From positions 1,465,254-1,529,253 of the forward strand of contig CP126120.1 of the NCBI GenBank assembly GCA_030123585.1: a stretch of 64,000 nt of DNA. Direction: 5' to 3'. The translations under genes were made by a program, and so were the position numbers. Position 1 is the stretch's first letter, and every line of letters starts with the position of its first letter. The DNA comes from Rhodanobacteraceae bacterium (lineage in GTDB: Bacteria; Pseudomonadota; Gammaproteobacteria; Xanthomonadales; Rhodanobacteraceae). Below the pieces are notes generated by a model. It saw nothing but the letters and a program-made list of their open reading frames with translations, ran no database searches and was not told the origin of the DNA. Shown one piece after another: positions 1 to 64,000 of the stretch.

Positions 1-250
1 TCCAGTTCATCGAACCCGAGTCGTCCATCATCAACATGATGTTGGGCGGCACTGCGATCGTATCCTGAGGGGGCGTGGGGCTGAGTTCGGTGCAACCATT
101 GTTGTTGCCTTGTGCGCACGGCAAAGCGGCGCTGGCGGGATGCACCCAGGACAACATCACGAAGGGCGCGGTAAGCCCCGTAACCAGCGACAACGCCAGC
201 ACCATGGCGGCGGGTCGCGAGGCAAGGATGGTTTGGCGATTCTGGTTCAT
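1..250 (-). CDS. pilY1: PilY1-like type IV pilus protein, N-terminal ~83 codons only (runs off the left edge)
   Basis: Not in the ORF track because it has no stop in the window. Hand translation from ATG at comp(248..250) gives MNQNRQTILASRPAAMVLALSLVTG...AVPPNIMLMMDDSGSMNW. This is a signal peptide plus a vWA/MIDAS-like DDSGSM motif. It lies directly downstream of pilX. Confidence 0.7.
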   Translation of the reverse strand, partial: MNQNRQTILASRPAAMVLALSLVTGLTAPFVMLSWVHPASAALPCAQGNNNGCTELSPTPPQDTIAVPPNIMLMMDDSGSMNW

Positions 251-327
251 GGCGGGATCCCCCTGCGGGTTCCTGGTTGCTTTCCGCGTTCGTCCTTCGA
301 CGTGCCCAGGACGAACGTCTGACGTCG

Positions 328-978
328 TCAGTTGCTGGTTTGTGCGTCAAAGGTGCTTTGCGCCACGCGCACGGTGTTCTGGTTGCCGCCGGTGGCGCGC
401 GCGGTGATGCGGTAGATATGGATGTTGATATGCCCGGCACCGCCGTTGTTGGGACCGGTGACGCCGGATTCATGTTGCGGACCTGCGCCCGGCGGCTTCA
501 CCAGGCCCATGTCCTCGATGATGTAGCGCGGGTTCTGGGCGATGTTGGCAGTGCCGAAACCACTGGTGTAGCCGCTGTTGCCGGGTCCCGTATAGGCGAG
601 TCCGGTGGACAACCACGCATTGTTGCCGGTGCGGAATGCGGTGACCGCTCCACCCGTGGCATACGGTGCCGCTGCCGGGTCGTACTTCACGCAGCCGGTG
701 GTGGCATTGATGTCGGAGGCGTCGCAGGCGAAGACACTGCCGACGGCCGTGGCGGTGCTCCAGATTTTCCATTCGGCGCCACGCAAGGCCGTGTCGGCGC
801 TCATCTGCGCGAGCTGCGCGCTGCGGGTGGCAGCAACCATGCGCTGCTGCAGCAGCGAGCCGGACGACGCGCCGATCGCGAGCAGGGTCAGCAGGATCAG
901 GAAAATCAGCGCGACCAGCAGCACGGCACCTCGCTGGCGGCGTTGCGGGAAGCGTGGTTGCGGGCGGGAACGGTTCAT
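328..978 (-). CDS. pilX: PilX-like minor pilin/pilus assembly protein
   Basis: The N-terminus has a QRGAVLLVALIFLILLTLL hydrophobic segment. It lies between pilW and pilY1. Start moved to MNRSRPQ at comp 976..978. Confidence 0.7.
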   Translation of the reverse strand: MNRSRPQPRFPQRRQRGAVLLVALIFLILLTLLAIGASSGSLLQQRMVAATRSAQLAQMSADTALRGAEWKIWSTATAVGSVFACDASDINATTGCVKYDPAAAPYATGGAVTAFRTGNNAWLSTGLAYTGPGNSGYTSGFGTANIAQNPRYIIEDMGLVKPPGAGPQHESGVTGPNNGGAGHINIHIYRITARATGGNQNTVRVAQSTFDAQTSN

Positions 979-1007
979 GGTGATTTGCCAGGCCTCATGG
1001 AATCCGG

Positions 1008-1130
1008 GTAGGAGCGCCGGAAGGCGCGACCAAAAAGCCGCCATCCATGGCCAAGAGCTCCGTGGTCGCGGCTGCCGCCGCTCCTACAGGCGTCGCGCCT
1101 TCCGGCGCTCCTACCCGGCGCTCCTGCAAG
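1008..1130. repeat. Family B REP composite (GTAGGAGCGCCGGAAGGCGCGAC ... CCATCCATGGCCAAGAGCTCCGTGG ... GCCGCCGCTCCTAC)
   Basis: Inverted GTAGGAG/CTCCTAC arms around the conserved CCATGGCCAAGAGCTCCGTGG core. It lies between the pilW stop and the pilX start. Confidence 0.8.
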
Positions 1131-1174
1131 CGCAGCGCGTAGATGGCGTGGCCTGTTCGCGTGCATGGCGGTCA

Positions 1175-2482
1175 TCACGGATTGAAATTGCGCAACGCGA
1201 CGAGGGTGGTGAACTCGCGCCGGATCAGTTGTTGCGGGAAGCCCTGATCAGCGTTCGGCTTGATCGTGTGCGCGGACGGCGGGTTCAGCGTGTTGCCATC
1301 CGGCGTGTAGAGGTATTGCATCTCGTTGGGCGTCAGCGTGTACAGCGGCGTCTGGCCATCCATCAGGATATGCACCTCGATGGATTGCACCGCGCGCCAC
1401 AGGCAGCCGGCGCTGGGCATGCCGCCGGGAATGGGCACGTCGGGCGGACAATTGGTGCCGCTGTCGACCTGCGCAGCAGTGAGGTATTGGGTGTTGCCGT
1501 TGGAATCGATGATGCCGTAGCGGAAATCCAGCCGTTCCACGCCGCGCACCAGCGGCTGGGGGTTGCCATTCACGCGCCGCATCAGTTCGCCGGTGGTCGG
1601 GCCACCGGGACACGTCGCGGCGCCATCGACACACACCACCTGCAGGAAATACGTGACGGTCTGGAAATCGTTGCTGAAATCGTACACACGTGGTGCCGCG
1701 CCTTGGCTGATGTCCAACGGTTGTGCGTAGTTGGCGCCAGTCAGGGTCAAGGTGCCGCCACCGTTGGCGACGGCGAACACCTGCGCGTTGGAACAGTCGG
1801 CCAGCATCGCCAGGCTGCCGGTGAAGGTAGTGGCAGCCGGCTCGCCGGCAAGCGGGTTCAGCGTGATCGTGGCGGGTACGGTCGTGGTGTTCATCGTGCT
1901 GCCTGCGGCGCTGCCGCTCTTCACGATGGCCCAGCCGGAACCAGGCTTCAGATAACGGATGGTCAACACATCGCTGCCGACGACGCGATTACCCACGGCC
2001 TTGCCTGCTGCCGGAATCGCGGGAACCTTGGAGTTGGGATCGAGCGGGGTGCAGCCCGTGGTCGTGCAGTCGTAGCCGCGCAAGAACATGGACGACGGCA
2101 ACGAATAGGCCTGCGTCGGCGTCGGCAGCAACACGGTATCGTCATTGAAGGGGATGGCACTCGTGGCGTAAACGGTCGGCGAGCGCAGCGCGTCGAGGTA
2201 CAGGCCGGAACTGGTGCCGCTGGCGTTGCCGCCGCTGTTGCTGCAATACGTGCCGTTGGCGTTGGCGAGGTCGTCACGCAGGCTGTGGATGGCGAAGCGC
2301 CCTTCTTCCTGCAGCGCGGCCATCTGCTGCTGCACCTTGTTGCTGCTGGAGGTGGACGCGAACACCGTGATGATGCCGGCGGCGACGATCAGCGCCATCA
2401 CCAGCGCGATCATCATTTCGATCAACGACAGGCCCGCCATGTGGCGGCGCGCAACGGGATGAACCTGGCGGGCGTGGATCAT
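1175..2482 (-). CDS. pilW: PilW minor pilin
   Basis: Prepilin-type N-terminus AGLSLIEMMIALVMALIVAAG. The start makes an ATGA overlap with the pilV stop. Operon position fits. Confidence 0.8.
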   Translation of the reverse strand: MIHARQVHPVARRHMAGLSLIEMMIALVMALIVAAGIITVFASTSSSNKVQQQMAALQEEGRFAIHSLRDDLANANGTYCSNSGGNASGTSSGLYLDALRSPTVYATSAIPFNDDTVLLPTPTQAYSLPSSMFLRGYDCTTTGCTPLDPNSKVPAIPAAGKAVGNRVVGSDVLTIRYLKPGSGWAIVKSGSAAGSTMNTTTVPATITLNPLAGEPAATTFTGSLAMLADCSNAQVFAVANGGGTLTLTGANYAQPLDISQGAAPRVYDFSNDFQTVTYFLQVVCVDGAATCPGGPTTGELMRRVNGNPQPLVRGVERLDFRYGIIDSNGNTQYLTAAQVDSGTNCPPDVPIPGGMPSAGCLWRAVQSIEVHILMDGQTPLYTLTPNEMQYLYTPDGNTLNPPSAHTIKPNADQGFPQQLIRREFTTLVALRNFNP

Positions 2483-3033
2483 GGCTGGAACACCCATTGG
2501 AAGGTATGCAGTTGCTGGCCCTGCGTGCCGGCAGCGAGTGACGCCTGCTGCGCGCCGCCTGCGCCGCCGGCTTCATTCCAGCTCAGAGTCATGGTGCAGG
2601 TGCCGCCATACGGCGGCCGCATGTCCACTTGCGTGCCGTTGGGCACGTAATTGAGGCCGGTGGTCGAACAGGTGATGTTGCCCGACACGTTCGGCAGGAA
2701 GGTGGTGAGCTGGGTACTCCACTGCGCCATGTCGTAATTGGCGAGCTGCTGCGGATTGCAACCCGCCGAACAACTGGCGGTGCTGGCGCTGACCGGATAG
2801 TTGCCGTTGTAGTCGCCAGCCCACAATCCCGCCGGATTGGCGCCCATGCGCGCGGCCATGTTGTGCGCGAGGAACGTGGCCTGCGTGCGCAGGTAGGCGA
2901 CGTGGTTGGACTGGATCGCGAAGATCAGCAGGCCGGCCAGACCGATGACGCCGAGGCTGAACACCAGGATGGCGATCAGCACTTCCAGCATCGAGAAGCC
3001 GCCTTGGTGTGGATGGGCGCGATGGATGATCAT
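2479..3033 (-). CDS. pilV: PilV minor pilin
   Basis: N-terminus GGFSMLEVLIAILVFSLGVIG is a prepilin methylation motif. The start at comp 3031..3033 makes an ATGA overlap with the upstream gene stop. Confidence 0.8.
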   Translation of the reverse strand: MIIHRAHPHQGGFSMLEVLIAILVFSLGVIGLAGLLIFAIQSNHVAYLRTQATFLAHNMAARMGANPAGLWAGDYNGNYPVSASTASCSAGCNPQQLANYDMAQWSTQLTTFLPNVSGNITCSTTGLNYVPNGTQVDMRPPYGGTCTMTLSWNEAGGAGGAQQASLAAGTQGQQLHTFQWVFQP

Positions 3034-3587
3034 GGCGAAGGAGCCGGACAGTTCGGGGTCGTGGGCGTCGTGCCGCCGGTGGTCTGCTGCAGCATCCCGG
3101 CCGGCAATACCTGCAGATAGCGCGGCTGGCCGTTGGCGGCAGGCGTGGGGGAAACGGTGAAGCAGGCGCCGGCCGATCCGCTCGCCAGCGTGCCCTGCGC
3201 CACGTAGGTGACGCTCGTGCCCGGCGCGGCGCTCACCACGTATTGCGCGGGAATGGCCGGGTGATTGCGCAGCACCGTCGCCACGGCGCCTGCCGCGGTA
3301 CCCGCCGGCGGAATGTTCACGGTCCAGCCGTTCTGCCAACTGCCGGCCGACGCCGAAACCGCGACGCTGGTCTGCCGGGAAATGGCCTCGGTGCGGGCGT
3401 ATTGCAGGTCGCCGGCCAGGGCGTTGTTGACGTCGGCGAGATTGGTGGAAACCAGCACGCGCTTGAAGGTCGGCACGGCGATCATGGCCAGGATCGCCGC
3501 CACCGCCAGCGTGATCATCAGCTCCACGAGCGTGAAGCCGCGTGCGCGGCAGCGCGCGCGCAGGCGCGTCATGAGGTCATCAGGCAT
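3030..3587 (-). CDS. fimU: FimU/FimT-type (GspH-like) minor pilin
   Basis: N-terminus RGFTLVELMITLAVAAILAMIAVPTF. It is the first gene of the minor-pilin operon. The upstream part of the 353-aa track ORF is repeat translation, so the start is set at MPDDLM. Confidence 0.65.
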   Translation of the reverse strand: MPDDLMTRLRARCRARGFTLVELMITLAVAAILAMIAVPTFKRVLVSTNLADVNNALAGDLQYARTEAISRQTSVAVSASAGSWQNGWTVNIPPAGTAAGAVATVLRNHPAIPAQYVVSAAPGTSVTYVAQGTLASGSAGACFTVSPTPAANGQPRYLQVLPAGMLQQTTGGTTPTTPNCPAPSP

Positions 3588-3721
3588 GGTCTGGTTGTTC
3601 CCCGGCACCACGGTTTGCCCCTGTCGAAAGCCGACGATGCGGGACGGATCATGCAGGTTGCGTGCCCGCCAGCAATGGAATCGGCGACGAACGGCGGCAT
3701 CGGGCCGATGAGCGGCGGGTG

Positions 3722-3866
3722 AAAACCCTTCTCCCTCCGGGAGAAGGTGGCGCGCAGCGCCGGATGAGGGTTCGGCCACTGCACTCACCCCACTCTCGAA
3801 ACAAGCGGGCAATACCTCGCGTCTCCGAACCCGCACCCCTACCCCTCTCCCGAAGGGAGAGGGGTT
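3722..3866. repeat. Family E repeat (CTTCTCCCTCCGGGAGAAGG ... GCGCGCAGCGCCGGATGAGGGT ... CCCCTCTCCCGAAGGGAGAGGGG)
   Basis: Two short GC hairpins plus a conserved core. A second copy lies at 48340..48495. Confidence 0.75.
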
Positions 3867-4936
3867 CAACGGCAGGCGAGTTCGTCGATCACCCTGTCGA
3901 GTGAAGTTTGCCAGTCCGGCAATTCCACGCCGAACGCTGCGCGCAGCTTCGACGTGTCGAGCACCGAATACGCGGGACGCACGGCTTTCGTCGGGTAGTC
4001 GGTGGTGCGGATGGCGGCGATCCGCAGCGCGCGTTCGATCACGCCTGCATGTCGTGCGCGCTCGAAAATCGCGCGGGCGAAGCCACACCAACTGGTCTGG
4101 CCGGATGCGACGAGGTGATAAATGCCGTCGCGCGCGGATGCATCATCGGCAAGCCATTGCGCGATGACCTGCGCGGTGACGTCCGCGATCAGCCGTGCCG
4201 GTGTCGGCGCACCGATCTGGTCATCGACGACGCGCAGTTCGTCGCGCTCCGCGCCGAGCCGCAGCATGGTGCGCAGGAAATTGTGGCCGCGCGCGGCGTA
4301 CACCCATGCGGTGCGAAAGATCAGATGCCGCGCGCCGCTGGCGCGCAACGCGATTTCACCGGCGAGCTTGCTGCGCCCGTACACGCCGAGCGGGTGCGTG
4401 GCGTCGTTCTCGCGGTACGGTTCGGTCGCGCTGCCGTCGAACACGTAGTCGGTCGAATAGTGCACGACGCGCGCTTCGTGGCGCGCGGCCCACCCGCCCA
4501 GCACGCCCAACGCATCGCCGTTGACGCACATTGCGGGACCGGACTCGTCCTCGGCGCGATCGACCGCGGTGTAGGCGGCGGCGTTGACGATCAGGTGCGG
4601 CGCGATGCGGTCGAGCGCGGCGCGCAAGCTTTCGAGGTCGGCCAGATCGATACACTCGCATCGCGTGCCGTCGTCGAGCTTGCCGCTGCGGGTAGCAGGG
4701 ATGACCACAGTTTCATCCCATCGCACCAACACACGCCCGTCTCCCTGTAGGAGCGGCGGAAGCCGCGACCCGGTCGGACCTCGTGGGAGCGGCGAAAGCC
4801 GCGTGAAGCTGCCATCCATGGCCAAGAACTCCGTGGTCGGGCCTTCCGGCCCTCCTACGATCGCCAGCGCTCGCAGCAGTTCGTGCCCCACCTGCCCGTT
4901 CGCGCCGGTGACGAGAATTTTGATCGGCTGCATCAC
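3866..4936 (-). CDS. rmlD: dTDP-4-dehydrorhamnose reductase RmlD, carrying an in-frame repeat insertion
   Basis: ILVTGANGQVG Rossmann motif, YSTDYVFDG, and GVYGRSKLAGE (YxxxK). About 45 extra residues (VGGPEGPTTEFLAMDGS...RLPPLLQGD) are encoded by a family B unit. Confidence 0.85.
   Translation of the reverse strand: MMQPIKILVTGANGQVGHELLRALAIVGGPEGPTTEFLAMDGSFTRLSPLPRGPTGSRLPPLLQGDGRVLVRWDETVVIPATRSGKLDDGTRCECIDLADLESLRAALDRIAPHLIVNAAAYTAVDRAEDESGPAMCVNGDALGVLGGWAARHEARVVHYSTDYVFDGSATEPYRENDATHPLGVYGRSKLAGEIALRASGARHLIFRTAWVYAARGHNFLRTMLRLGAERDELRVVDDQIGAPTPARLIADVTAQVIAQWLADDASARDGIYHLVASGQTSWCGFARAIFERARHAGVIERALRIAAIRTTDYPTKAVRPAYSVLDTSKLRAAFGVELPDWQTSLDRVIDELACR
4744..4860. repeat. Family B REP composite inside the rmlD coding frame
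   Basis: TGTAGGAGCGGCGGAAGCCGCGAC ... CCATCCATGGCCAAGAACTCCGTGG ... GGGCCTTCCGGCCCTCCTAC. Confidence 0.8.
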
Positions 4937-4962
4937 AGCTTTCGTCCCTTCAAACCTTGGCT

Positions 4963-5069
4963 GTCATTCCGGGGCCGGCGCAGCTTCATCGCGACGGAAC
5001 CCGGAATCGGTCTTGTGATTGCTACGAAACCGATTCCGGGTTCCGCGCTGCGCGCGGCCCCGGAATGAC
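4963..5069. repeat. Family A palindromic MITE-like unit (GTCATTCCGGGGC...GAACCCGGAATCGGT / ACCGATTCCGGGTTC...GCCCCGGAATGAC)
   Basis: Near-perfect ~107-bp hairpin between rmlD and rmlC. Confidence 0.85.
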
Positions 5070-5104
5070 GAAGAAAAGAATAGCCGGCCGCGCTGGCGAC
5101 CCGC

Positions 5105-5683
5105 TCAACCAGCCTGATACGTCGGCAGCTTGTCCGCGGACACATCGGCCAGGAACGGCGTTTGCTGGTCCTTCGCCGACAGCAGCGGTTCGGCCACTGG
5201 CCAGTCGATGCCGATGGCGGCGTCGTTCCAGCGCACGCCGGCGTCGGCCTTCGGGTCGTACAGCGCGGTGCATTGGTACATGAAGGTCGCGGCTTCGCTG
5301 ACCACGCAGAAACCGTGCGCGAAACCTTCCGGGATCCACAACTGGCGATGGTTGGCGGCGGTCAGCATCGCCGCTTCCCATTGCCCGAAGGTGGGCGAGC
5401 CGCGGCGGATGTCCACCGCCACGTCGTACACCTCGCCTTCCAGCACCGATACCAGCTTGCCCTGCGGATGCGGCCACTGGTAGTGCAGGCCGCGCAACAC
5501 GCCCCGCGCGGAACGCGAGACGTTGGATTGCACGAAACGCACGTCGATGCCGAGCGCCTTGTATTTCTCCGCGTGGAAACTCTCGAAGAAATAGCCGCGC
5601 GCATCACCGTGCACCACGGGTTCGATCACGCACACGCCGGGCAGGCGGGTGTCGATGCGTTTGAGGTGGGGTTGGTGGGACAT
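5105..5683 (-). CDS. rmlC: dTDP-4-dehydrorhamnose 3,5-epimerase
   Basis: Cupin motifs GVLRGLHYQ and WIPEGFAHGF. Typical length of 192 aa. Confidence 0.93.
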   Translation of the reverse strand: MSHQPHLKRIDTRLPGVCVIEPVVHGDARGYFFESFHAEKYKALGIDVRFVQSNVSRSARGVLRGLHYQWPHPQGKLVSVLEGEVYDVAVDIRRGSPTFGQWEAAMLTAANHRQLWIPEGFAHGFCVVSEAATFMYQCTALYDPKADAGVRWNDAAIGIDWPVAEPLLSAKDQQTPFLADVSADKLPTYQAG

Positions 5684-5741
5684 GCCATCAGTATCCTGTC
5701 GCGACTGCTCCGGAGCACAGTTTGTATTGGGGCTCTCAAGT

Positions 5742-5901
5742 TGTCATTCCGGGGCGACCCGAAGGGTCGAACCCGGAATCGGTTTTGTGGCAATCCCAAG
5801 ACCGATTCCGGGTTCCGTCGCGATGAAGCCGCTCCGGCCCCGGAATGACGAGTACGGAGGTGGTCGTACCGGGTTCCAGTTTGCGACGGCCCCGGAATGA
5901 C
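5742..5901. repeat. Family A repeat cluster
   Basis: GTCATTCCGGGGC and CCCCGGAATGAC arms between rmlC and rmlA. Confidence 0.8.
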
Positions 5902-5912
5902 GACTGGATGTT

Positions 5913-6788
5913 TCACCCGCCCACCAACCGCAGCAGGTATTGCCCATAACCCGTCTTCGCCAGTGGGGCCGCGAGCTCGCGCACGCGCGCGGCGTCGATC
6001 CAGCCGTGCTGGAACGCTATTTCCTCGGGGCAGCACACCTTCAGTCCTTGCCGGTTCTCGACCGTGGCGATGTAGTTGCCCGCGTCCATCATCGATTCAT
6101 GGGTGCCGGTGTCGAGCCACGCGTAGCCGCGGCCGAGTTGTTCCAGCATCAGCGAGCCGTCGTCCAGATAGCAGCGGTTGAGGTCGGTGATTTCAAGTTC
6201 CCCGCGCGGCGACGGCTTGAGTTGCGCGGCGAAATCGCACACGCGCCCATCATAGAAATACAGCCCCGTCACCGCGTAACTGGATTTCGGTTTGGCGGGT
6301 TTTTCTTCCAGCCCGATCACGCGACCGGTCGCGTCGAATTCGGCCACGCCGTAGCGTTCCGGATCGCGCACCAGGTAACCGAACACCGTCGCGCCGCATT
6401 CGCGCGCCGCGGCACGCTGCAACAATTCGGTGAAGCCGTGGCCGAAGAAGATGTTGTCGCCCAGCACCAGCGCGCAGGGATCGCCCGCGATGAATTCGCG
6501 CCCGATCAGGAACGCCTGCGCCAGGCCATCCGGCGAAGGCTGCACCGCGTAGCTGATCTTGATGCCCCACTGCGAACCATCGCCGAGCAGGTTCTCGAAC
6601 AACGCCTGCTCGTGCGGCGTGTTGATCACCAGCACCTCGCGGATGCCGGCCAGCATCAGCACCGACAGCGGGTAGTAGATCATCGGCTTGTCGTACACCG
6701 GCAGCAGCTGCTTGCTGACCGCCTGCGTCACCGGATACAGCCGCGTGCCTGAACCGCCGGCGAGGATGATGCCTTTTTGCGTCGTCAC
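5913..6788 (-). CDS. rmlA: Glucose-1-phosphate thymidylyltransferase
   Basis: N-terminus [16 protein letters not shown]. Strong RmlA-like sequence throughout. Confidence 0.95.
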
Positions 6789-6807
6789 GTTTTCATTCCT
6801 TGTGAAA

Positions 6808-7095
6808 ACCGATTCCGGGTTCCGCCGCGATGAAACCGCGGCGGCCCCGGAATGACCAGCCGGAACCCGGAATGACCAACAGATTTTGTCGTTCCGGGGC
6901 TGCCAGCGGATTCATGCTGGCAGAACCCGGAACCGGTTTCCGGCCACCCCAGGACCGATTCCGGTTCCGCCGCGATGAAACCGCGGCGGCCCCGGAATGA
7001 CCAGCCGGAACCCGGAATGACCAACAGATTTTGTCGTTCCGGGGCTGCCAGCGGATTCATGCTGGCAGAACCCGGAACCGGTTTCCGGCCACCCC
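6808..7095. repeat. Family A-derived ~143-bp unit duplicated in direct tandem (6808..6950 and 6954..7095)
   Basis: Two nearly identical copies (one 1-nt indel seen) separated by AGG. Confidence 0.85.
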
Positions 7096-7104
7096 GGCCA
7101 ACCC

Positions 7105-7395
7105 TCACTGGCTGATCTCCGGCCACAAATCCCGCCAGTCGGGATTCGACTTTTCGATCAGCGCAATCTTCCAGGCTCGCCGCCACTTCTTCAATTCCTT
7201 CTCGCGTTCGATCGCCTCGATCATCGAACGAAATTGTTCGAAATGCACCAGGCGGTGGATGCCATGTTGCCTGGTGAAACCCTCGACCACATTGTTGCGA
7301 TGTTCCCAGATGCGCTTGACCAGGTCCGACGTCACGCCGATGTAGAGCGTGCCGTAGGGTTTGGTGGCCAGGATGTAAACGGCGGGTTCGCGCAA
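7105..7395 (-). CDS. GIY-YIG nuclease family protein (96 aa)
   Basis: AVYILATKPYGTLYIGVTSDLVKRIWEH is a GIY-YIG motif. A TTG start at comp 7393..7395 is assumed because the upstream part of the ORF is repeat translation. Confidence 0.75.
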   Translation of the reverse strand: MREPAVYILATKPYGTLYIGVTSDLVKRIWEHRNNVVEGFTRQHGIHRLVHFEQFRSMIEAIEREKELKKWRRAWKIALIEKSNPDWRDLWPEISQ

Positions 7396-7471
7396 GAGGC
7401 GGCTCCGAAACCAGTGTGGCGGGTTCGCCTGCGTCGCCACCCGTCGGCGCTGCGGCGAACAGTGAAGATAA

Positions 7472-7710
7472 ACCGATTCCGGGTTCCGCCGCGATAAAGC
7501 CGCGACGGCCCCGGAATGACGAGTATGGAGGTGGCCGTGCCGGGTTCCGCCGCGATGAAACCGCGCCGGCCCCGGAATGACCACCTGCGAATTTGTCGTT
7601 CCTGGTTCTGCCCGCGGTAATGCCGCGGCGGCCCCGGAATGACAAGCATAGAGGTAGTCATTCCGGGGCCATCGCCGGCTCCATCGGCGATGGAACCCGG
7701 AATCGGTTTC
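7472..7710. repeat. Family A repeat cluster (several CCCCGGAATGAC arms)
   Basis: Lies between the GIY-YIG gene and rmlB. Confidence 0.8.
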
Positions 7711-7745
7711 GCAGAAGCCGTCGCAATGCCGACCGACACCAGCAT

Positions 7746-8804
7746 TCACCCCCGCCCCAACCGCTCCATCCGATAGCTGCCATCCAGCACGCGCTGCACC
7801 CACGGCTGGTTGGCGAGGTACCAGTCAACCGTGCGGGCGAGGCCGGTTTCGAAATCGACCGACGGCTTCCAGCCGAGTTCGCGTTGCAGCTTCGACGAAT
7901 CGATCGCGTAGCGACGGTCGTGGCCGGGGCGATCCTTCACGAACTCGATCAGCGATTCACGTTGGCGGCCGTCGTCCAGCGGACGTTTCGCGTCCAGCAG
8001 CGCGCAGATGGTTTTCACCACATGGAGGTTCTCGCGCTCGGAATCGCCGCCCACGTTCCAGGTTTCGCCCACGCGCCCCGCTTCCAGCACCCGTCGGATG
8101 GCGCTGCAGTGGTCCAGCACGAACAGCCAGTCGCGGATGTTCCTGCCATCGCCGTACACCGGCAATTTTTCGCCTGCCAGCGCGCGCGCGATGATCAGCG
8201 GAATCAACTTCTCCGGAAACTGGTACGGCCCGTAATTGTTCGAGCAATTGGTGGTGAGAACCGGTAATCCGTAGGTGTGGTGGAACGCACGCACCAGATG
8301 GTCGGAAGCCGCCTTCGACGCCGAGTACGGCGAATTGGGCGCATACGGCGTGGCTTCGGTGAACTTGCCGGTCGCGCCCAGCGAGCCGTACACCTCGTCG
8401 GTGGAGACGTGCAGGAAGCGAAACCCGTCCTTCGACGCGCCGTCCAGCGCCTTCCACCAATCGCGCACCGCTTCCAGCAACGCCAGCGTGCCGACCACGT
8501 TGGTTGCGATGAACGCGGCGGGGCCATCGATGGAACGATCGACGTGCGATTCCGCGGCGAAGTTCACCACCGCATCGGGCCGGTGTTCGGCCAGCAGCTT
8601 CGCCACCAGCGCACGATCGCCGATGTCGCCCTGCACGAACACGTGCCGCGCATTGCCTTCCAGCGGTTTCAGCGTGTCGAGGTTGCCAGCGTAGGTCAGC
8701 TTGTCCAGGTTGACCACGGTCAGCCCGTCGGCCACCGCCTGCAGCACGAAATTGCCGCCGATGAACCCGGCGCCGCCGGTGACCAGCAAGGTCCCCATTG
8801 ACAC
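7746..8804 (-). CDS. rmlB: dTDP-glucose 4,6-dehydratase
   Basis: [20 protein letters not shown] (YxxxK), 352 aa. Confidence 0.95.
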
Positions 8805-9003
8805 GAATCTCCGTCACGCAAAGGGCGTATTGTGTCACAGGTGCGGAATCGCCCATGACCGGTACCAAGCGTGCATCCGCGCCACCGCCCATACCCACCT
8901 CCCGGCAAGCGTGCGTTCAAACGGTCACGGTATGCCGATTGGCACGCATCGTGCTGCAGGAAATCCCGGAGCATCTATCTGGTCAGGAACAGGGGCTCCC
9001 GAA

Positions 9004-9036
9004 CGGTCGCGCCGCAAGGCGCGGCCGTTTGCTTTT
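9004..9036 (+). terminator. Intrinsic-terminator-like hairpin with no obvious upstream plus-strand gene
   Basis: CGGTCGCGCC-GCAA-GGCGCGGCCG (10-bp stem, one mismatch) followed by TTTGCTTTTCC. Confidence 0.35.
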
Positions 9037-9065
9037 CCTGGTTAACGCTGATCCTCAGCAAATTG

Positions 9066-9270
9066 CTTTGTCATTCCGGAGCGGGCCGCAGGCCCGAATC
9101 CGGAATCGGTTTGATTCTTCGCACACCGCGACGCTGGTTGACTCGCGGCATTCATGGCCAAGAGTTCCATGATCACGACCACGGGCTCCTACACCTGCCC
9201 TTGTAGGAGCGTGCTTGCACGCGATGGGTGTTTGTCCCTGCAGGAGCGTGCTTGCACGCGACCGGCGCGC
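9066..9270. repeat. Family A half-unit (9070..9112) plus a family B-like variant (TGTAGGAGCGTGCTTGCACGCGA, two copies)
   Basis: Read directly. Lies upstream of pilA1. Confidence 0.7.
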
Positions 9271-9308
9271 CAACAAAACCGTGAACCACGTCACACTTCA
9301 TTCCCGAC

Positions 9309-9324
9309 TGGCATGCAATGTGCT
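9309..9324 (+). promoter_or_regulatory. Candidate sigma54 (-24/-12) promoter of pilA1
   Basis: TGGCATGCAATGTGCT has GG and GC at consensus spacing (TGGCAC-N5-TTGCW). It lies 45 nt upstream of the ATG. Confidence 0.5.
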
Positions 9325-9368
9325 GTGACATTTGGTGACACGAGCATGGGAACAGGGGTTCCTTCGAC

Positions 9369-17593: not shown

Positions 17594-18150
17594 AAATGCC
17601 GGACGTCAACGTGCTGGTATACGCGATCAATCCTGACGCGCTCCAGCATGTTTCCGCGCGCAGGTGGCTGGAAGCCGGCTTCCACGATCCACAAGGTGTT
17701 GGCTACGCATGGTTTGCGCTAGCCGGATTTGTTCGCGTAACCACGAAACGGGGCATTCTTCCAAAGGTGCTGTCGGTTGAAGAGGCGTTGCGCTTCGTGG
17801 ATGAGTGGCTGTCGCATCCGCGTGCACACGTCCTCAACCCTGCCGGCAGCCACGCCGCCATATTCGGACGCCTGCTGATCGGCGCCGGCCGCGGCGGCAA
17901 CCTCGTCAGCGACGCGCACCTTGCCGCTATCGCCATCGAGCATGGGGCGATCCTGGGCACCTTCGATCGCGATTTCGAACGCTTCGCCGGCCTGCGGATG
18001 GAATGGCTTCAGGCCGGTGCGGTGCATGAGGACACCCCTGCCCACTTCAAAGGGTCGGTGCTGCGATTCGATGATCCACGGTCGCCTGTTGGCGAGAGCG
18101 GGCAGGCGAACAGACGGTCACACAGAGTGCAGCGAAAACGCCACTCGTGA
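17590..18150 (+). CDS. vapC: VapC (PIN-domain) toxin with an unusually long C-terminal tail
   Basis: MPDVNVLVYA..., LVSDAHLAAIAIEHGAILGTFDRDFERF. Start is GTG 17590 or ATG 17596. The last ~45 aa have no family resemblance. Confidence 0.75.
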   Translation: MKMPDVNVLVYAINPDALQHVSARRWLEAGFHDPQGVGYAWFALAGFVRVTTKRGILPKVLSVEEALRFVDEWLSHPRAHVLNPAGSHAAIFGRLLIGAGRGGNLVSDAHLAAIAIEHGAILGTFDRDFERFAGLRMEWLQAGAVHEDTPAHFKGSVLRFDDPRSPVGESGQANRRSHRVQRKRHS

Positions 18151-18269
18151 CCGCCAACCGATGCATCCGCGCATCCATGCAATCTCCGCCAAAACCGGAT
18201 CGCGCGTAACACACTCTCGCGAGACTTTGTGACGGCACCGCGCGTCACCAGGGAGGCTCTGATTTTGCT

Positions 18270-18552
18270 CGTCATTCCGGGGCCGTCGCAGCTTTTTTGC
18301 GGCGGAACCCGGAATCCAGAGCCTTTGCACGTCAACGAGTTACAACAAAGACACTGGATTCCCGCTTTCGCGGGAATGACGAGAACGTGGATTGATCAGA
18401 GGTTTCCTAGTGTGGTGTCTCGAAAGAATCTTTGCTTCGTCATTCCGGGGCCCGCGTCGGCTCGCCGACGCGGGAACCCGGAATCTGCTGTGGCTTCATG
18501 ACATTGGAAGCAGATTCCGGATCGAACCCCCTTGGGGGGTCGTCCGGAATGA
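18270..18552. repeat. Family A units plus one family D hairpin (18350..18383, GACACTGGATTCCCGCTTTCGCGGGAATGACGAG)
   Basis: Read directly. Lies between two TA modules. Confidence 0.8.
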
Positions 18553-18613
18553 CGAAGATATTTCCGGGACGTCACACCAGGTGACCATCACCCACCGTAC
18601 CACGTGGCAAAAT

Positions 18614-18642
18614 TTGTGCGCCATGCTGTCATTGACTAATAT
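18614..18642 (+). promoter_or_regulatory. Candidate sigma70 promoter of the FitAB-like module (TTGTGC-17-TAATAT) with CATTGACT direct repeats
   Basis: -35 at 18614..18619 and -10 at 18637..18642. CATTGACT occurs at 18630 and 18648. GGAGA RBS at 18659. Confidence 0.45.
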
Positions 18643-18669
18643 GCAATCATTGACTGATGGAGAATTACC

Positions 18670-18918
18670 ATGGCAACCATGACCATCCGCAATCTCGACG
18701 ACGCGGTCAAGCAGCGCCTGCGCGTGCGTGCGGCACAGCACGGCCGATCGATGGAAGACGAAGCGCGGGACATCCTGCGCAGCTCGCTCTCCACGGAGTC
18801 CGCGCGCGCGACGTCGCTGGTCGACGCGATTCGGGCGCGCATCGAACCGTTGGGCGGCATTGATCTCGAGATCCCCCCGCGTGAACCTGTGCGCAAGCCG
18901 CCGCGACTCGGTGCATGA
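18670..18918 (+). CDS. FitA/VapB-like (Arc/RHH, plasmid-stability type) antitoxin
   Basis: MATMTIRNLDDAVKQRLRVRAAQHGRSMEDEARDILR. Confidence 0.8.
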   Translation: MATMTIRNLDDAVKQRLRVRAAQHGRSMEDEARDILRSSLSTESARATSLVDAIRARIEPLGGIDLEIPPREPVRKPPRLGA

Positions 18919-19343
18919 TCGTCCTCGACACCAACGTATTGTCGGAACTCCTGCGCCCGCAGCCGAATACCCGGGTGATGGCGTGGCTGTCAGCGCGCCC
19001 GGCCGCATCGTTGTTCACCACCACCGTGACGCGCGGCGAAATCTTGTACGGGATACGACTGTTGCCTGCCGGGCGACGGCGCAACGCCCTGCAGGATGCA
19101 GTCACCGCCATCTTCGATGAAGATTTCGCCAAGCGCACCCTGCCCTATGACAACCCCGCCGCGGATCACTATGCCGACATCGCGGCCAGCCGCAGGACCA
19201 AGGGACGCCCCATCAGCCAGTTCGACGCCATGATCGCAGCCATTGCACGTTCCCGCGGTGCATCGCTGGCGACCCGCAACACTCGGGATTTCACCGGTTG
19301 CGGCATCGACCTCACCGACCCCTGGACGGCCAAGACGACGTAA
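18915..19343 (+). CDS. vapC: FitB/VapC-like PIN toxin
   Basis: MIVLDTNVLSELLRPQPN..., ATRNTRDF. 4-nt overlap with the antitoxin. Confidence 0.85.
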   Translation: MIVLDTNVLSELLRPQPNTRVMAWLSARPAASLFTTTVTRGEILYGIRLLPAGRRRNALQDAVTAIFDEDFAKRTLPYDNPAADHYADIAASRRTKGRPISQFDAMIAAIARSRGASLATRNTRDFTGCGIDLTDPWTAKTT

Positions 19344-19375
19344 GCTTGCCTTTCACCACCGCGGGGTTCGATGGC

Positions 19376-19633
19376 ATGATGGATTGGAAACGCCATCATG
19401 TCTCCAGCGCCGAGTTCCTCAACGCGATGAACGCACGCCGCATCGGCACCGGCGTGCACTACCTCTTTGTACCGGAGCATCCTCATTACCAGCGACGCTT
19501 CGGCTGGACGCCCGAACAATGGCCCAACGCCATGCGGATTGGGCGACAAACCGTCAGCCTTCCGTTGTCGCCGAAACCAACCGATGCGGATGTGACAAGG
19601 GCGATCACGACCGTGCGCAGGCTGGTCGCATAG
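19376..19633 (+). pseudogene. C-terminal remnant of a DegT/ArnB-type PLP sugar aminotransferase
   Basis: RRIGTGVHYLFVPEHPHYQRRFGWTPEQWPNAMRIGRQTVSLPLSPKPTDADVTRAI resembles only the last ~80 residues of ArnB/DegT enzymes. No N-terminal part is present. It starts where the preceding TA module ends. Confidence 0.65.
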
Positions 19634-19825
19634 GAGCGGGGGCGCTGACGCCCCCACCACCGCGCGCGGGCGCGCTCCTACGACGAACAACGCACCAGCC
19701 ATCTGCTTGCAGCGCATCGCGCCGTTCCCGATTGGACGGGCTTCAATTCCCGATTGGACGACGCCAGAATCCGGAGCGGACGTCTGTCCGCACTGGAAGC
19801 GTGGCGCCTTGGCGAGCCTTGGTAG

Positions 19826-19859
19826 TTGCGCTTGACCAGACCAGTCGATAGACTGGTCT
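19826..19859 (+). promoter_or_regulatory. Candidate sigma70 promoter (TTGCGC-17-TAGACT) overlapped by a perfect 9-bp inverted repeat, probably a TA operator
   Basis: AGACCAGTC (19838..19846) - GATA - GACTGGTCT (19851..19859). Lies upstream of the Phd-like gene. Confidence 0.5.
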
Positions 19860-19884
19860 TGAAAAACCGAACGTGGACACGATC

Positions 19885-20127
19885 ATGCAAACCGAAATTG
19901 GCGCCTACGAAGCCAAGACCCGCCTTCCGGAACTGTTGCGCCAGGTGCGGAAGGGCAAGTCTTTCACCATCACCAACCGCGGCGAAGCCGTTGCCGAGTT
20001 GGTACCCGTCCGGCATGCAGCCGAGGCCGACGCGACGCGAGCCGTCGAACAGATGAAAGCATTCATGCGAACCCATCGCGTGCGGGGCGTGAACATCAAG
20101 GCCTTGATCGAGGAAGGCCGCCGTTGA
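19885..20127 (+). CDS. Phd/YefM family antitoxin
   Basis: MQTEIGAYEAKTRLPELLRQVRKGKSFTITNRGEAVAELVP. The track start is GTG 19873; ATG 19885 is preferred. Confidence 0.8.
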   Translation: MQTEIGAYEAKTRLPELLRQVRKGKSFTITNRGEAVAELVPVRHAAEADATRAVEQMKAFMRTHRVRGVNIKALIEEGRR

Positions 20128-20543
20128 GCTTCGTGCTCGACAATTCCGTCGTGATGCGCTGGTGCTTCGGCGATGGCAAACCTGCCGACCTCGCATACGC
20201 CACCAAGGCCATGGAGGCGCTGCCCGGCAGCACGGCAATGGTCCCGATCATCTGGGCGCTGGAAGTTGCCAACGTACTCGCGCGCGCCGAGTACGCCGGC
20301 TCGATCGATGTGGCCCACGGCGACGCGTTCCTTGCCATGCTGCGCAAACTCCCCATCGAAACGGATGTCGAGGGCGCGGCCTTTGCGCTCTCTGAAACTC
20401 TGGGTCTGGCCCGCCGCCATCGCCTTTCCGCGTACGATGCCGCCTATCTGGAACTGGCGCTGCGCAGGCAACTGCCACTCGCCACGCTTGACGCCGCATT
20501 GCGCAAGGCAGCAAAACGCGCGGGCGTGAGCTTGTTCGGATGA
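20124..20543 (+). CDS. vapC: VapC (PIN-domain) toxin
   Basis: MSFVLDNSVVMRW..., LSAYDAAYLELA. 4-nt overlap with the antitoxin. Confidence 0.8.
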   Translation: MSFVLDNSVVMRWCFGDGKPADLAYATKAMEALPGSTAMVPIIWALEVANVLARAEYAGSIDVAHGDAFLAMLRKLPIETDVEGAAFALSETLGLARRHRLSAYDAAYLELALRRQLPLATLDAALRKAAKRAGVSLFG

Positions 20544-20711
20544 GGCGCGGAATCGACCATCGCGACGCGACCACGTCTACGCCGCCGTCCAGCGCGACAT
20601 GTTGCGCGGCACTGCGCCGCCTCAACTACGCCATCAGGCTGGACAAACAGCTTGTGTTCCTCGAATGGCTCACGAGACAGGGCGCAAGCCCAGCGCACTC
20701 CTGAGCAATCC

Positions 20712-21953
20712 ATGACAGGCCCCATCGCACGCGGCACGATTCGCACCACGTTCGTGCTGGGTCTTCGCCTGCTGGTGCAGGCCGGCACGCTGTTGCTGGT
20801 CGCACGCATGCTGGGGCCGCAGCAGTTCGGCGCGTTCGCGGGCGTGGCCGCGCTGGCGGTGATGCTGGGCACGCTCGCGACCTTCGGCACCCATCTGGTG
20901 TTGCTTGGCGAGGTGTCGAGGGAACCCGAGCGACGCGAGCAAGTGCTGTCTTACGCCATACCCACCACGCTGATGTGCGGCGGCGCGTTGCTGATCGTGT
21001 ATCTGCTGATCTGCATGCTGGCCTTGCGTGAAAGCGGGGTCGCGTTGCCGGTATTGCTCGCCATCGGCATCACCGAGATGTGGCTGCAGCCGTTGTTCGG
21101 ATTCCCCGCAACCGAACACCTGGCGCTGGGCCGCATCGCCCGTTCGCAAATGCTGCAAACGTTGCCACTGGCACTGCGCCTCGTCGCTGCGGCCAGCGTC
21201 TTCCTGCTGAAGCCTGCCGATCCGCTTGCCGCATACGGCTATGGCTACCTCGTCGCATCGTTGCTGGCACTCGGCTTCGCAACATTCACCATGCCATCGC
21301 CGTGGCCGCCCCTGAGCCGTTGGTGCCTGCCGAAAACCGCGGAACTACGTGAAACTGCGGGTTACGCCGCGCTCGCCATCACCGCGACCAGCCCCGCGGA
21401 ACTCGACAAGACCCTGGCTGCCAAGTTGCTGCCTCTCGGCGCCGCGGGTGTATATGCCGCAGGCGCAAGAGTGATCGGTGCCGCTACGTTGCCGGTGGTT
21501 GCAATGATGCTGTCGGCGCTCCCGCGCTTATTCCGCGAAGGACAGGATCAACCCAAACGCACCACGCACCTGCTGCGTTGGATCTTCGGCGCCGCTCTCG
21601 CCTACAGTCTCGCGCTGGCTGTCGTGCTGTGGTTCATCTCGCCGGTATTCGATTGGCTGTTCGGTGCGAAGTACCACGGTATCGCTCACACCATCCATTG
21701 GTTGTGCCTTGCTGTGCCAGGAATGGCCTTACGAGTGGCGGCAGGCAGCGTGCTGATGGCGCTCGGTCGGCCATGGATGCGCGTTGCATTCGAGGTATTG
21801 GGTCTGGCAACCCTCGCAGTCGCAGCACTACTTCTGACGCCACGAATGGGCGCCATAGGCATGCCGGTGGCGCTCGCATTTGCAGAGTGGGTCATGGCCA
21901 TCGTGGGCGGTATCCTAGTATCGATGGCTGCCGGGCGCGTGCAGCTAAGGTGA
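20712..21953 (+). CDS. wzx: Wzx-like oligosaccharide flippase (MOP superfamily)
   Basis: ~413 aa, polytopic. The N-terminal pattern ...LLVQAGTLLLVARMLGPQQFGAFA... is typical of polysaccharide biosynthesis/flippase proteins. Start chosen at MTGPIARG. Confidence 0.7.
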   Translation: MTGPIARGTIRTTFVLGLRLLVQAGTLLLVARMLGPQQFGAFAGVAALAVMLGTLATFGTHLVLLGEVSREPERREQVLSYAIPTTLMCGGALLIVYLLICMLALRESGVALPVLLAIGITEMWLQPLFGFPATEHLALGRIARSQMLQTLPLALRLVAAASVFLLKPADPLAAYGYGYLVASLLALGFATFTMPSPWPPLSRWCLPKTAELRETAGYAALAITATSPAELDKTLAAKLLPLGAAGVYAAGARVIGAATLPVVAMMLSALPRLFREGQDQPKRTTHLLRWIFGAALAYSLALAVVLWFISPVFDWLFGAKYHGIAHTIHWLCLAVPGMALRVAAGSVLMALGRPWMRVAFEVLGLATLAVAALLLTPRMGAIGMPVALAFAEWVMAIVGGILVSMAAGRVQLR

Positions 21954-22043
21954 CGGAGTACCGATTGACACCATTCACCAGCTTGACGTTTTGACAATCT
22001 GCGCTCAGATTGTCGAAGGGTCACCGACGTCCGAAGGCTCGGC

Positions 22044-22985
22044 TTGTCACACACGCATCCCACGCTCCTAATAACCGCCGCTGGTACCGGTACCGCGTAC
22101 GCGTATGTATTGGCGGTTCGCAAGTACTTTCCGGCACTCCGAGTGATTACCGCAGATACGAACCCGCGCCATCTGGTTGCGGGATCATGCTTGGCTGACC
22201 TGCACATCGTACTTCCATCGTTCGATCCGAATAGCTACGGCGAACACATTGTAAAAGTCTTAACTCAACATGGAGTCACGCACTACTTACCAATCATCGA
22301 CCCAGAGATTCTATTCGCGGCGGAGTGGCATGAACCCATATGCACTGTTATGACCCCAGACGCCAAGTTCTGCCGCAATGCGTGCGAAAAATCTCTTTAC
22401 GCAAGCCACTTCGCCGCACCCGAGATCGAGTTTCCACGACCAATACAACGCGACAATATCACCAGCAGCCTTCCCTGTTGGGCAAAAGGCAATGGAGGGT
22501 TCGGTGGTCGATCGAATCGGTTCATTACTTGCGAGGCGGACCTAGTAGGAATCCCCGACAACTGGGTCTTGCAAGAGCATATCGAGGGCCGGGAATTCAC
22601 AGTTGACTGTTTCCCATACGCAGATGGTCTAACCACTTGTTCAGTGCGCGAACGTCTACTCATTAAGGCGGGCGTTTGTACCCGCGCACACTTAATCAGA
22701 CACGCGAGGTTGGAGAACGTTGCAACAACATTGGGAAAGATGATGCAACGCAAATCGCCATTTTGCTTCCAAGCGATGGAGCGTAATGAGGGTTCGATCG
22801 TCGTTACCGACATCAACCCGCGCCTCGGCGCCGGTACCGCATTAAGTGTTGCTAACGGCATGGAGTTCTTTGCAGCACATCTTTCCAGCATGTTTGGCGG
22901 CGATCCGCACAACTTCCTTGAGCGCCGGTACGCAACGTGCTACGCAAGCAGGCAGTACACGGAATTCCTATCTCCAGAACCATGA
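22044..22985 (+). CDS. ATP-grasp domain protein (candidate amide/carboxylate-amine ligase)
   Basis: TTG start. LLITAAGTGTAY N-terminus, QEHIEGREFTVDCF and VVTDINPRLGAG are ATP-grasp-like motifs. Confidence 0.6.
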   Translation: MSHTHPTLLITAAGTGTAYAYVLAVRKYFPALRVITADTNPRHLVAGSCLADLHIVLPSFDPNSYGEHIVKVLTQHGVTHYLPIIDPEILFAAEWHEPICTVMTPDAKFCRNACEKSLYASHFAAPEIEFPRPIQRDNITSSLPCWAKGNGGFGGRSNRFITCEADLVGIPDNWVLQEHIEGREFTVDCFPYADGLTTCSVRERLLIKAGVCTRAHLIRHARLENVATTLGKMMQRKSPFCFQAMERNEGSIVVTDINPRLGAGTALSVANGMEFFAAHLSSMFGGDPHNFLERRYATCYASRQYTEFLSPEP

Positions 22986-23611
22986 TTGTCGCTTTGGACC
23001 TCGATGGAACATTGCTGACGTGTATGCCACGTCACTGCGCAGTGGCGCGATACGCACTCGCGGTGTCAGCCCCTGGCCACGCCGTCGCGTTCAATGCCAC
23101 ACGCTTCTGGAACCAGAAGCGTAACGGTCACACCACACGTGAATGTCTTTTCTCATACGGGGAACATACTGCCAACGTCGCAGCTGAGATCTGGCGCGAT
23201 CAGATTGAAAACATTAACTGGCTGGCGATGGATTCAGTACTGGCTGGCACACTCAGCGTGTTGCAGCGCGTGCGCCGCAGCAGAACGCGTCTAGTGCTAA
23301 TCTCGGCGCGACGAGACGTCCGAGCCGCCTACTGCCAGGTTATCAGGCTTGGGCTGCATGACTACTTCTCGCGCGTGCACTTTGTGCCTCAGCAGGATAC
23401 GGCTAACGAAAAGGCAACCGCGCTCCGTGAGGTTGGAGCCAGAATATACATTGGCGACACCGAACTTGACTTCGCGGCAGCGACCACTGCCGGCATAGAA
23501 TGCCGCTTGGTGGACACGGGTGTACGCAGTGCGACGTATCTGACGAACCACACTAACGTGCCAGTCTTTCATTCACTCGCAGAGGCATTGCCCGATGGAC
23601 TTAACGGCTGA
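22982..23611 (+). CDS. HAD-superfamily hydrolase/phosphatase
   Basis: MIVALDLDGTL (DxDxT motif I) and YIGDTELDF (motif IV). ATGA overlap with the ATP-grasp gene. Confidence 0.75.
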   Translation: MIVALDLDGTLLTCMPRHCAVARYALAVSAPGHAVAFNATRFWNQKRNGHTTRECLFSYGEHTANVAAEIWRDQIENINWLAMDSVLAGTLSVLQRVRRSRTRLVLISARRDVRAAYCQVIRLGLHDYFSRVHFVPQQDTANEKATALREVGARIYIGDTELDFAAATTAGIECRLVDTGVRSATYLTNHTNVPVFHSLAEALPDGLNG

Positions 23612-24317
23612 AACCAAACGATTGGACGACATTGCGACCGACTCTGTATACGCGGTTGGAGCAAATCGTGCCATGATCGAATACTGCTTTTGTATCCTGC
23701 AACGTCTCTTTCCGAGGCCCCGACACGTGCTCGAGATGGGCCCAGCCGAGGGCGTCATGACGGAACGGCTACGTAAGATCAGCGACCATCTGAGCGTCGT
23801 CGAGGGCTCTCCGGCATTCTGCGACGACATTGAGAAGCGGTTCCCTGAGGTTCGCACTCATTGCGCGCTTTTCGAAACTTTTGACACCAATGATCGTTTT
23901 GACCTCATCGTGCTCGGCCACGTCTTGGAACACGTTGAGGACCCGGTGGCCGTCCTTCGCCGTTCAGCGGGGTGGCTTGCGCCCGGTGGCTCCATATTCT
24001 CAGCAGTACCTAACGCCCGATCGCTACACCGCCAAGCTGCTGTCATCATGGGACTTCTTGAATGTGAAGACCAGCTGAACGATATGGATCGCCACCATGG
24101 CCATCGCAGAGTCATGAATCCCGAATCATTTCGCGCTTGCTTTCGGCAAGCAGGCCTTCGCATAAATACCTTTGGAGGATATTGGCTTAAGCCAGTCAGT
24201 AGCGGACAAATCGAACAAACGTGGACCTCAGGTATGCTCGACGCATTCATGCAACTAGGAGAGCGTTACCCCGACATTGCAGGCGAGATGTACGTCGTCG
24301 CCGGCGCGAGTACATAA
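23595..24317 (+). CDS. Class I SAM-dependent methyltransferase
   Basis: VLEMGPAEG motif I and DLIVLGHVLEHVEDP. Confidence 0.8.
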   Translation: MDLTAETKRLDDIATDSVYAVGANRAMIEYCFCILQRLFPRPRHVLEMGPAEGVMTERLRKISDHLSVVEGSPAFCDDIEKRFPEVRTHCALFETFDTNDRFDLIVLGHVLEHVEDPVAVLRRSAGWLAPGGSIFSAVPNARSLHRQAAVIMGLLECEDQLNDMDRHHGHRRVMNPESFRACFRQAGLRINTFGGYWLKPVSSGQIEQTWTSGMLDAFMQLGERYPDIAGEMYVVAGAST

Positions 24318-24370
24318 TGCCACTCTAGCCGAACCCATCAAGCTCCAATTCCATTACGGTACCCCGAAAC

Positions 24371-24775
24371 GTGGATATCGCGAATTGCAGGATCATTCAG
24401 TTGCCTAAAGTGTCAGACCCTCGGGGCAACCTGACCTTCATTGAGGGCGGGCAGCACGCACCATTCGATATCCAGCGCGTGTATTATCTCTACGACGTTC
24501 CGGGTGGCGCTGAACGCGGCGGCCACGCGCACAAGGCACTGCATCAGTTGATTGTGGCAATGTCAGGTAGTTTTGATGTAGTACTGGACAACGGCCGCGA
24601 AAAGAAGCGCTTTCATCTCAATCGTTCATACTACGGGCTGTACGTCTGTCCCATGATCTGGCGCGAACTCGATAATTTCTCATCGGGATCGGTATGCATG
24701 GTGCTAGCGTCGAATCACTACGATGAGGCAGATTACTACCGGGACTATGATGCGTACTTGGCTGCGCGGGAGTAA
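24371..24775 (+). CDS. fdtA: FdtA/WxcM-type sugar 3,4-ketoisomerase (cupin)
   Basis: [15 protein letters not shown]...[20 protein letters not shown]. 134 aa. GTG start. Confidence 0.8.
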
Positions 24776-24776
24776 C

Positions 24777-25889
24777 GTGGTGCGTGTTCCATTTTTGGAC
24801 CTCCGCGCAGCATACGTCGAGCTTAAGAGCGAGATCGATACAGCCGTGGCGCGCGTGCTCGGTAGCGGTCGCTACGTCCTCGGCGATGAAGTCGATGCCT
24901 TCGAAAACGAGTGGGCGTCGTATTGCAACACTGAGTACACAGTCGGTGTTGGCAACGGCCTCGATGCGTTGCACCTAGCATTACTTGCAATGGATGTCCG
25001 ATCGGGTGACGAAGTCATTGTACCGTCCAACACCTATATCGCGACGTGGCTGGCGGTCAGCCAGTGCGGCGCGGTACCTGTGCCGGTCGAACCTGTAGAA
25101 GCCACCTACAACCTTGATCCGGCGCGTATCGAAGCCGCGATCACGCCGCGAACGAAGGTCATCCTGCCCGTGCACCTCTACGGCCAACCGGTTGATCTGG
25201 ATCCCATCCTTGCTATCGCCAAGAAGCATGCCCTCAAGGTGCTGGAAGACGCGGCCCAAGCTCACGGTGCGCGCTATAAGGGCCAACGCATCGGCGCGCA
25301 CGGAGACGCCGTAGCGTGGAGCTTCTACCCGGGCAAGAACCTTGGTGCGCTGGGCGACGCTGGGGCTGTGACCACCCACGATGCGGAGCTGGCGGATAAG
25401 GTACGTATGCTGCGTAACTACGGCTCGCGTGCGAAATATGTCAATGACGTGCAGGGCTGGAATAGCAGGCTCGACCCACTGCAGGCTGCGATACTGAGGG
25501 TGAAGCTGAAGTATCTCGACGAGTGGAATACGCGGCGCTTCCACTTTGCAAGTGAATACCGCAGCCGTATTACCTCCCGCTCCGTAACACTTCCGTCGAT
25601 ACCGGCCTGGGCCGTACCAGCGCGGCATCTTTTCGTGATTCGATGCGCCCACCGCGACGCACTGCAATGTCATCTCACGCAGCGGGGTATCGAAACACTG
25701 ATCCATTACCCCATACCACCTCACCGGCAATGTGCTTATGACGGCCACGGCGGGACACACACCCCACTCTCCATTGCGGATCGCCTGGCTAACGAGGTAC
25801 TAAGCCTGCCTCTCGGTCCACATATGCACGAAAGCGACATCGAAGCAGTCGTATCGGCGATCAACGACTTTTGCCCGGCTACAACGTGA
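24777..25889 (+). CDS. fdtB: DegT/DnrJ/EryC1-type PLP sugar aminotransferase (FdtB-like)
   Basis: [10 protein letters not shown]..., [19 protein letters not shown] (active-site Lys context). A GTG start at 24777 follows the fdtA stop directly. Confidence 0.85.
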
Positions 25890-26869
25890 GCACATCGACT
25901 GAAGATCAGACCGTGACGCAGACCAATGGCGACATCGACTCGCCATTGGTCACTTTCGCGCTGCTTGCATACAACCAAGAAAGGTACGTCGATGCAGCAA
26001 TCGAAGCGGCGCTCGCCCAGACCTGGTGCAATCTCGAAATTATCTTATCGGACGATTGTTCGAGTGATTCAACTTTTCAGATCATGGAAGCTAGGAGCAG
26101 GAGCTACCGCGGACCCCACAAGATCCGCTTGAACCGCAACACATCAAATTTGGGTATCGCCAGCCACGTGAATACAGTGATTTCGCTCGCAAGTGGACGA
26201 TTAGTGGTCCCAGCTGCAGGCGACGATATTTCCAAACCATCACGGACTACCCGCATTGTCGAAGCATGGCGAAACACTGGGTATGGTGCGGCTTGTTTCC
26301 ACTCCGGCTTTGAAGATATGGAGACGGACGGCACGCTGATGGGCACGTACGTCAAAGCAACGTTGCAGGCACCGAGTGTCGATCATTTACTTTTCGAAAA
26401 TGTTGTCGTCGGCGCCACGGAGGCATGGACGCGCGAAGTGTGGGATTTCTTCGGCCCCTTGAATCCGTCAGTCACGCACGAGGACAGAAACATGGCAGTC
26501 CGCGCTGCGCTTCTTGATGGCATACACTACATCCCCGAATCACTAGTTGCACGCCGCAGAGGTGGCGTCAGTGCCAATGCAGCAGTGCCCAAGCGTGTTG
26601 CGCGGTACAAAAACGCAATTCGTTATACCTGCGATATAGCGCAATCGATATGTGATTTTCACACAGCGCTATCAAAGGGGCTGATAGATGAACGCCGGTA
26701 CGCAAGTTTGCTCGGCAAGGTATCCGACAGACTCTCTTTTGAGACTTTGCTGCTACGCGACACAGGTATGCTCGGCATGGAGTACGCGTGTTTAATCGAC
26801 ATTTTGAAGACTTTCAGGCGAACCGGTTTTGCCCTCTACAAGGCGATCCGACTTAGATCTGCAACTTGA
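25871..26869 (+). CDS. Family 2 glycosyltransferase
   Basis: [26 protein letters not shown]...ILSDDCSSD, and AAGDD. Start is uncertain. Confidence 0.8.
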
Positions 26870-26887
26870 GGGCGCACCCAAAACCTA

Positions 26888-27838
26888 TCACAACCGAGCG
26901 GGTCTATGACGCTTTCTTGCATGCAACCCGTTGCGTATTCCGCTGATCAAACCTTGGGCCTGTTCAAAACGGCGGCGATCAAACGCCAAGTGCACCACTA
27001 AAACGATGAACAACTTCACGCTCGCCCATATCTTCCAAACGGTGGGCACATAATCGCTACCCATCAAGACGATGGCATTCCTCGCGAGAAAATAGTGTCG
27101 TTGTGGCGAACGCGATGGCCACACCCTCCAGCCGAACCACCAGAAGCGTACGCTTGACTGCCCCATGCGATGAACGAACACTGCGCTGGGGATGCCCCAA
27201 AGCGTGTAGCCAGATGCGAGTACGCGGAACGCCCATTCGGTATCCACGTGATCGATGAACAACGGTTCATCGAGTCCGTGGAGTTGCCTGAACAGGGAAA
27301 CAGGTACGAGAGTACCGCTACCGTTGAGGTTGGCGCACGGCACGGGCGCCGTCGATCCGATAGGTGGGTAGACGCGCTTCCAGCGCCAACGCGTGCACTG
27401 ATGGAACCCATGAGTGAGCCCAGTATCGGGGTCACGCAACAACGGACCGACGCAACCAACCTTCTCGCCCGCATGTTCCAGCGCTTCGAACGCGGCGATC
27501 AAGGATTCGACGCTGCCAGGTTGCGGCTCGCTGTCCTGGTCCAGCAGCAGCACGAAGCGTGGGGGCGCTGCAAGCTCCGACGCGGCATCCACACCGCGAT
27601 TGACGGCAGCTGCGAGGCCAATGTTGGAGTCGTTGCGCAACACACGCACATTTTCCACCCGGCTTGCCAGCGCTTCGATTTGCGCAACGAGTTCAGGCCG
27701 CGAGGCGTTGTCCACGATGAATTTGGTGCACGGTGCAGGCAGTGCCCGCAACTGTGTTTCCAGCAAGGCGATGTCGGGATTGAAGGAAACCGTGACCGTC
27801 GCCAAGGTTCTCACGTCCACCGAAGTCGTGGCGTTCAT
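26888..27838 (-). CDS. Family 2 glycosyltransferase (rhamnosyltransferase-like)
   Basis: VTVSFNPD..., VDNAS..., LLLDQDS, GSGTLV. ATGA overlap with the upstream methyltransferase. Confidence 0.75.
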   Translation of the reverse strand: MNATTSVDVRTLATVTVSFNPDIALLETQLRALPAPCTKFIVDNASRPELVAQIEALASRVENVRVLRNDSNIGLAAAVNRGVDAASELAAPPRFVLLLDQDSEPQPGSVESLIAAFEALEHAGEKVGCVGPLLRDPDTGLTHGFHQCTRWRWKRVYPPIGSTAPVPCANLNGSGTLVPVSLFRQLHGLDEPLFIDHVDTEWAFRVLASGYTLWGIPSAVFVHRMGQSSVRFWWFGWRVWPSRSPQRHYFLARNAIVLMGSDYVPTVWKIWASVKLFIVLVVHLAFDRRRFEQAQGLISGIRNGLHARKRHRPARL

Positions 27839-28575
27839 GCAGGCACGCACTCGATGCGGTAGATCAATGTAGGGATGATGCGTCTTAGCGGCGCCAGCAG
27901 CTCATCGGGCATCCGACGTAAAACACCTGCGCCGAACGATTGCGGATGTTCAATCTCGAATGTGGCACGCCATGCTTCGATACAGAGGTTTCGGTAACGG
28001 AATCCGGCCGCGGCCAGCATGCGTTCCAGTTGGCGCATCTGCAGGGGCTCGCAATCGTAGAACGTGCCTTTGCGCATCAGGCGCAGGTACGGCGTGCGCC
28101 ACGCGTGCGGCCACCAGCTCAGGAACTTCAGCTGGAAGTGCGGCTCGGTGAGCATCCAGCGGTTGGGGACGGCAAGGTAACCGACGCCATCGGGCTTCAT
28201 CACGCGATGGATTTCGGTGAGGTGCCGGTGCTGTGCGTCGGCATCGCCCACGTGTTCGATGACGTGGTTGGTGATCACGACATCAAAGCTGGCGTCGCCA
28301 AATGGAAGTTCAACGCCCTGTACCTGCTGGAACGCGTAACCTTCCCGCACTTGGCGGTTGTCGTAAACGTCCACCGCCGTCACGTCGCAACGCAAATTCG
28401 GGTGCGTACCAAACCAGTGCGCGATGCCGCCAGCACCCGTGCCGATTTCCAACAGGCGCATCGGTTGCGGGCGGCTCGCAAGATCGAGCAGGCGCGCGAT
28501 CTTCATGGCCTTCCAGTCGCGCGAAGGCAGGTCGAGTACGGCGTGGGCTTGGCGTGGGAGGATGTGCGTGCTCAT
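27835..28575 (-). CDS. Class I SAM-dependent methyltransferase
   Basis: LLEIGTGAGGIA motif I and DVVITNHVIEHVGD. This is only the C-terminal 246 aa of the 639-aa track ORF. The start makes an ATGA overlap with the GT4 stop. Confidence 0.8.
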   Translation of the reverse strand: MSTHILPRQAHAVLDLPSRDWKAMKIARLLDLASRPQPMRLLEIGTGAGGIAHWFGTHPNLRCDVTAVDVYDNRQVREGYAFQQVQGVELPFGDASFDVVITNHVIEHVGDADAQHRHLTEIHRVMKPDGVGYLAVPNRWMLTEPHFQLKFLSWWPHAWRTPYLRLMRKGTFYDCEPLQMRQLERMLAAAGFRYRNLCIEAWRATFEIEHPQSFGAGVLRRMPDELLAPLRRIIPTLIYRIECVPA

Positions 28576-30002
28576 CGTGCGACCGTTGGCTGTTCCGATG
28601 CGGCCAGCCGCAATTGTGCGACGATTTGCGAGCCGAATGCGGGCCACGCGAAACGCTGCGCGAAGGCGATGCAACTGGTGCGCATTGCATGATGCGCCAC
28701 GAGCGCACCCAGCGCGGCATCGGCAAACAGTGCGTAATCGCCGGGCGGCACGAGGTAACCGGACTGGCCTTCTTCCACGGCATCGACCACGCCGCCGGTG
28801 GCGAATGCGACGGTGGGCAGGCCATGCGCCGCGGCTTCCACGGCAACCATGCCGAAGCCTTCCGGATCGCCCGGAATCTCGCGCACCGGAAATACGTGCA
28901 CGTCGGCGGCGCGGTAGACGGTCCCGAGTTCCGCATAGTCGGTGATCGTGCCGAGGAAGCGCAGGTTGTCCGCAACGCCTGCCGTTGCTGCAGCGGTACG
29001 GATGCTGTCGGGGGTTTGCGCTTCGGCGTGCAGCGCTTCGTTCGGCGCATCGCCGACGATCAACAGCACGGCATCGGGCCGGACAGCGACGATGCGGGGG
29101 AGACATTGCGCGACGAATTCGCGCAGGCCCTTGCGGGCGGACAGGCGGCCGACGGAGAGCAGGATCGGGCGGCCGGCGAGGTTGTGGCGCTGGCGGAAGG
29201 CATTGGTCGGGCCTTCCGGCCCTCCTACAGACGTCGCCGCTCTCCTTGTAGGAGCGACGGATGTAGGAGCGGCGGAAGCCGCGACCGTGGAGCTGGCCAT
29301 GGACGGCATCCCGCCGCGGATCGGGCCTTCCGGCCCTCCTACAGACGTCGCCGCTCTCCTTGTAGGAGCGACGGATGTAGGAGCGGCGGAAGCCGCGACC
29401 GTGGAGCTCTTGGCCATGGACGGCATGTCGGTAGCCTTGCAATCGCCGTTCGGGCCTTCCGGCCCTCCTAGGGGGACGGTACGGTTCGGCAAATCGACGC
29501 CCGGATGCACGATGCCGATGCGCGCGGGATCGACGCCGATGCCGCGGCACAGCGCGGCGGTTGCGTGGCTGTTGGCGATCACGCGATCCATGCGGCGGAT
29601 GGCCGGCAGCCACAGCGCGCGATAAACCGGATGCCTTACCGCGATGTCGAGACCGTGCACATAGACGGCGGAGCGCGCGCGGCCAATGCGTGCGGCGGAT
29701 CGCGCCAGCGGCGCGGCGAGTCCGCTGCCGGCCAGCACGATGTCGGGCTTCCACTGTCTTGCTTCACGGCGAGCCAGGGAACGCGCACGCAGCAGGAATT
29801 TCCACAAGGGTTTCAACGGCGCTTCGCGCACGCTGACGCCGGCGGGTGCGAGTGCGGCGGAACCTTGCGGCCCGATGATGCGCACCTCGGCCACCTTCGC
29901 CAGTTCCTCCGCCATGTGCCAGTTGAGGCGCTCCATGCCGCCGACCAGCGGCGGCAGGTTGCGGGTGATGAGAAGAATGCGGGGACGGCGCGGCTCGGTC
30001 AT
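28572..30002 (-). CDS. GT4 (GT-B fold) glycosyltransferase with a ~260-bp in-frame repeat insertion in the inter-domain linker
   Basis: N-terminus ILLITRNLPPLVGGMERL. The C-domain has EGFGMVAVEAAAHGLPTVA (EX7E region). The insert encodes GGPEGP...SAAPTSVAPTRRAATSV twice. Confidence 0.8.
   Translation of the reverse strand: MTEPRRPRILLITRNLPPLVGGMERLNWHMAEELAKVAEVRIIGPQGSAALAPAGVSVREAPLKPLWKFLLRARSLARREARQWKPDIVLAGSGLAAPLARSAARIGRARSAVYVHGLDIAVRHPVYRALWLPAIRRMDRVIANSHATAALCRGIGVDPARIGIVHPGVDLPNRTVPLGGPEGPNGDCKATDMPSMAKSSTVAASAAPTSVAPTRRAATSVGGPEGPIRGGMPSMASSTVAASAAPTSVAPTRRAATSVGGPEGPTNAFRQRHNLAGRPILLSVGRLSARKGLREFVAQCLPRIVAVRPDAVLLIVGDAPNEALHAEAQTPDSIRTAAATAGVADNLRFLGTITDYAELGTVYRAADVHVFPVREIPGDPEGFGMVAVEAAAHGLPTVAFATGGVVDAVEEGQSGYLVPPGDYALFADAALGALVAHHAMRTSCIAFAQRFAWPAFGSQIVAQLRLAASEQPTVAR
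29207..29470. repeat. Family B composite units in tandem (repeat starts at 29207, 29321, 29450; periods 114 and 129 bp) inside the GT4 frame
   Basis: TCGGGCCTTCCGGCCCTCCTACAGACGTCGCC... repeated. Both periods are multiples of 3. Confidence 0.9.
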
Positions 30003-30042
30003 GAGCGCGCATGGTACTTGTGACTGATCGGACGGCACCGAT

Positions 30043-30243
30043 TCACCACAGGAGTTCCACGCCGAACTGGCGAAGCGCTCGATCCTTGCTGACCAAGGTC
30101 AGCTCCTCGATCTCGGCTTGTGCGACCAGCAAGCGATCGAAAACATTCGCGTGGGCGTTGGTGCTCAGCTCGTCGGGCTCGTCCACAGACCCAGGGAAAA
30201 CGCGCGGATTCAGCCGTAGCCTCACTTGTCGCGGCCTTCCCAC
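30043..30243 (-). pseudogene. Truncated PIN-domain toxin remnant
   Basis: Only the C-terminal ~35 aa (FDRLLVAQAEIEELTLVSKDRALRQFGVELLW) resemble VapC-type toxins. The ORF is 66 aa versus about 125-140 expected. Confidence 0.55.
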
Positions 30244-30461
30244 GCGGCGAGCTCATCTTCCGGCAGCGGGTCGAAGAAGCTTTTGTCCACATGGAACCCT
30301 TTCATGAAATCGGGCTTGCGTCTTGCCGGCGCCTTCAATGGCACCAGCCGCGCATACGGTTTGCCGGCTTTGCCCAGCACGATTTCTTCGCCGGCATGGG
30401 CCCTGTCGAGCAGGCGCGAGAAGTGGGCCTTGGCGTCGTGGACGTTGATGACTTCGGACAT
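30222..30461 (-). CDS. Phd/YefM family antitoxin
   Basis: MSEVINVHDAKAHFSRLLDRAHAGEEIVLGKAGKPYARLVPL. Confidence 0.8.
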   Translation of the reverse strand: MSEVINVHDAKAHFSRLLDRAHAGEEIVLGKAGKPYARLVPLKAPARRKPDFMKGFHVDKSFFDPLPEDELAAWEGRDK

Positions 30462-30518
30462 GGCGAAAGCTAGCCTACGCGGTAAACCAGATCAATCCGG
30501 TGGCGCGAGCCAGGCTCG

Positions 30519-31445
30519 TCACGCATCGCGCCGATACGTGAGCGAGGTGATCTGCTCGGAAACCAGTCCGATCAGGAAGATGATCACGGCGGCGCTCCAC
30601 AGCGCGGCGCTGACGAGGCTGAGGCGGTGGAATCCGAAGAAGGTATAGGCCCAATAAATCCAGCCCAGCACGAAGAACGCCACCGCGGTGGGGGTGAACA
30701 GTTTCAGCGGCGCATACAACGTGGCGATCTTGAAGATGATCAGCAGGAAGCGCACGCCGTCGCGCAGCGGCTTGATGTGGCTCTTGCCGACGCGCTCGGC
30801 GGCCTTGATGGGCACGTACGTCACCGGGTAGGCGCTGCGGAAGAACGCCATGGTGCTGGTGGTCGGATAGGAAAAGCCGTTGGGCAGCAGGTGGATGAAT
30901 TCGCGGAACTTGTCCGCGCGCACGGCGCGGAAACCGGAGGTGAGGTCGGCAACCGTGTGGCCGGTCATCTTCGAGGCCAGCCAGTTGTAGAAGCCGTTGG
31001 CGATGCCGCGGCCGACGCCGGCCTGGTCGCCCCAGCCGCGCGCGCCGACCACCATGTCGTAGCCTTCGTCGAGTTTGGCGAGCAGGCGCGGAATGTCAGC
31101 GGGGTCGTGCTGACCATCGGCGTCCATGAACACCAGCACGTCGCCCTTCGCCGCGCGCGCGCCGCGCTTGATCGCGGCACCGTTGCCCATCGAGTACGGC
31201 GTGCCGACACGGGTTGCGCCGTACTTCGCGCACAACGCGGCGGTGTCGTCGGTGGAACCGTCGTCGGACACGATGATTTCGGCGTCCGGTTGCGCCGCGC
31301 GCAGCTTCGGCAACAGCTCGGCGAGCGCGACGGCTTCGTTCTTGGCCGGCAGGATGATGCTGAGCAAGGCGTTCCCCTCGGGTTCGCGGCATCTTAGCGC
31401 AGGCGGCTGGCGGACCTGCACCAAAGACCGATTGACTCGCGCCAT
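30519..31445 (-). CDS. GT2 polyprenyl-phosphate glycosyltransferase (GtrB/ArnC/DPM1-like) with C-terminal TM helices
   Basis: LSIILPAKNE, VSDDGSTDDT, FMDADGQHDP, and two C-terminal hydrophobic helices. Start is uncertain. Confidence 0.75.
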   Translation of the reverse strand: MARVNRSLVQVRQPPALRCREPEGNALLSIILPAKNEAVALAELLPKLRAAQPDAEIIVSDDGSTDDTAALCAKYGATRVGTPYSMGNGAAIKRGARAAKGDVLVFMDADGQHDPADIPRLLAKLDEGYDMVVGARGWGDQAGVGRGIANGFYNWLASKMTGHTVADLTSGFRAVRADKFREFIHLLPNGFSYPTTSTMAFFRSAYPVTYVPIKAAERVGKSHIKPLRDGVRFLLIIFKIATLYAPLKLFTPTAVAFFVLGWIYWAYTFFGFHRLSLVSAALWSAAVIIFLIGLVSEQITSLTYRRDA

Positions 31446-31565
31446 CCATGGCGCTCGCCCTCCGGGCCATCGGCTACGCCGATGTTCGCTCCGGCATTCA
31501 TGTTCCGCAGTCGGGTTGCCGCGCCATGAAACCGGTGTGGTCCCCTTCCTGCAGGAGAACCGGCT

Positions 31566-31860
31566 GCAGGTGGGCCGGAAGGCCGGAGCGTCGCGGCTGC
31601 CGCCGCTCCTACAGAAGCTGGAGTAGGAGGGCCGGAAGGCCGGAGCGTCGCGGCTGCCGCCGCTCCTACAGAAGCTGGGGTAGGAGGGCCGGAAGGCCGG
31701 AGCGTCGCGGCTGCCGCCGCTCCTACAGAAGCTGGGGTAGGAGGGCCGGAAGGCCTGAGCGTCGCGGCTGCCGCCGCTCCTACAGAAGCTGGGGTAGGAG
31801 GGCCGGAAGGCCCGACGAATATGCGCGAACGTGTGTCGCGGCTTCCGCCGGTCTTACCGT
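31566..31860. repeat. 57-bp tandem array (about 5 units) of family B REP pairs
   Basis: GGGCCGGAAGGCC starts counted at 31572, 31629, 31686, 31743 and 31800. It lies between the divergent GT2 (30519..31445) and pilB. Confidence 0.9.
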
Positions 31861-32002
31861 CACTTCTACACCACTACCACGGCGTTGGCACGAATCCCGC
31901 ATCCACTCTGGATGAATTGAGACGCGGGTCTCGCACTGCCCTGCCCAATCGGGCGGTTTTGCGATACATTCGGCTTGTGAATCGGGGGTTTGGATCACTT
32001 TG

Positions 32003-33733
<1,731 letters not shown>

Positions 33734-33766
33734 CAACAACAGATGGAAAACGCGAATTTCAAGATC

Positions 33767-33852
33767 GTCGTCCCCGCGAAGGCGGGGACCCAGTGACTTT
33801 GAAGGCTTGAAAGCCGAAGACACTGGATTCCCGCCTGCTCGGGGATGACGAG
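33767..33852. repeat. Family D hairpin pair (GTCCCCGC-GAAG-GCGGGGAC ... ATTCCCGCCTGCTCGGGGAT)
   Basis: Lies between pilB and pilC. Related to 18350..18383. Confidence 0.7.
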
Positions 33853-33883
33853 CAAAAGCAACATCAAAACGGGGAACTGACCC

Positions 33884-35155
33884 ATGGCCACCGCCACCGT
33901 CGCAACCAAATCCAACGCCGGCAACGTCGGTGCCGCCCGCGCCGCGGTCAAGCAGTTGACCGTGTACGAGTGGACCGCGCTGGACAAGCGCGGCGTCAAG
34001 ATGAAGGGCGAGATGCAATCGCGCAACGCGAGCCTGGTCAAGGCCGAGCTGCGCCGCCAGGGCATGAACCCGCAGGCGGTGAAGGAAAAGCCCAAGCCGC
34101 TGTTCGGTTCGGCGGGTTCGCGCGTCAAGCCGCGCGACGTCGCCATCTTCAGCCGCCAGATCGCCACCATGATGGCGGCCGGCGTGCCGATGGTGCAGGC
34201 CTTCGAGATCATCGCCGGCGGCCAGCGCAACGTGCGCTTCAAGAACATGCTGACCGACGTCAAGCAGAACATCGAGGGCGGCTCGGCGCTGCACGAGGCG
34301 ATGGCGAAGTATCCGGTGCAGTTCGATGAGCTGTACCGCAACCTGGTGCGCGCGGGCGAATCCGCGGGCGTGCTCGACACCGTGCTGGACACGGTCGCGA
34401 CCTACAAGGAACGCATCGAAAGCATCAAGGGCAAGATCAAGAAGGCCCTGTTCTACCCCGCGATGGTGATGGTGGTGGCGTTCCTGGTGATGCTGGTCCT
34501 GCTGATATTCGTGGTGCCGGTGTTCCAGAACGTTTTCTCGAGCGCGGGCGTGGCGCTGCCGGCGTTCACGCAGATGGTCGTATCGATGTCGGAGTTCATG
34601 CAGAAATACTGGCTGCCGTTCCTCGCGGTGGTCATCATCGCGATCGTCGGCATCATCATGGCCTACAAGCGCTCGGAAAAAATGGCGCACACGGTGGACC
34701 GGATGTCCTTGAAGATTCCCGTCATCGGCAACATCCTGCGCCAGTCGGCGATCGCGCGTTTCGCGCGCACGCTGGGCGTCACCTTCCATGCCGGCGTGCC
34801 GCTGGTCGAGGCGCTGGATTCGGTGTCCGGCGCGACCGGCAGCGTGGTGTATGGGCAGGCGATCCGCAAGATGCGCGACGACGTCGCGGTCGGGCATCAG
34901 TTGCACCTCGCGATGGCGCAGACCAACCTGTTCCCGAACATGGTGACCCAGATGGTGTCGATCGGCGAGGAAGCCGGCGCGCTCGATTCGATGCTGTTCA
35001 AGGTGGCGGAGTTCTACGAGGAAGAGGTCAGCAATGCGGTGGACACCCTGTCCACTCTGCTGGAACCATTGATCATGGTGATCATCGGCATCCTGGTGGG
35101 CGGCATGGTGATCGCGCTGTACCTGCCGATCTTCAAGCTGGCCGGTACGTTCTGA
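33884..35155 (+). CDS. pilC: Type IV pilus platform protein PilC
   Basis: GspF/PilC family sequence throughout. GGGGA RBS. Confidence 0.95.
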   Translation: MATATVATKSNAGNVGAARAAVKQLTVYEWTALDKRGVKMKGEMQSRNASLVKAELRRQGMNPQAVKEKPKPLFGSAGSRVKPRDVAIFSRQIATMMAAGVPMVQAFEIIAGGQRNVRFKNMLTDVKQNIEGGSALHEAMAKYPVQFDELYRNLVRAGESAGVLDTVLDTVATYKERIESIKGKIKKALFYPAMVMVVAFLVMLVLLIFVVPVFQNVFSSAGVALPAFTQMVVSMSEFMQKYWLPFLAVVIIAIVGIIMAYKRSEKMAHTVDRMSLKIPVIGNILRQSAIARFARTLGVTFHAGVPLVEALDSVSGATGSVVYGQAIRKMRDDVAVGHQLHLAMAQTNLFPNMVTQMVSIGEEAGALDSMLFKVAEFYEEEVSNAVDTLSTLLEPLIMVIIGILVGGMVIALYLPIFKLAGTF

Positions 35156-35181
35156 GGTGACGAAACGAGCACGCGCTGCAA

Positions 35182-35267
35182 GTAGGTTGGGCTGAATGCA
35201 ATGAAGCCCAACGCGTTTAGCCGAGTCCTTGTTGGGCTTCGCGAGGAGCCCGCTCAGCCCAACCTAC
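35182..35267. repeat. Family C REP pair (GTAGGTTGGGCTGA ... CTCAGCCCAACCTAC)
   Basis: Inverted arms between pilC and pilD. Confidence 0.85.
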
Positions 35268-35286
35268 GAAGCCTTCGTCCGCTGTG

Positions 35287-36144
35287 ATGGCTGATCTGCC
35301 CTTCGCCTTCTGGATCGCCATGGCCGGCGTGCTCGGCCTGATCGTCGGCAGTTTTCTCAACGTGGTGATCCTGCGCCTGCCGGCGCGGATGGAATACTTC
35401 TGGAAGCGCGACGCGCGCGAGCTGCTGGAACTCGCGCCGGGCGACGAAGCCGCGCCGCCGGACCTTGCGCGCAAGGGCTCGCATTGCCCGCATTGCAAGC
35501 ATCCGCTGGCCGCGTGGGACAACATCCCGCTGCTGTCGTGGCTGCTGCTGCGCGGCCGTTGCCGCTACTGCAAGGAGCCGATCTCGATCCAGTATCCGCT
35601 GGTCGAATTGCTCACCGGCATCGCCAGCGCGGTGGTGGTGTGGAAGTTCGGCGTCACCTGGCAGGCGGCGGCCGGGCTGTTCTTCACCTGGACGCTGATC
35701 GCCGCCGCCGGCATCGACTTCCGCACGCAGCTGCTGCCCGACTCGCTGACGCTGCCGCTGCTGTGGCTGGGCCTGCTGGTTTCGCTGGTGCCGCTGTTCG
35801 TGCCCGCGCACGCCGCGCTGATCGGCGCGGCGGCGGGCTACCTCTCGCTGTGGGCGGTGTACTGGCTGTTCAAGCTCGCGACCGGCAAGGAAGGCATGGG
35901 CTACGGCGATTTCAAGCTGTTCGCGGTGGCCGGCGCGTGGATGGGCTGGACCGCGCTGCTGCCGATCATCATCATCGCCGCGCTGTCCGGCGCCGTCGTC
36001 GGGATCGTGATGTTGCGCGTGCGCGGGCAGGATCGCTCGGTGCCCTTCGCGTTCGGACCGTTCCTCGCCATCGCGATGTGGATCTGGCTGGTTGCGGGCG
36101 ACCCGATCCTTGCCGCCTACCTGCATTTCGCCGGTCTCCGTTGA
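35287..36144 (+). CDS. pilD: Prepilin peptidase / N-methyltransferase PilD
   Basis: CPHCKHPL...CRYCKEPI zinc-finger-like Cys pairs and GMGYGDFKL aspartyl-protease motif. Confidence 0.95.
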   Translation: MADLPFAFWIAMAGVLGLIVGSFLNVVILRLPARMEYFWKRDARELLELAPGDEAAPPDLARKGSHCPHCKHPLAAWDNIPLLSWLLLRGRCRYCKEPISIQYPLVELLTGIASAVVVWKFGVTWQAAAGLFFTWTLIAAAGIDFRTQLLPDSLTLPLLWLGLLVSLVPLFVPAHAALIGAAAGYLSLWAVYWLFKLATGKEGMGYGDFKLFAVAGAWMGWTALLPIIIIAALSGAVVGIVMLRVRGQDRSVPFAFGPFLAIAMWIWLVAGDPILAAYLHFAGLR

Positions 36145-36152
36145 ACAGGCAC

Positions 36153-36194
36153 GTTGGGCTTCACTCCGATGAAGCCGGAGCTCAGCCCAACCTA
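36153..36194. repeat. Family C REP unit
   Basis: GTTGGGCTTCACTCCGATGAAGCCGGAGCTCAGCCCAACCTAC. Confidence 0.8.
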
Positions 36195-36196
36195 CA

Positions 36197-37969
36197 ATGC
36201 GCGCGGGTTACCCCTTGTGTGCACCGCCCATGAATCCGGGATCGCTCGATCAACGCTGGGCCCTTGCCGCGATCGGACTGCTGATTGCGCTGTTGATGCT
36301 GCCGAACGTCGTGTGGCTGGCGCACGACGCCAGCGACGCGGTCTGGATCGCGGCGCTGCTGCTGCCGTTGGCGCTGCTGGCCGTGTTGTTCGCGCTGCTG
36401 GGACGCTGGCCGTGGCTGGCCTGTCTGTTGCTGGCCCCGTTCTCATTGCTGGCGCCTCTGGAAACGTTCTACGTCGCGCAATACCACCACCCGACTTCGG
36501 CGCAGATCATCGCCACCATCGTCGCGACCAATCCGCTCGAAGCCCGCGAATACTTCGGACATCTGCTGGCGCCGCTGGCCGTCGCGCTGCTCGCGGGGCT
36601 CGCGGTGGCGCTGCTGGCGGCGTGGTCGAGCTGGCGCGCACGGCTGCGCTGGCGGGGAGGCTGGCGGGTCGGGCTGTTTGGCGCAGGCATCGTCGCGGCG
36701 CTGGTTCCGCTCGGCATCGGCATCGCCGCGGCCCGCCACAAGCCTGCCAGCGGCTCGGAGGCGACATCGACATCGCCCTGGTTCGAGTACGCGACTTCCA
36801 TCGAGGAAGGGTTTCCCTTCGGCGTGGTGCCGCGGCTGGTCGAATACCGCAGCGAGTGGGACCGGATGCGCGCCGAGGCGGCGCAGTTCAAGGCGTTCCG
36901 CTTCCACGCGCACCGCGCCGGGCCGCCGCTGCACCAGCGGCAGGTGTACGTGCTGGTGATCGGCGAGAGCAGCCGGCGTGCGGACTGGCAGTTGTTCGGC
37001 TATGGCCGCGCGACGAACCCGCAACTGTCGAAGCTCGCGAACGTGGTGCCATTTACGCACTTCATCACCACCTGGCCGGAATCCATCGCGGCGATCCCGA
37101 TGATCCTGACCCGCCGCAAGCCGGACATGGCGTGGGACGCGCCGTGGCACGAGGCCTCGATCCTGCGCGCGATGTCCGAGGCCGGCTACGAGACGTACTG
37201 GATTTCCAACCAGCAGGCGATCGGCGAGTTCGATTCGCCGGTGTCGATGTACGCCTACGAGGCCGACCACGTGGAATGGCTGAATCATGCCTCGTGGACC
37301 GCGCCGGGCAGCTACGACGGGGACTTGATCCAGCCGTTGCAGGACGCGCTGCACGCGTCCGGCAAGGATCTTTTCATCGTGCTGCACATGATGGGCAGCC
37401 ATGTGAAATACGACTTCCGCTATCCGAAGGCGTTCGAACGCTGGACGCCGACCCAGTTGTCGCCGCCGGGCCAGGGCAGCAACATCGAACGCGCGCGCAA
37501 CAGCTACGACAATTCGATCCTGTACACCGACCACGTGCTGGCGCAGGTGATCGGCGTGCTGAAATCCAGCGGTGCCATCAGCGCGCTGTGGTTCGAATCC
37601 GACCACGGCGAGCTGATCCCGACGCCAACCTGCGACAAGGAAGGCCACGGCGTCGGCACCGTGCCCGAATACGAGATCCCGGCGCTGTTCTGGTATTCGG
37701 ATTCGTACCAACACGATTTTCCCCAGCGCGTGGCGGCATTGAAATCGAACGCCCGCAAGCGCACGATCAGCGCCGACACCTTCGAATCGCTGATCGACAT
37801 GGCGGGCATCGACTTCCCCGGCCACGACGAATCGTGGAGCCTGTTCAGCCCGCAGTGGCACTACCACACGCGCTGGGTGGCGCAAACGCAGCACATCGAT
37901 TTCGACACCGCGCGCATCGACAAGCAATGCGAGCGGGTGTTGCCGGCCAGACCGGGACGGAGGGAGTGA
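36197..37969 (+). CDS. Phosphoethanolamine transferase family protein (EptA/PptA-like: N-terminal TM domain plus sulfatase-fold domain)
   Basis: VYVLVIGESSRRADW, LHMMGSHVKYDFRYPKAFERWTP, NSYDNSILYTDHVL and WFESDHGE match the EptA-family pattern. Frame chosen over the overlapping 36154..38004 ORF. Confidence 0.8.
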   Translation: MRAGYPLCAPPMNPGSLDQRWALAAIGLLIALLMLPNVVWLAHDASDAVWIAALLLPLALLAVLFALLGRWPWLACLLLAPFSLLAPLETFYVAQYHHPTSAQIIATIVATNPLEAREYFGHLLAPLAVALLAGLAVALLAAWSSWRARLRWRGGWRVGLFGAGIVAALVPLGIGIAAARHKPASGSEATSTSPWFEYATSIEEGFPFGVVPRLVEYRSEWDRMRAEAAQFKAFRFHAHRAGPPLHQRQVYVLVIGESSRRADWQLFGYGRATNPQLSKLANVVPFTHFITTWPESIAAIPMILTRRKPDMAWDAPWHEASILRAMSEAGYETYWISNQQAIGEFDSPVSMYAYEADHVEWLNHASWTAPGSYDGDLIQPLQDALHASGKDLFIVLHMMGSHVKYDFRYPKAFERWTPTQLSPPGQGSNIERARNSYDNSILYTDHVLAQVIGVLKSSGAISALWFESDHGELIPTPTCDKEGHGVGTVPEYEIPALFWYSDSYQHDFPQRVAALKSNARKRTISADTFESLIDMAGIDFPGHDESWSLFSPQWHYHTRWVAQTQHIDFDTARIDKQCERVLPARPGRRE

Positions 37970-38000
37970 AGTTGCAACTCGACTCACTCCATCCCGCGAC

Positions 38001-38618
38001 ATGAACCCGATCCGCCACTTCGTGGTCGCGCTGACCGGCGGCGTGGCCGCGGGCAAGGGTGCGGTGGCCCGGCGCTTCGAGGCGCTGGGCATCCACGTGT
38101 ACGACGCCGATGTCGCCGCGCGCGACGTGGTGGCGCCGGGTTCGGCGGCGTTGACCGAAATCGAATTCGTGTTCGGCTCGGGCGTACTGAACCCCGACGG
38201 CTCGCTCGATCGCCGCGCGATGCGCGAACGGGTGTTCGCCGATCCCGATGCGCGCCTCAAGCTGGAGCGGATCATCCACCCGCGCGTACGCGCATGGCTG
38301 CAGCGGCGGGTCGGCATGGACCGCGGACCGTATTGCATGCTGGCGATTCCGTTGCTGGCGGAGAACCGTGGGGAATACGCGTGGGTGGATCGCGTGCTGC
38401 TGGTGGACGCGCCCAAGGCGTTGCAGGTCGAGCGCCTGATGCGGCGCGACGCGATCACCCGCGACGCCGCGCAACGCATGCTGGACGCGCAATCGACGCG
38501 CGCGCAGCGCCTCGCGATCGCCGACGACGTGATCGTCAATGACGGCGAGGAAGCCGCGCTGGATGCGCAAGTGGCGGTATTGCACGCGCGGTATCTGGAG
38601 CTGGCGCGCGGTGCATAG
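38001..38618 (+). CDS. coaE: Dephospho-CoA kinase
   Basis: LTGGVAAGKG P-loop. Conserved position after pilD. Confidence 0.9.
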   Translation: MNPIRHFVVALTGGVAAGKGAVARRFEALGIHVYDADVAARDVVAPGSAALTEIEFVFGSGVLNPDGSLDRRAMRERVFADPDARLKLERIIHPRVRAWLQRRVGMDRGPYCMLAIPLLAENRGEYAWVDRVLLVDAPKALQVERLMRRDAITRDAAQRMLDAQSTRAQRLAIADDVIVNDGEEAALDAQVAVLHARYLELARGA

Positions 38619-38720
38619 GTTGGGCTGACCCCGGCTTGATCGGGGGAAGCCCAACGTTGCTGCGGGTAGGTTGGGCTTCGCGTTGCTCAGCCCAACCTAC
38701 CCGCGCTCAGCCCAACCTAC
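38616..38720. repeat. Family C REP cluster (three GTAGGTTGGGCT/AGCCCAACCTAC arms)
   Basis: Lies between the convergent coaE and Nudix genes. Confidence 0.85.
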
Positions 38721-39673
38721 CCGTGCGCCGTCGTGGCAAATGCGCGGATGCCGGCGACGCCCTGCGCGCCCCCGGCACGCGCGCGTTCGAGATCATCGGG
38801 AGCCACGCCGCCCAGCGCATACACCGGCAGGCGCGCGTCGGCGACCAGCGCTGCGAAGCGTTCCCATCCAAGCGGCGCCGCATCGGGATGCGAAGCGGTG
38901 GCGCGCACCGGCGACAAGGTCGCGAAGTCGGCCCCGAGTCGCGCGGCGAGTTCCAGCTCTTCGGCCGTGTGGCACGACGCCCCGACCCACGCCCCGCGAG
39001 CCAACGGCCGTTCGCGCAAGTCGCGCAATTGCGCGGCCTTCAGGTGCACGCCCACGCCCAGTTCGCGCGCAAGCTCGATGTCGTGGTTGAGCAGCAGACG
39101 CCCGCGCAACGATGGATCGGTTTCGATCCACGCCAGCGCGGTCTCGCGGACATCCGCACGCGATGCGCCCGGCATCCGGAGTTGCAGCAACGGAACCCTC
39201 GCTGTGCCTGCCCCGCTCCGCCCTGCTGCTGCGGCAGGATCGGGCGGCGGGAAAGGAAGACGCATGACGCCATCGGCAATCACGTAGATCGCCGGTAACC
39301 GCAGCGCAGCGACGATGGGCGCATCGGCCGCCGGCATCGTGGCGGCGTCCACGTCGCACACCTCGACCCAGCGCAGCGGATGCCCTTCACGCGCCCGTGG
39401 TTCGCCGCGCCACGCGTCCACCCGCATGGCGTGCAGGCGAACGGTTTTTTCCGGGTACTGCCAGGGGATGGAAATCAGCGGCGTGGAGGCAAGCACTTCG
39501 ATGCCAAGCTCTTCACGCAGCTCGCGCTCCAGCGCCTGCGCCACGGTTTCATCCGGCTCCAGCTTGCCGCCGGGAAACTCCCACAGCCCCGCAAGGTGCT
39601 TGCCCGGCAGGCGCTGCATCAGCAGTACGCGCTCCTGTGCGTCCATGAGGATGCCGGCGGCGACTTCGATCAT
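38717..39673 (-). CDS. Nudix (MutT-like) hydrolase fused to a ThiE-like domain
   Basis: Nudix box GKLEPDETVAQALERELREELG. The C-terminal half is thiamine-phosphate-synthase-like (SPVRATASHP, VYALGG). Confidence 0.85.
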   Translation of the reverse strand: MIEVAAGILMDAQERVLLMQRLPGKHLAGLWEFPGGKLEPDETVAQALERELREELGIEVLASTPLISIPWQYPEKTVRLHAMRVDAWRGEPRAREGHPLRWVEVCDVDAATMPAADAPIVAALRLPAIYVIADGVMRLPFPPPDPAAAAGRSGAGTARVPLLQLRMPGASRADVRETALAWIETDPSLRGRLLLNHDIELARELGVGVHLKAAQLRDLRERPLARGAWVGASCHTAEELELAARLGADFATLSPVRATASHPDAAPLGWERFAALVADARLPVYALGGVAPDDLERARAGGAQGVAGIRAFATTAHG

Positions 39674-40176
39674 CGGCGCTCGTAATCGACGAAGTCGAAC
39701 GCGTAGCAATGCCTCGCATCGGCCGGATGATGTTCGCGCGACGTTTCGCGCCAGGCGTTGCGGTCGAACGCCGGGAAAAACGTGTCGGCATCGGGCGTCG
39801 CGGCATCGACTTCGGTCAGATGCAGGTGCGTCGCGAAGGGCAAGGCCAACGCGTAGACCTCGCCGCCGCCGATCACCATCAGCGGCAAGCTTGCAAAGCT
39901 GCCGCGCTCCAACCCGCGAACATATGCCAGCGCCTCATCCAGCGAACGCACCGTGATCTGGCCTTCGAACGGGGCGGCGCCGCTGCGCGTCAACACCAGG
40001 TTCGGACGCCCCGGCAACGCACGCCCGACTGCGAGCGCGGTCTTGCGCCCCATCAACACGGGTTTGCCGAGCGTGAGCGCCTTGAAACGCTTCAGGTCGT
40101 CGGGCAGGTGCCACGGCATTGCCCCGGCACGGCCGATCGCGCGGTTGCGGTCGAGCGCGGCGATGAGGGTGATCAT
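39670..40176 (-). CDS. folA: Dihydrofolate reductase
   Basis: MITLIAALDRNRAIG...MPWHLPDDLKRFKALT. ATGA overlap with the Nudix gene. Confidence 0.93.
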   Translation of the reverse strand: MITLIAALDRNRAIGRAGAMPWHLPDDLKRFKALTLGKPVLMGRKTALAVGRALPGRPNLVLTRSGAAPFEGQITVRSLDEALAYVRGLERGSFASLPLMVIGGGEVYALALPFATHLHLTEVDAATPDADTFFPAFDRNAWRETSREHHPADARHCYAFDFVDYERR

Positions 40177-40189
40177 GCAAACGTTACCC

Positions 40190-40270
40190 GTAGGAGCGGC
40201 GGAAGCCGCGACTGAAGCGGCCATCCATGATGACCAAGAGCTCCGTCGTCGGGCCTTCCAGCCCTCCTAC
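40190..40270. repeat. Family B REP composite
   Basis: GTAGGAGCGGCGGAAGCCGCGAC ... CCATCCATGATGACCAAGAGCTCCGTCG ... CCTTCCAGCCCTCCTAC. Confidence 0.8.
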
Positions 40271-40318
40271 CTGTCTTGAGACACACATCGCGAGCCGGCA
40301 CCATCCATGCATCGAAGT

Positions 40319-41113
40319 TCACACCGCCACGGGCGCCTTGATGGCCGGCCACGGGTCGTAATCCACGACGTGGATGTCTTCGTAGCGGAAATCGAAGATC
40401 GAAGCCACGTCGGGATTCAACACCAGCTTCGGCAACGCACGTGGCGCGCGCGCCAACTGTTCGCGCGCCTGTTCGACGTGGTTGGAATACAGGTGCAGGT
40501 CGCCGAAGGTGTGCACGAAGTCGCCGCGTTCGAGGCCGCACACCTGCGCGACCATGCAGGTGAGCAAGGCATAGCTCGCGATGTTGAACGGCACGCCAAG
40601 GAAGATGTCGGCCGAGCGCTGGTAGAGCTGGCACGACAGCTTGCCGTTCGCGACATAGAACTGGAACAGCGCATGACAGGGCATCAGCGCCATCCGGTCC
40701 AGTTCGCCGACGTTCCACGCCGACACCAGCATCCGGCGCGAGTCGGGGTTGCGCCGGATCTGCTCGATCACCTGCGCGATCTGGTCGATCGTGCGGCCAT
40801 CCGGCGCCGGCCACGCGCGCCATTGCCTGCCGTACACGGGGCCGAGTTCGCCGTTCGCATCCGCCCATTCGTCCCAGATGCTGACGCCGTGATCACGCAG
40901 GTACTTGACGTTGGTGTCGCCGCGCAGGAACCACAGCAATTCGTGGATGATCGACCGGGTGTGCAGCTTCTTGGTGGTGAGCAATGGAAAACCGGCGGCG
41001 AGGTCCATGCGGATTTGCCGGCCGAACACCGAGCGCGTACCGGTGCCGGTGCGGTCGCTCTTGCGGGCGCCGTTTTCCAGCACGTCGCGAAGGAGGTCGA
41101 GGTAGAGCTGCAT
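40319..41113 (-). CDS. thyA: Thymidylate synthase
   Basis: [30 protein letters not shown]. 264 aa. Confidence 0.95.
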
Positions 41114-41158
41114 GGAGTCCAGTGTCCGGTGGCGAGTGGAGAGAGTGTAACAACAGCC

Positions 41159-41696
41159 TGTCGTTCCGGGGCTGCTCACGCGCTGCGGGAGCAGAACCCG
41201 GGACCGGTATCTTCAGCGGCCCCAGAACAACAGAAACCGATTCCGGATCGCGCTGCGCGCGTCCGGAATGACGATCAAAAGCGGACGGCGCACACAAAAA
41301 CGAGCGGCGCACACGGAGACCGGCGCGTCACCGAATCCGACGCGCCAGCAAGTCATGCTGTCATTCCGGGGCGGGCTGCAGCTTCATCGCAGACCGAACC
41401 CGGAATCGGTGGTTGGTGCTGCCCCAGAACAGCAGGAACCGATTCCGGATCGCGCAGCGCGCGTCCGGAATGACGATCAAAAACCGGCGGCGCACACCAA
41501 AACGAGCGGCGCACACAAAGTGAACGGCGCAGACGGAGACCAGTGCGTCACCGAGTCCGACGCGCCAGCAAGTCATGCTGTCATTCCGGGGCGGGCTGCA
41601 GCTTCATCGCAGACCGAACCCGGAATCGGTGGTTGGTGCGGTCACTGAACAACCGAAACCGATTCCGGATCGCGCTGCGCGCGTCCGGAATGACGA
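41159..41696. repeat. Family A array including a ~200-220-bp direct duplication
   Basis: AGTCATGCTGTCATTCCGGGGCGGGCTGCAGCTTCATCGCAGACCGAACCCGGAATCGGTGGTTGGTGC occurs twice (about 41352 and 41570), each preceded by CGTCCGGAATGACGATCAAAA. Confidence 0.85.
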
Positions 41697-41851
41697 TCAA
41701 GGGCGAAAAGCCCGCGCGGGGCCGTTGCACAACAAAGTCCAGTGCACCGCCCCTCGCGAGCCCCGAGTTCCGGGTCCCGCCCACCGCCACATTCAGCCAA
41801 GGTTCGGGTAGGCTTGGCCGGTCACCATTTTCACAGGGGGATACCTCGGAC

Positions 41852-43444
41852 ATGAATTCGACCGCACCCGCCGTCTCCAAGACCCGCTCGTTCTCGACCG
41901 TGTTCCTGATCGAGATGTGGGAGCGCTTCGGCTATTACGGCATGCAGGCGCTGGTGGTCGTCTACATGATCCAGCGGCTCGGGTTCCAGGACACGCCGGC
42001 CAGCCTGACCTGGGGCGCGGCCGCCGCGCTGATCTACGTGTCGCCCGCGATCGGCGGCTGGGTCGGCGACAAGTTCTTCGGCACCCGCCACACCATGCTG
42101 CTCGGCGCCTGTGTGCTGGCGGTGGGCTATGCGCTGATGGTGGTGCCGGCCGCGAATTCGTCTTTCCTGTTTCTGGCGCTGGGCGTGATCGTGGTCGGCA
42201 ACGGCCTGTTCAAGGCCAATGCCGGCAACCTGGTCCGCAAGATCTACGAAGGCGATGACGCCAAGATCGACAGCGCGTTCACGCTCTACTACATGGCGGT
42301 CAACATCGGCTCCACTTTCTCGATGCTGCTGACGCCGAAGATCAAGGACTATTTCAATTCCGCCTACCACGGCCAGTTGGCGTGGCTGCCGGGCGCGCAG
42401 CACCTGTTCGGCGAAGGGCTGGGCTGGCACATCGCCTTCGCGGTGTGCTGCGTCGGTTTGCTGGTGGGCCTCGGCAATTACCTGGTGATGCGGCACACGC
42501 TGAACCACATCGGTTCGGACCCGGACCACCAACCGATGAAGTTCTGAAAGCTCCTCGCCGTGATCGCGGGCGGCATCGTGGTGGTGTTCATCTCCGCCTT
42601 CATCCTGAAGGAACGCACCGTCGCCCAGTATTTCGTGCTGATCGCCGGCATCTGCGTACTGCTGATCTTCGGCTACCTGATCGCCAAGTGCAGCCACAGC
42701 GAAAAGCCGGGGCTGATCATCGCGCTGATCCTGGTGATCGAGACGGTGTTCTTCTTCATCTTCTACCAGCAGATGTCCACCTCGCTGACCCTGTTCGCGG
42801 TGCGCGACGTGGACCCCGCATTCCGGATCTTCGGCGCGCACCTGTTCGACTGGGATCCCCTGCAATTCCAGGCGCTGAATCCCATCTGGATCTTCATCCT
42901 GAGTCCGGTTCTCGCCGTCACCTACACCCGCTTCGCCAAGCGCGGCCGGGATCTTTCCATCTCGGCCAAGTTCGCGCTGGGCTTCGCGGCCGTCGCGATC
43001 GGCTTTTTCATCTACGGCGCCGCGGCGCACTTCACCACTTCGCCCGGCAAGACCAGCCAGTGGATCATGGTGGGCGGCTACGGTTTCGGTTCCCTGGGCG
43101 AACTCCTCACCAGCGGACTCGGCTTGGCTTTCGTGGCCCGCTACGTGCCGGCGCGGATGGGCGGCTTCATGATGGGCGCCTACTTCGTGGCTTCGGGCGT
43201 CGCGCAATACCTCGGGGGCAAGGTCGCCACCTTCGCCAGCGTGCCCGCGACCATCACCGACCCGGTCCAGATGATGTCGATCTACACCCGCCTGTTCAAT
43301 TGGCTGGGCGTGGCCGGGATCGCCTGCACGGCGATCGCGCTGGCGGCTTTGCCGTTGCTCCGCAGACTCGACGCCAGGCACGCCGCGCATGCCGCCCTCG
43401 CGCCGGCCGTCAAGGGCATGCCGACCATCCAGACCGAGCAATGA
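41852..43444 (+). pseudogene. POT/PTR2 proton-dependent peptide transporter (DtpA/B-like) interrupted by one in-frame TGA at 42545..42547
   Basis: FLIEMWERFGYYGMQALVV (PTR2 signature). Track ORFs 41543..42547 and 42560..43444 are in the same frame (checked codon by codon) and together make ~530 codons. Confidence 0.8.
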
Positions 43445-43610
43445 CCGCCTCCGCGTGACGGGTGTCACGCCGGCACGGCATGCCGTTCGGCAGGGGCGCG
43501 CCGGGAGCTGATCGGCTAATTTAGCGGAGCCTCCAGACCGTTTCCGCGCGGCGAACCCATCGCCGCGCGGGCGGTCCAACGGGCGCGTCCATGCAAACCG
43601 GAAGACACCG

Positions 43611-44912
43611 ATGTCGCGCAAAAAATGGATCCTGACGCTCATCGGCGTCGTGGTCGTGGCATTCATCCTGTGGCGGATCTTCGCCGGCGGCAAGTCGAGC
43701 GGCCCCGATGCGTTCGGCGGCGCCGACACGCCCGTGCCGGTGACGGTGGTGCCGGCCGCCGCCGAGAACGTGCCGATCTACCTCACCGGCCAGGGCACGG
43801 TGCAGGCGATGAACACGGTCAACGTGCAACCGCAGGTGGGCGGCCAGTTGCTGAGACTGGACTTCGTCGAAGGCGGCCAGGTGAAGAAGGGCCAGGTGCT
43901 GGCCGAGATCGATCCGCGCACCCTGCAGGCGCAGCTCGACCAGGCCATGGCCAAGCGCGCGCAGGATGCCACCCAGCTCGCGACCGCCAGGGCCAACCTG
44001 GAACGCTCGGAGAATCCCAAGTACGCACCCTATGTCGCGCAGATCGACCGGATCACCCAGAAGAACACGGTCGACCAGTGGCAGGCCGCGGTGGCCGCCG
44101 ACAACGCCAACATCGCGGACACCCAGGTGCAGCTCGGCTTCACCAAGGTGCTGTCGCCGATCGACGGCATCGCGGGCATCCGCCAGGTCGATCCGGGCAA
44201 CGTGATCACCACCTCGACCACCATCGTCACCGTGACCCAGATGCACCCGATCAACGTGATCTTCACGCTGGCCGGCAAATACCTCGACGAGGTGCGCGCG
44301 GCGCAGGCCAGGGCGCCGCTGACGGTGGCGATCCTCGACGCTTCCGGCAACGTGGTCGAGGGCGACGGCGTGCTCAAGGTGATCGACAACCAGATCGATC
44401 CGAATTCCGCGTCGTTCAAGCTCAAGGCCGAGTTCCCCAACGCCAACAACCAGTTGTTCCCCGGCCAGTACGCCAACACCCGGCTGCAGGTCAGCGTGGA
44501 TGCCGACGCGCTGGTGGTGCCGACCGCGGCGGTGCAGCGCGGCCCGAACGGCGACTACGTGTGGCTGGTCACCGACCAGCCTCCGGCCCGTCCGGAAGGC
44601 GAATCGAGTGCGCCTAGCAATGCCAAGGCTTCGCGGCGCGGTCATCGTGCGCCCGCCAGCAGTGCCGCCGACAACAAGCCCGCCAGGTACGTCACGATGC
44701 GCTCGGTCACCACTGGCGGCGAGGCCGGAGACGCCGGCTTGATCGTCACCCAGGGCCTGAAGGCCGGCGACCTCGTGGTGACCGCGGGCCAGTTCCGCCT
44801 GAAGGAAGGCAGCAAGGTGACCCCGATGAAACCCGGCGAGATACCGCCGCCGCCCACCACCGCCGAGATCAAGGCCGCGGCGCAGCAGAGCGGGCGCGGA
44901 CGCCGGCATTGA
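43611..44912 (+). CDS. mdtA: RND efflux membrane-fusion protein (MdtA-like)
   Basis: HlyD/MFP family sequence. Followed by two RND permeases. Confidence 0.85.
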   Translation: MSRKKWILTLIGVVVVAFILWRIFAGGKSSGPDAFGGADTPVPVTVVPAAAENVPIYLTGQGTVQAMNTVNVQPQVGGQLLRLDFVEGGQVKKGQVLAEIDPRTLQAQLDQAMAKRAQDATQLATARANLERSENPKYAPYVAQIDRITQKNTVDQWQAAVAADNANIADTQVQLGFTKVLSPIDGIAGIRQVDPGNVITTSTTIVTVTQMHPINVIFTLAGKYLDEVRAAQARAPLTVAILDASGNVVEGDGVLKVIDNQIDPNSASFKLKAEFPNANNQLFPGQYANTRLQVSVDADALVVPTAAVQRGPNGDYVWLVTDQPPARPEGESSAPSNAKASRRGHRAPASSAADNKPARYVTMRSVTTGGEAGDAGLIVTQGLKAGDLVVTAGQFRLKEGSKVTPMKPGEIPPPPTTAEIKAAAQQSGRGRRH

Positions 44913-45078
44913 CGAAACCGGGAATCGTAAATCGGGAATGGAGAATCGTTAGCCAAGCGCTCTGCGGATTCTCGTGCTTCCACAAATTTCCGATGTCGGG
45001 CAGACCACCACGAAATCGATCCACGCTCTCAGCAATTCGAAAAACGATTCCCAACTCCCCACTCCCGATTCACGCTCA

Positions 45079-48000
45079 ATGAGCTTCTCCAGCATCTTCA
45101 TCCGCCGGCCGATTGCGACTTCGCTGTTGATGGCGGCGGTGTTGCTGCTCGGCATCATCGGTTACCAGGCGCTGCCGGTTTCCGCGTTGCCCGAGATCGA
45201 GGCGCCCAGCCTGGTGGTGACCACGCAATACCCGGGCGCCAGCGCCAGCACCATCGCCACCTTGGTGACCACGCCGCTGGAGCAGCAACTCGGGCAGATC
45301 TCCGGCCTCACGATGATGAGTTCGAACAGCGCCGCCGGGCTGTCGACCATCACGCTGCAGTTCGCGATGGACACCAACCTCGACGTCGCCTCGCAGGACG
45401 TGCAGTCGGCGTTGCGCACTGCGCGCCTGCCGGGGAGCCTGCCCTACCCGCCGGTCTACAAGCGCGTGAATCCCGCCGATGCGCCGATCATCACGCTGGC
45501 GCTGACCTCGGACACCCTGCCGCTGCGCGACGTCAACGATTACGCCGATTCGATCCTCGCGCAGCGCCTCGCGCAGGTGCCGGGCGTGGGCCTGGTGTCG
45601 ATCGCCGGCAACGTGCGCCCCGCGGTGCGCGTGCAGGTCGATCCCGGCAAGCTCGCCAACCTCGGCCTGACCATGGAGGACGTGCGCAGTGCGCTCACGC
45701 AGGCCAACGTCAACGCCGCCAAGGGCTCGTTGAACGGTGCGGTGCAAACCTACGAGATCGGCACCAACGACCAGTTGCAGAACGCGACCGACTACGCCAA
45801 CACCATCATCAGCTACAAGAACGGCGCGCCGGTGAAACTGTCCGACGTCGCCAACGTGGTCGAGGGCGTCGAGAACGACCAGCTCGCCGCGTGGGCCGAC
45901 GGCAAGCCGGCGGTGCTGCTGGACATCCGCCGCCAGCCCGGCGCCAACATCATCAAGACGGTCGACCAGATCGAGCAGACGCTGCCGTCCCTGCGCGCGG
46001 TGCTGCCGGCCGGCATCCACCTGTCGGTGTTCGCCGACCGCACCGTCACCATCCGCGCTTCCGTGCACGACGTCGAGATGACGCTGCTGATCGCTGTGGC
46101 GCTGGTGGTGGCGGTGATCTTCGTGTTCCTGCGCCGGCTGTGGGCCACGCTGATCCCGGCCGTCGCGGTGCCGCTGTCGCTGATGGGCACCTTCGCGGTG
46201 ATGGCGTTCGCGGGGTTCTCGCTGGACAACCTGTCGCTGATGGCGCTGACGGTGGCGACGGGTTTCGTGGTGGACGACGCGATCGTGATGATCGAGAACA
46301 TCGTGCGCTACCTCGAACAGGGCAAGGAAGGCCGCGAGGCCGCCGAGATCGGTTCGCGCGAGATCGGGTTCACGGTGCTGTCGCTGACCGTGTCACTGAT
46401 CGCGGTGTTCCTGCCGCTGCTGCTGATGCCGGGCGTGACCGGACGGCTGTTCCACGAGTTCGCGTGGGTGCTGACCATCGCGGTCGCGATTTCGATGTTC
46501 GTGTCGCTGACGCTGACGCCGATGATGTGCGCCTACCTGCTGAAGCCGGGCGCGCTGCCGGAAGGCGACGAGGAAGCCCTGCACAACCGGCGCGGCTTCT
46601 ACGCGAAGATGCTGGGCTGGTACGAGCAGTCGCTGGATTGGGTGCTGGAACACCGCCGCACCACCATGCTGGTCGCGACGGTCTCGATCGCGGTGACCAT
46701 CCTGCTGTACGTCGCGATCCCGAAGGACCTGCTGCCCGAGCAGGACACCGGGCTGATCACCGGCGTGGTGCAGGCCGACAGCGACATCGCGTTCCCGGCG
46801 ATGGAGCAAAGCACCCGGGCGGTGACCGCGGCGCTGCGCAAGGATCCCGCGGTCGCTGGCGTCGCCGCCTTCATCGGCGCGGGCGCGATCAACCCGACCC
46901 TGAACCAGGGCCAGATCAGCATCGTGCTGAAGCCGCGCGGCCAGCGCGGCAGCCTCGATGCGGTCGTGGCCAGCCTGCAGAACGACGTCGCCGATATTCC
47001 CGGCGTGGAACTGTTCCTGAAGCCGGTGCAGGACATCACCCTCGACACCACCGTGGCGCCCACCGAATACCAGTACGCGATTTCGGAGATCAATCCCACC
47101 GACCTCGCGAAATACGCGAGCCGGATGGTGCAGGCGGTGAAGCAGTTGCCGGAACTCGCCGACGTGTCCGACAACCTCGCGATGAACGGGCGCGCGCTGA
47201 AACTGGACATCGACCGCACCGCGGCGAGCCGCCTGGGCGTGCCGGTGCAGACCATCGACGACACCTTGTACGATGCCTACGGCCAGCGCCAGATCTCGAC
47301 CATCTTCACCCAGCAGAACCAGTACCGCGTGGTGCTGGAAGTGGCGCCGCAATTCCGCAACCGAGCCGACCTGATGAACATGCTGAGGGTGCGTTCGAAC
47401 GGCGCCAGCGGGGCGCTGACCGGCAGCAACGCCACCAGCCTCGGCATGCTGAAATCGTCCAACTCCTCGACTTCGACCGGCATCGGGCAGTCCAACACCG
47501 GCATTCCGATCGGCGGCGGCAATACCGTGCCGCTTTCGACGCTGGCCACCGCGACGGTCACCGATGCGCCGCTGGTGATCGCGCACCAGAACCAGTTGCC
47601 GGCGGTGATCATCTCGTTCAACGTCGCGCCCGGTTATTCGCTGTCGCAGGCGGTGGACGCGATCAACCGCACCGAAGCCTCGCTGGACCTGCCGCCGCAG
47701 ATCCGCACCGGCTTCATCGGCAAGGCCGCGGAGTTCTCGTCCTCGCTCGGCAACGAGGCGCTGCTGCTGCTGGCCGCGATCATCGTGATCTACATCGTGC
47801 TGGGCGTGCTGTACGAAAGTTACATCCACCCGCTGACGATCCTGTCCACGCTGCCGCCGGCCGGCGTCGGCGCGCTGCTGGCGCTGATCGTGTTCGGGAT
47901 GCCGTTGTCGGTGGATGGCATCGTCGGCATCGTGCTGCTGATCGGCATCGTCAAGAAGAACGCGATCATGATGATCGACTTCGCGATCACCGCCCGGCGC

Positions 48001-48297
48001 ACCGGCATGAGTGCGCACGACGCGATCCACCGCGCCTGCCTGCTGCGTTTCCGGCCGATCATGATGACCACCTTCGCCGCGCTGTTCGGCGCGCTGCCGC
48101 TGGCGCTGGGCAACGGCATCGGCGCGGAACTGCGGCGTCCGCTGGGCGTCTCGATCGTGGGCGGCCTGCTGCTGTCGCAACTGGTGACGCTGTACACCAC
48201 GCCGGTGATCTACCTGTACATGGAACGCTTCCAGGACTGGTTGCGTGAACGGACGGAGCGGCGTCACGCCGAGCTGGCTTCCGAGAGCGGGAAGTGA
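45079..48297 (+). CDS. mdtB: RND multidrug efflux permease (MdtB-like)
   Basis: MSFSSIFIRRPIATSLLM. AcrB/MdtB family throughout. Start moved from 44974. Confidence 0.88.
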   Translation: MSFSSIFIRRPIATSLLMAAVLLLGIIGYQALPVSALPEIEAPSLVVTTQYPGASASTIATLVTTPLEQQLGQISGLTMMSSNSAAGLSTITLQFAMDTNLDVASQDVQSALRTARLPGSLPYPPVYKRVNPADAPIITLALTSDTLPLRDVNDYADSILAQRLAQVPGVGLVSIAGNVRPAVRVQVDPGKLANLGLTMEDVRSALTQANVNAAKGSLNGAVQTYEIGTNDQLQNATDYANTIISYKNGAPVKLSDVANVVEGVENDQLAAWADGKPAVLLDIRRQPGANIIKTVDQIEQTLPSLRAVLPAGIHLSVFADRTVTIRASVHDVEMTLLIAVALVVAVIFVFLRRLWATLIPAVAVPLSLMGTFAVMAFAGFSLDNLSLMALTVATGFVVDDAIVMIENIVRYLEQGKEGREAAEIGSREIGFTVLSLTVSLIAVFLPLLLMPGVTGRLFHEFAWVLTIAVAISMFVSLTLTPMMCAYLLKPGALPEGDEEALHNRRGFYAKMLGWYEQSLDWVLEHRRTTMLVATVSIAVTILLYVAIPKDLLPEQDTGLITGVVQADSDIAFPAMEQSTRAVTAALRKDPAVAGVAAFIGAGAINPTLNQGQISIVLKPRGQRGSLDAVVASLQNDVADIPGVELFLKPVQDITLDTTVAPTEYQYAISEINPTDLAKYASRMVQAVKQLPELADVSDNLAMNGRALKLDIDRTAASRLGVPVQTIDDTLYDAYGQRQISTIFTQQNQYRVVLEVAPQFRNRADLMNMLRVRSNGASGALTGSNATSLGMLKSSNSSTSTGIGQSNTGIPIGGGNTVPLSTLATATVTDAPLVIAHQNQLPAVIISFNVAPGYSLSQAVDAINRTEASLDLPPQIRTGFIGKAAEFSSSLGNEALLLLAAIIVIYIVLGVLYESYIHPLTILSTLPPAGVGALLALIVFGMPLSVDGIVGIVLLIGIVKKNAIMMIDFAITARRTGMSAHDAIHRACLLRFRPIMMTTFAALFGALPLALGNGIGAELRRPLGVSIVGGLLLSQLVTLYTTPVIYLYMERFQDWLRERTERRHAELASESGK

Positions 48298-48339
48298 GGC
48301 GTGCGCATGTTGCATTGCTTGAACAATGGCACATCTCTG

Positions 48340-48495
48340 ATCCCCTCTCCCTCCGGGCGGGCCGCCATCCATGGCACAAAAACTCCGTGGTGGCGCGCAG
48401 CGCCGGGTGAGGGTCCGGTTCCACGCACAGTCGAACAAAGCGCAAGACTCATACCCTCACCCCCAACCCCTCTCCCGGAGGGAGAGGGGAGCGAA
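48340..48495. repeat. Family E repeat, second copy
   Basis: CCCTCTCCCTCCGGG ... TGGCGCGCAGCGCCGGGTGAGGGTCCGG ... CCCCTCTCCCGGAGGGAGAGGGG. Lies between mdtB and mdtC. Confidence 0.75.
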
Positions 48496-48500
48496 GGCGC

Positions 48501-51500
48501 ATGAACATCTCCGCACCCTTCATCAAGCGCCCCATCGGCACATCCCTGCTGGCGGCGGGCGTGCTCGCGATCGGGGCGCTGTGCTACACCCTGCTCGGCA
48601 TCAGCGCACTGCCGCAGATCTCGTTCCCCGCGATCTGGGTGTCGACCAGCCAGCCCGGCGCCAGCGCCACCACCATGGCGGCGACGGTGGCCGCGCCGCT
48701 GGAACGGCACCTCGGCCAGATTCCCGGCATCGACATGATGAACTCGCGCAGCTCCAACGGCAGCGCGTTCGTGATCCTGTTCTTCGACGCCGGCGTCGAC
48801 ATCAACGCCGCCGCGCAGCAGGTCGATGCCGCGATCAATGCCGCGGTGCCCGACCTGCCCTCGGGCCTCGCGATGCCGCAATGGCACAAGGCCAATCCCA
48901 ACGACGATCCGGTGATCTCGCTGGCGCTGACTTCGGACACCCAGCCGATGTCCGATCTGTTCGACGCCGCCAATACCCTGCTTGCGCCGCGCCTCAGCCA
49001 GTTGCAGGGCGTGGCGTCGGTGGACGTTTCGGGCAGCGCGCAGCCGGGCGTGCGGGTGGACGTGGACCTGCACAAGCTGGATGCGCTGGGGCTTTCCACC
49101 AACGATGTCCGCAACGCGATCACCGCGGCCAACGTCACCTCGCCGCAGGGTTTCTTGAGCGACGGCAGGACCGAAACCGCGATCGTCGCCAACGACCAGC
49201 TGCACAGCGCGCAGCAGTTCGCCGACCTGGTCATCGCGACCCACAACGGCATCCCGGTGTACCTGCGCGATGTCGCCAACGTGTACGAGGGCGCCGAGGA
49301 CAAGTTCCAGGCCGCCTATTTCAACGGCAAGCGTTCGATCCAGCTGCAGGTGTTCAAGCGCCCCGACGCGAACGTGATCGAGACCGTGGACAGCGTCAAG
49401 GCCGAGCTGCCGGGCCTGCGCAACCTGCTGCCGCCGGGCACGCACCTGATCCCCTATTTCGACGGCACGCCCACCATCCGCGATTCGGTCAACGACGTGC
49501 AGATCACGCTGCTGATCAGCCTCTCGATGGTCATCCTGACGATGGCGGTGTTCCTGCGCCGGCTCGCGCCGACGCTGATCGCGTCCGCGGCGGTGCCGCT
49601 GTCGCTGTGCGGCGCCTTCATCGTGATGTACGCGATGGATTACACGCTGGACAACCTGTCGCTGCTGGCGCTGGTGATCGCGCTGACCTTCGTGGTGGAC
49701 GACGCGATCGTGGTGATCGAGAACATCATCCGCCACCTCGACGAAGGCAGGACGCGGCTCGAGGCCGCGCTGCTGGGCGCGAAGGAGATCGGCTTCACCA
49801 TCATCGCGATCACCGCGTCGCTGATCGCCGTGTTCACGCCGATCCTGTTCGCGCCGGGCATGCTGGGCGTGTTCTTCCGCGAATTCACGGTCACCCTGAT
49901 CGCGGCGATCTTCGTGTCGATGGTGGTGTCGTTGACCCTGACGCCGGCCCTGTGCGGGCGTTTCCTGCGCCACCGCGCATCGGACGAACGCGGACCGTCG
50001 CGGCTCTCGCGCATGCTCGACGCGTTCCACGCCGGCATGCTGAAGGCCTACACGGTCACGCTGGACTGGAGCCTGCACAGGCATCCCAGGCTGATCGCGT
50101 GGTCGCCGCTGCTGCTGCTGGGCCTGACGATCTTCCTGTTCACCAAGGTGTCCGGCACCAGCTTCCCGCCGCAGGACAGCGGGCTGATCTGGGGCCGCGC
50201 CAGCGGCAGCTCCACGATGTCGTTCACCGATCTCGAGGCGCGCACCCACACCATCATGCAGGTGCTGCGCTCGGATCCTGCGGTCGAATACGTGGGCGCA
50301 TCGATCGGCACCGGCCGGCGCGGCGCCAGCGGCTGGTTCAGCATCCAGTTGAAACCGCTGGGCGAAGGCCGCCACGAATCCACCCAGATGGTGGTCGCGC
50401 GGCTGTCGGCCAAGGTCGCGCAATACCCCGACCTGGACGTGCGCCTGCGCCCGCACGAAGACCTGCCTTCGGGTGGCGGGGGCACCAGCCAGGGCGGCCA
50501 GTACAGCGTGAGCCTGCAGGCCAACGACGCTGCGGAACTGGAGGAATGGCTGCCGAAGCTGCAGGCCGAATTGAAGAAGAACCCGATCTTCCGTGACGTC
50601 GGCACCGACCTCGACGAAGGCTCGCTGCTGCAGAACATGGTGGTCGATCGCGCCAAGGCCGCCAGTCTCGGCGTGTCGATGGCGGCGGTCGACGACGCGC
50701 TCTACAACGCCTTCGGGCAGCGCCAGATCTCGACCATCTATTCCGAAACCAACAACTACCAGGTGGTGCTGAGCGCGCTGCCCGCGCAGACGGCATCGCC
50801 GGCCGCGCTCAATTCGATCCGGGTGCTCTCGTCGAGCGGCCAGATGATTCCGATCAGCGCGATCGCGCACCAGGAATCCGGCGTCTCGCCCAGCCAGATC
50901 GAGCACACCAACCAGATGACCAGCATGTCGCTGTCGTTCAACCTCGCGCCCGGCGTGAGCATGAGCGACGCCACCCAGCAGATCCGCAAGACCATTTCCG
51001 ACATGCGCATGCCGGGCGACATCCGGCTCGGCTTCGGCGACTTCTTCCGGCGCTTCGAGCAGCAGCAGCAGGACATGCCGTGGCTGCTGCTGGGCGCGAT
51101 CGTCGCGGTCTACCTGGTGCTCGGGATGCTGTACGAGAACCTGGTGCACCCGATCACGATCCTGTCGACCCTGCCCGCCGCGGGGGTGGGCGCGCTGCTG
51201 GCGCTGCTGGTCACCAACACCCCGCTGTCGATCGTCGCGATCATGGCGCTGGTGCTCCTGATCGGCCTGGTGAAGAAGAACGCGATCATGATGATCGACT
51301 TCGCGCTGGTCGCCGAACGCGAGGGCCGCACGCCGATCGACGCGGTGCGCGAAGCCTGCCTGGTGCGCTTCCGGCCGATCATGATGACCACCATGGTCGC
51401 GATCCTGGCCTCGGTGCCGCTGGTGGTCGGCCTCGGCACGGGTGCGGAACTGCGCCGCCCGCTCGGCATCGCGATGCTGGGCGGCCTGATCTTCTCGCAA

Positions 51501-51614
51501 AGTCTCACCCTGCTCTCGACACCCGCGATCTACCTGGTGTTCGCCACCAAGGCGCGCCGCCGCCGCGAGCGCAGGGCCGAGCGCGCACGCCGCAGGCTGG
51601 CTGCGCAGAGCTGA
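48501..51614 (+). CDS. mdtC: RND multidrug efflux permease (MdtC-like)
   Basis: MNISAPFIKRPIGTSLL. AcrB/MdtC family. 1037 aa. Confidence 0.88.
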   Translation: MNISAPFIKRPIGTSLLAAGVLAIGALCYTLLGISALPQISFPAIWVSTSQPGASATTMAATVAAPLERHLGQIPGIDMMNSRSSNGSAFVILFFDAGVDINAAAQQVDAAINAAVPDLPSGLAMPQWHKANPNDDPVISLALTSDTQPMSDLFDAANTLLAPRLSQLQGVASVDVSGSAQPGVRVDVDLHKLDALGLSTNDVRNAITAANVTSPQGFLSDGRTETAIVANDQLHSAQQFADLVIATHNGIPVYLRDVANVYEGAEDKFQAAYFNGKRSIQLQVFKRPDANVIETVDSVKAELPGLRNLLPPGTHLIPYFDGTPTIRDSVNDVQITLLISLSMVILTMAVFLRRLAPTLIASAAVPLSLCGAFIVMYAMDYTLDNLSLLALVIALTFVVDDAIVVIENIIRHLDEGRTRLEAALLGAKEIGFTIIAITASLIAVFTPILFAPGMLGVFFREFTVTLIAAIFVSMVVSLTLTPALCGRFLRHRASDERGPSRLSRMLDAFHAGMLKAYTVTLDWSLHRHPRLIAWSPLLLLGLTIFLFTKVSGTSFPPQDSGLIWGRASGSSTMSFTDLEARTHTIMQVLRSDPAVEYVGASIGTGRRGASGWFSIQLKPLGEGRHESTQMVVARLSAKVAQYPDLDVRLRPHEDLPSGGGGTSQGGQYSVSLQANDAAELEEWLPKLQAELKKNPIFRDVGTDLDEGSLLQNMVVDRAKAASLGVSMAAVDDALYNAFGQRQISTIYSETNNYQVVLSALPAQTASPAALNSIRVLSSSGQMIPISAIAHQESGVSPSQIEHTNQMTSMSLSFNLAPGVSMSDATQQIRKTISDMRMPGDIRLGFGDFFRRFEQQQQDMPWLLLGAIVAVYLVLGMLYENLVHPITILSTLPAAGVGALLALLVTNTPLSIVAIMALVLLIGLVKKNAIMMIDFALVAEREGRTPIDAVREACLVRFRPIMMTTMVAILASVPLVVGLGTGAELRRPLGIAMLGGLIFSQSLTLLSTPAIYLVFATKARRRRERRAERARRRLAAQS

Positions 51615-51645
51615 CGCGGGACCGGGGACCGAAGAAAAAGCAAAC

Positions 51646-51739
51646 GTAGGTTGTGGTGACCCGTACTTTTTCGGGGAAGCCCAATACGAAGGATCTGTTG
51701 GGCTTCCCCCGGATCAAGTCCGGGGTCAGCCCAACCTAC
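51646..51739. repeat. Family C REP pair
   Basis: GTAGGTTGTGGTGACCC ... GGGGTCAGCCCAACCTAC. Confidence 0.8.
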
Positions 51740-51812
51740 GCGCTTCCTCCTGCCACATGGTTGAGCGCCGCTACAATCGGGCCTTCGTGAATCGCAGCAA
51801 GGTTCCGCGTGC

Positions 51813-52667
51813 ATGCCCGAGTCCCGAGCCCCGAGTCCCGAGTTCCGCACCCTCGCCTTCGTCGGCGGCGGCAACATGGCGCGCAGCCTGATCGGCGCGC
51901 AACTGGCGCGCGGGATTCCCGCCGCGTCGATCCGCGTGGCCGAACCGCGCGCCGAAGCGCGCGCAGCGCTGGCCCGCGAGTTCGGCGTCGCGGTGCATGC
52001 GGACAACGCCGACGCCGTGGCCGGCGCGGATTGCGTGGTACTGGCGGTGAAGCCCCAGGTGATGCGGCAGGTTTGCGAGAGTCTGGCCGAGCCCTTGCGC
52101 GGCGCGCGCGCGTTGGTGATCTCGATCGCCGCCGGCATCCGCATCGCGCAACTGGAACGTTTGCTGGGCGCGGATCACGCCATCGTCCGCTGCATGCCCA
52201 ACACGCCGGCACTGGTCGGCGCGGGTGCAAGCGGCTTGTGCGCCAATCGCCATGTCAGCGACGAACAGCGCGCCCTGGCCACGCGGCTCTTCGACGCGGC
52301 CGGGATCGTGCGCTGGATCGACGACGAAGCGCAGATGGACACCGTGACCGCGCTGTCCGGTTCCGGCCCGGCGTATTTCTTCCTGCTGGTCGAGGCGATG
52401 GAAGGCGCCGCCGCGAAACTCGGCCTGCCGCGCGACACCGCGCGCGCGCTGGCAGCGCAGACCTGCCTCGGCGCGGGGCACATGCTGGCCGACAGCGACG
52501 AAACCGCTGCGGAATTGCGTCGGCGCGTCACCTCGCCGCACGGCACCACCGCCGCGGCGCTCGACGTATTCGAGCAAGGCGGATTCGCGGCGCTGGTCGA
52601 ACGCGCGCTGACCGCGGCGGAACGCCGCGGCGCCGAGATGTCGGCCGAACTGGATCGCTCCCCATGA
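51813..52667 (+). CDS. proC: Pyrroline-5-carboxylate reductase
   Basis: LAFVGGGNMARSLI, AVKPQ, SPHGTT. The first 30 nt contain a 7-bp microsatellite. Confidence 0.9.
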   Translation: MPESRAPSPEFRTLAFVGGGNMARSLIGAQLARGIPAASIRVAEPRAEARAALAREFGVAVHADNADAVAGADCVVLAVKPQVMRQVCESLAEPLRGARALVISIAAGIRIAQLERLLGADHAIVRCMPNTPALVGAGASGLCANRHVSDEQRALATRLFDAAGIVRWIDDEAQMDTVTALSGSGPAYFFLLVEAMEGAAAKLGLPRDTARALAAQTCLGAGHMLADSDETAAELRRRVTSPHGTTAAALDVFEQGGFAALVERALTAAERRGAEMSAELDRSP

Positions 52668-53233
52668 GTTATCTCGCCAATGCCCTGTCGCTGCTGATCG
52701 AGTTCGCCTTCGGCTGCGCGGTCACGCTGTTCGTGTTCCGCCTGCTGGCCGAAGCGGTGCGCGCGGATTTCTACAACCCGATCTGCCAGTTCCTGTACCG
52801 CGCCACCAACCCGGTGCTGACGCCGATACGGCGCGTGATCCCGACCTGGCGGCGCATCAACCTCGCCGCACTGCTGATCGCGTGGCTGCTGGAAGTCATC
52901 AAGAACTTCCTGCTGCGCTTCACCGTGCCGGAGTTCTGGGCATCGAACCTCGGCACGCTGGTGCTGGGCGTGGCCGATCTCCTCAACTTCTTCATGTTCG
53001 CGTACCTGGTGATGATCTTCGTGTGGGCGTTGCTCAGCTACGTCAACGTCGATGCGCGCAACCCGCTGGTGCCGCTGCTGGGCAAGATCGTGGACCCCGT
53101 GCTGAAGCCGTTTCGCAAGGTGCTGCCGTTGATCGGCGGCTTCGACCTGTCGCCGGTGCTGGCGATCCTGGTGATCCTGCTGGTGCAGACGGTGGTGGTG
53201 GCGTGGCTGGTGGATCTCGGGCACACGATTTGA
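52664..53233 (+). CDS. yggT: YggT family membrane protein
   Basis: Two YggT repeats (NPICQFLYRATNPVLTPIRRVIP and NPLVPLLGKIVDPVLKPFRKVLP). ATGA overlap with proC. Confidence 0.88.
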   Translation: MSYLANALSLLIEFAFGCAVTLFVFRLLAEAVRADFYNPICQFLYRATNPVLTPIRRVIPTWRRINLAALLIAWLLEVIKNFLLRFTVPEFWASNLGTLVLGVADLLNFFMFAYLVMIFVWALLSYVNVDARNPLVPLLGKIVDPVLKPFRKVLPLIGGFDLSPVLAILVILLVQTVVVAWLVDLGHTI

Positions 53234-53264
53234 CGCTCGCCGCCGGGCGCCGATGCCGCGACAT

Positions 53265-53433
53265 CGCGTAGCGTGCGCTCCGCGCACGTGCCTTTGGAGC
53301 GGTTTCGCCGGCTTCGCCGGCCGAACCGATCGCCTGCACGCAGGCTCCTACGAAGCCTGGCTGTAGGAGCGAGCGTGCTCGCGACCCGTGCGAAACCATC
53401 ATTGAGGAACGTGCGCGGAGCGCACGCTACGCG
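53265..53433. repeat. Perfect 24-bp inverted repeat (CGCGTAGCGTGCGCTCCGCGCACG) separated by 121 bp that contain a family B-like hairpin
   Basis: Arms at 53265..53288 and 53410..53433, verified base by base. The right arm overlaps the last codons of the minus-strand CDS. Confidence 0.85.
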
Positions 53434-54221
53434 CGAGCCCAGCGCGAGATGATCGCGTGCAGCGCGTCCAGCCCGTCGGTGAGCGCCGCAGGTCCGGGCT
53501 GCAGGATGATCGGCGACTTGATCTCGTGCAACTCGCGGTCGCGCACCGCGGGAATCGCGTCCCAGCCCGGCCGCGTGGCCAATGCCCCGGGCTGGAACTT
53601 CTTGCCGCACCACGACGCCAGGATGATGTCGGGCGCGCGCCGCGCCACTTCCATCGGATCGGCGAGGATGCGGTTTTTCGCCAGCGATTCGTTCGCCAAT
53701 TCCGGGAACGCGTCCTCGCCGCCGGCGATGCGGATCAACTCCGCCACCCAGCGGATGCCGGTGATCGGCGGCTCGTCCCATTCCTCGAAATACACGCGCG
53801 GATGCCGCGGCAAGGCGGCGCCCTGCTCGCGCACGCGCTCGATGTGCGCCTCGAGTTCGCACGCGTAGGCGTCGGCCTTGTCCGCGACGCCGACCAGCGC
53901 GCCGAGCCGGCGCACATAGGCCACGATGCCTTCGACCGAGCGATGGTTGCTGATCCACACCTCGACACCGGCCTTGATCAGTTCGCGCGCGATATCGGCC
54001 TGGATGTCGGAAAAGCCGATCGCGAAGTCGGGCTCGAGCGCAAGAATCCGGTCGATCTTCGCGCTGGTGAACGCCGAGACCTTGGGTTTCTCTTTCCTCG
54101 CACGCGGCGGCCGCACGGTGAAGCCGGAGATGCCGACGATGCGATCCTGCTCGCCGAGCGCGTACAGGACTTCGGTCGGTTCTTCGGTCAGACAGACAAT
54201 TCGGCGGGGACCGGATATCAC
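53427..54221 (-). CDS. Periplasmic-binding-protein fold (BtuF/cobalamin-binding-like) protein without an evident signal peptide
   Basis: RIVCLTEEPTEVLYALGEQDRIVGISGF..., PDFAIGF. A GTG start at comp 54219..54221 immediately follows the pdxH stop. Confidence 0.65.
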   Translation of the reverse strand: MISGPRRIVCLTEEPTEVLYALGEQDRIVGISGFTVRPPRARKEKPKVSAFTSAKIDRILALEPDFAIGFSDIQADIARELIKAGVEVWISNHRSVEGIVAYVRRLGALVGVADKADAYACELEAHIERVREQGAALPRHPRVYFEEWDEPPITGIRWVAELIRIAGGEDAFPELANESLAKNRILADPMEVARRAPDIILASWCGKKFQPGALATRPGWDAIPAVRDRELHEIKSPIILQPGPAALTDGLDALHAIISRWARA

Positions 54222-54805
54222 GGATACAGCAGACGGTTGTGCCACGCACCCCCAAGCAACTCCCAGCGCTCGCGCTCGTTCCAGCGATGCACCCCGGCGT
54301 ACCAGAATTCGACCATGTCGGGCACCACGCGATAACCGCCCCACTCGGCCGGGCGCGGCACCTCACGCCCCTCGAACTCGTGTTCGAACTCGCCGACGCG
54401 TCGTTCCAGCGCGGCGCGCTCCGGCAAGGTGCGCGACTGCAACGAGGCCCATGCGCCGATCTGGCTCAAGCGTTCGCGCGTCGCGAAGTAGGCATCGGAC
54501 TCCGCTGCCGGCAACGTTTCCGCGCGGCCTTCGATCCGGACCTGGGCCGCCGGGTCCAGCCGCTTCCAGTGCAGGCACAATGCGACGCGCGGATTGGCGG
54601 CAAGCTGCGTGCCCTTGTCGCTGTCGTAACGGGTGAAGAAGGTGAGCCCGCGTTCGTCGATGGTCTTCAGCAACACCATGCGCGCGTGCACGCGGCCATC
54701 GTGATCGGCGGTAGCGACGGTCATCGCGTCGGGCTCGGGATCGCCGCTGGCGCACGCTGCGGCGTGCAGGCGCCGCAACGTTTCAAGAATCGTCGGGTTC
54801 AACAT
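54218..54805 (-). CDS. pdxH: Pyridoxamine 5'-phosphate oxidase
   Basis: RMVLLK, QVRIEGRAE, FWYAGVHRWNERERW..RLLYP C-terminus. Confidence 0.9.
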   Translation of the reverse strand: MLNPTILETLRRLHAAACASGDPEPDAMTVATADHDGRVHARMVLLKTIDERGLTFFTRYDSDKGTQLAANPRVALCLHWKRLDPAAQVRIEGRAETLPAAESDAYFATRERLSQIGAWASLQSRTLPERAALERRVGEFEHEFEGREVPRPAEWGGYRVVPDMVEFWYAGVHRWNERERWELLGGAWHNRLLYP

Positions 54806-54814
54806 CCGGCGATT

Positions 54815-55516
54815 TTAACCCTGTTCGATGCGATACCCGTGCTGATACACCGCCGTCAGGCGCCAGCCGTTCTCGCCGGACAAGCCGAGTTTCTTGCGCA
54901 GGCGGCTGATGTGGGTATCGACCGTGCGGGTGGTGACGTCGCCGGCGAGGTTCCAGACGTTTTCCAGCAGGGCATCGCGGCTGACGATGCGGCCCTGGCG
55001 CCGGAACAGGTAGCACGCCAGTTCGTACTCGCGCTGGGTCAATTCCACCGGATTGCCGTTGACGCTGATCTGGCGACGCTGCTGGTCGATGCGGTAGGGC
55101 GGAAGCTCCAGCGTCTCGGTGCCGTCGCTGTCTGCGCCGCCGCGGCGGCGCAGCACCGCCGCGACCCGCGCCAGCAGTTCGCCCTGCTTGGGCGGCTTGA
55201 CCACGTAGTCGTCGGCACCGGCGGCCAGCCCCTCGATGATGTCGGACTCCTCGCCGCTCGCGGTCAGGAAAATCACCGGCAGGCTGGCATTGGGCGAGTG
55301 GCGAATCCAGGTCAGCACCTCCAGCCCGGTGGCATCGGGCAGGCTGCGATCGAGCAGCACCAAGTCCACCGCCTCGTTGCCGAGCCGCCGTCGGAAATCA
55401 TTCGCGGTGCGGAACACCGCGCAGCCGTAGCCCGCGTGCTCAAGCCACAGACGCAACAGTTCAACCTGGTTCGGGTCATCCTCGACGCAACCTACGGTCC
55501 ACGTCACTGCACTCAT
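54815..55516 (-). CDS. OmpR-family response regulator (no cognate kinase adjacent)
   Basis: Receiver domain (DLVLLDRSLPD, VKP) plus winged helix (LTQREYELACYLF..., VDTHISRLRKKL). Confidence 0.88.
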   Translation of the reverse strand: MSAVTWTVGCVEDDPNQVELLRLWLEHAGYGCAVFRTANDFRRRLGNEAVDLVLLDRSLPDATGLEVLTWIRHSPNASLPVIFLTASGEESDIIEGLAAGADDYVVKPPKQGELLARVAAVLRRRGGADSDGTETLELPPYRIDQQRRQISVNGNPVELTQREYELACYLFRRQGRIVSRDALLENVWNLAGDVTTRTVDTHISRLRKKLGLSGENGWRLTAVYQHGYRIEQG

Positions 55517-55617
55517 GCTCGTCCTCGTTTCGCTGCCAACCGCATGACCCCCTCACGCTCATTGCCGTCTGCGCGAATCCCTGATCGGCCGTGCAGGCGT
55601 CGCTTCCGGCTTGCGCG

Positions 55618-55821
55618 TCAATCGACCTCGAAATTGATGCGCATGTTGACGCGCCATTCGCGGATCGCGCCGCTGCCGTCGGTAGCAACCTTGATGTCGT
55701 TGATCCACGCGCCCCTGATGTTCTTGACGGTCTTGCCTGCCTTTTCCAGACCGTGGCGCACGGCATCCTCGATGCCCTTGCTGGAGGATGCGCTCAACTC
55801 GATGACCTTGGTGACGGACAT
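55618..55821 (-). CDS. Dodecin family flavin-binding protein
   Basis: MSVTKVIELSASSSKGIEDAV... 67 aa. Confidence 0.8.
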   Translation of the reverse strand: MSVTKVIELSASSSKGIEDAVRHGLEKAGKTVKNIRGAWINDIKVATDGSGAIREWRVNMRINFEVD

Positions 55822-55968
55822 GCCGGCTCTCCTTCTTCTTCTGACACGTACACCAGACAATCAGGACGGATACGCGTTGTCAACCGTGACACAGTTCACG
55901 TTTTTGTCAAGACCCATTGCGGCCCGCGGGGCGCCGAGCCAGCCCGGTCCCGTTTGGAACCGATCCGT

Positions 55969-56769
55969 TCAGAATCGTCGGCGCAGCTCCGCATGCAGGG
56001 CCGGTGTCGCGGCCAGTACGCTGGTGGTGGCAAGCGTCAATGCCCCGCCTTCCAGGTTGGTGAAGATCCCGCCCGCCTCGCGCACGATCACCGCCAGCGC
56101 GGCGATGTCGAGGATATTCACGTCGGACTCGATCACCGCATCCAGCGAGCCACGCGCCAGAAGATGGTAGTGGCAGAAGTCCCCGTAACCGCGCACGCGG
56201 TTGACCTCGCCGGTCAGCTTGCCGAGCGCGGCCCAGCGTTGCGCATCCTTCGCCAGCGTCTTGATGTTGCCGAGCGACACCGCGGCGTCGCCCAGGGTTT
56301 GCGTGGTGGCCACCCGCACGCGTTGGCCGTCCAAGAACGCGCCGCCGCCACGCCGCGCCCACATGGTTTCGCCATAGACGGACGCGTGCGACACGCCCAG
56401 CACCAGTTCGCCTGCGTGCATCAACGCGATCTGCGTAGAAAAGAACGGCGTCCCGCGCACGAAACTCTTGGTACCGTCCAGCGGGTCGACCAGCCACAGG
56501 AACTCGCCCGCGCCCGTGCGGCCCCGCTCCTCGCCGTAAATCGCGTGCCCGGGGAAGGCCTGCAGCAATGTCTCCCGGATGATGTCCTCGGCTTCGCGGT
56601 CGGCAATCGTGACTGGTGTCGCATCGGGTTTCACCTCGACTGCCACGCCTCGCCGGAAGTGCTGGTCGATGCGCTCACCGGCCGCGCGCGCGGCTTGCAG
56701 CGCCACGTCAAGGGCGTGATCGAGGAAGGCCTCGTCAATCGCTGGACTCATCATCTCTTCCGCCGCCAC
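55969..56769 (-). CDS. Inositol monophosphatase family protein
   Basis: WLVDPLDGTKSFVRG motif. Start is uncertain. Confidence 0.85.
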   Translation of the reverse strand: MAAEEMMSPAIDEAFLDHALDVALQAARAAGERIDQHFRRGVAVEVKPDATPVTIADREAEDIIRETLLQAFPGHAIYGEERGRTGAGEFLWLVDPLDGTKSFVRGTPFFSTQIALMHAGELVLGVSHASVYGETMWARRGGGAFLDGQRVRVATTQTLGDAAVSLGNIKTLAKDAQRWAALGKLTGEVNRVRGYGDFCHYHLLARGSLDAVIESDVNILDIAALAVIVREAGGIFTNLEGGALTLATTSVLAATPALHAELRRRF

Positions 56770-56813
56770 GCAACCTGCTTGAGCACGCCTGGTGCCGCGG
56801 CGATCATAGCAAG

Positions 56814-58178
56814 ATGAACGATCGTCCTTCGCTCAATGCCGTGCTGGCGGCGCGCGACCTCGCGCACGTCTGGCACCCCTGCACCCAGATGCGCGAACAC
56901 GACGGCGCGTTGCCGCTGATCCCGATCGTGCGTGGCGAGGGCGCCTTCCTGGTCGATGCCGACGGCAGGCGCTACCTCGACGGCATCAGTTCGTGGTGGA
57001 GCAACCTGTTCGGCCACGCCAACCCGCGCATCGCCGCCGCGATCGCCGAACAGGCCGCGAAGCTCAATCACGTGATGCTGGCCGGTTTCACCCACGAGCC
57101 GGCGCTGCAACTGGCCGAGGAATTGGTACGCATCGCACCGCCCGGCCTTGCGCGCGTGGCGTACGCGAGCGATGGCGCCAGCGCAGTCGAGATCGCGTTG
57201 AAGATGAGTTTCCACTACTGGCGCAACGCCGGCCATCCGGAACGCACGCGTTTCATCGCGTTGGCGAACGCGTATCACGGCGAAACCCTGGGCGCGCTCA
57301 GCGTCAGCGACCTGCCGCTGTACCGCGCGGTCTATGGACCGCTGCTGTTCGATCCCATCGTCGCGCCGTCGCCGGACTGGCTGGATGCCGAACCCGGGGA
57401 ATCGGCCGACGACGTCGCGCTGCGGCGCCTCGCCGACCTGCGCGCGCTGCTGGAACGCCATGCGCAAGAAACCTGCGCGGTGATCATCGAGCCGCTGGTG
57501 CAGTGCTCGGGCGGGATGCGCATGCACTCACCCGTCTACCTCGCCGGGCTGCGCAAGCTCTGCGATGAATTCGAGGTACACCTGATCGCCGACGAGATCG
57601 CGGTGGGATTCGGCCGCACCGGCACGCTGTTCGCCTGTGAGCAGGCGTCGATCACACCCGATTTCCTGTGCCTGTCCAAGGGCCTGACCGGCGGCGCGCT
57701 GCCGCTCTCGGCCGTGCTGACCACCGACAACGTGTACCAGGCGTTCCTCGGCGACTACGCCACCAACAACGCCTTCCTGCACTCGCATACGTTCAGCGGC
57801 AATCCCATCGCCTGCGCGGCGGCGCTGGCATCGCTGGCGATCTTGCGCGACGAGCCGGTGCTGGAACGCATCGGCAAACTGTCGGCACACCTCACCGAAC
57901 GCATCGCACCGTTGCGCGATCATCCGCACGTGTCTGGCATCCGCCAGACCGGCTTGATCGCCGCATTCGACCTCGTCGCCGACAAGCCGTCGCGCACCCC
58001 GTACCCGGGCGCCGAACGGCGCGGACGCCGCTTCTACCGGCACGCGCTGGAGCATGGTGTGTTGCTGCGGCCCCTCGGCGACACGGTGTACTTCCTGCCG
58101 CCGTACTGCATCGACGACATCGACATCGACCGGATGGTCGATGTCGCGATTGACAGCGTTGCCGCCGCGATGACCTGA
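56814..58178 (+). CDS. bioA: Adenosylmethionine-8-amino-7-oxononanoate aminotransferase
   Basis: HVWHPCTQM, SSWWSNLFGH, DEIAVGFGRTG. Start at ATG 56814. Confidence 0.88.
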   Translation: MNDRPSLNAVLAARDLAHVWHPCTQMREHDGALPLIPIVRGEGAFLVDADGRRYLDGISSWWSNLFGHANPRIAAAIAEQAAKLNHVMLAGFTHEPALQLAEELVRIAPPGLARVAYASDGASAVEIALKMSFHYWRNAGHPERTRFIALANAYHGETLGALSVSDLPLYRAVYGPLLFDPIVAPSPDWLDAEPGESADDVALRRLADLRALLERHAQETCAVIIEPLVQCSGGMRMHSPVYLAGLRKLCDEFEVHLIADEIAVGFGRTGTLFACEQASITPDFLCLSKGLTGGALPLSAVLTTDNVYQAFLGDYATNNAFLHSHTFSGNPIACAAALASLAILRDEPVLERIGKLSAHLTERIAPLRDHPHVSGIRQTGLIAAFDLVADKPSRTPYPGAERRGRRFYRHALEHGVLLRPLGDTVYFLPPYCIDDIDIDRMVDVAIDSVAAAMT

Positions 58179-58329
58179 CGCCTCACACGAAGCGGCTGTT
58201 GTGACAAGTCAGGTCACGGAGCTCTTCGCCAAGGATGGCAGCTTTTCGGCCGTTCTGGTGTCACCAGACACGAATCCGCCCCCCTAACGACGGCCTTGAA
58301 CGAGGCCGCGATCAGGGACGACCGCAATA

Positions 58330-58683
58330 CTAATGTCCGCCGCTCACGCGTACCGAGGGATCGAGCATCTGCAGCGCGCGACCCACGTCGGTCGCGCCGG
58401 TGCGCTGGAGATCCTGCTGGCTGTAGCTGTTGCCGGCCACCGGCAGGCATTGGCCCTTGGGCGGCGGGATGTGGCTGCCGGTGTCGCGGATGCACATGCG
58501 CGAGTTCACCGGCGGGACGGCGCGCTGTTTGGCCGTTTGCGCCTGCGCGGCAGGTTGCGCCTGCGGAGTGGCGGCTTGATTGGCAGCCTGGGTGCCCGTG
58601 TCCTGTTGCGCGAAGGCGGCCGCCGAGATCGCGCACGCTCCAAGAAGGGTTGCCAGCGCTGAAACGAGGATTCGCTTGTTCAT
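58330..58683 (-). CDS. Small secreted/lipoprotein-like hypothetical protein (117 aa)
   Basis: MNKRILVSALATLLGACAIS signal/lipobox-like N-terminus, a Q/A-rich linker, and a C-terminal SYSQQDLQRTGATDVGRALQMLDPSV. This is only the last 117 aa of the 672-aa track ORF. Confidence 0.55.
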   Translation of the reverse strand: MNKRILVSALATLLGACAISAAAFAQQDTGTQAANQAATPQAQPAAQAQTAKQRAVPPVNSRMCIRDTGSHIPPPKGQCLPVAGNSYSQQDLQRTGATDVGRALQMLDPSVRVSGGH

Positions 58684-58812
58684 GGACTTGCCTCCGGATC
58701 GGATGCCGACATTGTCCGCCTCGGGACGGCCGTCGGCAGCATACGCCGTCTCGGGCAACAGGTTTCGTTCATACTTTGGACTCCGCCCCGGCGCCGATGG
58801 TTCCGCGATCGC

Positions 58813-59550
58813 ATGCGCATTCCCCGCCTCCACGTCGATGCTCCGCTTGGTCCGGATGCATGCATCGGTCTGCCCGCCCACACCGCGGCGCATGCCGTGC
58901 GCGTCCTGCGCCTGCGGCCGGGCGACGCCGTGGTTCTTTTCAACGGCGACGGCAATGAATATCCCGCGCGGCTGATCGCGGCGAGCGCGCGCGAAGCCAC
59001 GGCACACATCGAGACCCGCGTGGCCGCGGCCACGGAGTCGCCCCTGCGCATCACGCTGGCGCAGGCGCTCGCGCGCGGCGAAAAGATGGACTGGATCGTG
59101 CAGAAGGCGGTCGAGCTTGGCATCGCCGCGGTCGTCCCGCTCGTGACCGAACGCAGCGAGGTGAAGCTGGACGGCCAGCGCACCGCGAAACGTATCGAGC
59201 ACTGGCGCGCGGTCGCGATCGCCGCGTGCGAACAATCCGGGCGCGCCGTCGTCCCCGTAATCGAGGCGCCGCGGGCGCTGGATCGCTGGCTGGCGACCCT
59301 GGAGCACGCGGACAACAGCGCGCGCCTGGTGCTGCACCCCGGCGACGGCCTCCGTCCGCGCGCACTGCAACCCGCGCCGCGCGCGGTGACGTTGGCGGTC
59401 GGCCCGGAAGGCGGCTTCGGCGAACGCGATCTCGCCGTGTTGCGCGAAGCCGGTTTCGTCAACCTCTCGCTCGGCCCGCGCATCCTGCGCACCGAAACCG
59501 CCGGCCTTGCCGCGATCGCCGCGCTGCAGGCGATCCACGGCGACCTGTGA
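58813..59550 (+). CDS. rsmE: 16S rRNA (uracil1498-N3)-methyltransferase
   Basis: MRIPRLH..., KMDWIVQKAVELG, GPEGGF..E, LGPRILRTETA. Confidence 0.9.
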   Translation: MRIPRLHVDAPLGPDACIGLPAHTAAHAVRVLRLRPGDAVVLFNGDGNEYPARLIAASAREATAHIETRVAAATESPLRITLAQALARGEKMDWIVQKAVELGIAAVVPLVTERSEVKLDGQRTAKRIEHWRAVAIAACEQSGRAVVPVIEAPRALDRWLATLEHADNSARLVLHPGDGLRPRALQPAPRAVTLAVGPEGGFGERDLAVLREAGFVNLSLGPRILRTETAGLAAIAALQAIHGDL

Positions 59551-59552
59551 GT

Positions 59553-60446
59553 TCAATTGCGCGGTGCGCGCAGGCGCAGCCCGGCCAGGTCGGGCGCCAC
59601 CAGTGGATGCGACGGACTGCCATGCACCTCGCCGAAACGCGTGCCCTCGTTCCAGTCGCGCACGGCTGCGGCCATTTCTTCCGGCGTGCGCGCGACGAAA
59701 TTCCACCACAGCAGGATGTCCTCGCCGAACGGCTTGCCGCCCATCAGCACGCAACGCGCGGACGCTTCGCTGCGCAGCACGATCCGATCGCGCCCGGGTT
59801 CGAGACAGGCCAAGGCGTCCGGCGTGACGGGTTCGCCGTCCAGCACAGCCGTGCCTTCCAGCATCAGCAGGGCATGTTCGAAGGCGGGATCGATCGGAAC
59901 CGTGATTTCGCCGGCCGCCCGCATCGCGACATCCACGCCGAGCATCGGCGAGAACACCTCGACCGGCGAGGTTGCGCCGAACAGCGAGCCTGCCAGCAGG
60001 GTGAACCGGCAACCGCCGCGTTCGATCACCGGCAACACCGGATAGTTGCGGAACGCGGGCGGACCGTGGCGGTGCGCTTCGTCCAGCGCAATCCAAAGTT
60101 GCACCGCATGGGCGTGTCCGTCTCGATCGGGCGGCGAATCCTCGGCGTGCGCAATGCCGTGCCCGGCTGTCATCAGGTTGACCTGTCCGGGGCGGATGGT
60201 CTGCTCGTTGCCGAGGCTGTCGCGATGCACGACCTCGCCTTCGATCATCCAGGTGAAGGTCTGCAGGCCGATGTGCGGATGCGGGCCGACGTTCAGTCCG
60301 CCGCCGACCTTGTAATCGACCGGCCCGAGATGATCGAGGAAACACCACGCACCGACCGTGCGCCGCTGCCGGCTCGGCAGCGCGCGCCGGACAAAGAGGC
60401 CGTCGCCCACTTCGGCGACGCGGGTCGCGATGTATTCAAGCGGCAA
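59553..60446 (-). CDS. Pirin family protein
   Basis: GPHPHIGLQTFTWMIEGEVVHRDSLG and MTAGHGIAHAE cupin motifs. Confidence 0.88.
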   Translation of the reverse strand: MPLEYIATRVAEVGDGLFVRRALPSRQRRTVGAWCFLDHLGPVDYKVGGGLNVGPHPHIGLQTFTWMIEGEVVHRDSLGNEQTIRPGQVNLMTAGHGIAHAEDSPPDRDGHAHAVQLWIALDEAHRHGPPAFRNYPVLPVIERGGCRFTLLAGSLFGATSPVEVFSPMLGVDVAMRAAGEITVPIDPAFEHALLMLEGTAVLDGEPVTPDALACLEPGRDRIVLRSEASARCVLMGGKPFGEDILLWWNFVARTPEEMAAAVRDWNEGTRFGEVHGSPSHPLVAPDLAGLRLRAPRN

Positions 60447-60915
60447 CGTTCAACGCCCCGATGATCAGGTTCTCGACGGCCGCGAGGTCGGGAATCCAGG
60501 CCGCCTCGTCGTGCACGCGCACCTGCTCGCGCACGCCGGTCGGCAGCGCGCCGGCATCGGGATCGACGGCCAGCAGGTCTTCGGAAACCAGCGTCAGGCG
60601 CGGGAAGCCCTGGGTCAGCACGCCGAAATACGGCAGGCGTGCGTGCCCGCTCAAGGCCTTCAGGATCGCCACGCGCGTGTTGTCGGTGGACTCGGCGTCC
60701 GCGACGCCGGCCAGCGCGGAGAACGCGAGCACCGGCAAGCCCCAGCCACGCCACGCGAGACGCCCCAGCAGCCAGGATGGCGCGCCCGCGACCGGCACGG
60801 GGTGCGCGTAGGTGATGACTTCGGCCATCGTGGTGTTGGGCACCAGCAGGCGCCCGCCCGTGACCGGCAGCATGACGCCGCGGATTTCGCGGGGCAGCGA
60901 TTCGACGGCGCTCAT
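60436..60915 (-). CDS. chpC: CheW-like coupling protein of the Pil-Chp cluster
   Basis: LLVPNTTMAEVI...PSWLLGRLAWRGWGLPVL is a CheW-domain pattern. ATGA overlap with the upstream gene. Confidence 0.7.
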   Translation of the reverse strand: MSAVESLPREIRGVMLPVTGGRLLVPNTTMAEVITYAHPVPVAGAPSWLLGRLAWRGWGLPVLAFSALAGVADAESTDNTRVAILKALSGHARLPYFGVLTQGFPRLTLVSEDLLAVDPDAGALPTGVREQVRVHDEAAWIPDLAAVENLIIGALNVAA

Positions 60916-62054
60916 GCCTTGCCCCCGTTGGCCTGAGCGGCGCCGTCGGTCTCGACCGGCTTCACGGGCTCGCTGCCATGCAGCCAGCGTTCGATGGGGT
61001 CGGCGTTGATCCTGAGCGGAACGACGGTTTCCATCGGCACCAGTTCCAGTCCGGCGAGGGTCTCCGCCCACGCCGTTTCGGGCGCCTTCTGTTCCTGTTT
61101 TTCGACAGCCGCCGCTGGCGTCTCGGGATCGACCAATTGCCAGTCATCCAGCGAAGGCAGGCTCGCCAGCACGTTGGCGTCATCGCGTGCCGCGGCGGCG
61201 GACGGAGCAAGCGCTTCCACGCCGGCCGACGTATCGACCCGCGATGGTTCCGCGGCGGCGGCGACGCGCCAGACTTCCGATGATTCGGATGACACCACCG
61301 GCTCGGCAAGCCTGGCATCGATCATCGCCGACAATGCTTCGGTGTCCACGTCGAGCGCGCCCTCGGGACTGAAATCGGCGTCCGGCTCCGCGGGCAAGCC
61401 ATGTGTTTCCGGCTCGGCATCCGCGATCTCGGACCGACCGGAGCCGGCCTTGCTGGCGGAGGCTGCTGCCTCATCAATCGCAAGGTCCATGGCCATCACG
61501 TCGGCCGGCGCGCCGTTCACGGCCGCCACGTTCTCCGCCGCCGCCGCGGGAGCGGGCTCCTGTTCGGCAACGAGGTCGACGGTCATGGTTTCGATCTCCT
61601 CGGGAGACAGCGGCAATGCAGTCAGCCCGGCATCGGCCGGAGCCGCCGCGGCACCGGCATCCTCCGCAGCGGCGGGCGCGGGCGATGCAATCGCGCCGGG
61701 ACGCGGCGGATCCACGTCGCGGCTGCCGCGCAGCTTGGCGACGAGGTGCCGCAGCCAGCGCGCACGCTCCCACCCATCCAACCCGCGCGAAATTTCGGGA
61801 TCGTTGTAGACCACCGTGACGCCGGCGGCGTGCAGGGGCGCCTCGATCGCATCCAGCCAGCCGCCGTCATCGAGGTTCACCAGCGCCGCGGTCGCCCGCG
61901 TGTCGCGCATGCGCCCGACGTCGAACTCGCCAGCGGTGGCCGCGTACACGACCTCGACTTGGCCATCCACGGCTTCGCGCACATGCGCGGCCGCGGCTTC
62001 CTGGCCGTACACCAGCGCGATGCGCGGCAATTCGTGGGCCGCGTGGTCAGGCAT
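60912..62054 (-). CDS. Hypothetical protein: ~110-aa N-terminal globular region plus ~260-aa acidic Ala/Pro/Glu/Asp-rich tail; translationally coupled within the Pil-Chp operon
   Basis: Overlaps the chpA stop by 8 nt and the CheW-like start by 4 nt. No family recognised from sequence alone. Confidence 0.55.
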   Translation of the reverse strand: MPDHAAHELPRIALVYGQEAAAAHVREAVDGQVEVVYAATAGEFDVGRMRDTRATAALVNLDDGGWLDAIEAPLHAAGVTVVYNDPEISRGLDGWERARWLRHLVAKLRGSRDVDPPRPGAIASPAPAAAEDAGAAAAPADAGLTALPLSPEEIETMTVDLVAEQEPAPAAAAENVAAVNGAPADVMAMDLAIDEAAASASKAGSGRSEIADAEPETHGLPAEPDADFSPEGALDVDTEALSAMIDARLAEPVVSSESSEVWRVAAAAEPSRVDTSAGVEALAPSAAAARDDANVLASLPSLDDWQLVDPETPAAAVEKQEQKAPETAWAETLAGLELVPMETVVPLRINADPIERWLHGSEPVKPVETDGAAQANGGKA

Positions 62055-64000
62055 GGCGCGCCTCCAGCATCTCCTTCACGTTGCGCAACAGGTCGGGTTC
62101 GCTGTACGGCTTGCCGAGATAGCGGTCGACGCCGATCTCGAACGCGCGCTCGCGGTGCTTCTCGCCAGTGCGCGAGGTGATCATGATGATCGGCACGTGG
62201 CGGAAGCGCGTGTCGTTCTTCATGTGCGTGGCCAACTCGAACCCGTCCATACGCGGCATCTCGATGTCGAGCAGCATGACGTCGGGGATGCGTTCCTGCA
62301 ACTTCTCCAGCGCGTCCACGCCGTCCTTCGCGGTGACGACTTCCAGTTGCTCGCGTTCGAGCACGCGTGTGGTGACCTTGCGCATCGTGATCGAATCGTC
62401 CACCACCATGACCAGGCGCGGACCGCCCTCCTCGGCGCGCGGCACTGCCGCCGCCGGACCGGCCGGCTCGATCACGGCCTGCCCTTCCATTGTCTCGACG
62501 CCCGCCGCGGCGGCCGCCTGCCTCGCGACCGCGTGGCGCACCAGCGGCGCGGGATCGAGGATCAGCATCACCGAGCCGTCGCCCATGATGGTGGCGCCGA
62601 ACATGCCGGGCACGTTGCTGATTTGCGGGCCGACCGGCTTGACCACGATCTCGCGCGAACCGATCACGCTGTCGATGTGGATCGCCGCGCGCAGGTCGCC
62701 CGCGCGCACCATCAGCAGCGGCAACTGGCCGGTGCTGTCCTCGATCGCGTGCGAAGACGGCAACCCGAGCAGCTCCGAAAGTTCGTGCAACTGGTATTCC
62801 TCGCCAGCGTAGCTGACGGCGCGGTCGCCGCCGGCCATGCGTGCGGCCATCTCGTCGCGCGGAATGCGCGACACCGCTTGCACCGAGGTCATCGGCACCG
62901 CGAACGTGGTGTCACCGGTGCGCACCGTGATCGCCTGGGTCACTGCCAGCGTGAACGGCAGGCGGATGTTGAAGGTGGTGCCGCGGCCGCGCTCGGATTC
63001 GATCGCAAGCGATCCGCCGAGCTGGCGGATCTCGTTGGCGACCACGTCCATGCCGACGCCACGGCCGGCGATCTGGCTCACTTCGCCGGCGGTGGAGAAA
63101 CCGGTCTGCAGCACGAAGTTGAACAGTTCGGAATCCGCGATCGGCACGTCGGGCTGCAGCAGGCCGCGTTCGATGGCCTTGGCGCGGATGGCGTCGCGGT
63201 CGAAACCGGCGCCGTCGTCAGACACCCGCACCAGCACTTCGGTGCCCCGGCGACCCACTTCGATGGTGACGGTGCCTTCCATCGGCTTGCCGCGCGCGAC
63301 ACGCTCGGCCGGATCCTCGATGCCGTGCGCCAGCGCGTTGCGCAGCATGTGTTCGAACGGCGCCTTCATGCGCTCCAGCACGTTGCGGTCCATTTCGCCC
63401 TGCGCGCCCTCGACGCGCAACTGGGCGCGCTTGCCGAGTTCATCGGCCGCGCCGCGCAGGGTGCGGCGCAGGTTCGGCACCATCGATTCGAACGGCACCA
63501 TGCGAGTCCGCATCAAGCCGTCCTGCAAATCCGAATTGACGCGCGACTGTTGCAGCAGCAGGGTTTCGGACTGGCGCGCCTGATCGTCCAGGATGTCCTG
63601 GATCGAGGCCAGGTCCGACACCGACTCGGCCAGGGCGCGCGAATACTGCTGCAGGTTGGAGAAGCGGTCGAGCTCCAGCGGATCGAACGCCGCGCCCTGG
63701 CCGGCTTCGTTCTCGCGCTGGTAGCGCGACAGGATCTGGGTTTCGGTTTCGATCTCGAGCTTGCGCAACTGCTCGCGCAGGCGTGCCACGGTCTGGTCGA
63801 GCTCGACCAGGTTGAAGCGGAAGTTGCCGACCTGCTGTTCCAGGCGCGCGCGGTAGATCGAGGCCTCGCCGGCCGCGTTGACCAGCGAGTCGAGCAGGTC
63901 CGAACGCACGCGGATCAGCTCCGCCTGCGCACGCGTTTCGGTGTCCTCGATCTGCGGCGCGAGCCGCGGCGCGGGCGCCGCCACCGGCGCGGGACGCGGC
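62047..64000 (-). CDS. chpA: ChpA/PilL-type CheA histidine kinase, C-terminal part (dimerisation, HATPase, CheW-like and receiver domains); continues beyond the right edge
   Basis: HMLRNALAHGIE (N box), GRGVGMDVV (G box), and a C-terminal receiver (VVDDS..., DVMLLDIEMPRMDG, KP). Confidence 0.88.
   Translation of the reverse strand, partial: PRPAPVAAPAPRLAPQIEDTETRAQAELIRVRSDLLDSLVNAAGEASIYRARLEQQVGNFRFNLVELDQTVARLREQLRKLEIETETQILSRYQRENEAGQGAAFDPLELDRFSNLQQYSRALAESVSDLASIQDILDDQARQSETLLLQQSRVNSDLQDGLMRTRMVPFESMVPNLRRTLRGAADELGKRAQLRVEGAQGEMDRNVLERMKAPFEHMLRNALAHGIEDPAERVARGKPMEGTVTIEVGRRGTEVLVRVSDDGAGFDRDAIRAKAIERGLLQPDVPIADSELFNFVLQTGFSTAGEVSQIAGRGVGMDVVANEIRQLGGSLAIESERGRGTTFNIRLPFTLAVTQAITVRTGDTTFAVPMTSVQAVSRIPRDEMAARMAGGDRAVSYAGEEYQLHELSELLGLPSSHAIEDSTGQLPLLMVRAGDLRAAIHIDSVIGSREIVVKPVGPQISNVPGMFGATIMGDGSVMLILDPAPLVRHAVARQAAAAAGVETMEGQAVIEPAGPAAAVPRAEEGGPRLVMVVDDSITMRKVTTRVLEREQLEVVTAKDGVDALEKLQERIPDVMLLDIEMPRMDGFELATHMKNDTRFRHVPIIMITSRTGEKHRERAFEIGVDRYLGKPYSEPDLLRNVKEMLEARHA

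Follow-up and report, generated by a model that had tools for sequence, protein, structure and literature searches.

Intragenic GTAG/CGTC-tagged REPs were described by Di Nocera et al. (2013, BMC Genomics 14:522; PMC3733652). GTAG REPs are short palindromes, mostly extragenic and often arranged as dimers or clusters, and RAYT genes flanked by such repeats are referred to as REPtrons. Some GTAG/CGTC REPs lie in-frame within known genes, including those for tRNA synthetases and helicases, where they encode 20-82 amino acid residues, and the GTAG tetranucleotide gives TAG stop codons to flanking genes (PMC3733652). In two Xanthomonas species different REPs occupy about the same site in recB, and the authors proposed that intragenic REPs are neutral, being positioned in flexible linkers or loops (PMC3733652). 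The Rickettsia palindromic elements, or RPEs (Ogata et al. 2000; see PMC10969869 and PMC3733652 for summaries), are likewise palindromic selfish DNA found in-frame in many unrelated genes, and their products are thought to be functional, with the elements in fold-compatible positions. Found in an alpha-proteobacterium with an obligate intracellular lifestyle, RPEs measure ~100-150 bp and are each read as a conserved peptide. Finally, the REPIN/RAYT system (Bertels and Rainey 2011; PMC3116915) is composed of ~50-bp inverted REP doublets and a repeat-flanked RAYT, and REPINs have been described as extragenic populations.

The window analyzed here is a 64,000-nucleotide stretch of contig CP126120.1 from an uncultured genus of the Rhodanobacteraceae. 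The phenomenon it displays has already been published, both as intragenic GTAG/CGTC REPs and as Rickettsia RPEs, and what is observed here is an unusually dynamic form of it. An earlier note on this DNA had placed repeat units at five sites in four surface-glycan genes, and recognisable units of the two families concerned were indeed found at all five. Our reading, to which we assign a probability of roughly 85%, is that two families of selfish palindromic repeats gave rise to the inserts, which are family copies that have in places expanded in tandem, are kept readable by purifying selection, and are tolerated by the protein folds.

The first family, GTAG-REP, is represented by 199 units genome-wide versus three in a reversed-sequence control. 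In each unit GTAGGAG precedes a hairpin with a 5-bp stem and a GGAA loop, as in GCGGC-GGAA-GCCGC or GGGCC-GGAA-GGCCC, and five stem variants occur. The unit is thus a 20-40-bp imperfect palindrome with a terminal GTAG tetranucleotide outside of the stem, as in GTAG-tagged REPs and BIMEs, and hairpin folding of the repeat units is supported by fold computation. Called coding sequence takes up 88.6% of the genome, yet the units are depleted from it: of the 199, only 15 fall entirely within a called gene, whereas 153 are intergenic and 31 overlap a gene end. The family is high-copy, dispersed, and mainly extragenic, although 55% of the units (110/199) fall into two 50-kb bins corresponding to two surface-polysaccharide loci. 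The units usually form inverted doublets or clusters, including 51-bp head-to-head doublets, and the arrays have periods of 31 to 124 bp. Those within genes show just zero to two mismatches from the family consensus. A Y1 (HUH) transposase, the RAYT, is encoded at positions 2029276-2029605 of the genome's contig (~2.029 Mb). Its product scores above the cut-off for PF01797 and carries the HxH motif ('PDHMHAL'), and GTAG-REP arrays lie on both sides of the gene as in a REPtron. Judged by sequence, GTAG-REP belongs to a REP/RAYT system.

The correspondence with the intragenic GTAG/CGTC REPs extends from the tag, the dimers and clusters, and the flanked RAYT to the in-frame units, the tRNA synthetase and helicase hosts, and the TAG stops supplied to flanking genes. 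There are, however, differences: here, in an uncultured genus, it is rmlD, a GT4, and two membrane/TPR proteins that serve as hosts, in-gene copies have undergone tandem expansion with periods of 33, 39, 24, and 114 bp, the loops turn over among many species, and a second palindrome family lacks the GTAG tag. With the REPIN/RAYT system the genome shares the inverted doublets of ~50 bp (e.g. 15974-16024) and the repeat-flanked RAYT, but here doublets occur within ORFs, and two loci account for over half of the units.

The second family is defined by the palindrome CATTCCGG…CCGGAAT, for which there are 162 units genome-wide and none in the reversed-sequence control. Its hairpin, ~40-50 nt in length, has the architecture GTCATTCCGGGGC-stem/loop-GAACCCGGAATCGGT. 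This family, too, is depleted from coding sequence, with only 4 of the 162 units lying wholly within called genes, and the analysis tied no transposase to it. A search of the window against Rfam yielded no match. MITEs are recognised by IS-related inverted repeats at their termini together with target-site duplications; the features of this family established for comparison with that class are its hairpin architecture and copy number.

The rmlD gene, coding for dTDP-4-dehydrorhamnose reductase, extends over 3866..4936 on the minus strand and encodes 356 residues in a frame that is open through the insert. The product matches Pfam RmlD_sub_bind with E=2e-98 and the equivalog TIGR01214 with 326 bits (cut-off 224). 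The segment that is extra relative to insertion-free orthologues is delineated by 4703..4860 on the minus strand (about residues 27-78), and within it a 117-bp GTAG-REP composite at 4744-4860 contains units at 4747-4766(+), 4783-4802(+), and 4839-4858(-). The claim that family-typical sequence lies on both sides was borne out: GANGQVG (GxxGxxG) precedes the insert and STDYVFDG/YGRSK follows it, with Y186 and K190 of YxxxK invariant. In the AlphaFold (AF2) model, residues 28-75 have pLDDT values below 50 and are without secondary structure, and they are flanked by confidently folded elements. The insert is predicted to form the loop between helix alpha-1 (residues 15-27) and strand beta-2.

The GT4 glycosyltransferase, with a GT-B fold, is encoded on the minus strand at 28572..30038, an open frame of 488 residues from a GTG at 30038; as called, the gene starts with the ATG at 30002 and encodes 476 residues. 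Both the Glyco_transf_4 N-domain and the Glycos_transf_1 C-domain are matched above the Pfam cut-offs, the former preceding the insert and the E-x7-E motif following it, with Glu 381 and Glu 389 invariant. The in-frame insert, at 29207..29471 on the minus strand, occupies the inter-domain linker and comprises ~2.3 copies (as assembled) of a GTAG-REP composite whose period is 114 bp and whose units are located at 29209-29228(-), 29263-29282(+), 29323-29342(-), 29377-29396(+), and 29452-29471(-). In the AF2 model residues 175-261, between two Rossmann-like domains, again display pLDDT values below 50 and no secondary structure. The cores beside the RmlD and GT4 inserts are well folded (pTM 0.75), and the predicted disorder agrees with the earlier proposal that such inserts are tolerated in loops or linkers, although low pLDDT over the inserts may stem in part from a lack of homologues that align there. 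An 85-residue insert in the hinge of a GT-B enzyme could affect domain closure.

Short-read assemblies break at repeats, and several contigs from relatives end within these very loops. It may therefore be asked whether assembling a repeat-rich genome from a metagenome produced the inserts, or the number of copies in them, artefactually. The genome, however, is a single 3.29-Mb contig. In rmlD the entire insert and its two junctions are matched with zero differences by unitigs from soil metagenomes of three independent studies. In the GT4, unitigs reproduce both junctions, again without differences, and span one full 114-bp period. Moreover, many independently assembled genomes have related inserts at these sites. 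An artefact is scarcely credible in light of these data.

The remaining two hosts are paralogous multi-pass membrane proteins. The first (membrane gene 1) is encoded at 12684..15014 on the plus strand, contains 776 residues, and has a weak C-terminal TPR. Its in-frame insert, 13118..13391 (+), contains two units of the CATTCCGG palindrome, one at 13120-13153 and the other at 13209-13244, and includes a tandem array at 13227-13384, in which the right arm of the unit is repeated 4.8 times (as assembled) with a 33-bp period that encodes AAGHGMTNEVG repeats. The second (membrane gene 2), a membrane/TPR protein of 736 residues encoded at 15075..17285 (+), contains two inserts, both in-frame. Loop 1, at 15511..15610 (+), holds a pair of CATTCCGG-palindrome units (15513-15548 and 15573-15608) whose hairpin has a fold z of -4.1, and loop 2, at 15974..16024 (+), holds a 51-bp head-to-head GTAG-REP doublet (15975-15994 on the plus strand, 16004-16023 on the minus strand) that encodes 17 residues and is also present in the rmlD loop of a relative, G017. 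As suggested by the hydrophobic segments that flank them, all three inserts probably lie in loops. These proteins had been named GT-C paralogs in the earlier note. Searches of Pfam, NCBIfam, and PDB sequences, insertion-free orthologues included, gave no match to a GT-C family such as PMT, PMT_2, or ArnT, and the sole profile signal in both was weak TPR hits. The N-terminal FDD(F/Y)xN motif and the many hydrophobic segments are compatible with a GT-C enzyme but are not proof of one.

Alignment with insertion-free orthologues, found for rmlD in G009, G010, and G005, for the GT4 in G008, for both membrane genes in G004 and G008, and for membrane gene 2 also in G011, allowed the boundaries of the inserts to be defined. 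The repeat units are located where they had been reported, but the segments absent from these orthologues exceed the recognisable units in length. The anchor distances are 300 nt versus a baseline of 150 nt in rmlD (~50 extra residues), 366 versus 87 nt in membrane gene 1 (~93), 270 versus 108 nt and 249 versus 174 nt in loops 1 and 2 of membrane gene 2 (~54 and ~25), and 333 versus 78 nt in the GT4 (~85).

All four ORFs are open through their inserts, as had been claimed. Across the genus, 35 distinct non-baseline length variants were observed in six loops, namely the five insert loops and one further rmlD loop, and all 35 differ by multiples of three and are stop-free, with conserved sequence on either side of the loops. 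A frameshifted allele would have been detected because the anchors were searched in all frames. The suggestion that every exactly countable unit length is a multiple of three holds for the in-gene array periods but is not intrinsic to the elements. Between genes, arrays of these families repeat with periods of 31, 34, 61, 106, 124, 145, and 220 bp, and also of 42, 45, 51, 57, 102, and 117 bp, the remainder on division by three being zero in seven cases and one in nine. Since intergenic periods are often not multiples of three, preservation of the frame is attributable to selection on the translated genes rather than to a property of the element. It is, as far as can be read from these alleles, ordinary survivorship under purifying selection, an argument made before (PMC3733652) and in keeping with the selection for translatability proposed at the outset. 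The uniformly in-frame, stop-free variants also give indirect support to translation of the inserts as part of the protein.

Could the hosts be decaying pseudogenes whose frames are open by chance, given that GC-rich repeats seldom hold stops? At 65% GC the genome commonly shows long spurious ORFs, the conserved arms of each unit type read without a stop in five of six frames, and some orthologues have been cut at the insert by gene callers. By chance, however, a length change would preserve the frame about once in three events, and 35 of 35 do so. In alignments of 18-26 orthologues, the sequence to either side of the inserts retains the catalytic motifs and over 100 invariant columns, and no internal stop was found in any relative's orthologue examined. 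The "truncated" annotations reflect miscalled start sites: an N-terminus is present in the same frame. Pseudogene decay, which we regard as very improbable, is already contradicted by these comparisons of orthologous sequences.

The purifying-selection reading can be cast as a series of steps. Both families would have landed in coding sequence within a very repeat-dense surface-polysaccharide locus, with GTAG-REP mobility presumably driven by the RAYT. Following insertion, slippage or unequal recombination would generate length variants at random, slippage being the putative source of the arrays. In needed genes, variants would persist if their length is a multiple of three, the frame is stop-free, and the position is a surface loop or an inter-domain linker. 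Surviving inserts would then be translated as disordered peptides rich in Gly, Pro, Ala, and Ser that are tolerated by the fold, presumably neutrally. A colonised loop would stay a hot spot; in relatives these loops do hold other lengths and, in the inserts examined, other resident families. Purifying selection here simply sieves inserts by their length, frame, and position, and with many species and six loops the genus provides a clean comparative case in which selfish palindromic DNA can lengthen proteins without destroying them.

Surface-glycan genes are not special hosts, for ~27 genes in the genome carry such inserts, including those for MetRS, GlyS, PurL, an E2 acyltransferase, a Mur ligase, HrpB, and helicases. 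The presence of like inserts in unrelated housekeeping genes argues against an adaptive role, in which the inserts would serve as hypervariable modules of glycan enzymes, or as hairpins in mRNA or DNA that tune or diversify glycan-gene expression through stability, ribosome pausing, supercoiling, or recombination. Insertion-free orthologues are also common, and the insert peptides are not conserved among close relatives, their content and length turning over. The in-gene arrays cannot switch the frame on and off, given that their periods are multiples of three. Nevertheless, GTAG-REP is concentrated in the two surface-polysaccharide loci, no species examined lacks variation in the equivalent loops, the hairpins of in-gene units stay close to consensus, and EPS clusters of Thauera are also flanked by GTAG-1 arrays (PMC3733652). 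On balance an adaptive role appears unlikely.

Where relatives' inserts were examined, each proved to consist of repeats resident in that species. For instance, a family absent from this genome is represented by 43 copies in G018, 33 in G002, and 14 in G012. In G018, the loop equivalent to the insert of membrane gene 1 holds the CATTCCGG family too, as a 39-bp array. Neutral tolerance alone does not explain the clustering, that is, the concentration of GTAG-REP in the two polysaccharide loci and the reuse of loops by different families. A speculative extension, which we consider rather doubtful, is that REP-colonised loops are heritable "landing pads" in this genus, into which lineage-specific families successively insert, expand, and replace one another. 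Repeat-driven loop hypervariability would then be focused on surface-polysaccharide loci and enzymes, and might be put to use in diversifying glycans or the envelope, or in regulation by hairpins within mRNA. If such insertion hot spots with glycan phenotypes do exist, REP/RAYT biology would be tied to envelope diversification.

The turnover also sets these inserts apart from RPEs, which they resemble in description: the units are 20-50 bp in length, are stacked or expanded, and encode peptides that are not conserved between species. There are practical consequences as well. Inserts of this type split HMM matches, and gene callers truncate the genes that carry them, such that public rmlD entries of 286-288 residues are without the NAD-binding N-terminus.

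The repeat units lie at five sites within four open reading frames, exactly at the positions proposed in an earlier note drawn from the sequence alone. The host genes are rmlD (4744-4860), two genes for paralogous multi-pass membrane/TPR proteins, referred to here as membrane gene 1 (13118-13391) and membrane gene 2 (15511-15610 and 15974-16024), and a GT4 gene (29207-29471). All four of the open reading frames continue through the repeats. RmlD, which scores above the TIGR01214 equivalog cut-off, displays the GANGQVG motif before the insert and the STDYVFDG and YGRSK motifs after it, and in the GT4 the insert is preceded by a Glyco_transf_4 domain and followed by a Glycos_transf_1 domain with the invariant E-x7-E motif. 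Orthologue alignments reveal conserved sequence on either side of the inserts in both membrane proteins. The GT-C identity previously assigned to the latter was not borne out: searches of Pfam, NCBIfam, and PDB sequences yielded weak TPR matches only and no GT-C match, even with insertion-free orthologues as the queries. The insert-encoded junction peptides predicted from the open reading frames include LRALAIVGGPEGPTTEF, AAGHGMTNEVG, and SAAPTSVAPTRR. No RNA-seq runs were listed in a search for coverage of rmlD.

The inserts are not an assembly artefact. Soil-metagenome unitigs from three separate studies span the whole of the rmlD insert and both of its junctions with no differences, and for the GT4 both junctions and one full 114-bp period are spanned. 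For the 33-bp array and the 114-bp array, the copy number is that given by the assembly. A strain present at ∼945x coverage in one wastewater metagenome matches the window up to position 4773 and again from 4963, but not over 4774-4962. The strain thus seems to carry another allele of the N-terminal region and insert of rmlD, which would mean strain-level variation of the loop.

The genome is a single contig of 3.29 Mb with a GC content of 65%, and the window spans its positions 1465254-1529253. Repeat finding in the part of the window containing these sites resulted in two palindromic families, and hairpin folding was seen for units of both. A unit of the GTAG family consists of GTAGGAG followed by a 5-bp stem of G and C and a GGAA or GGCA loop, as in GTAGGAGCGGCGGAAGCCGC and GTAGGAGGGCCGGAAGGCCC, and the units occur mostly as inverted pairs or clusters. 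The CATTCCGG family is a longer hairpin in which GTCATTCCGGGGC and GAACCCGGAATCGGT enclose an inner stem-loop. Both families were defined by consensus after looser definitions proved to be no better than noise; a loose GTAG hairpin expression gave 235 matches versus 230 in the control, and a loose CATTCCGG pattern, with one mismatch permitted, put 121 "units" within genes, and both were dropped. With the consensus-based definitions, there are 199 GTAG units genome-wide versus three in a reversed-sequence control, and 162 CATTCCGG units versus none. An Rfam scan of the window matched no family. Both families are strongly depleted from genes overall, with 15 of the 199 GTAG units and four of the 162 CATTCCGG units wholly gene-internal in a genome of which 88.6% is called as coding.

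A RAYT gene located amid its own REPs is the classical arrangement. Outside of the window, at contig positions 2029276-2029605, there is a RAYT-type Y1/HUH transposase gene (PF01797, above cut-off) that is flanked on both sides by dense GTAG arrays (2028741-2029184 and 2029759-2030019), and the GTAG family is thus a GTAG-tagged REP. An attempt to link the CATTCCGG family to an enzyme found none. Another Y1_Tnp gene (955400-955726) has a different GTAG repeat (GTAGGTTGGGCT...) on its flanks. More than half of the GTAG-REP units (110 of 199, 55%) fall within two 50-kb bins, one of which is the present surface-polysaccharide locus (window 1-32000) and the other a second polysaccharide/secretion locus at 2.012-2.046 Mb that includes the RAYT gene. 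The latter (contig positions 2012000-2046000) has an O-antigen-type ABC transporter, sulfotransferases, glycosyltransferases, T2SS-like genes, and two paralogous secreted proteins of ∼505 amino acids.

Each of the four proteins was searched against 30 related genomes, designated by G numbers. The genes behave alike in these relatives, with matches that are split but remain in a single open frame without internal stops, and with widely differing gap lengths. Insertion-free orthologues were found for all four: G005, G009, and G010 for rmlD, G008 for the GT4, G004 and G008 for both membrane genes, and also G011 for membrane gene 2. In other species, the very same loops contain inserts that range from a few residues to over 100. 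Relative to the baseline lengths, the extra segments in the genome under study amount to ∼50 residues in RmlD, ∼93 in the product of membrane gene 1, ∼54 and ∼25 in that of membrane gene 2, and ∼85 in the GT4. Anchor-to-anchor distances were measured at six loops, namely the five sites and a second rmlD site, with the conserved anchor motifs sought in all reading frames, and thus a frameshifted allele would have been apparent. All 35 of the distinct non-baseline lengths are multiples of three, and no stops are present. An analysis of dN/dS on the flanks was considered but dropped because synonymous sites would be saturated at 55-80% amino-acid identity; motif conservation and the in-frame census were used in its place.

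The second rmlD loop follows ...FARAIFE, at the equivalent of residues 293/294 (window ∼4055-4060), and is empty in this genome. The in-frame repeats inserted there amount to 23 and 51 residues in G017 and G018, and several metagenome proteins carry such inserts as well. In public MAGs, rmlD annotations of 286-288 residues (L047:1051-1560 and L048:400-910) begin only downstream of the repeat insert, so that the NAD-binding GxxGxxG motif is absent from them. The missing N-terminus is found upstream in the same frame, and these annotations are therefore start-site miscalls due to the insert.

The multiple-of-three rule is not a property of the element itself, because the intergenic arrays of both families often have periods of 1 mod 3. 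A whole-genome run of Tandem Repeats Finder gave intergenic periods of 31, 31, 34, 61, 106, 124, 124, 145, and 220 bp in that class, and of 42, 45, 45, 51, 57, 102, and 117 bp in the class of 0 mod 3; the two in-gene arrays have periods of 33 and 114 bp, each divisible by three. In each unit type, one of the six frames of the conserved arms contains a stop (TAG in GTAG, and TGA in GGAATGAC), and the frames used in the host genes, as read from the sequence, avoid it. In the process envisaged, units would insert at random and would then be filtered by purifying selection. In-frame, stop-free inserts together with depletion from genes is the signature of such filtering. The earlier proposal of selection for translatable hosts is supported by the 35 of 35 in-frame variants and by the intergenic periods that are not multiples of three; frame preservation needs only selection on required genes and no special mechanism. 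Removal in the manner of an intron or intein was rejected, as excision of the inserts, whether before or after translation, would not require them to be stop-free, in multiples of three, and built from genome-wide repeats.

AlphaFold2 models calculated with orthologue alignments for RmlD and the GT4 have well-folded cores (pTM 0.75). As had been anticipated, the inserts are predicted to fall in a loop and a linker, respectively. Residues 28-75 of RmlD, modeled with pLDDT values below 50 and without secondary structure, would be placed between helix 15-27, the first of the Rossmann fold, and the strand that follows. In the GT4 model, residues 175-261 (476-residue numbering) appear unstructured between the last strand of the N-domain and the first helix of the C-domain. 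According to the orthologue alignments, the three membrane-protein loops sit between hydrophobic segments.

The inserts of the relatives differ in sequence from those described here. The rmlD inserts of G018 and G002 (297 and 339 nt) derive from a "CCCCCTTC…GAAGGGGG" family, which has 43 copies in G018, 33 in G002, 14 in G012, and none in the genome under study, and that of G012 belongs to yet another repeat family. The 51-bp GTAG-REP doublet of membrane gene 2 also occurs in the rmlD of G017. In membrane gene 1, G018 has CATTCCGG units and a 39-bp array in place of the 33-bp array, and its GT4 contains a 24-bp array of seven copies. Given that the inserts of the relatives are made of differing repeats, the loops have been repeatedly remodeled by the resident repeats of each lineage. 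In both membrane paralogues, CATTCCGG units occupy the homologous loop (13118-13391 and 15511-15610). An insertion older than the paralogue duplication is disfavored, as both paralogues are insert-free in G004 and G008, as is membrane gene 2 in G011; the inserts seem to be younger than the duplication, having arisen via independent hits or gene conversion.

In-gene repeats are not confined to glycan genes. A census with 18-mers, for which the other copies were required to be mostly intergenic, identified 27 called genes (∼1%) with internal dispersed repeats; a 14-mer census had been swamped by GC-rich codon repeats and was replaced. Hosts confirmed by Pfam are methionyl-tRNA synthetase, glycyl-tRNA synthetase beta, an E2 acyltransferase, a Mur ligase, and HrpB, and further hosts recognized by eye are PurL, a large Lhr-like helicase (five sites), an IcmF-like mutase, and an ABC-F ATPase. 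The heaviest loads include those of the four window genes, the maximum being the 267 bp of the GT4, and this loading goes with a very high local repeat density.

Among in-frame palindromic inserts, the classical case is that of the Rickettsia RPEs. GTAG- and CGTC-tagged REP superfamilies have been described, as have REPtrons, in which RAYT genes are flanked by repeats (Di Nocera et al. 2013, PMC3733652). That study reported REPs wholly within known genes, including tRNA synthetases and helicases, where they encode 20-82 residues, two Xanthomonas species in which recB carries different REPs at approximately one and the same site, and Thauera EPS clusters with GTAG-1 arrays on their flanks. The inserts were argued to be neutral since they reside in flexible linkers or loops, with inactivated genes being lost from the population (PMC3733652). 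The Thauera GTAG-1 elements have 5-bp stems, as do the GTAG REPs of this genome, and every defining feature tested of GTAG REPs and of intragenic in-frame palindromic elements was found here. New relative to the known cases are the hosts, the lineage, a second family without the GTAG tag, the in-gene tandem expansion, and a well-sampled same-site turnover across one genus. The earlier observation is thus confirmed, and its interpretation is supported; that the inserts are translated and neutral is inferred, as is what causes the hot spots. It is improbable that the colonized loops serve as REP landing pads driving adaptive variability of envelope-glycan enzymes.

GTAG REPs are known to donate TAG stop codons to genes (PMC3733652). 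In this genome the stop codon of 31 called genes is the TAG of an adjoining GTAG REP, with a 4-nt overlap (for example, at contig positions 26138-27472, 28996-30303, and 31806-33134). Between repeat-rich genes, window positions 22000-27800 comprise a cassette of lower GC content (∼56% versus 65%) whose genes were missed by the codon-usage gene caller, which fits a foreign origin. Finally, on the minus strand at contig positions 2525334-2527442, one 702-residue open reading frame joins a bioF-like aminotransferase, via ∼133 bp of CATTCCGG-family repeats, to a bioH-like hydrolase, and represents either a repeat-mediated gene fusion or read-through across an intergenic repeat.
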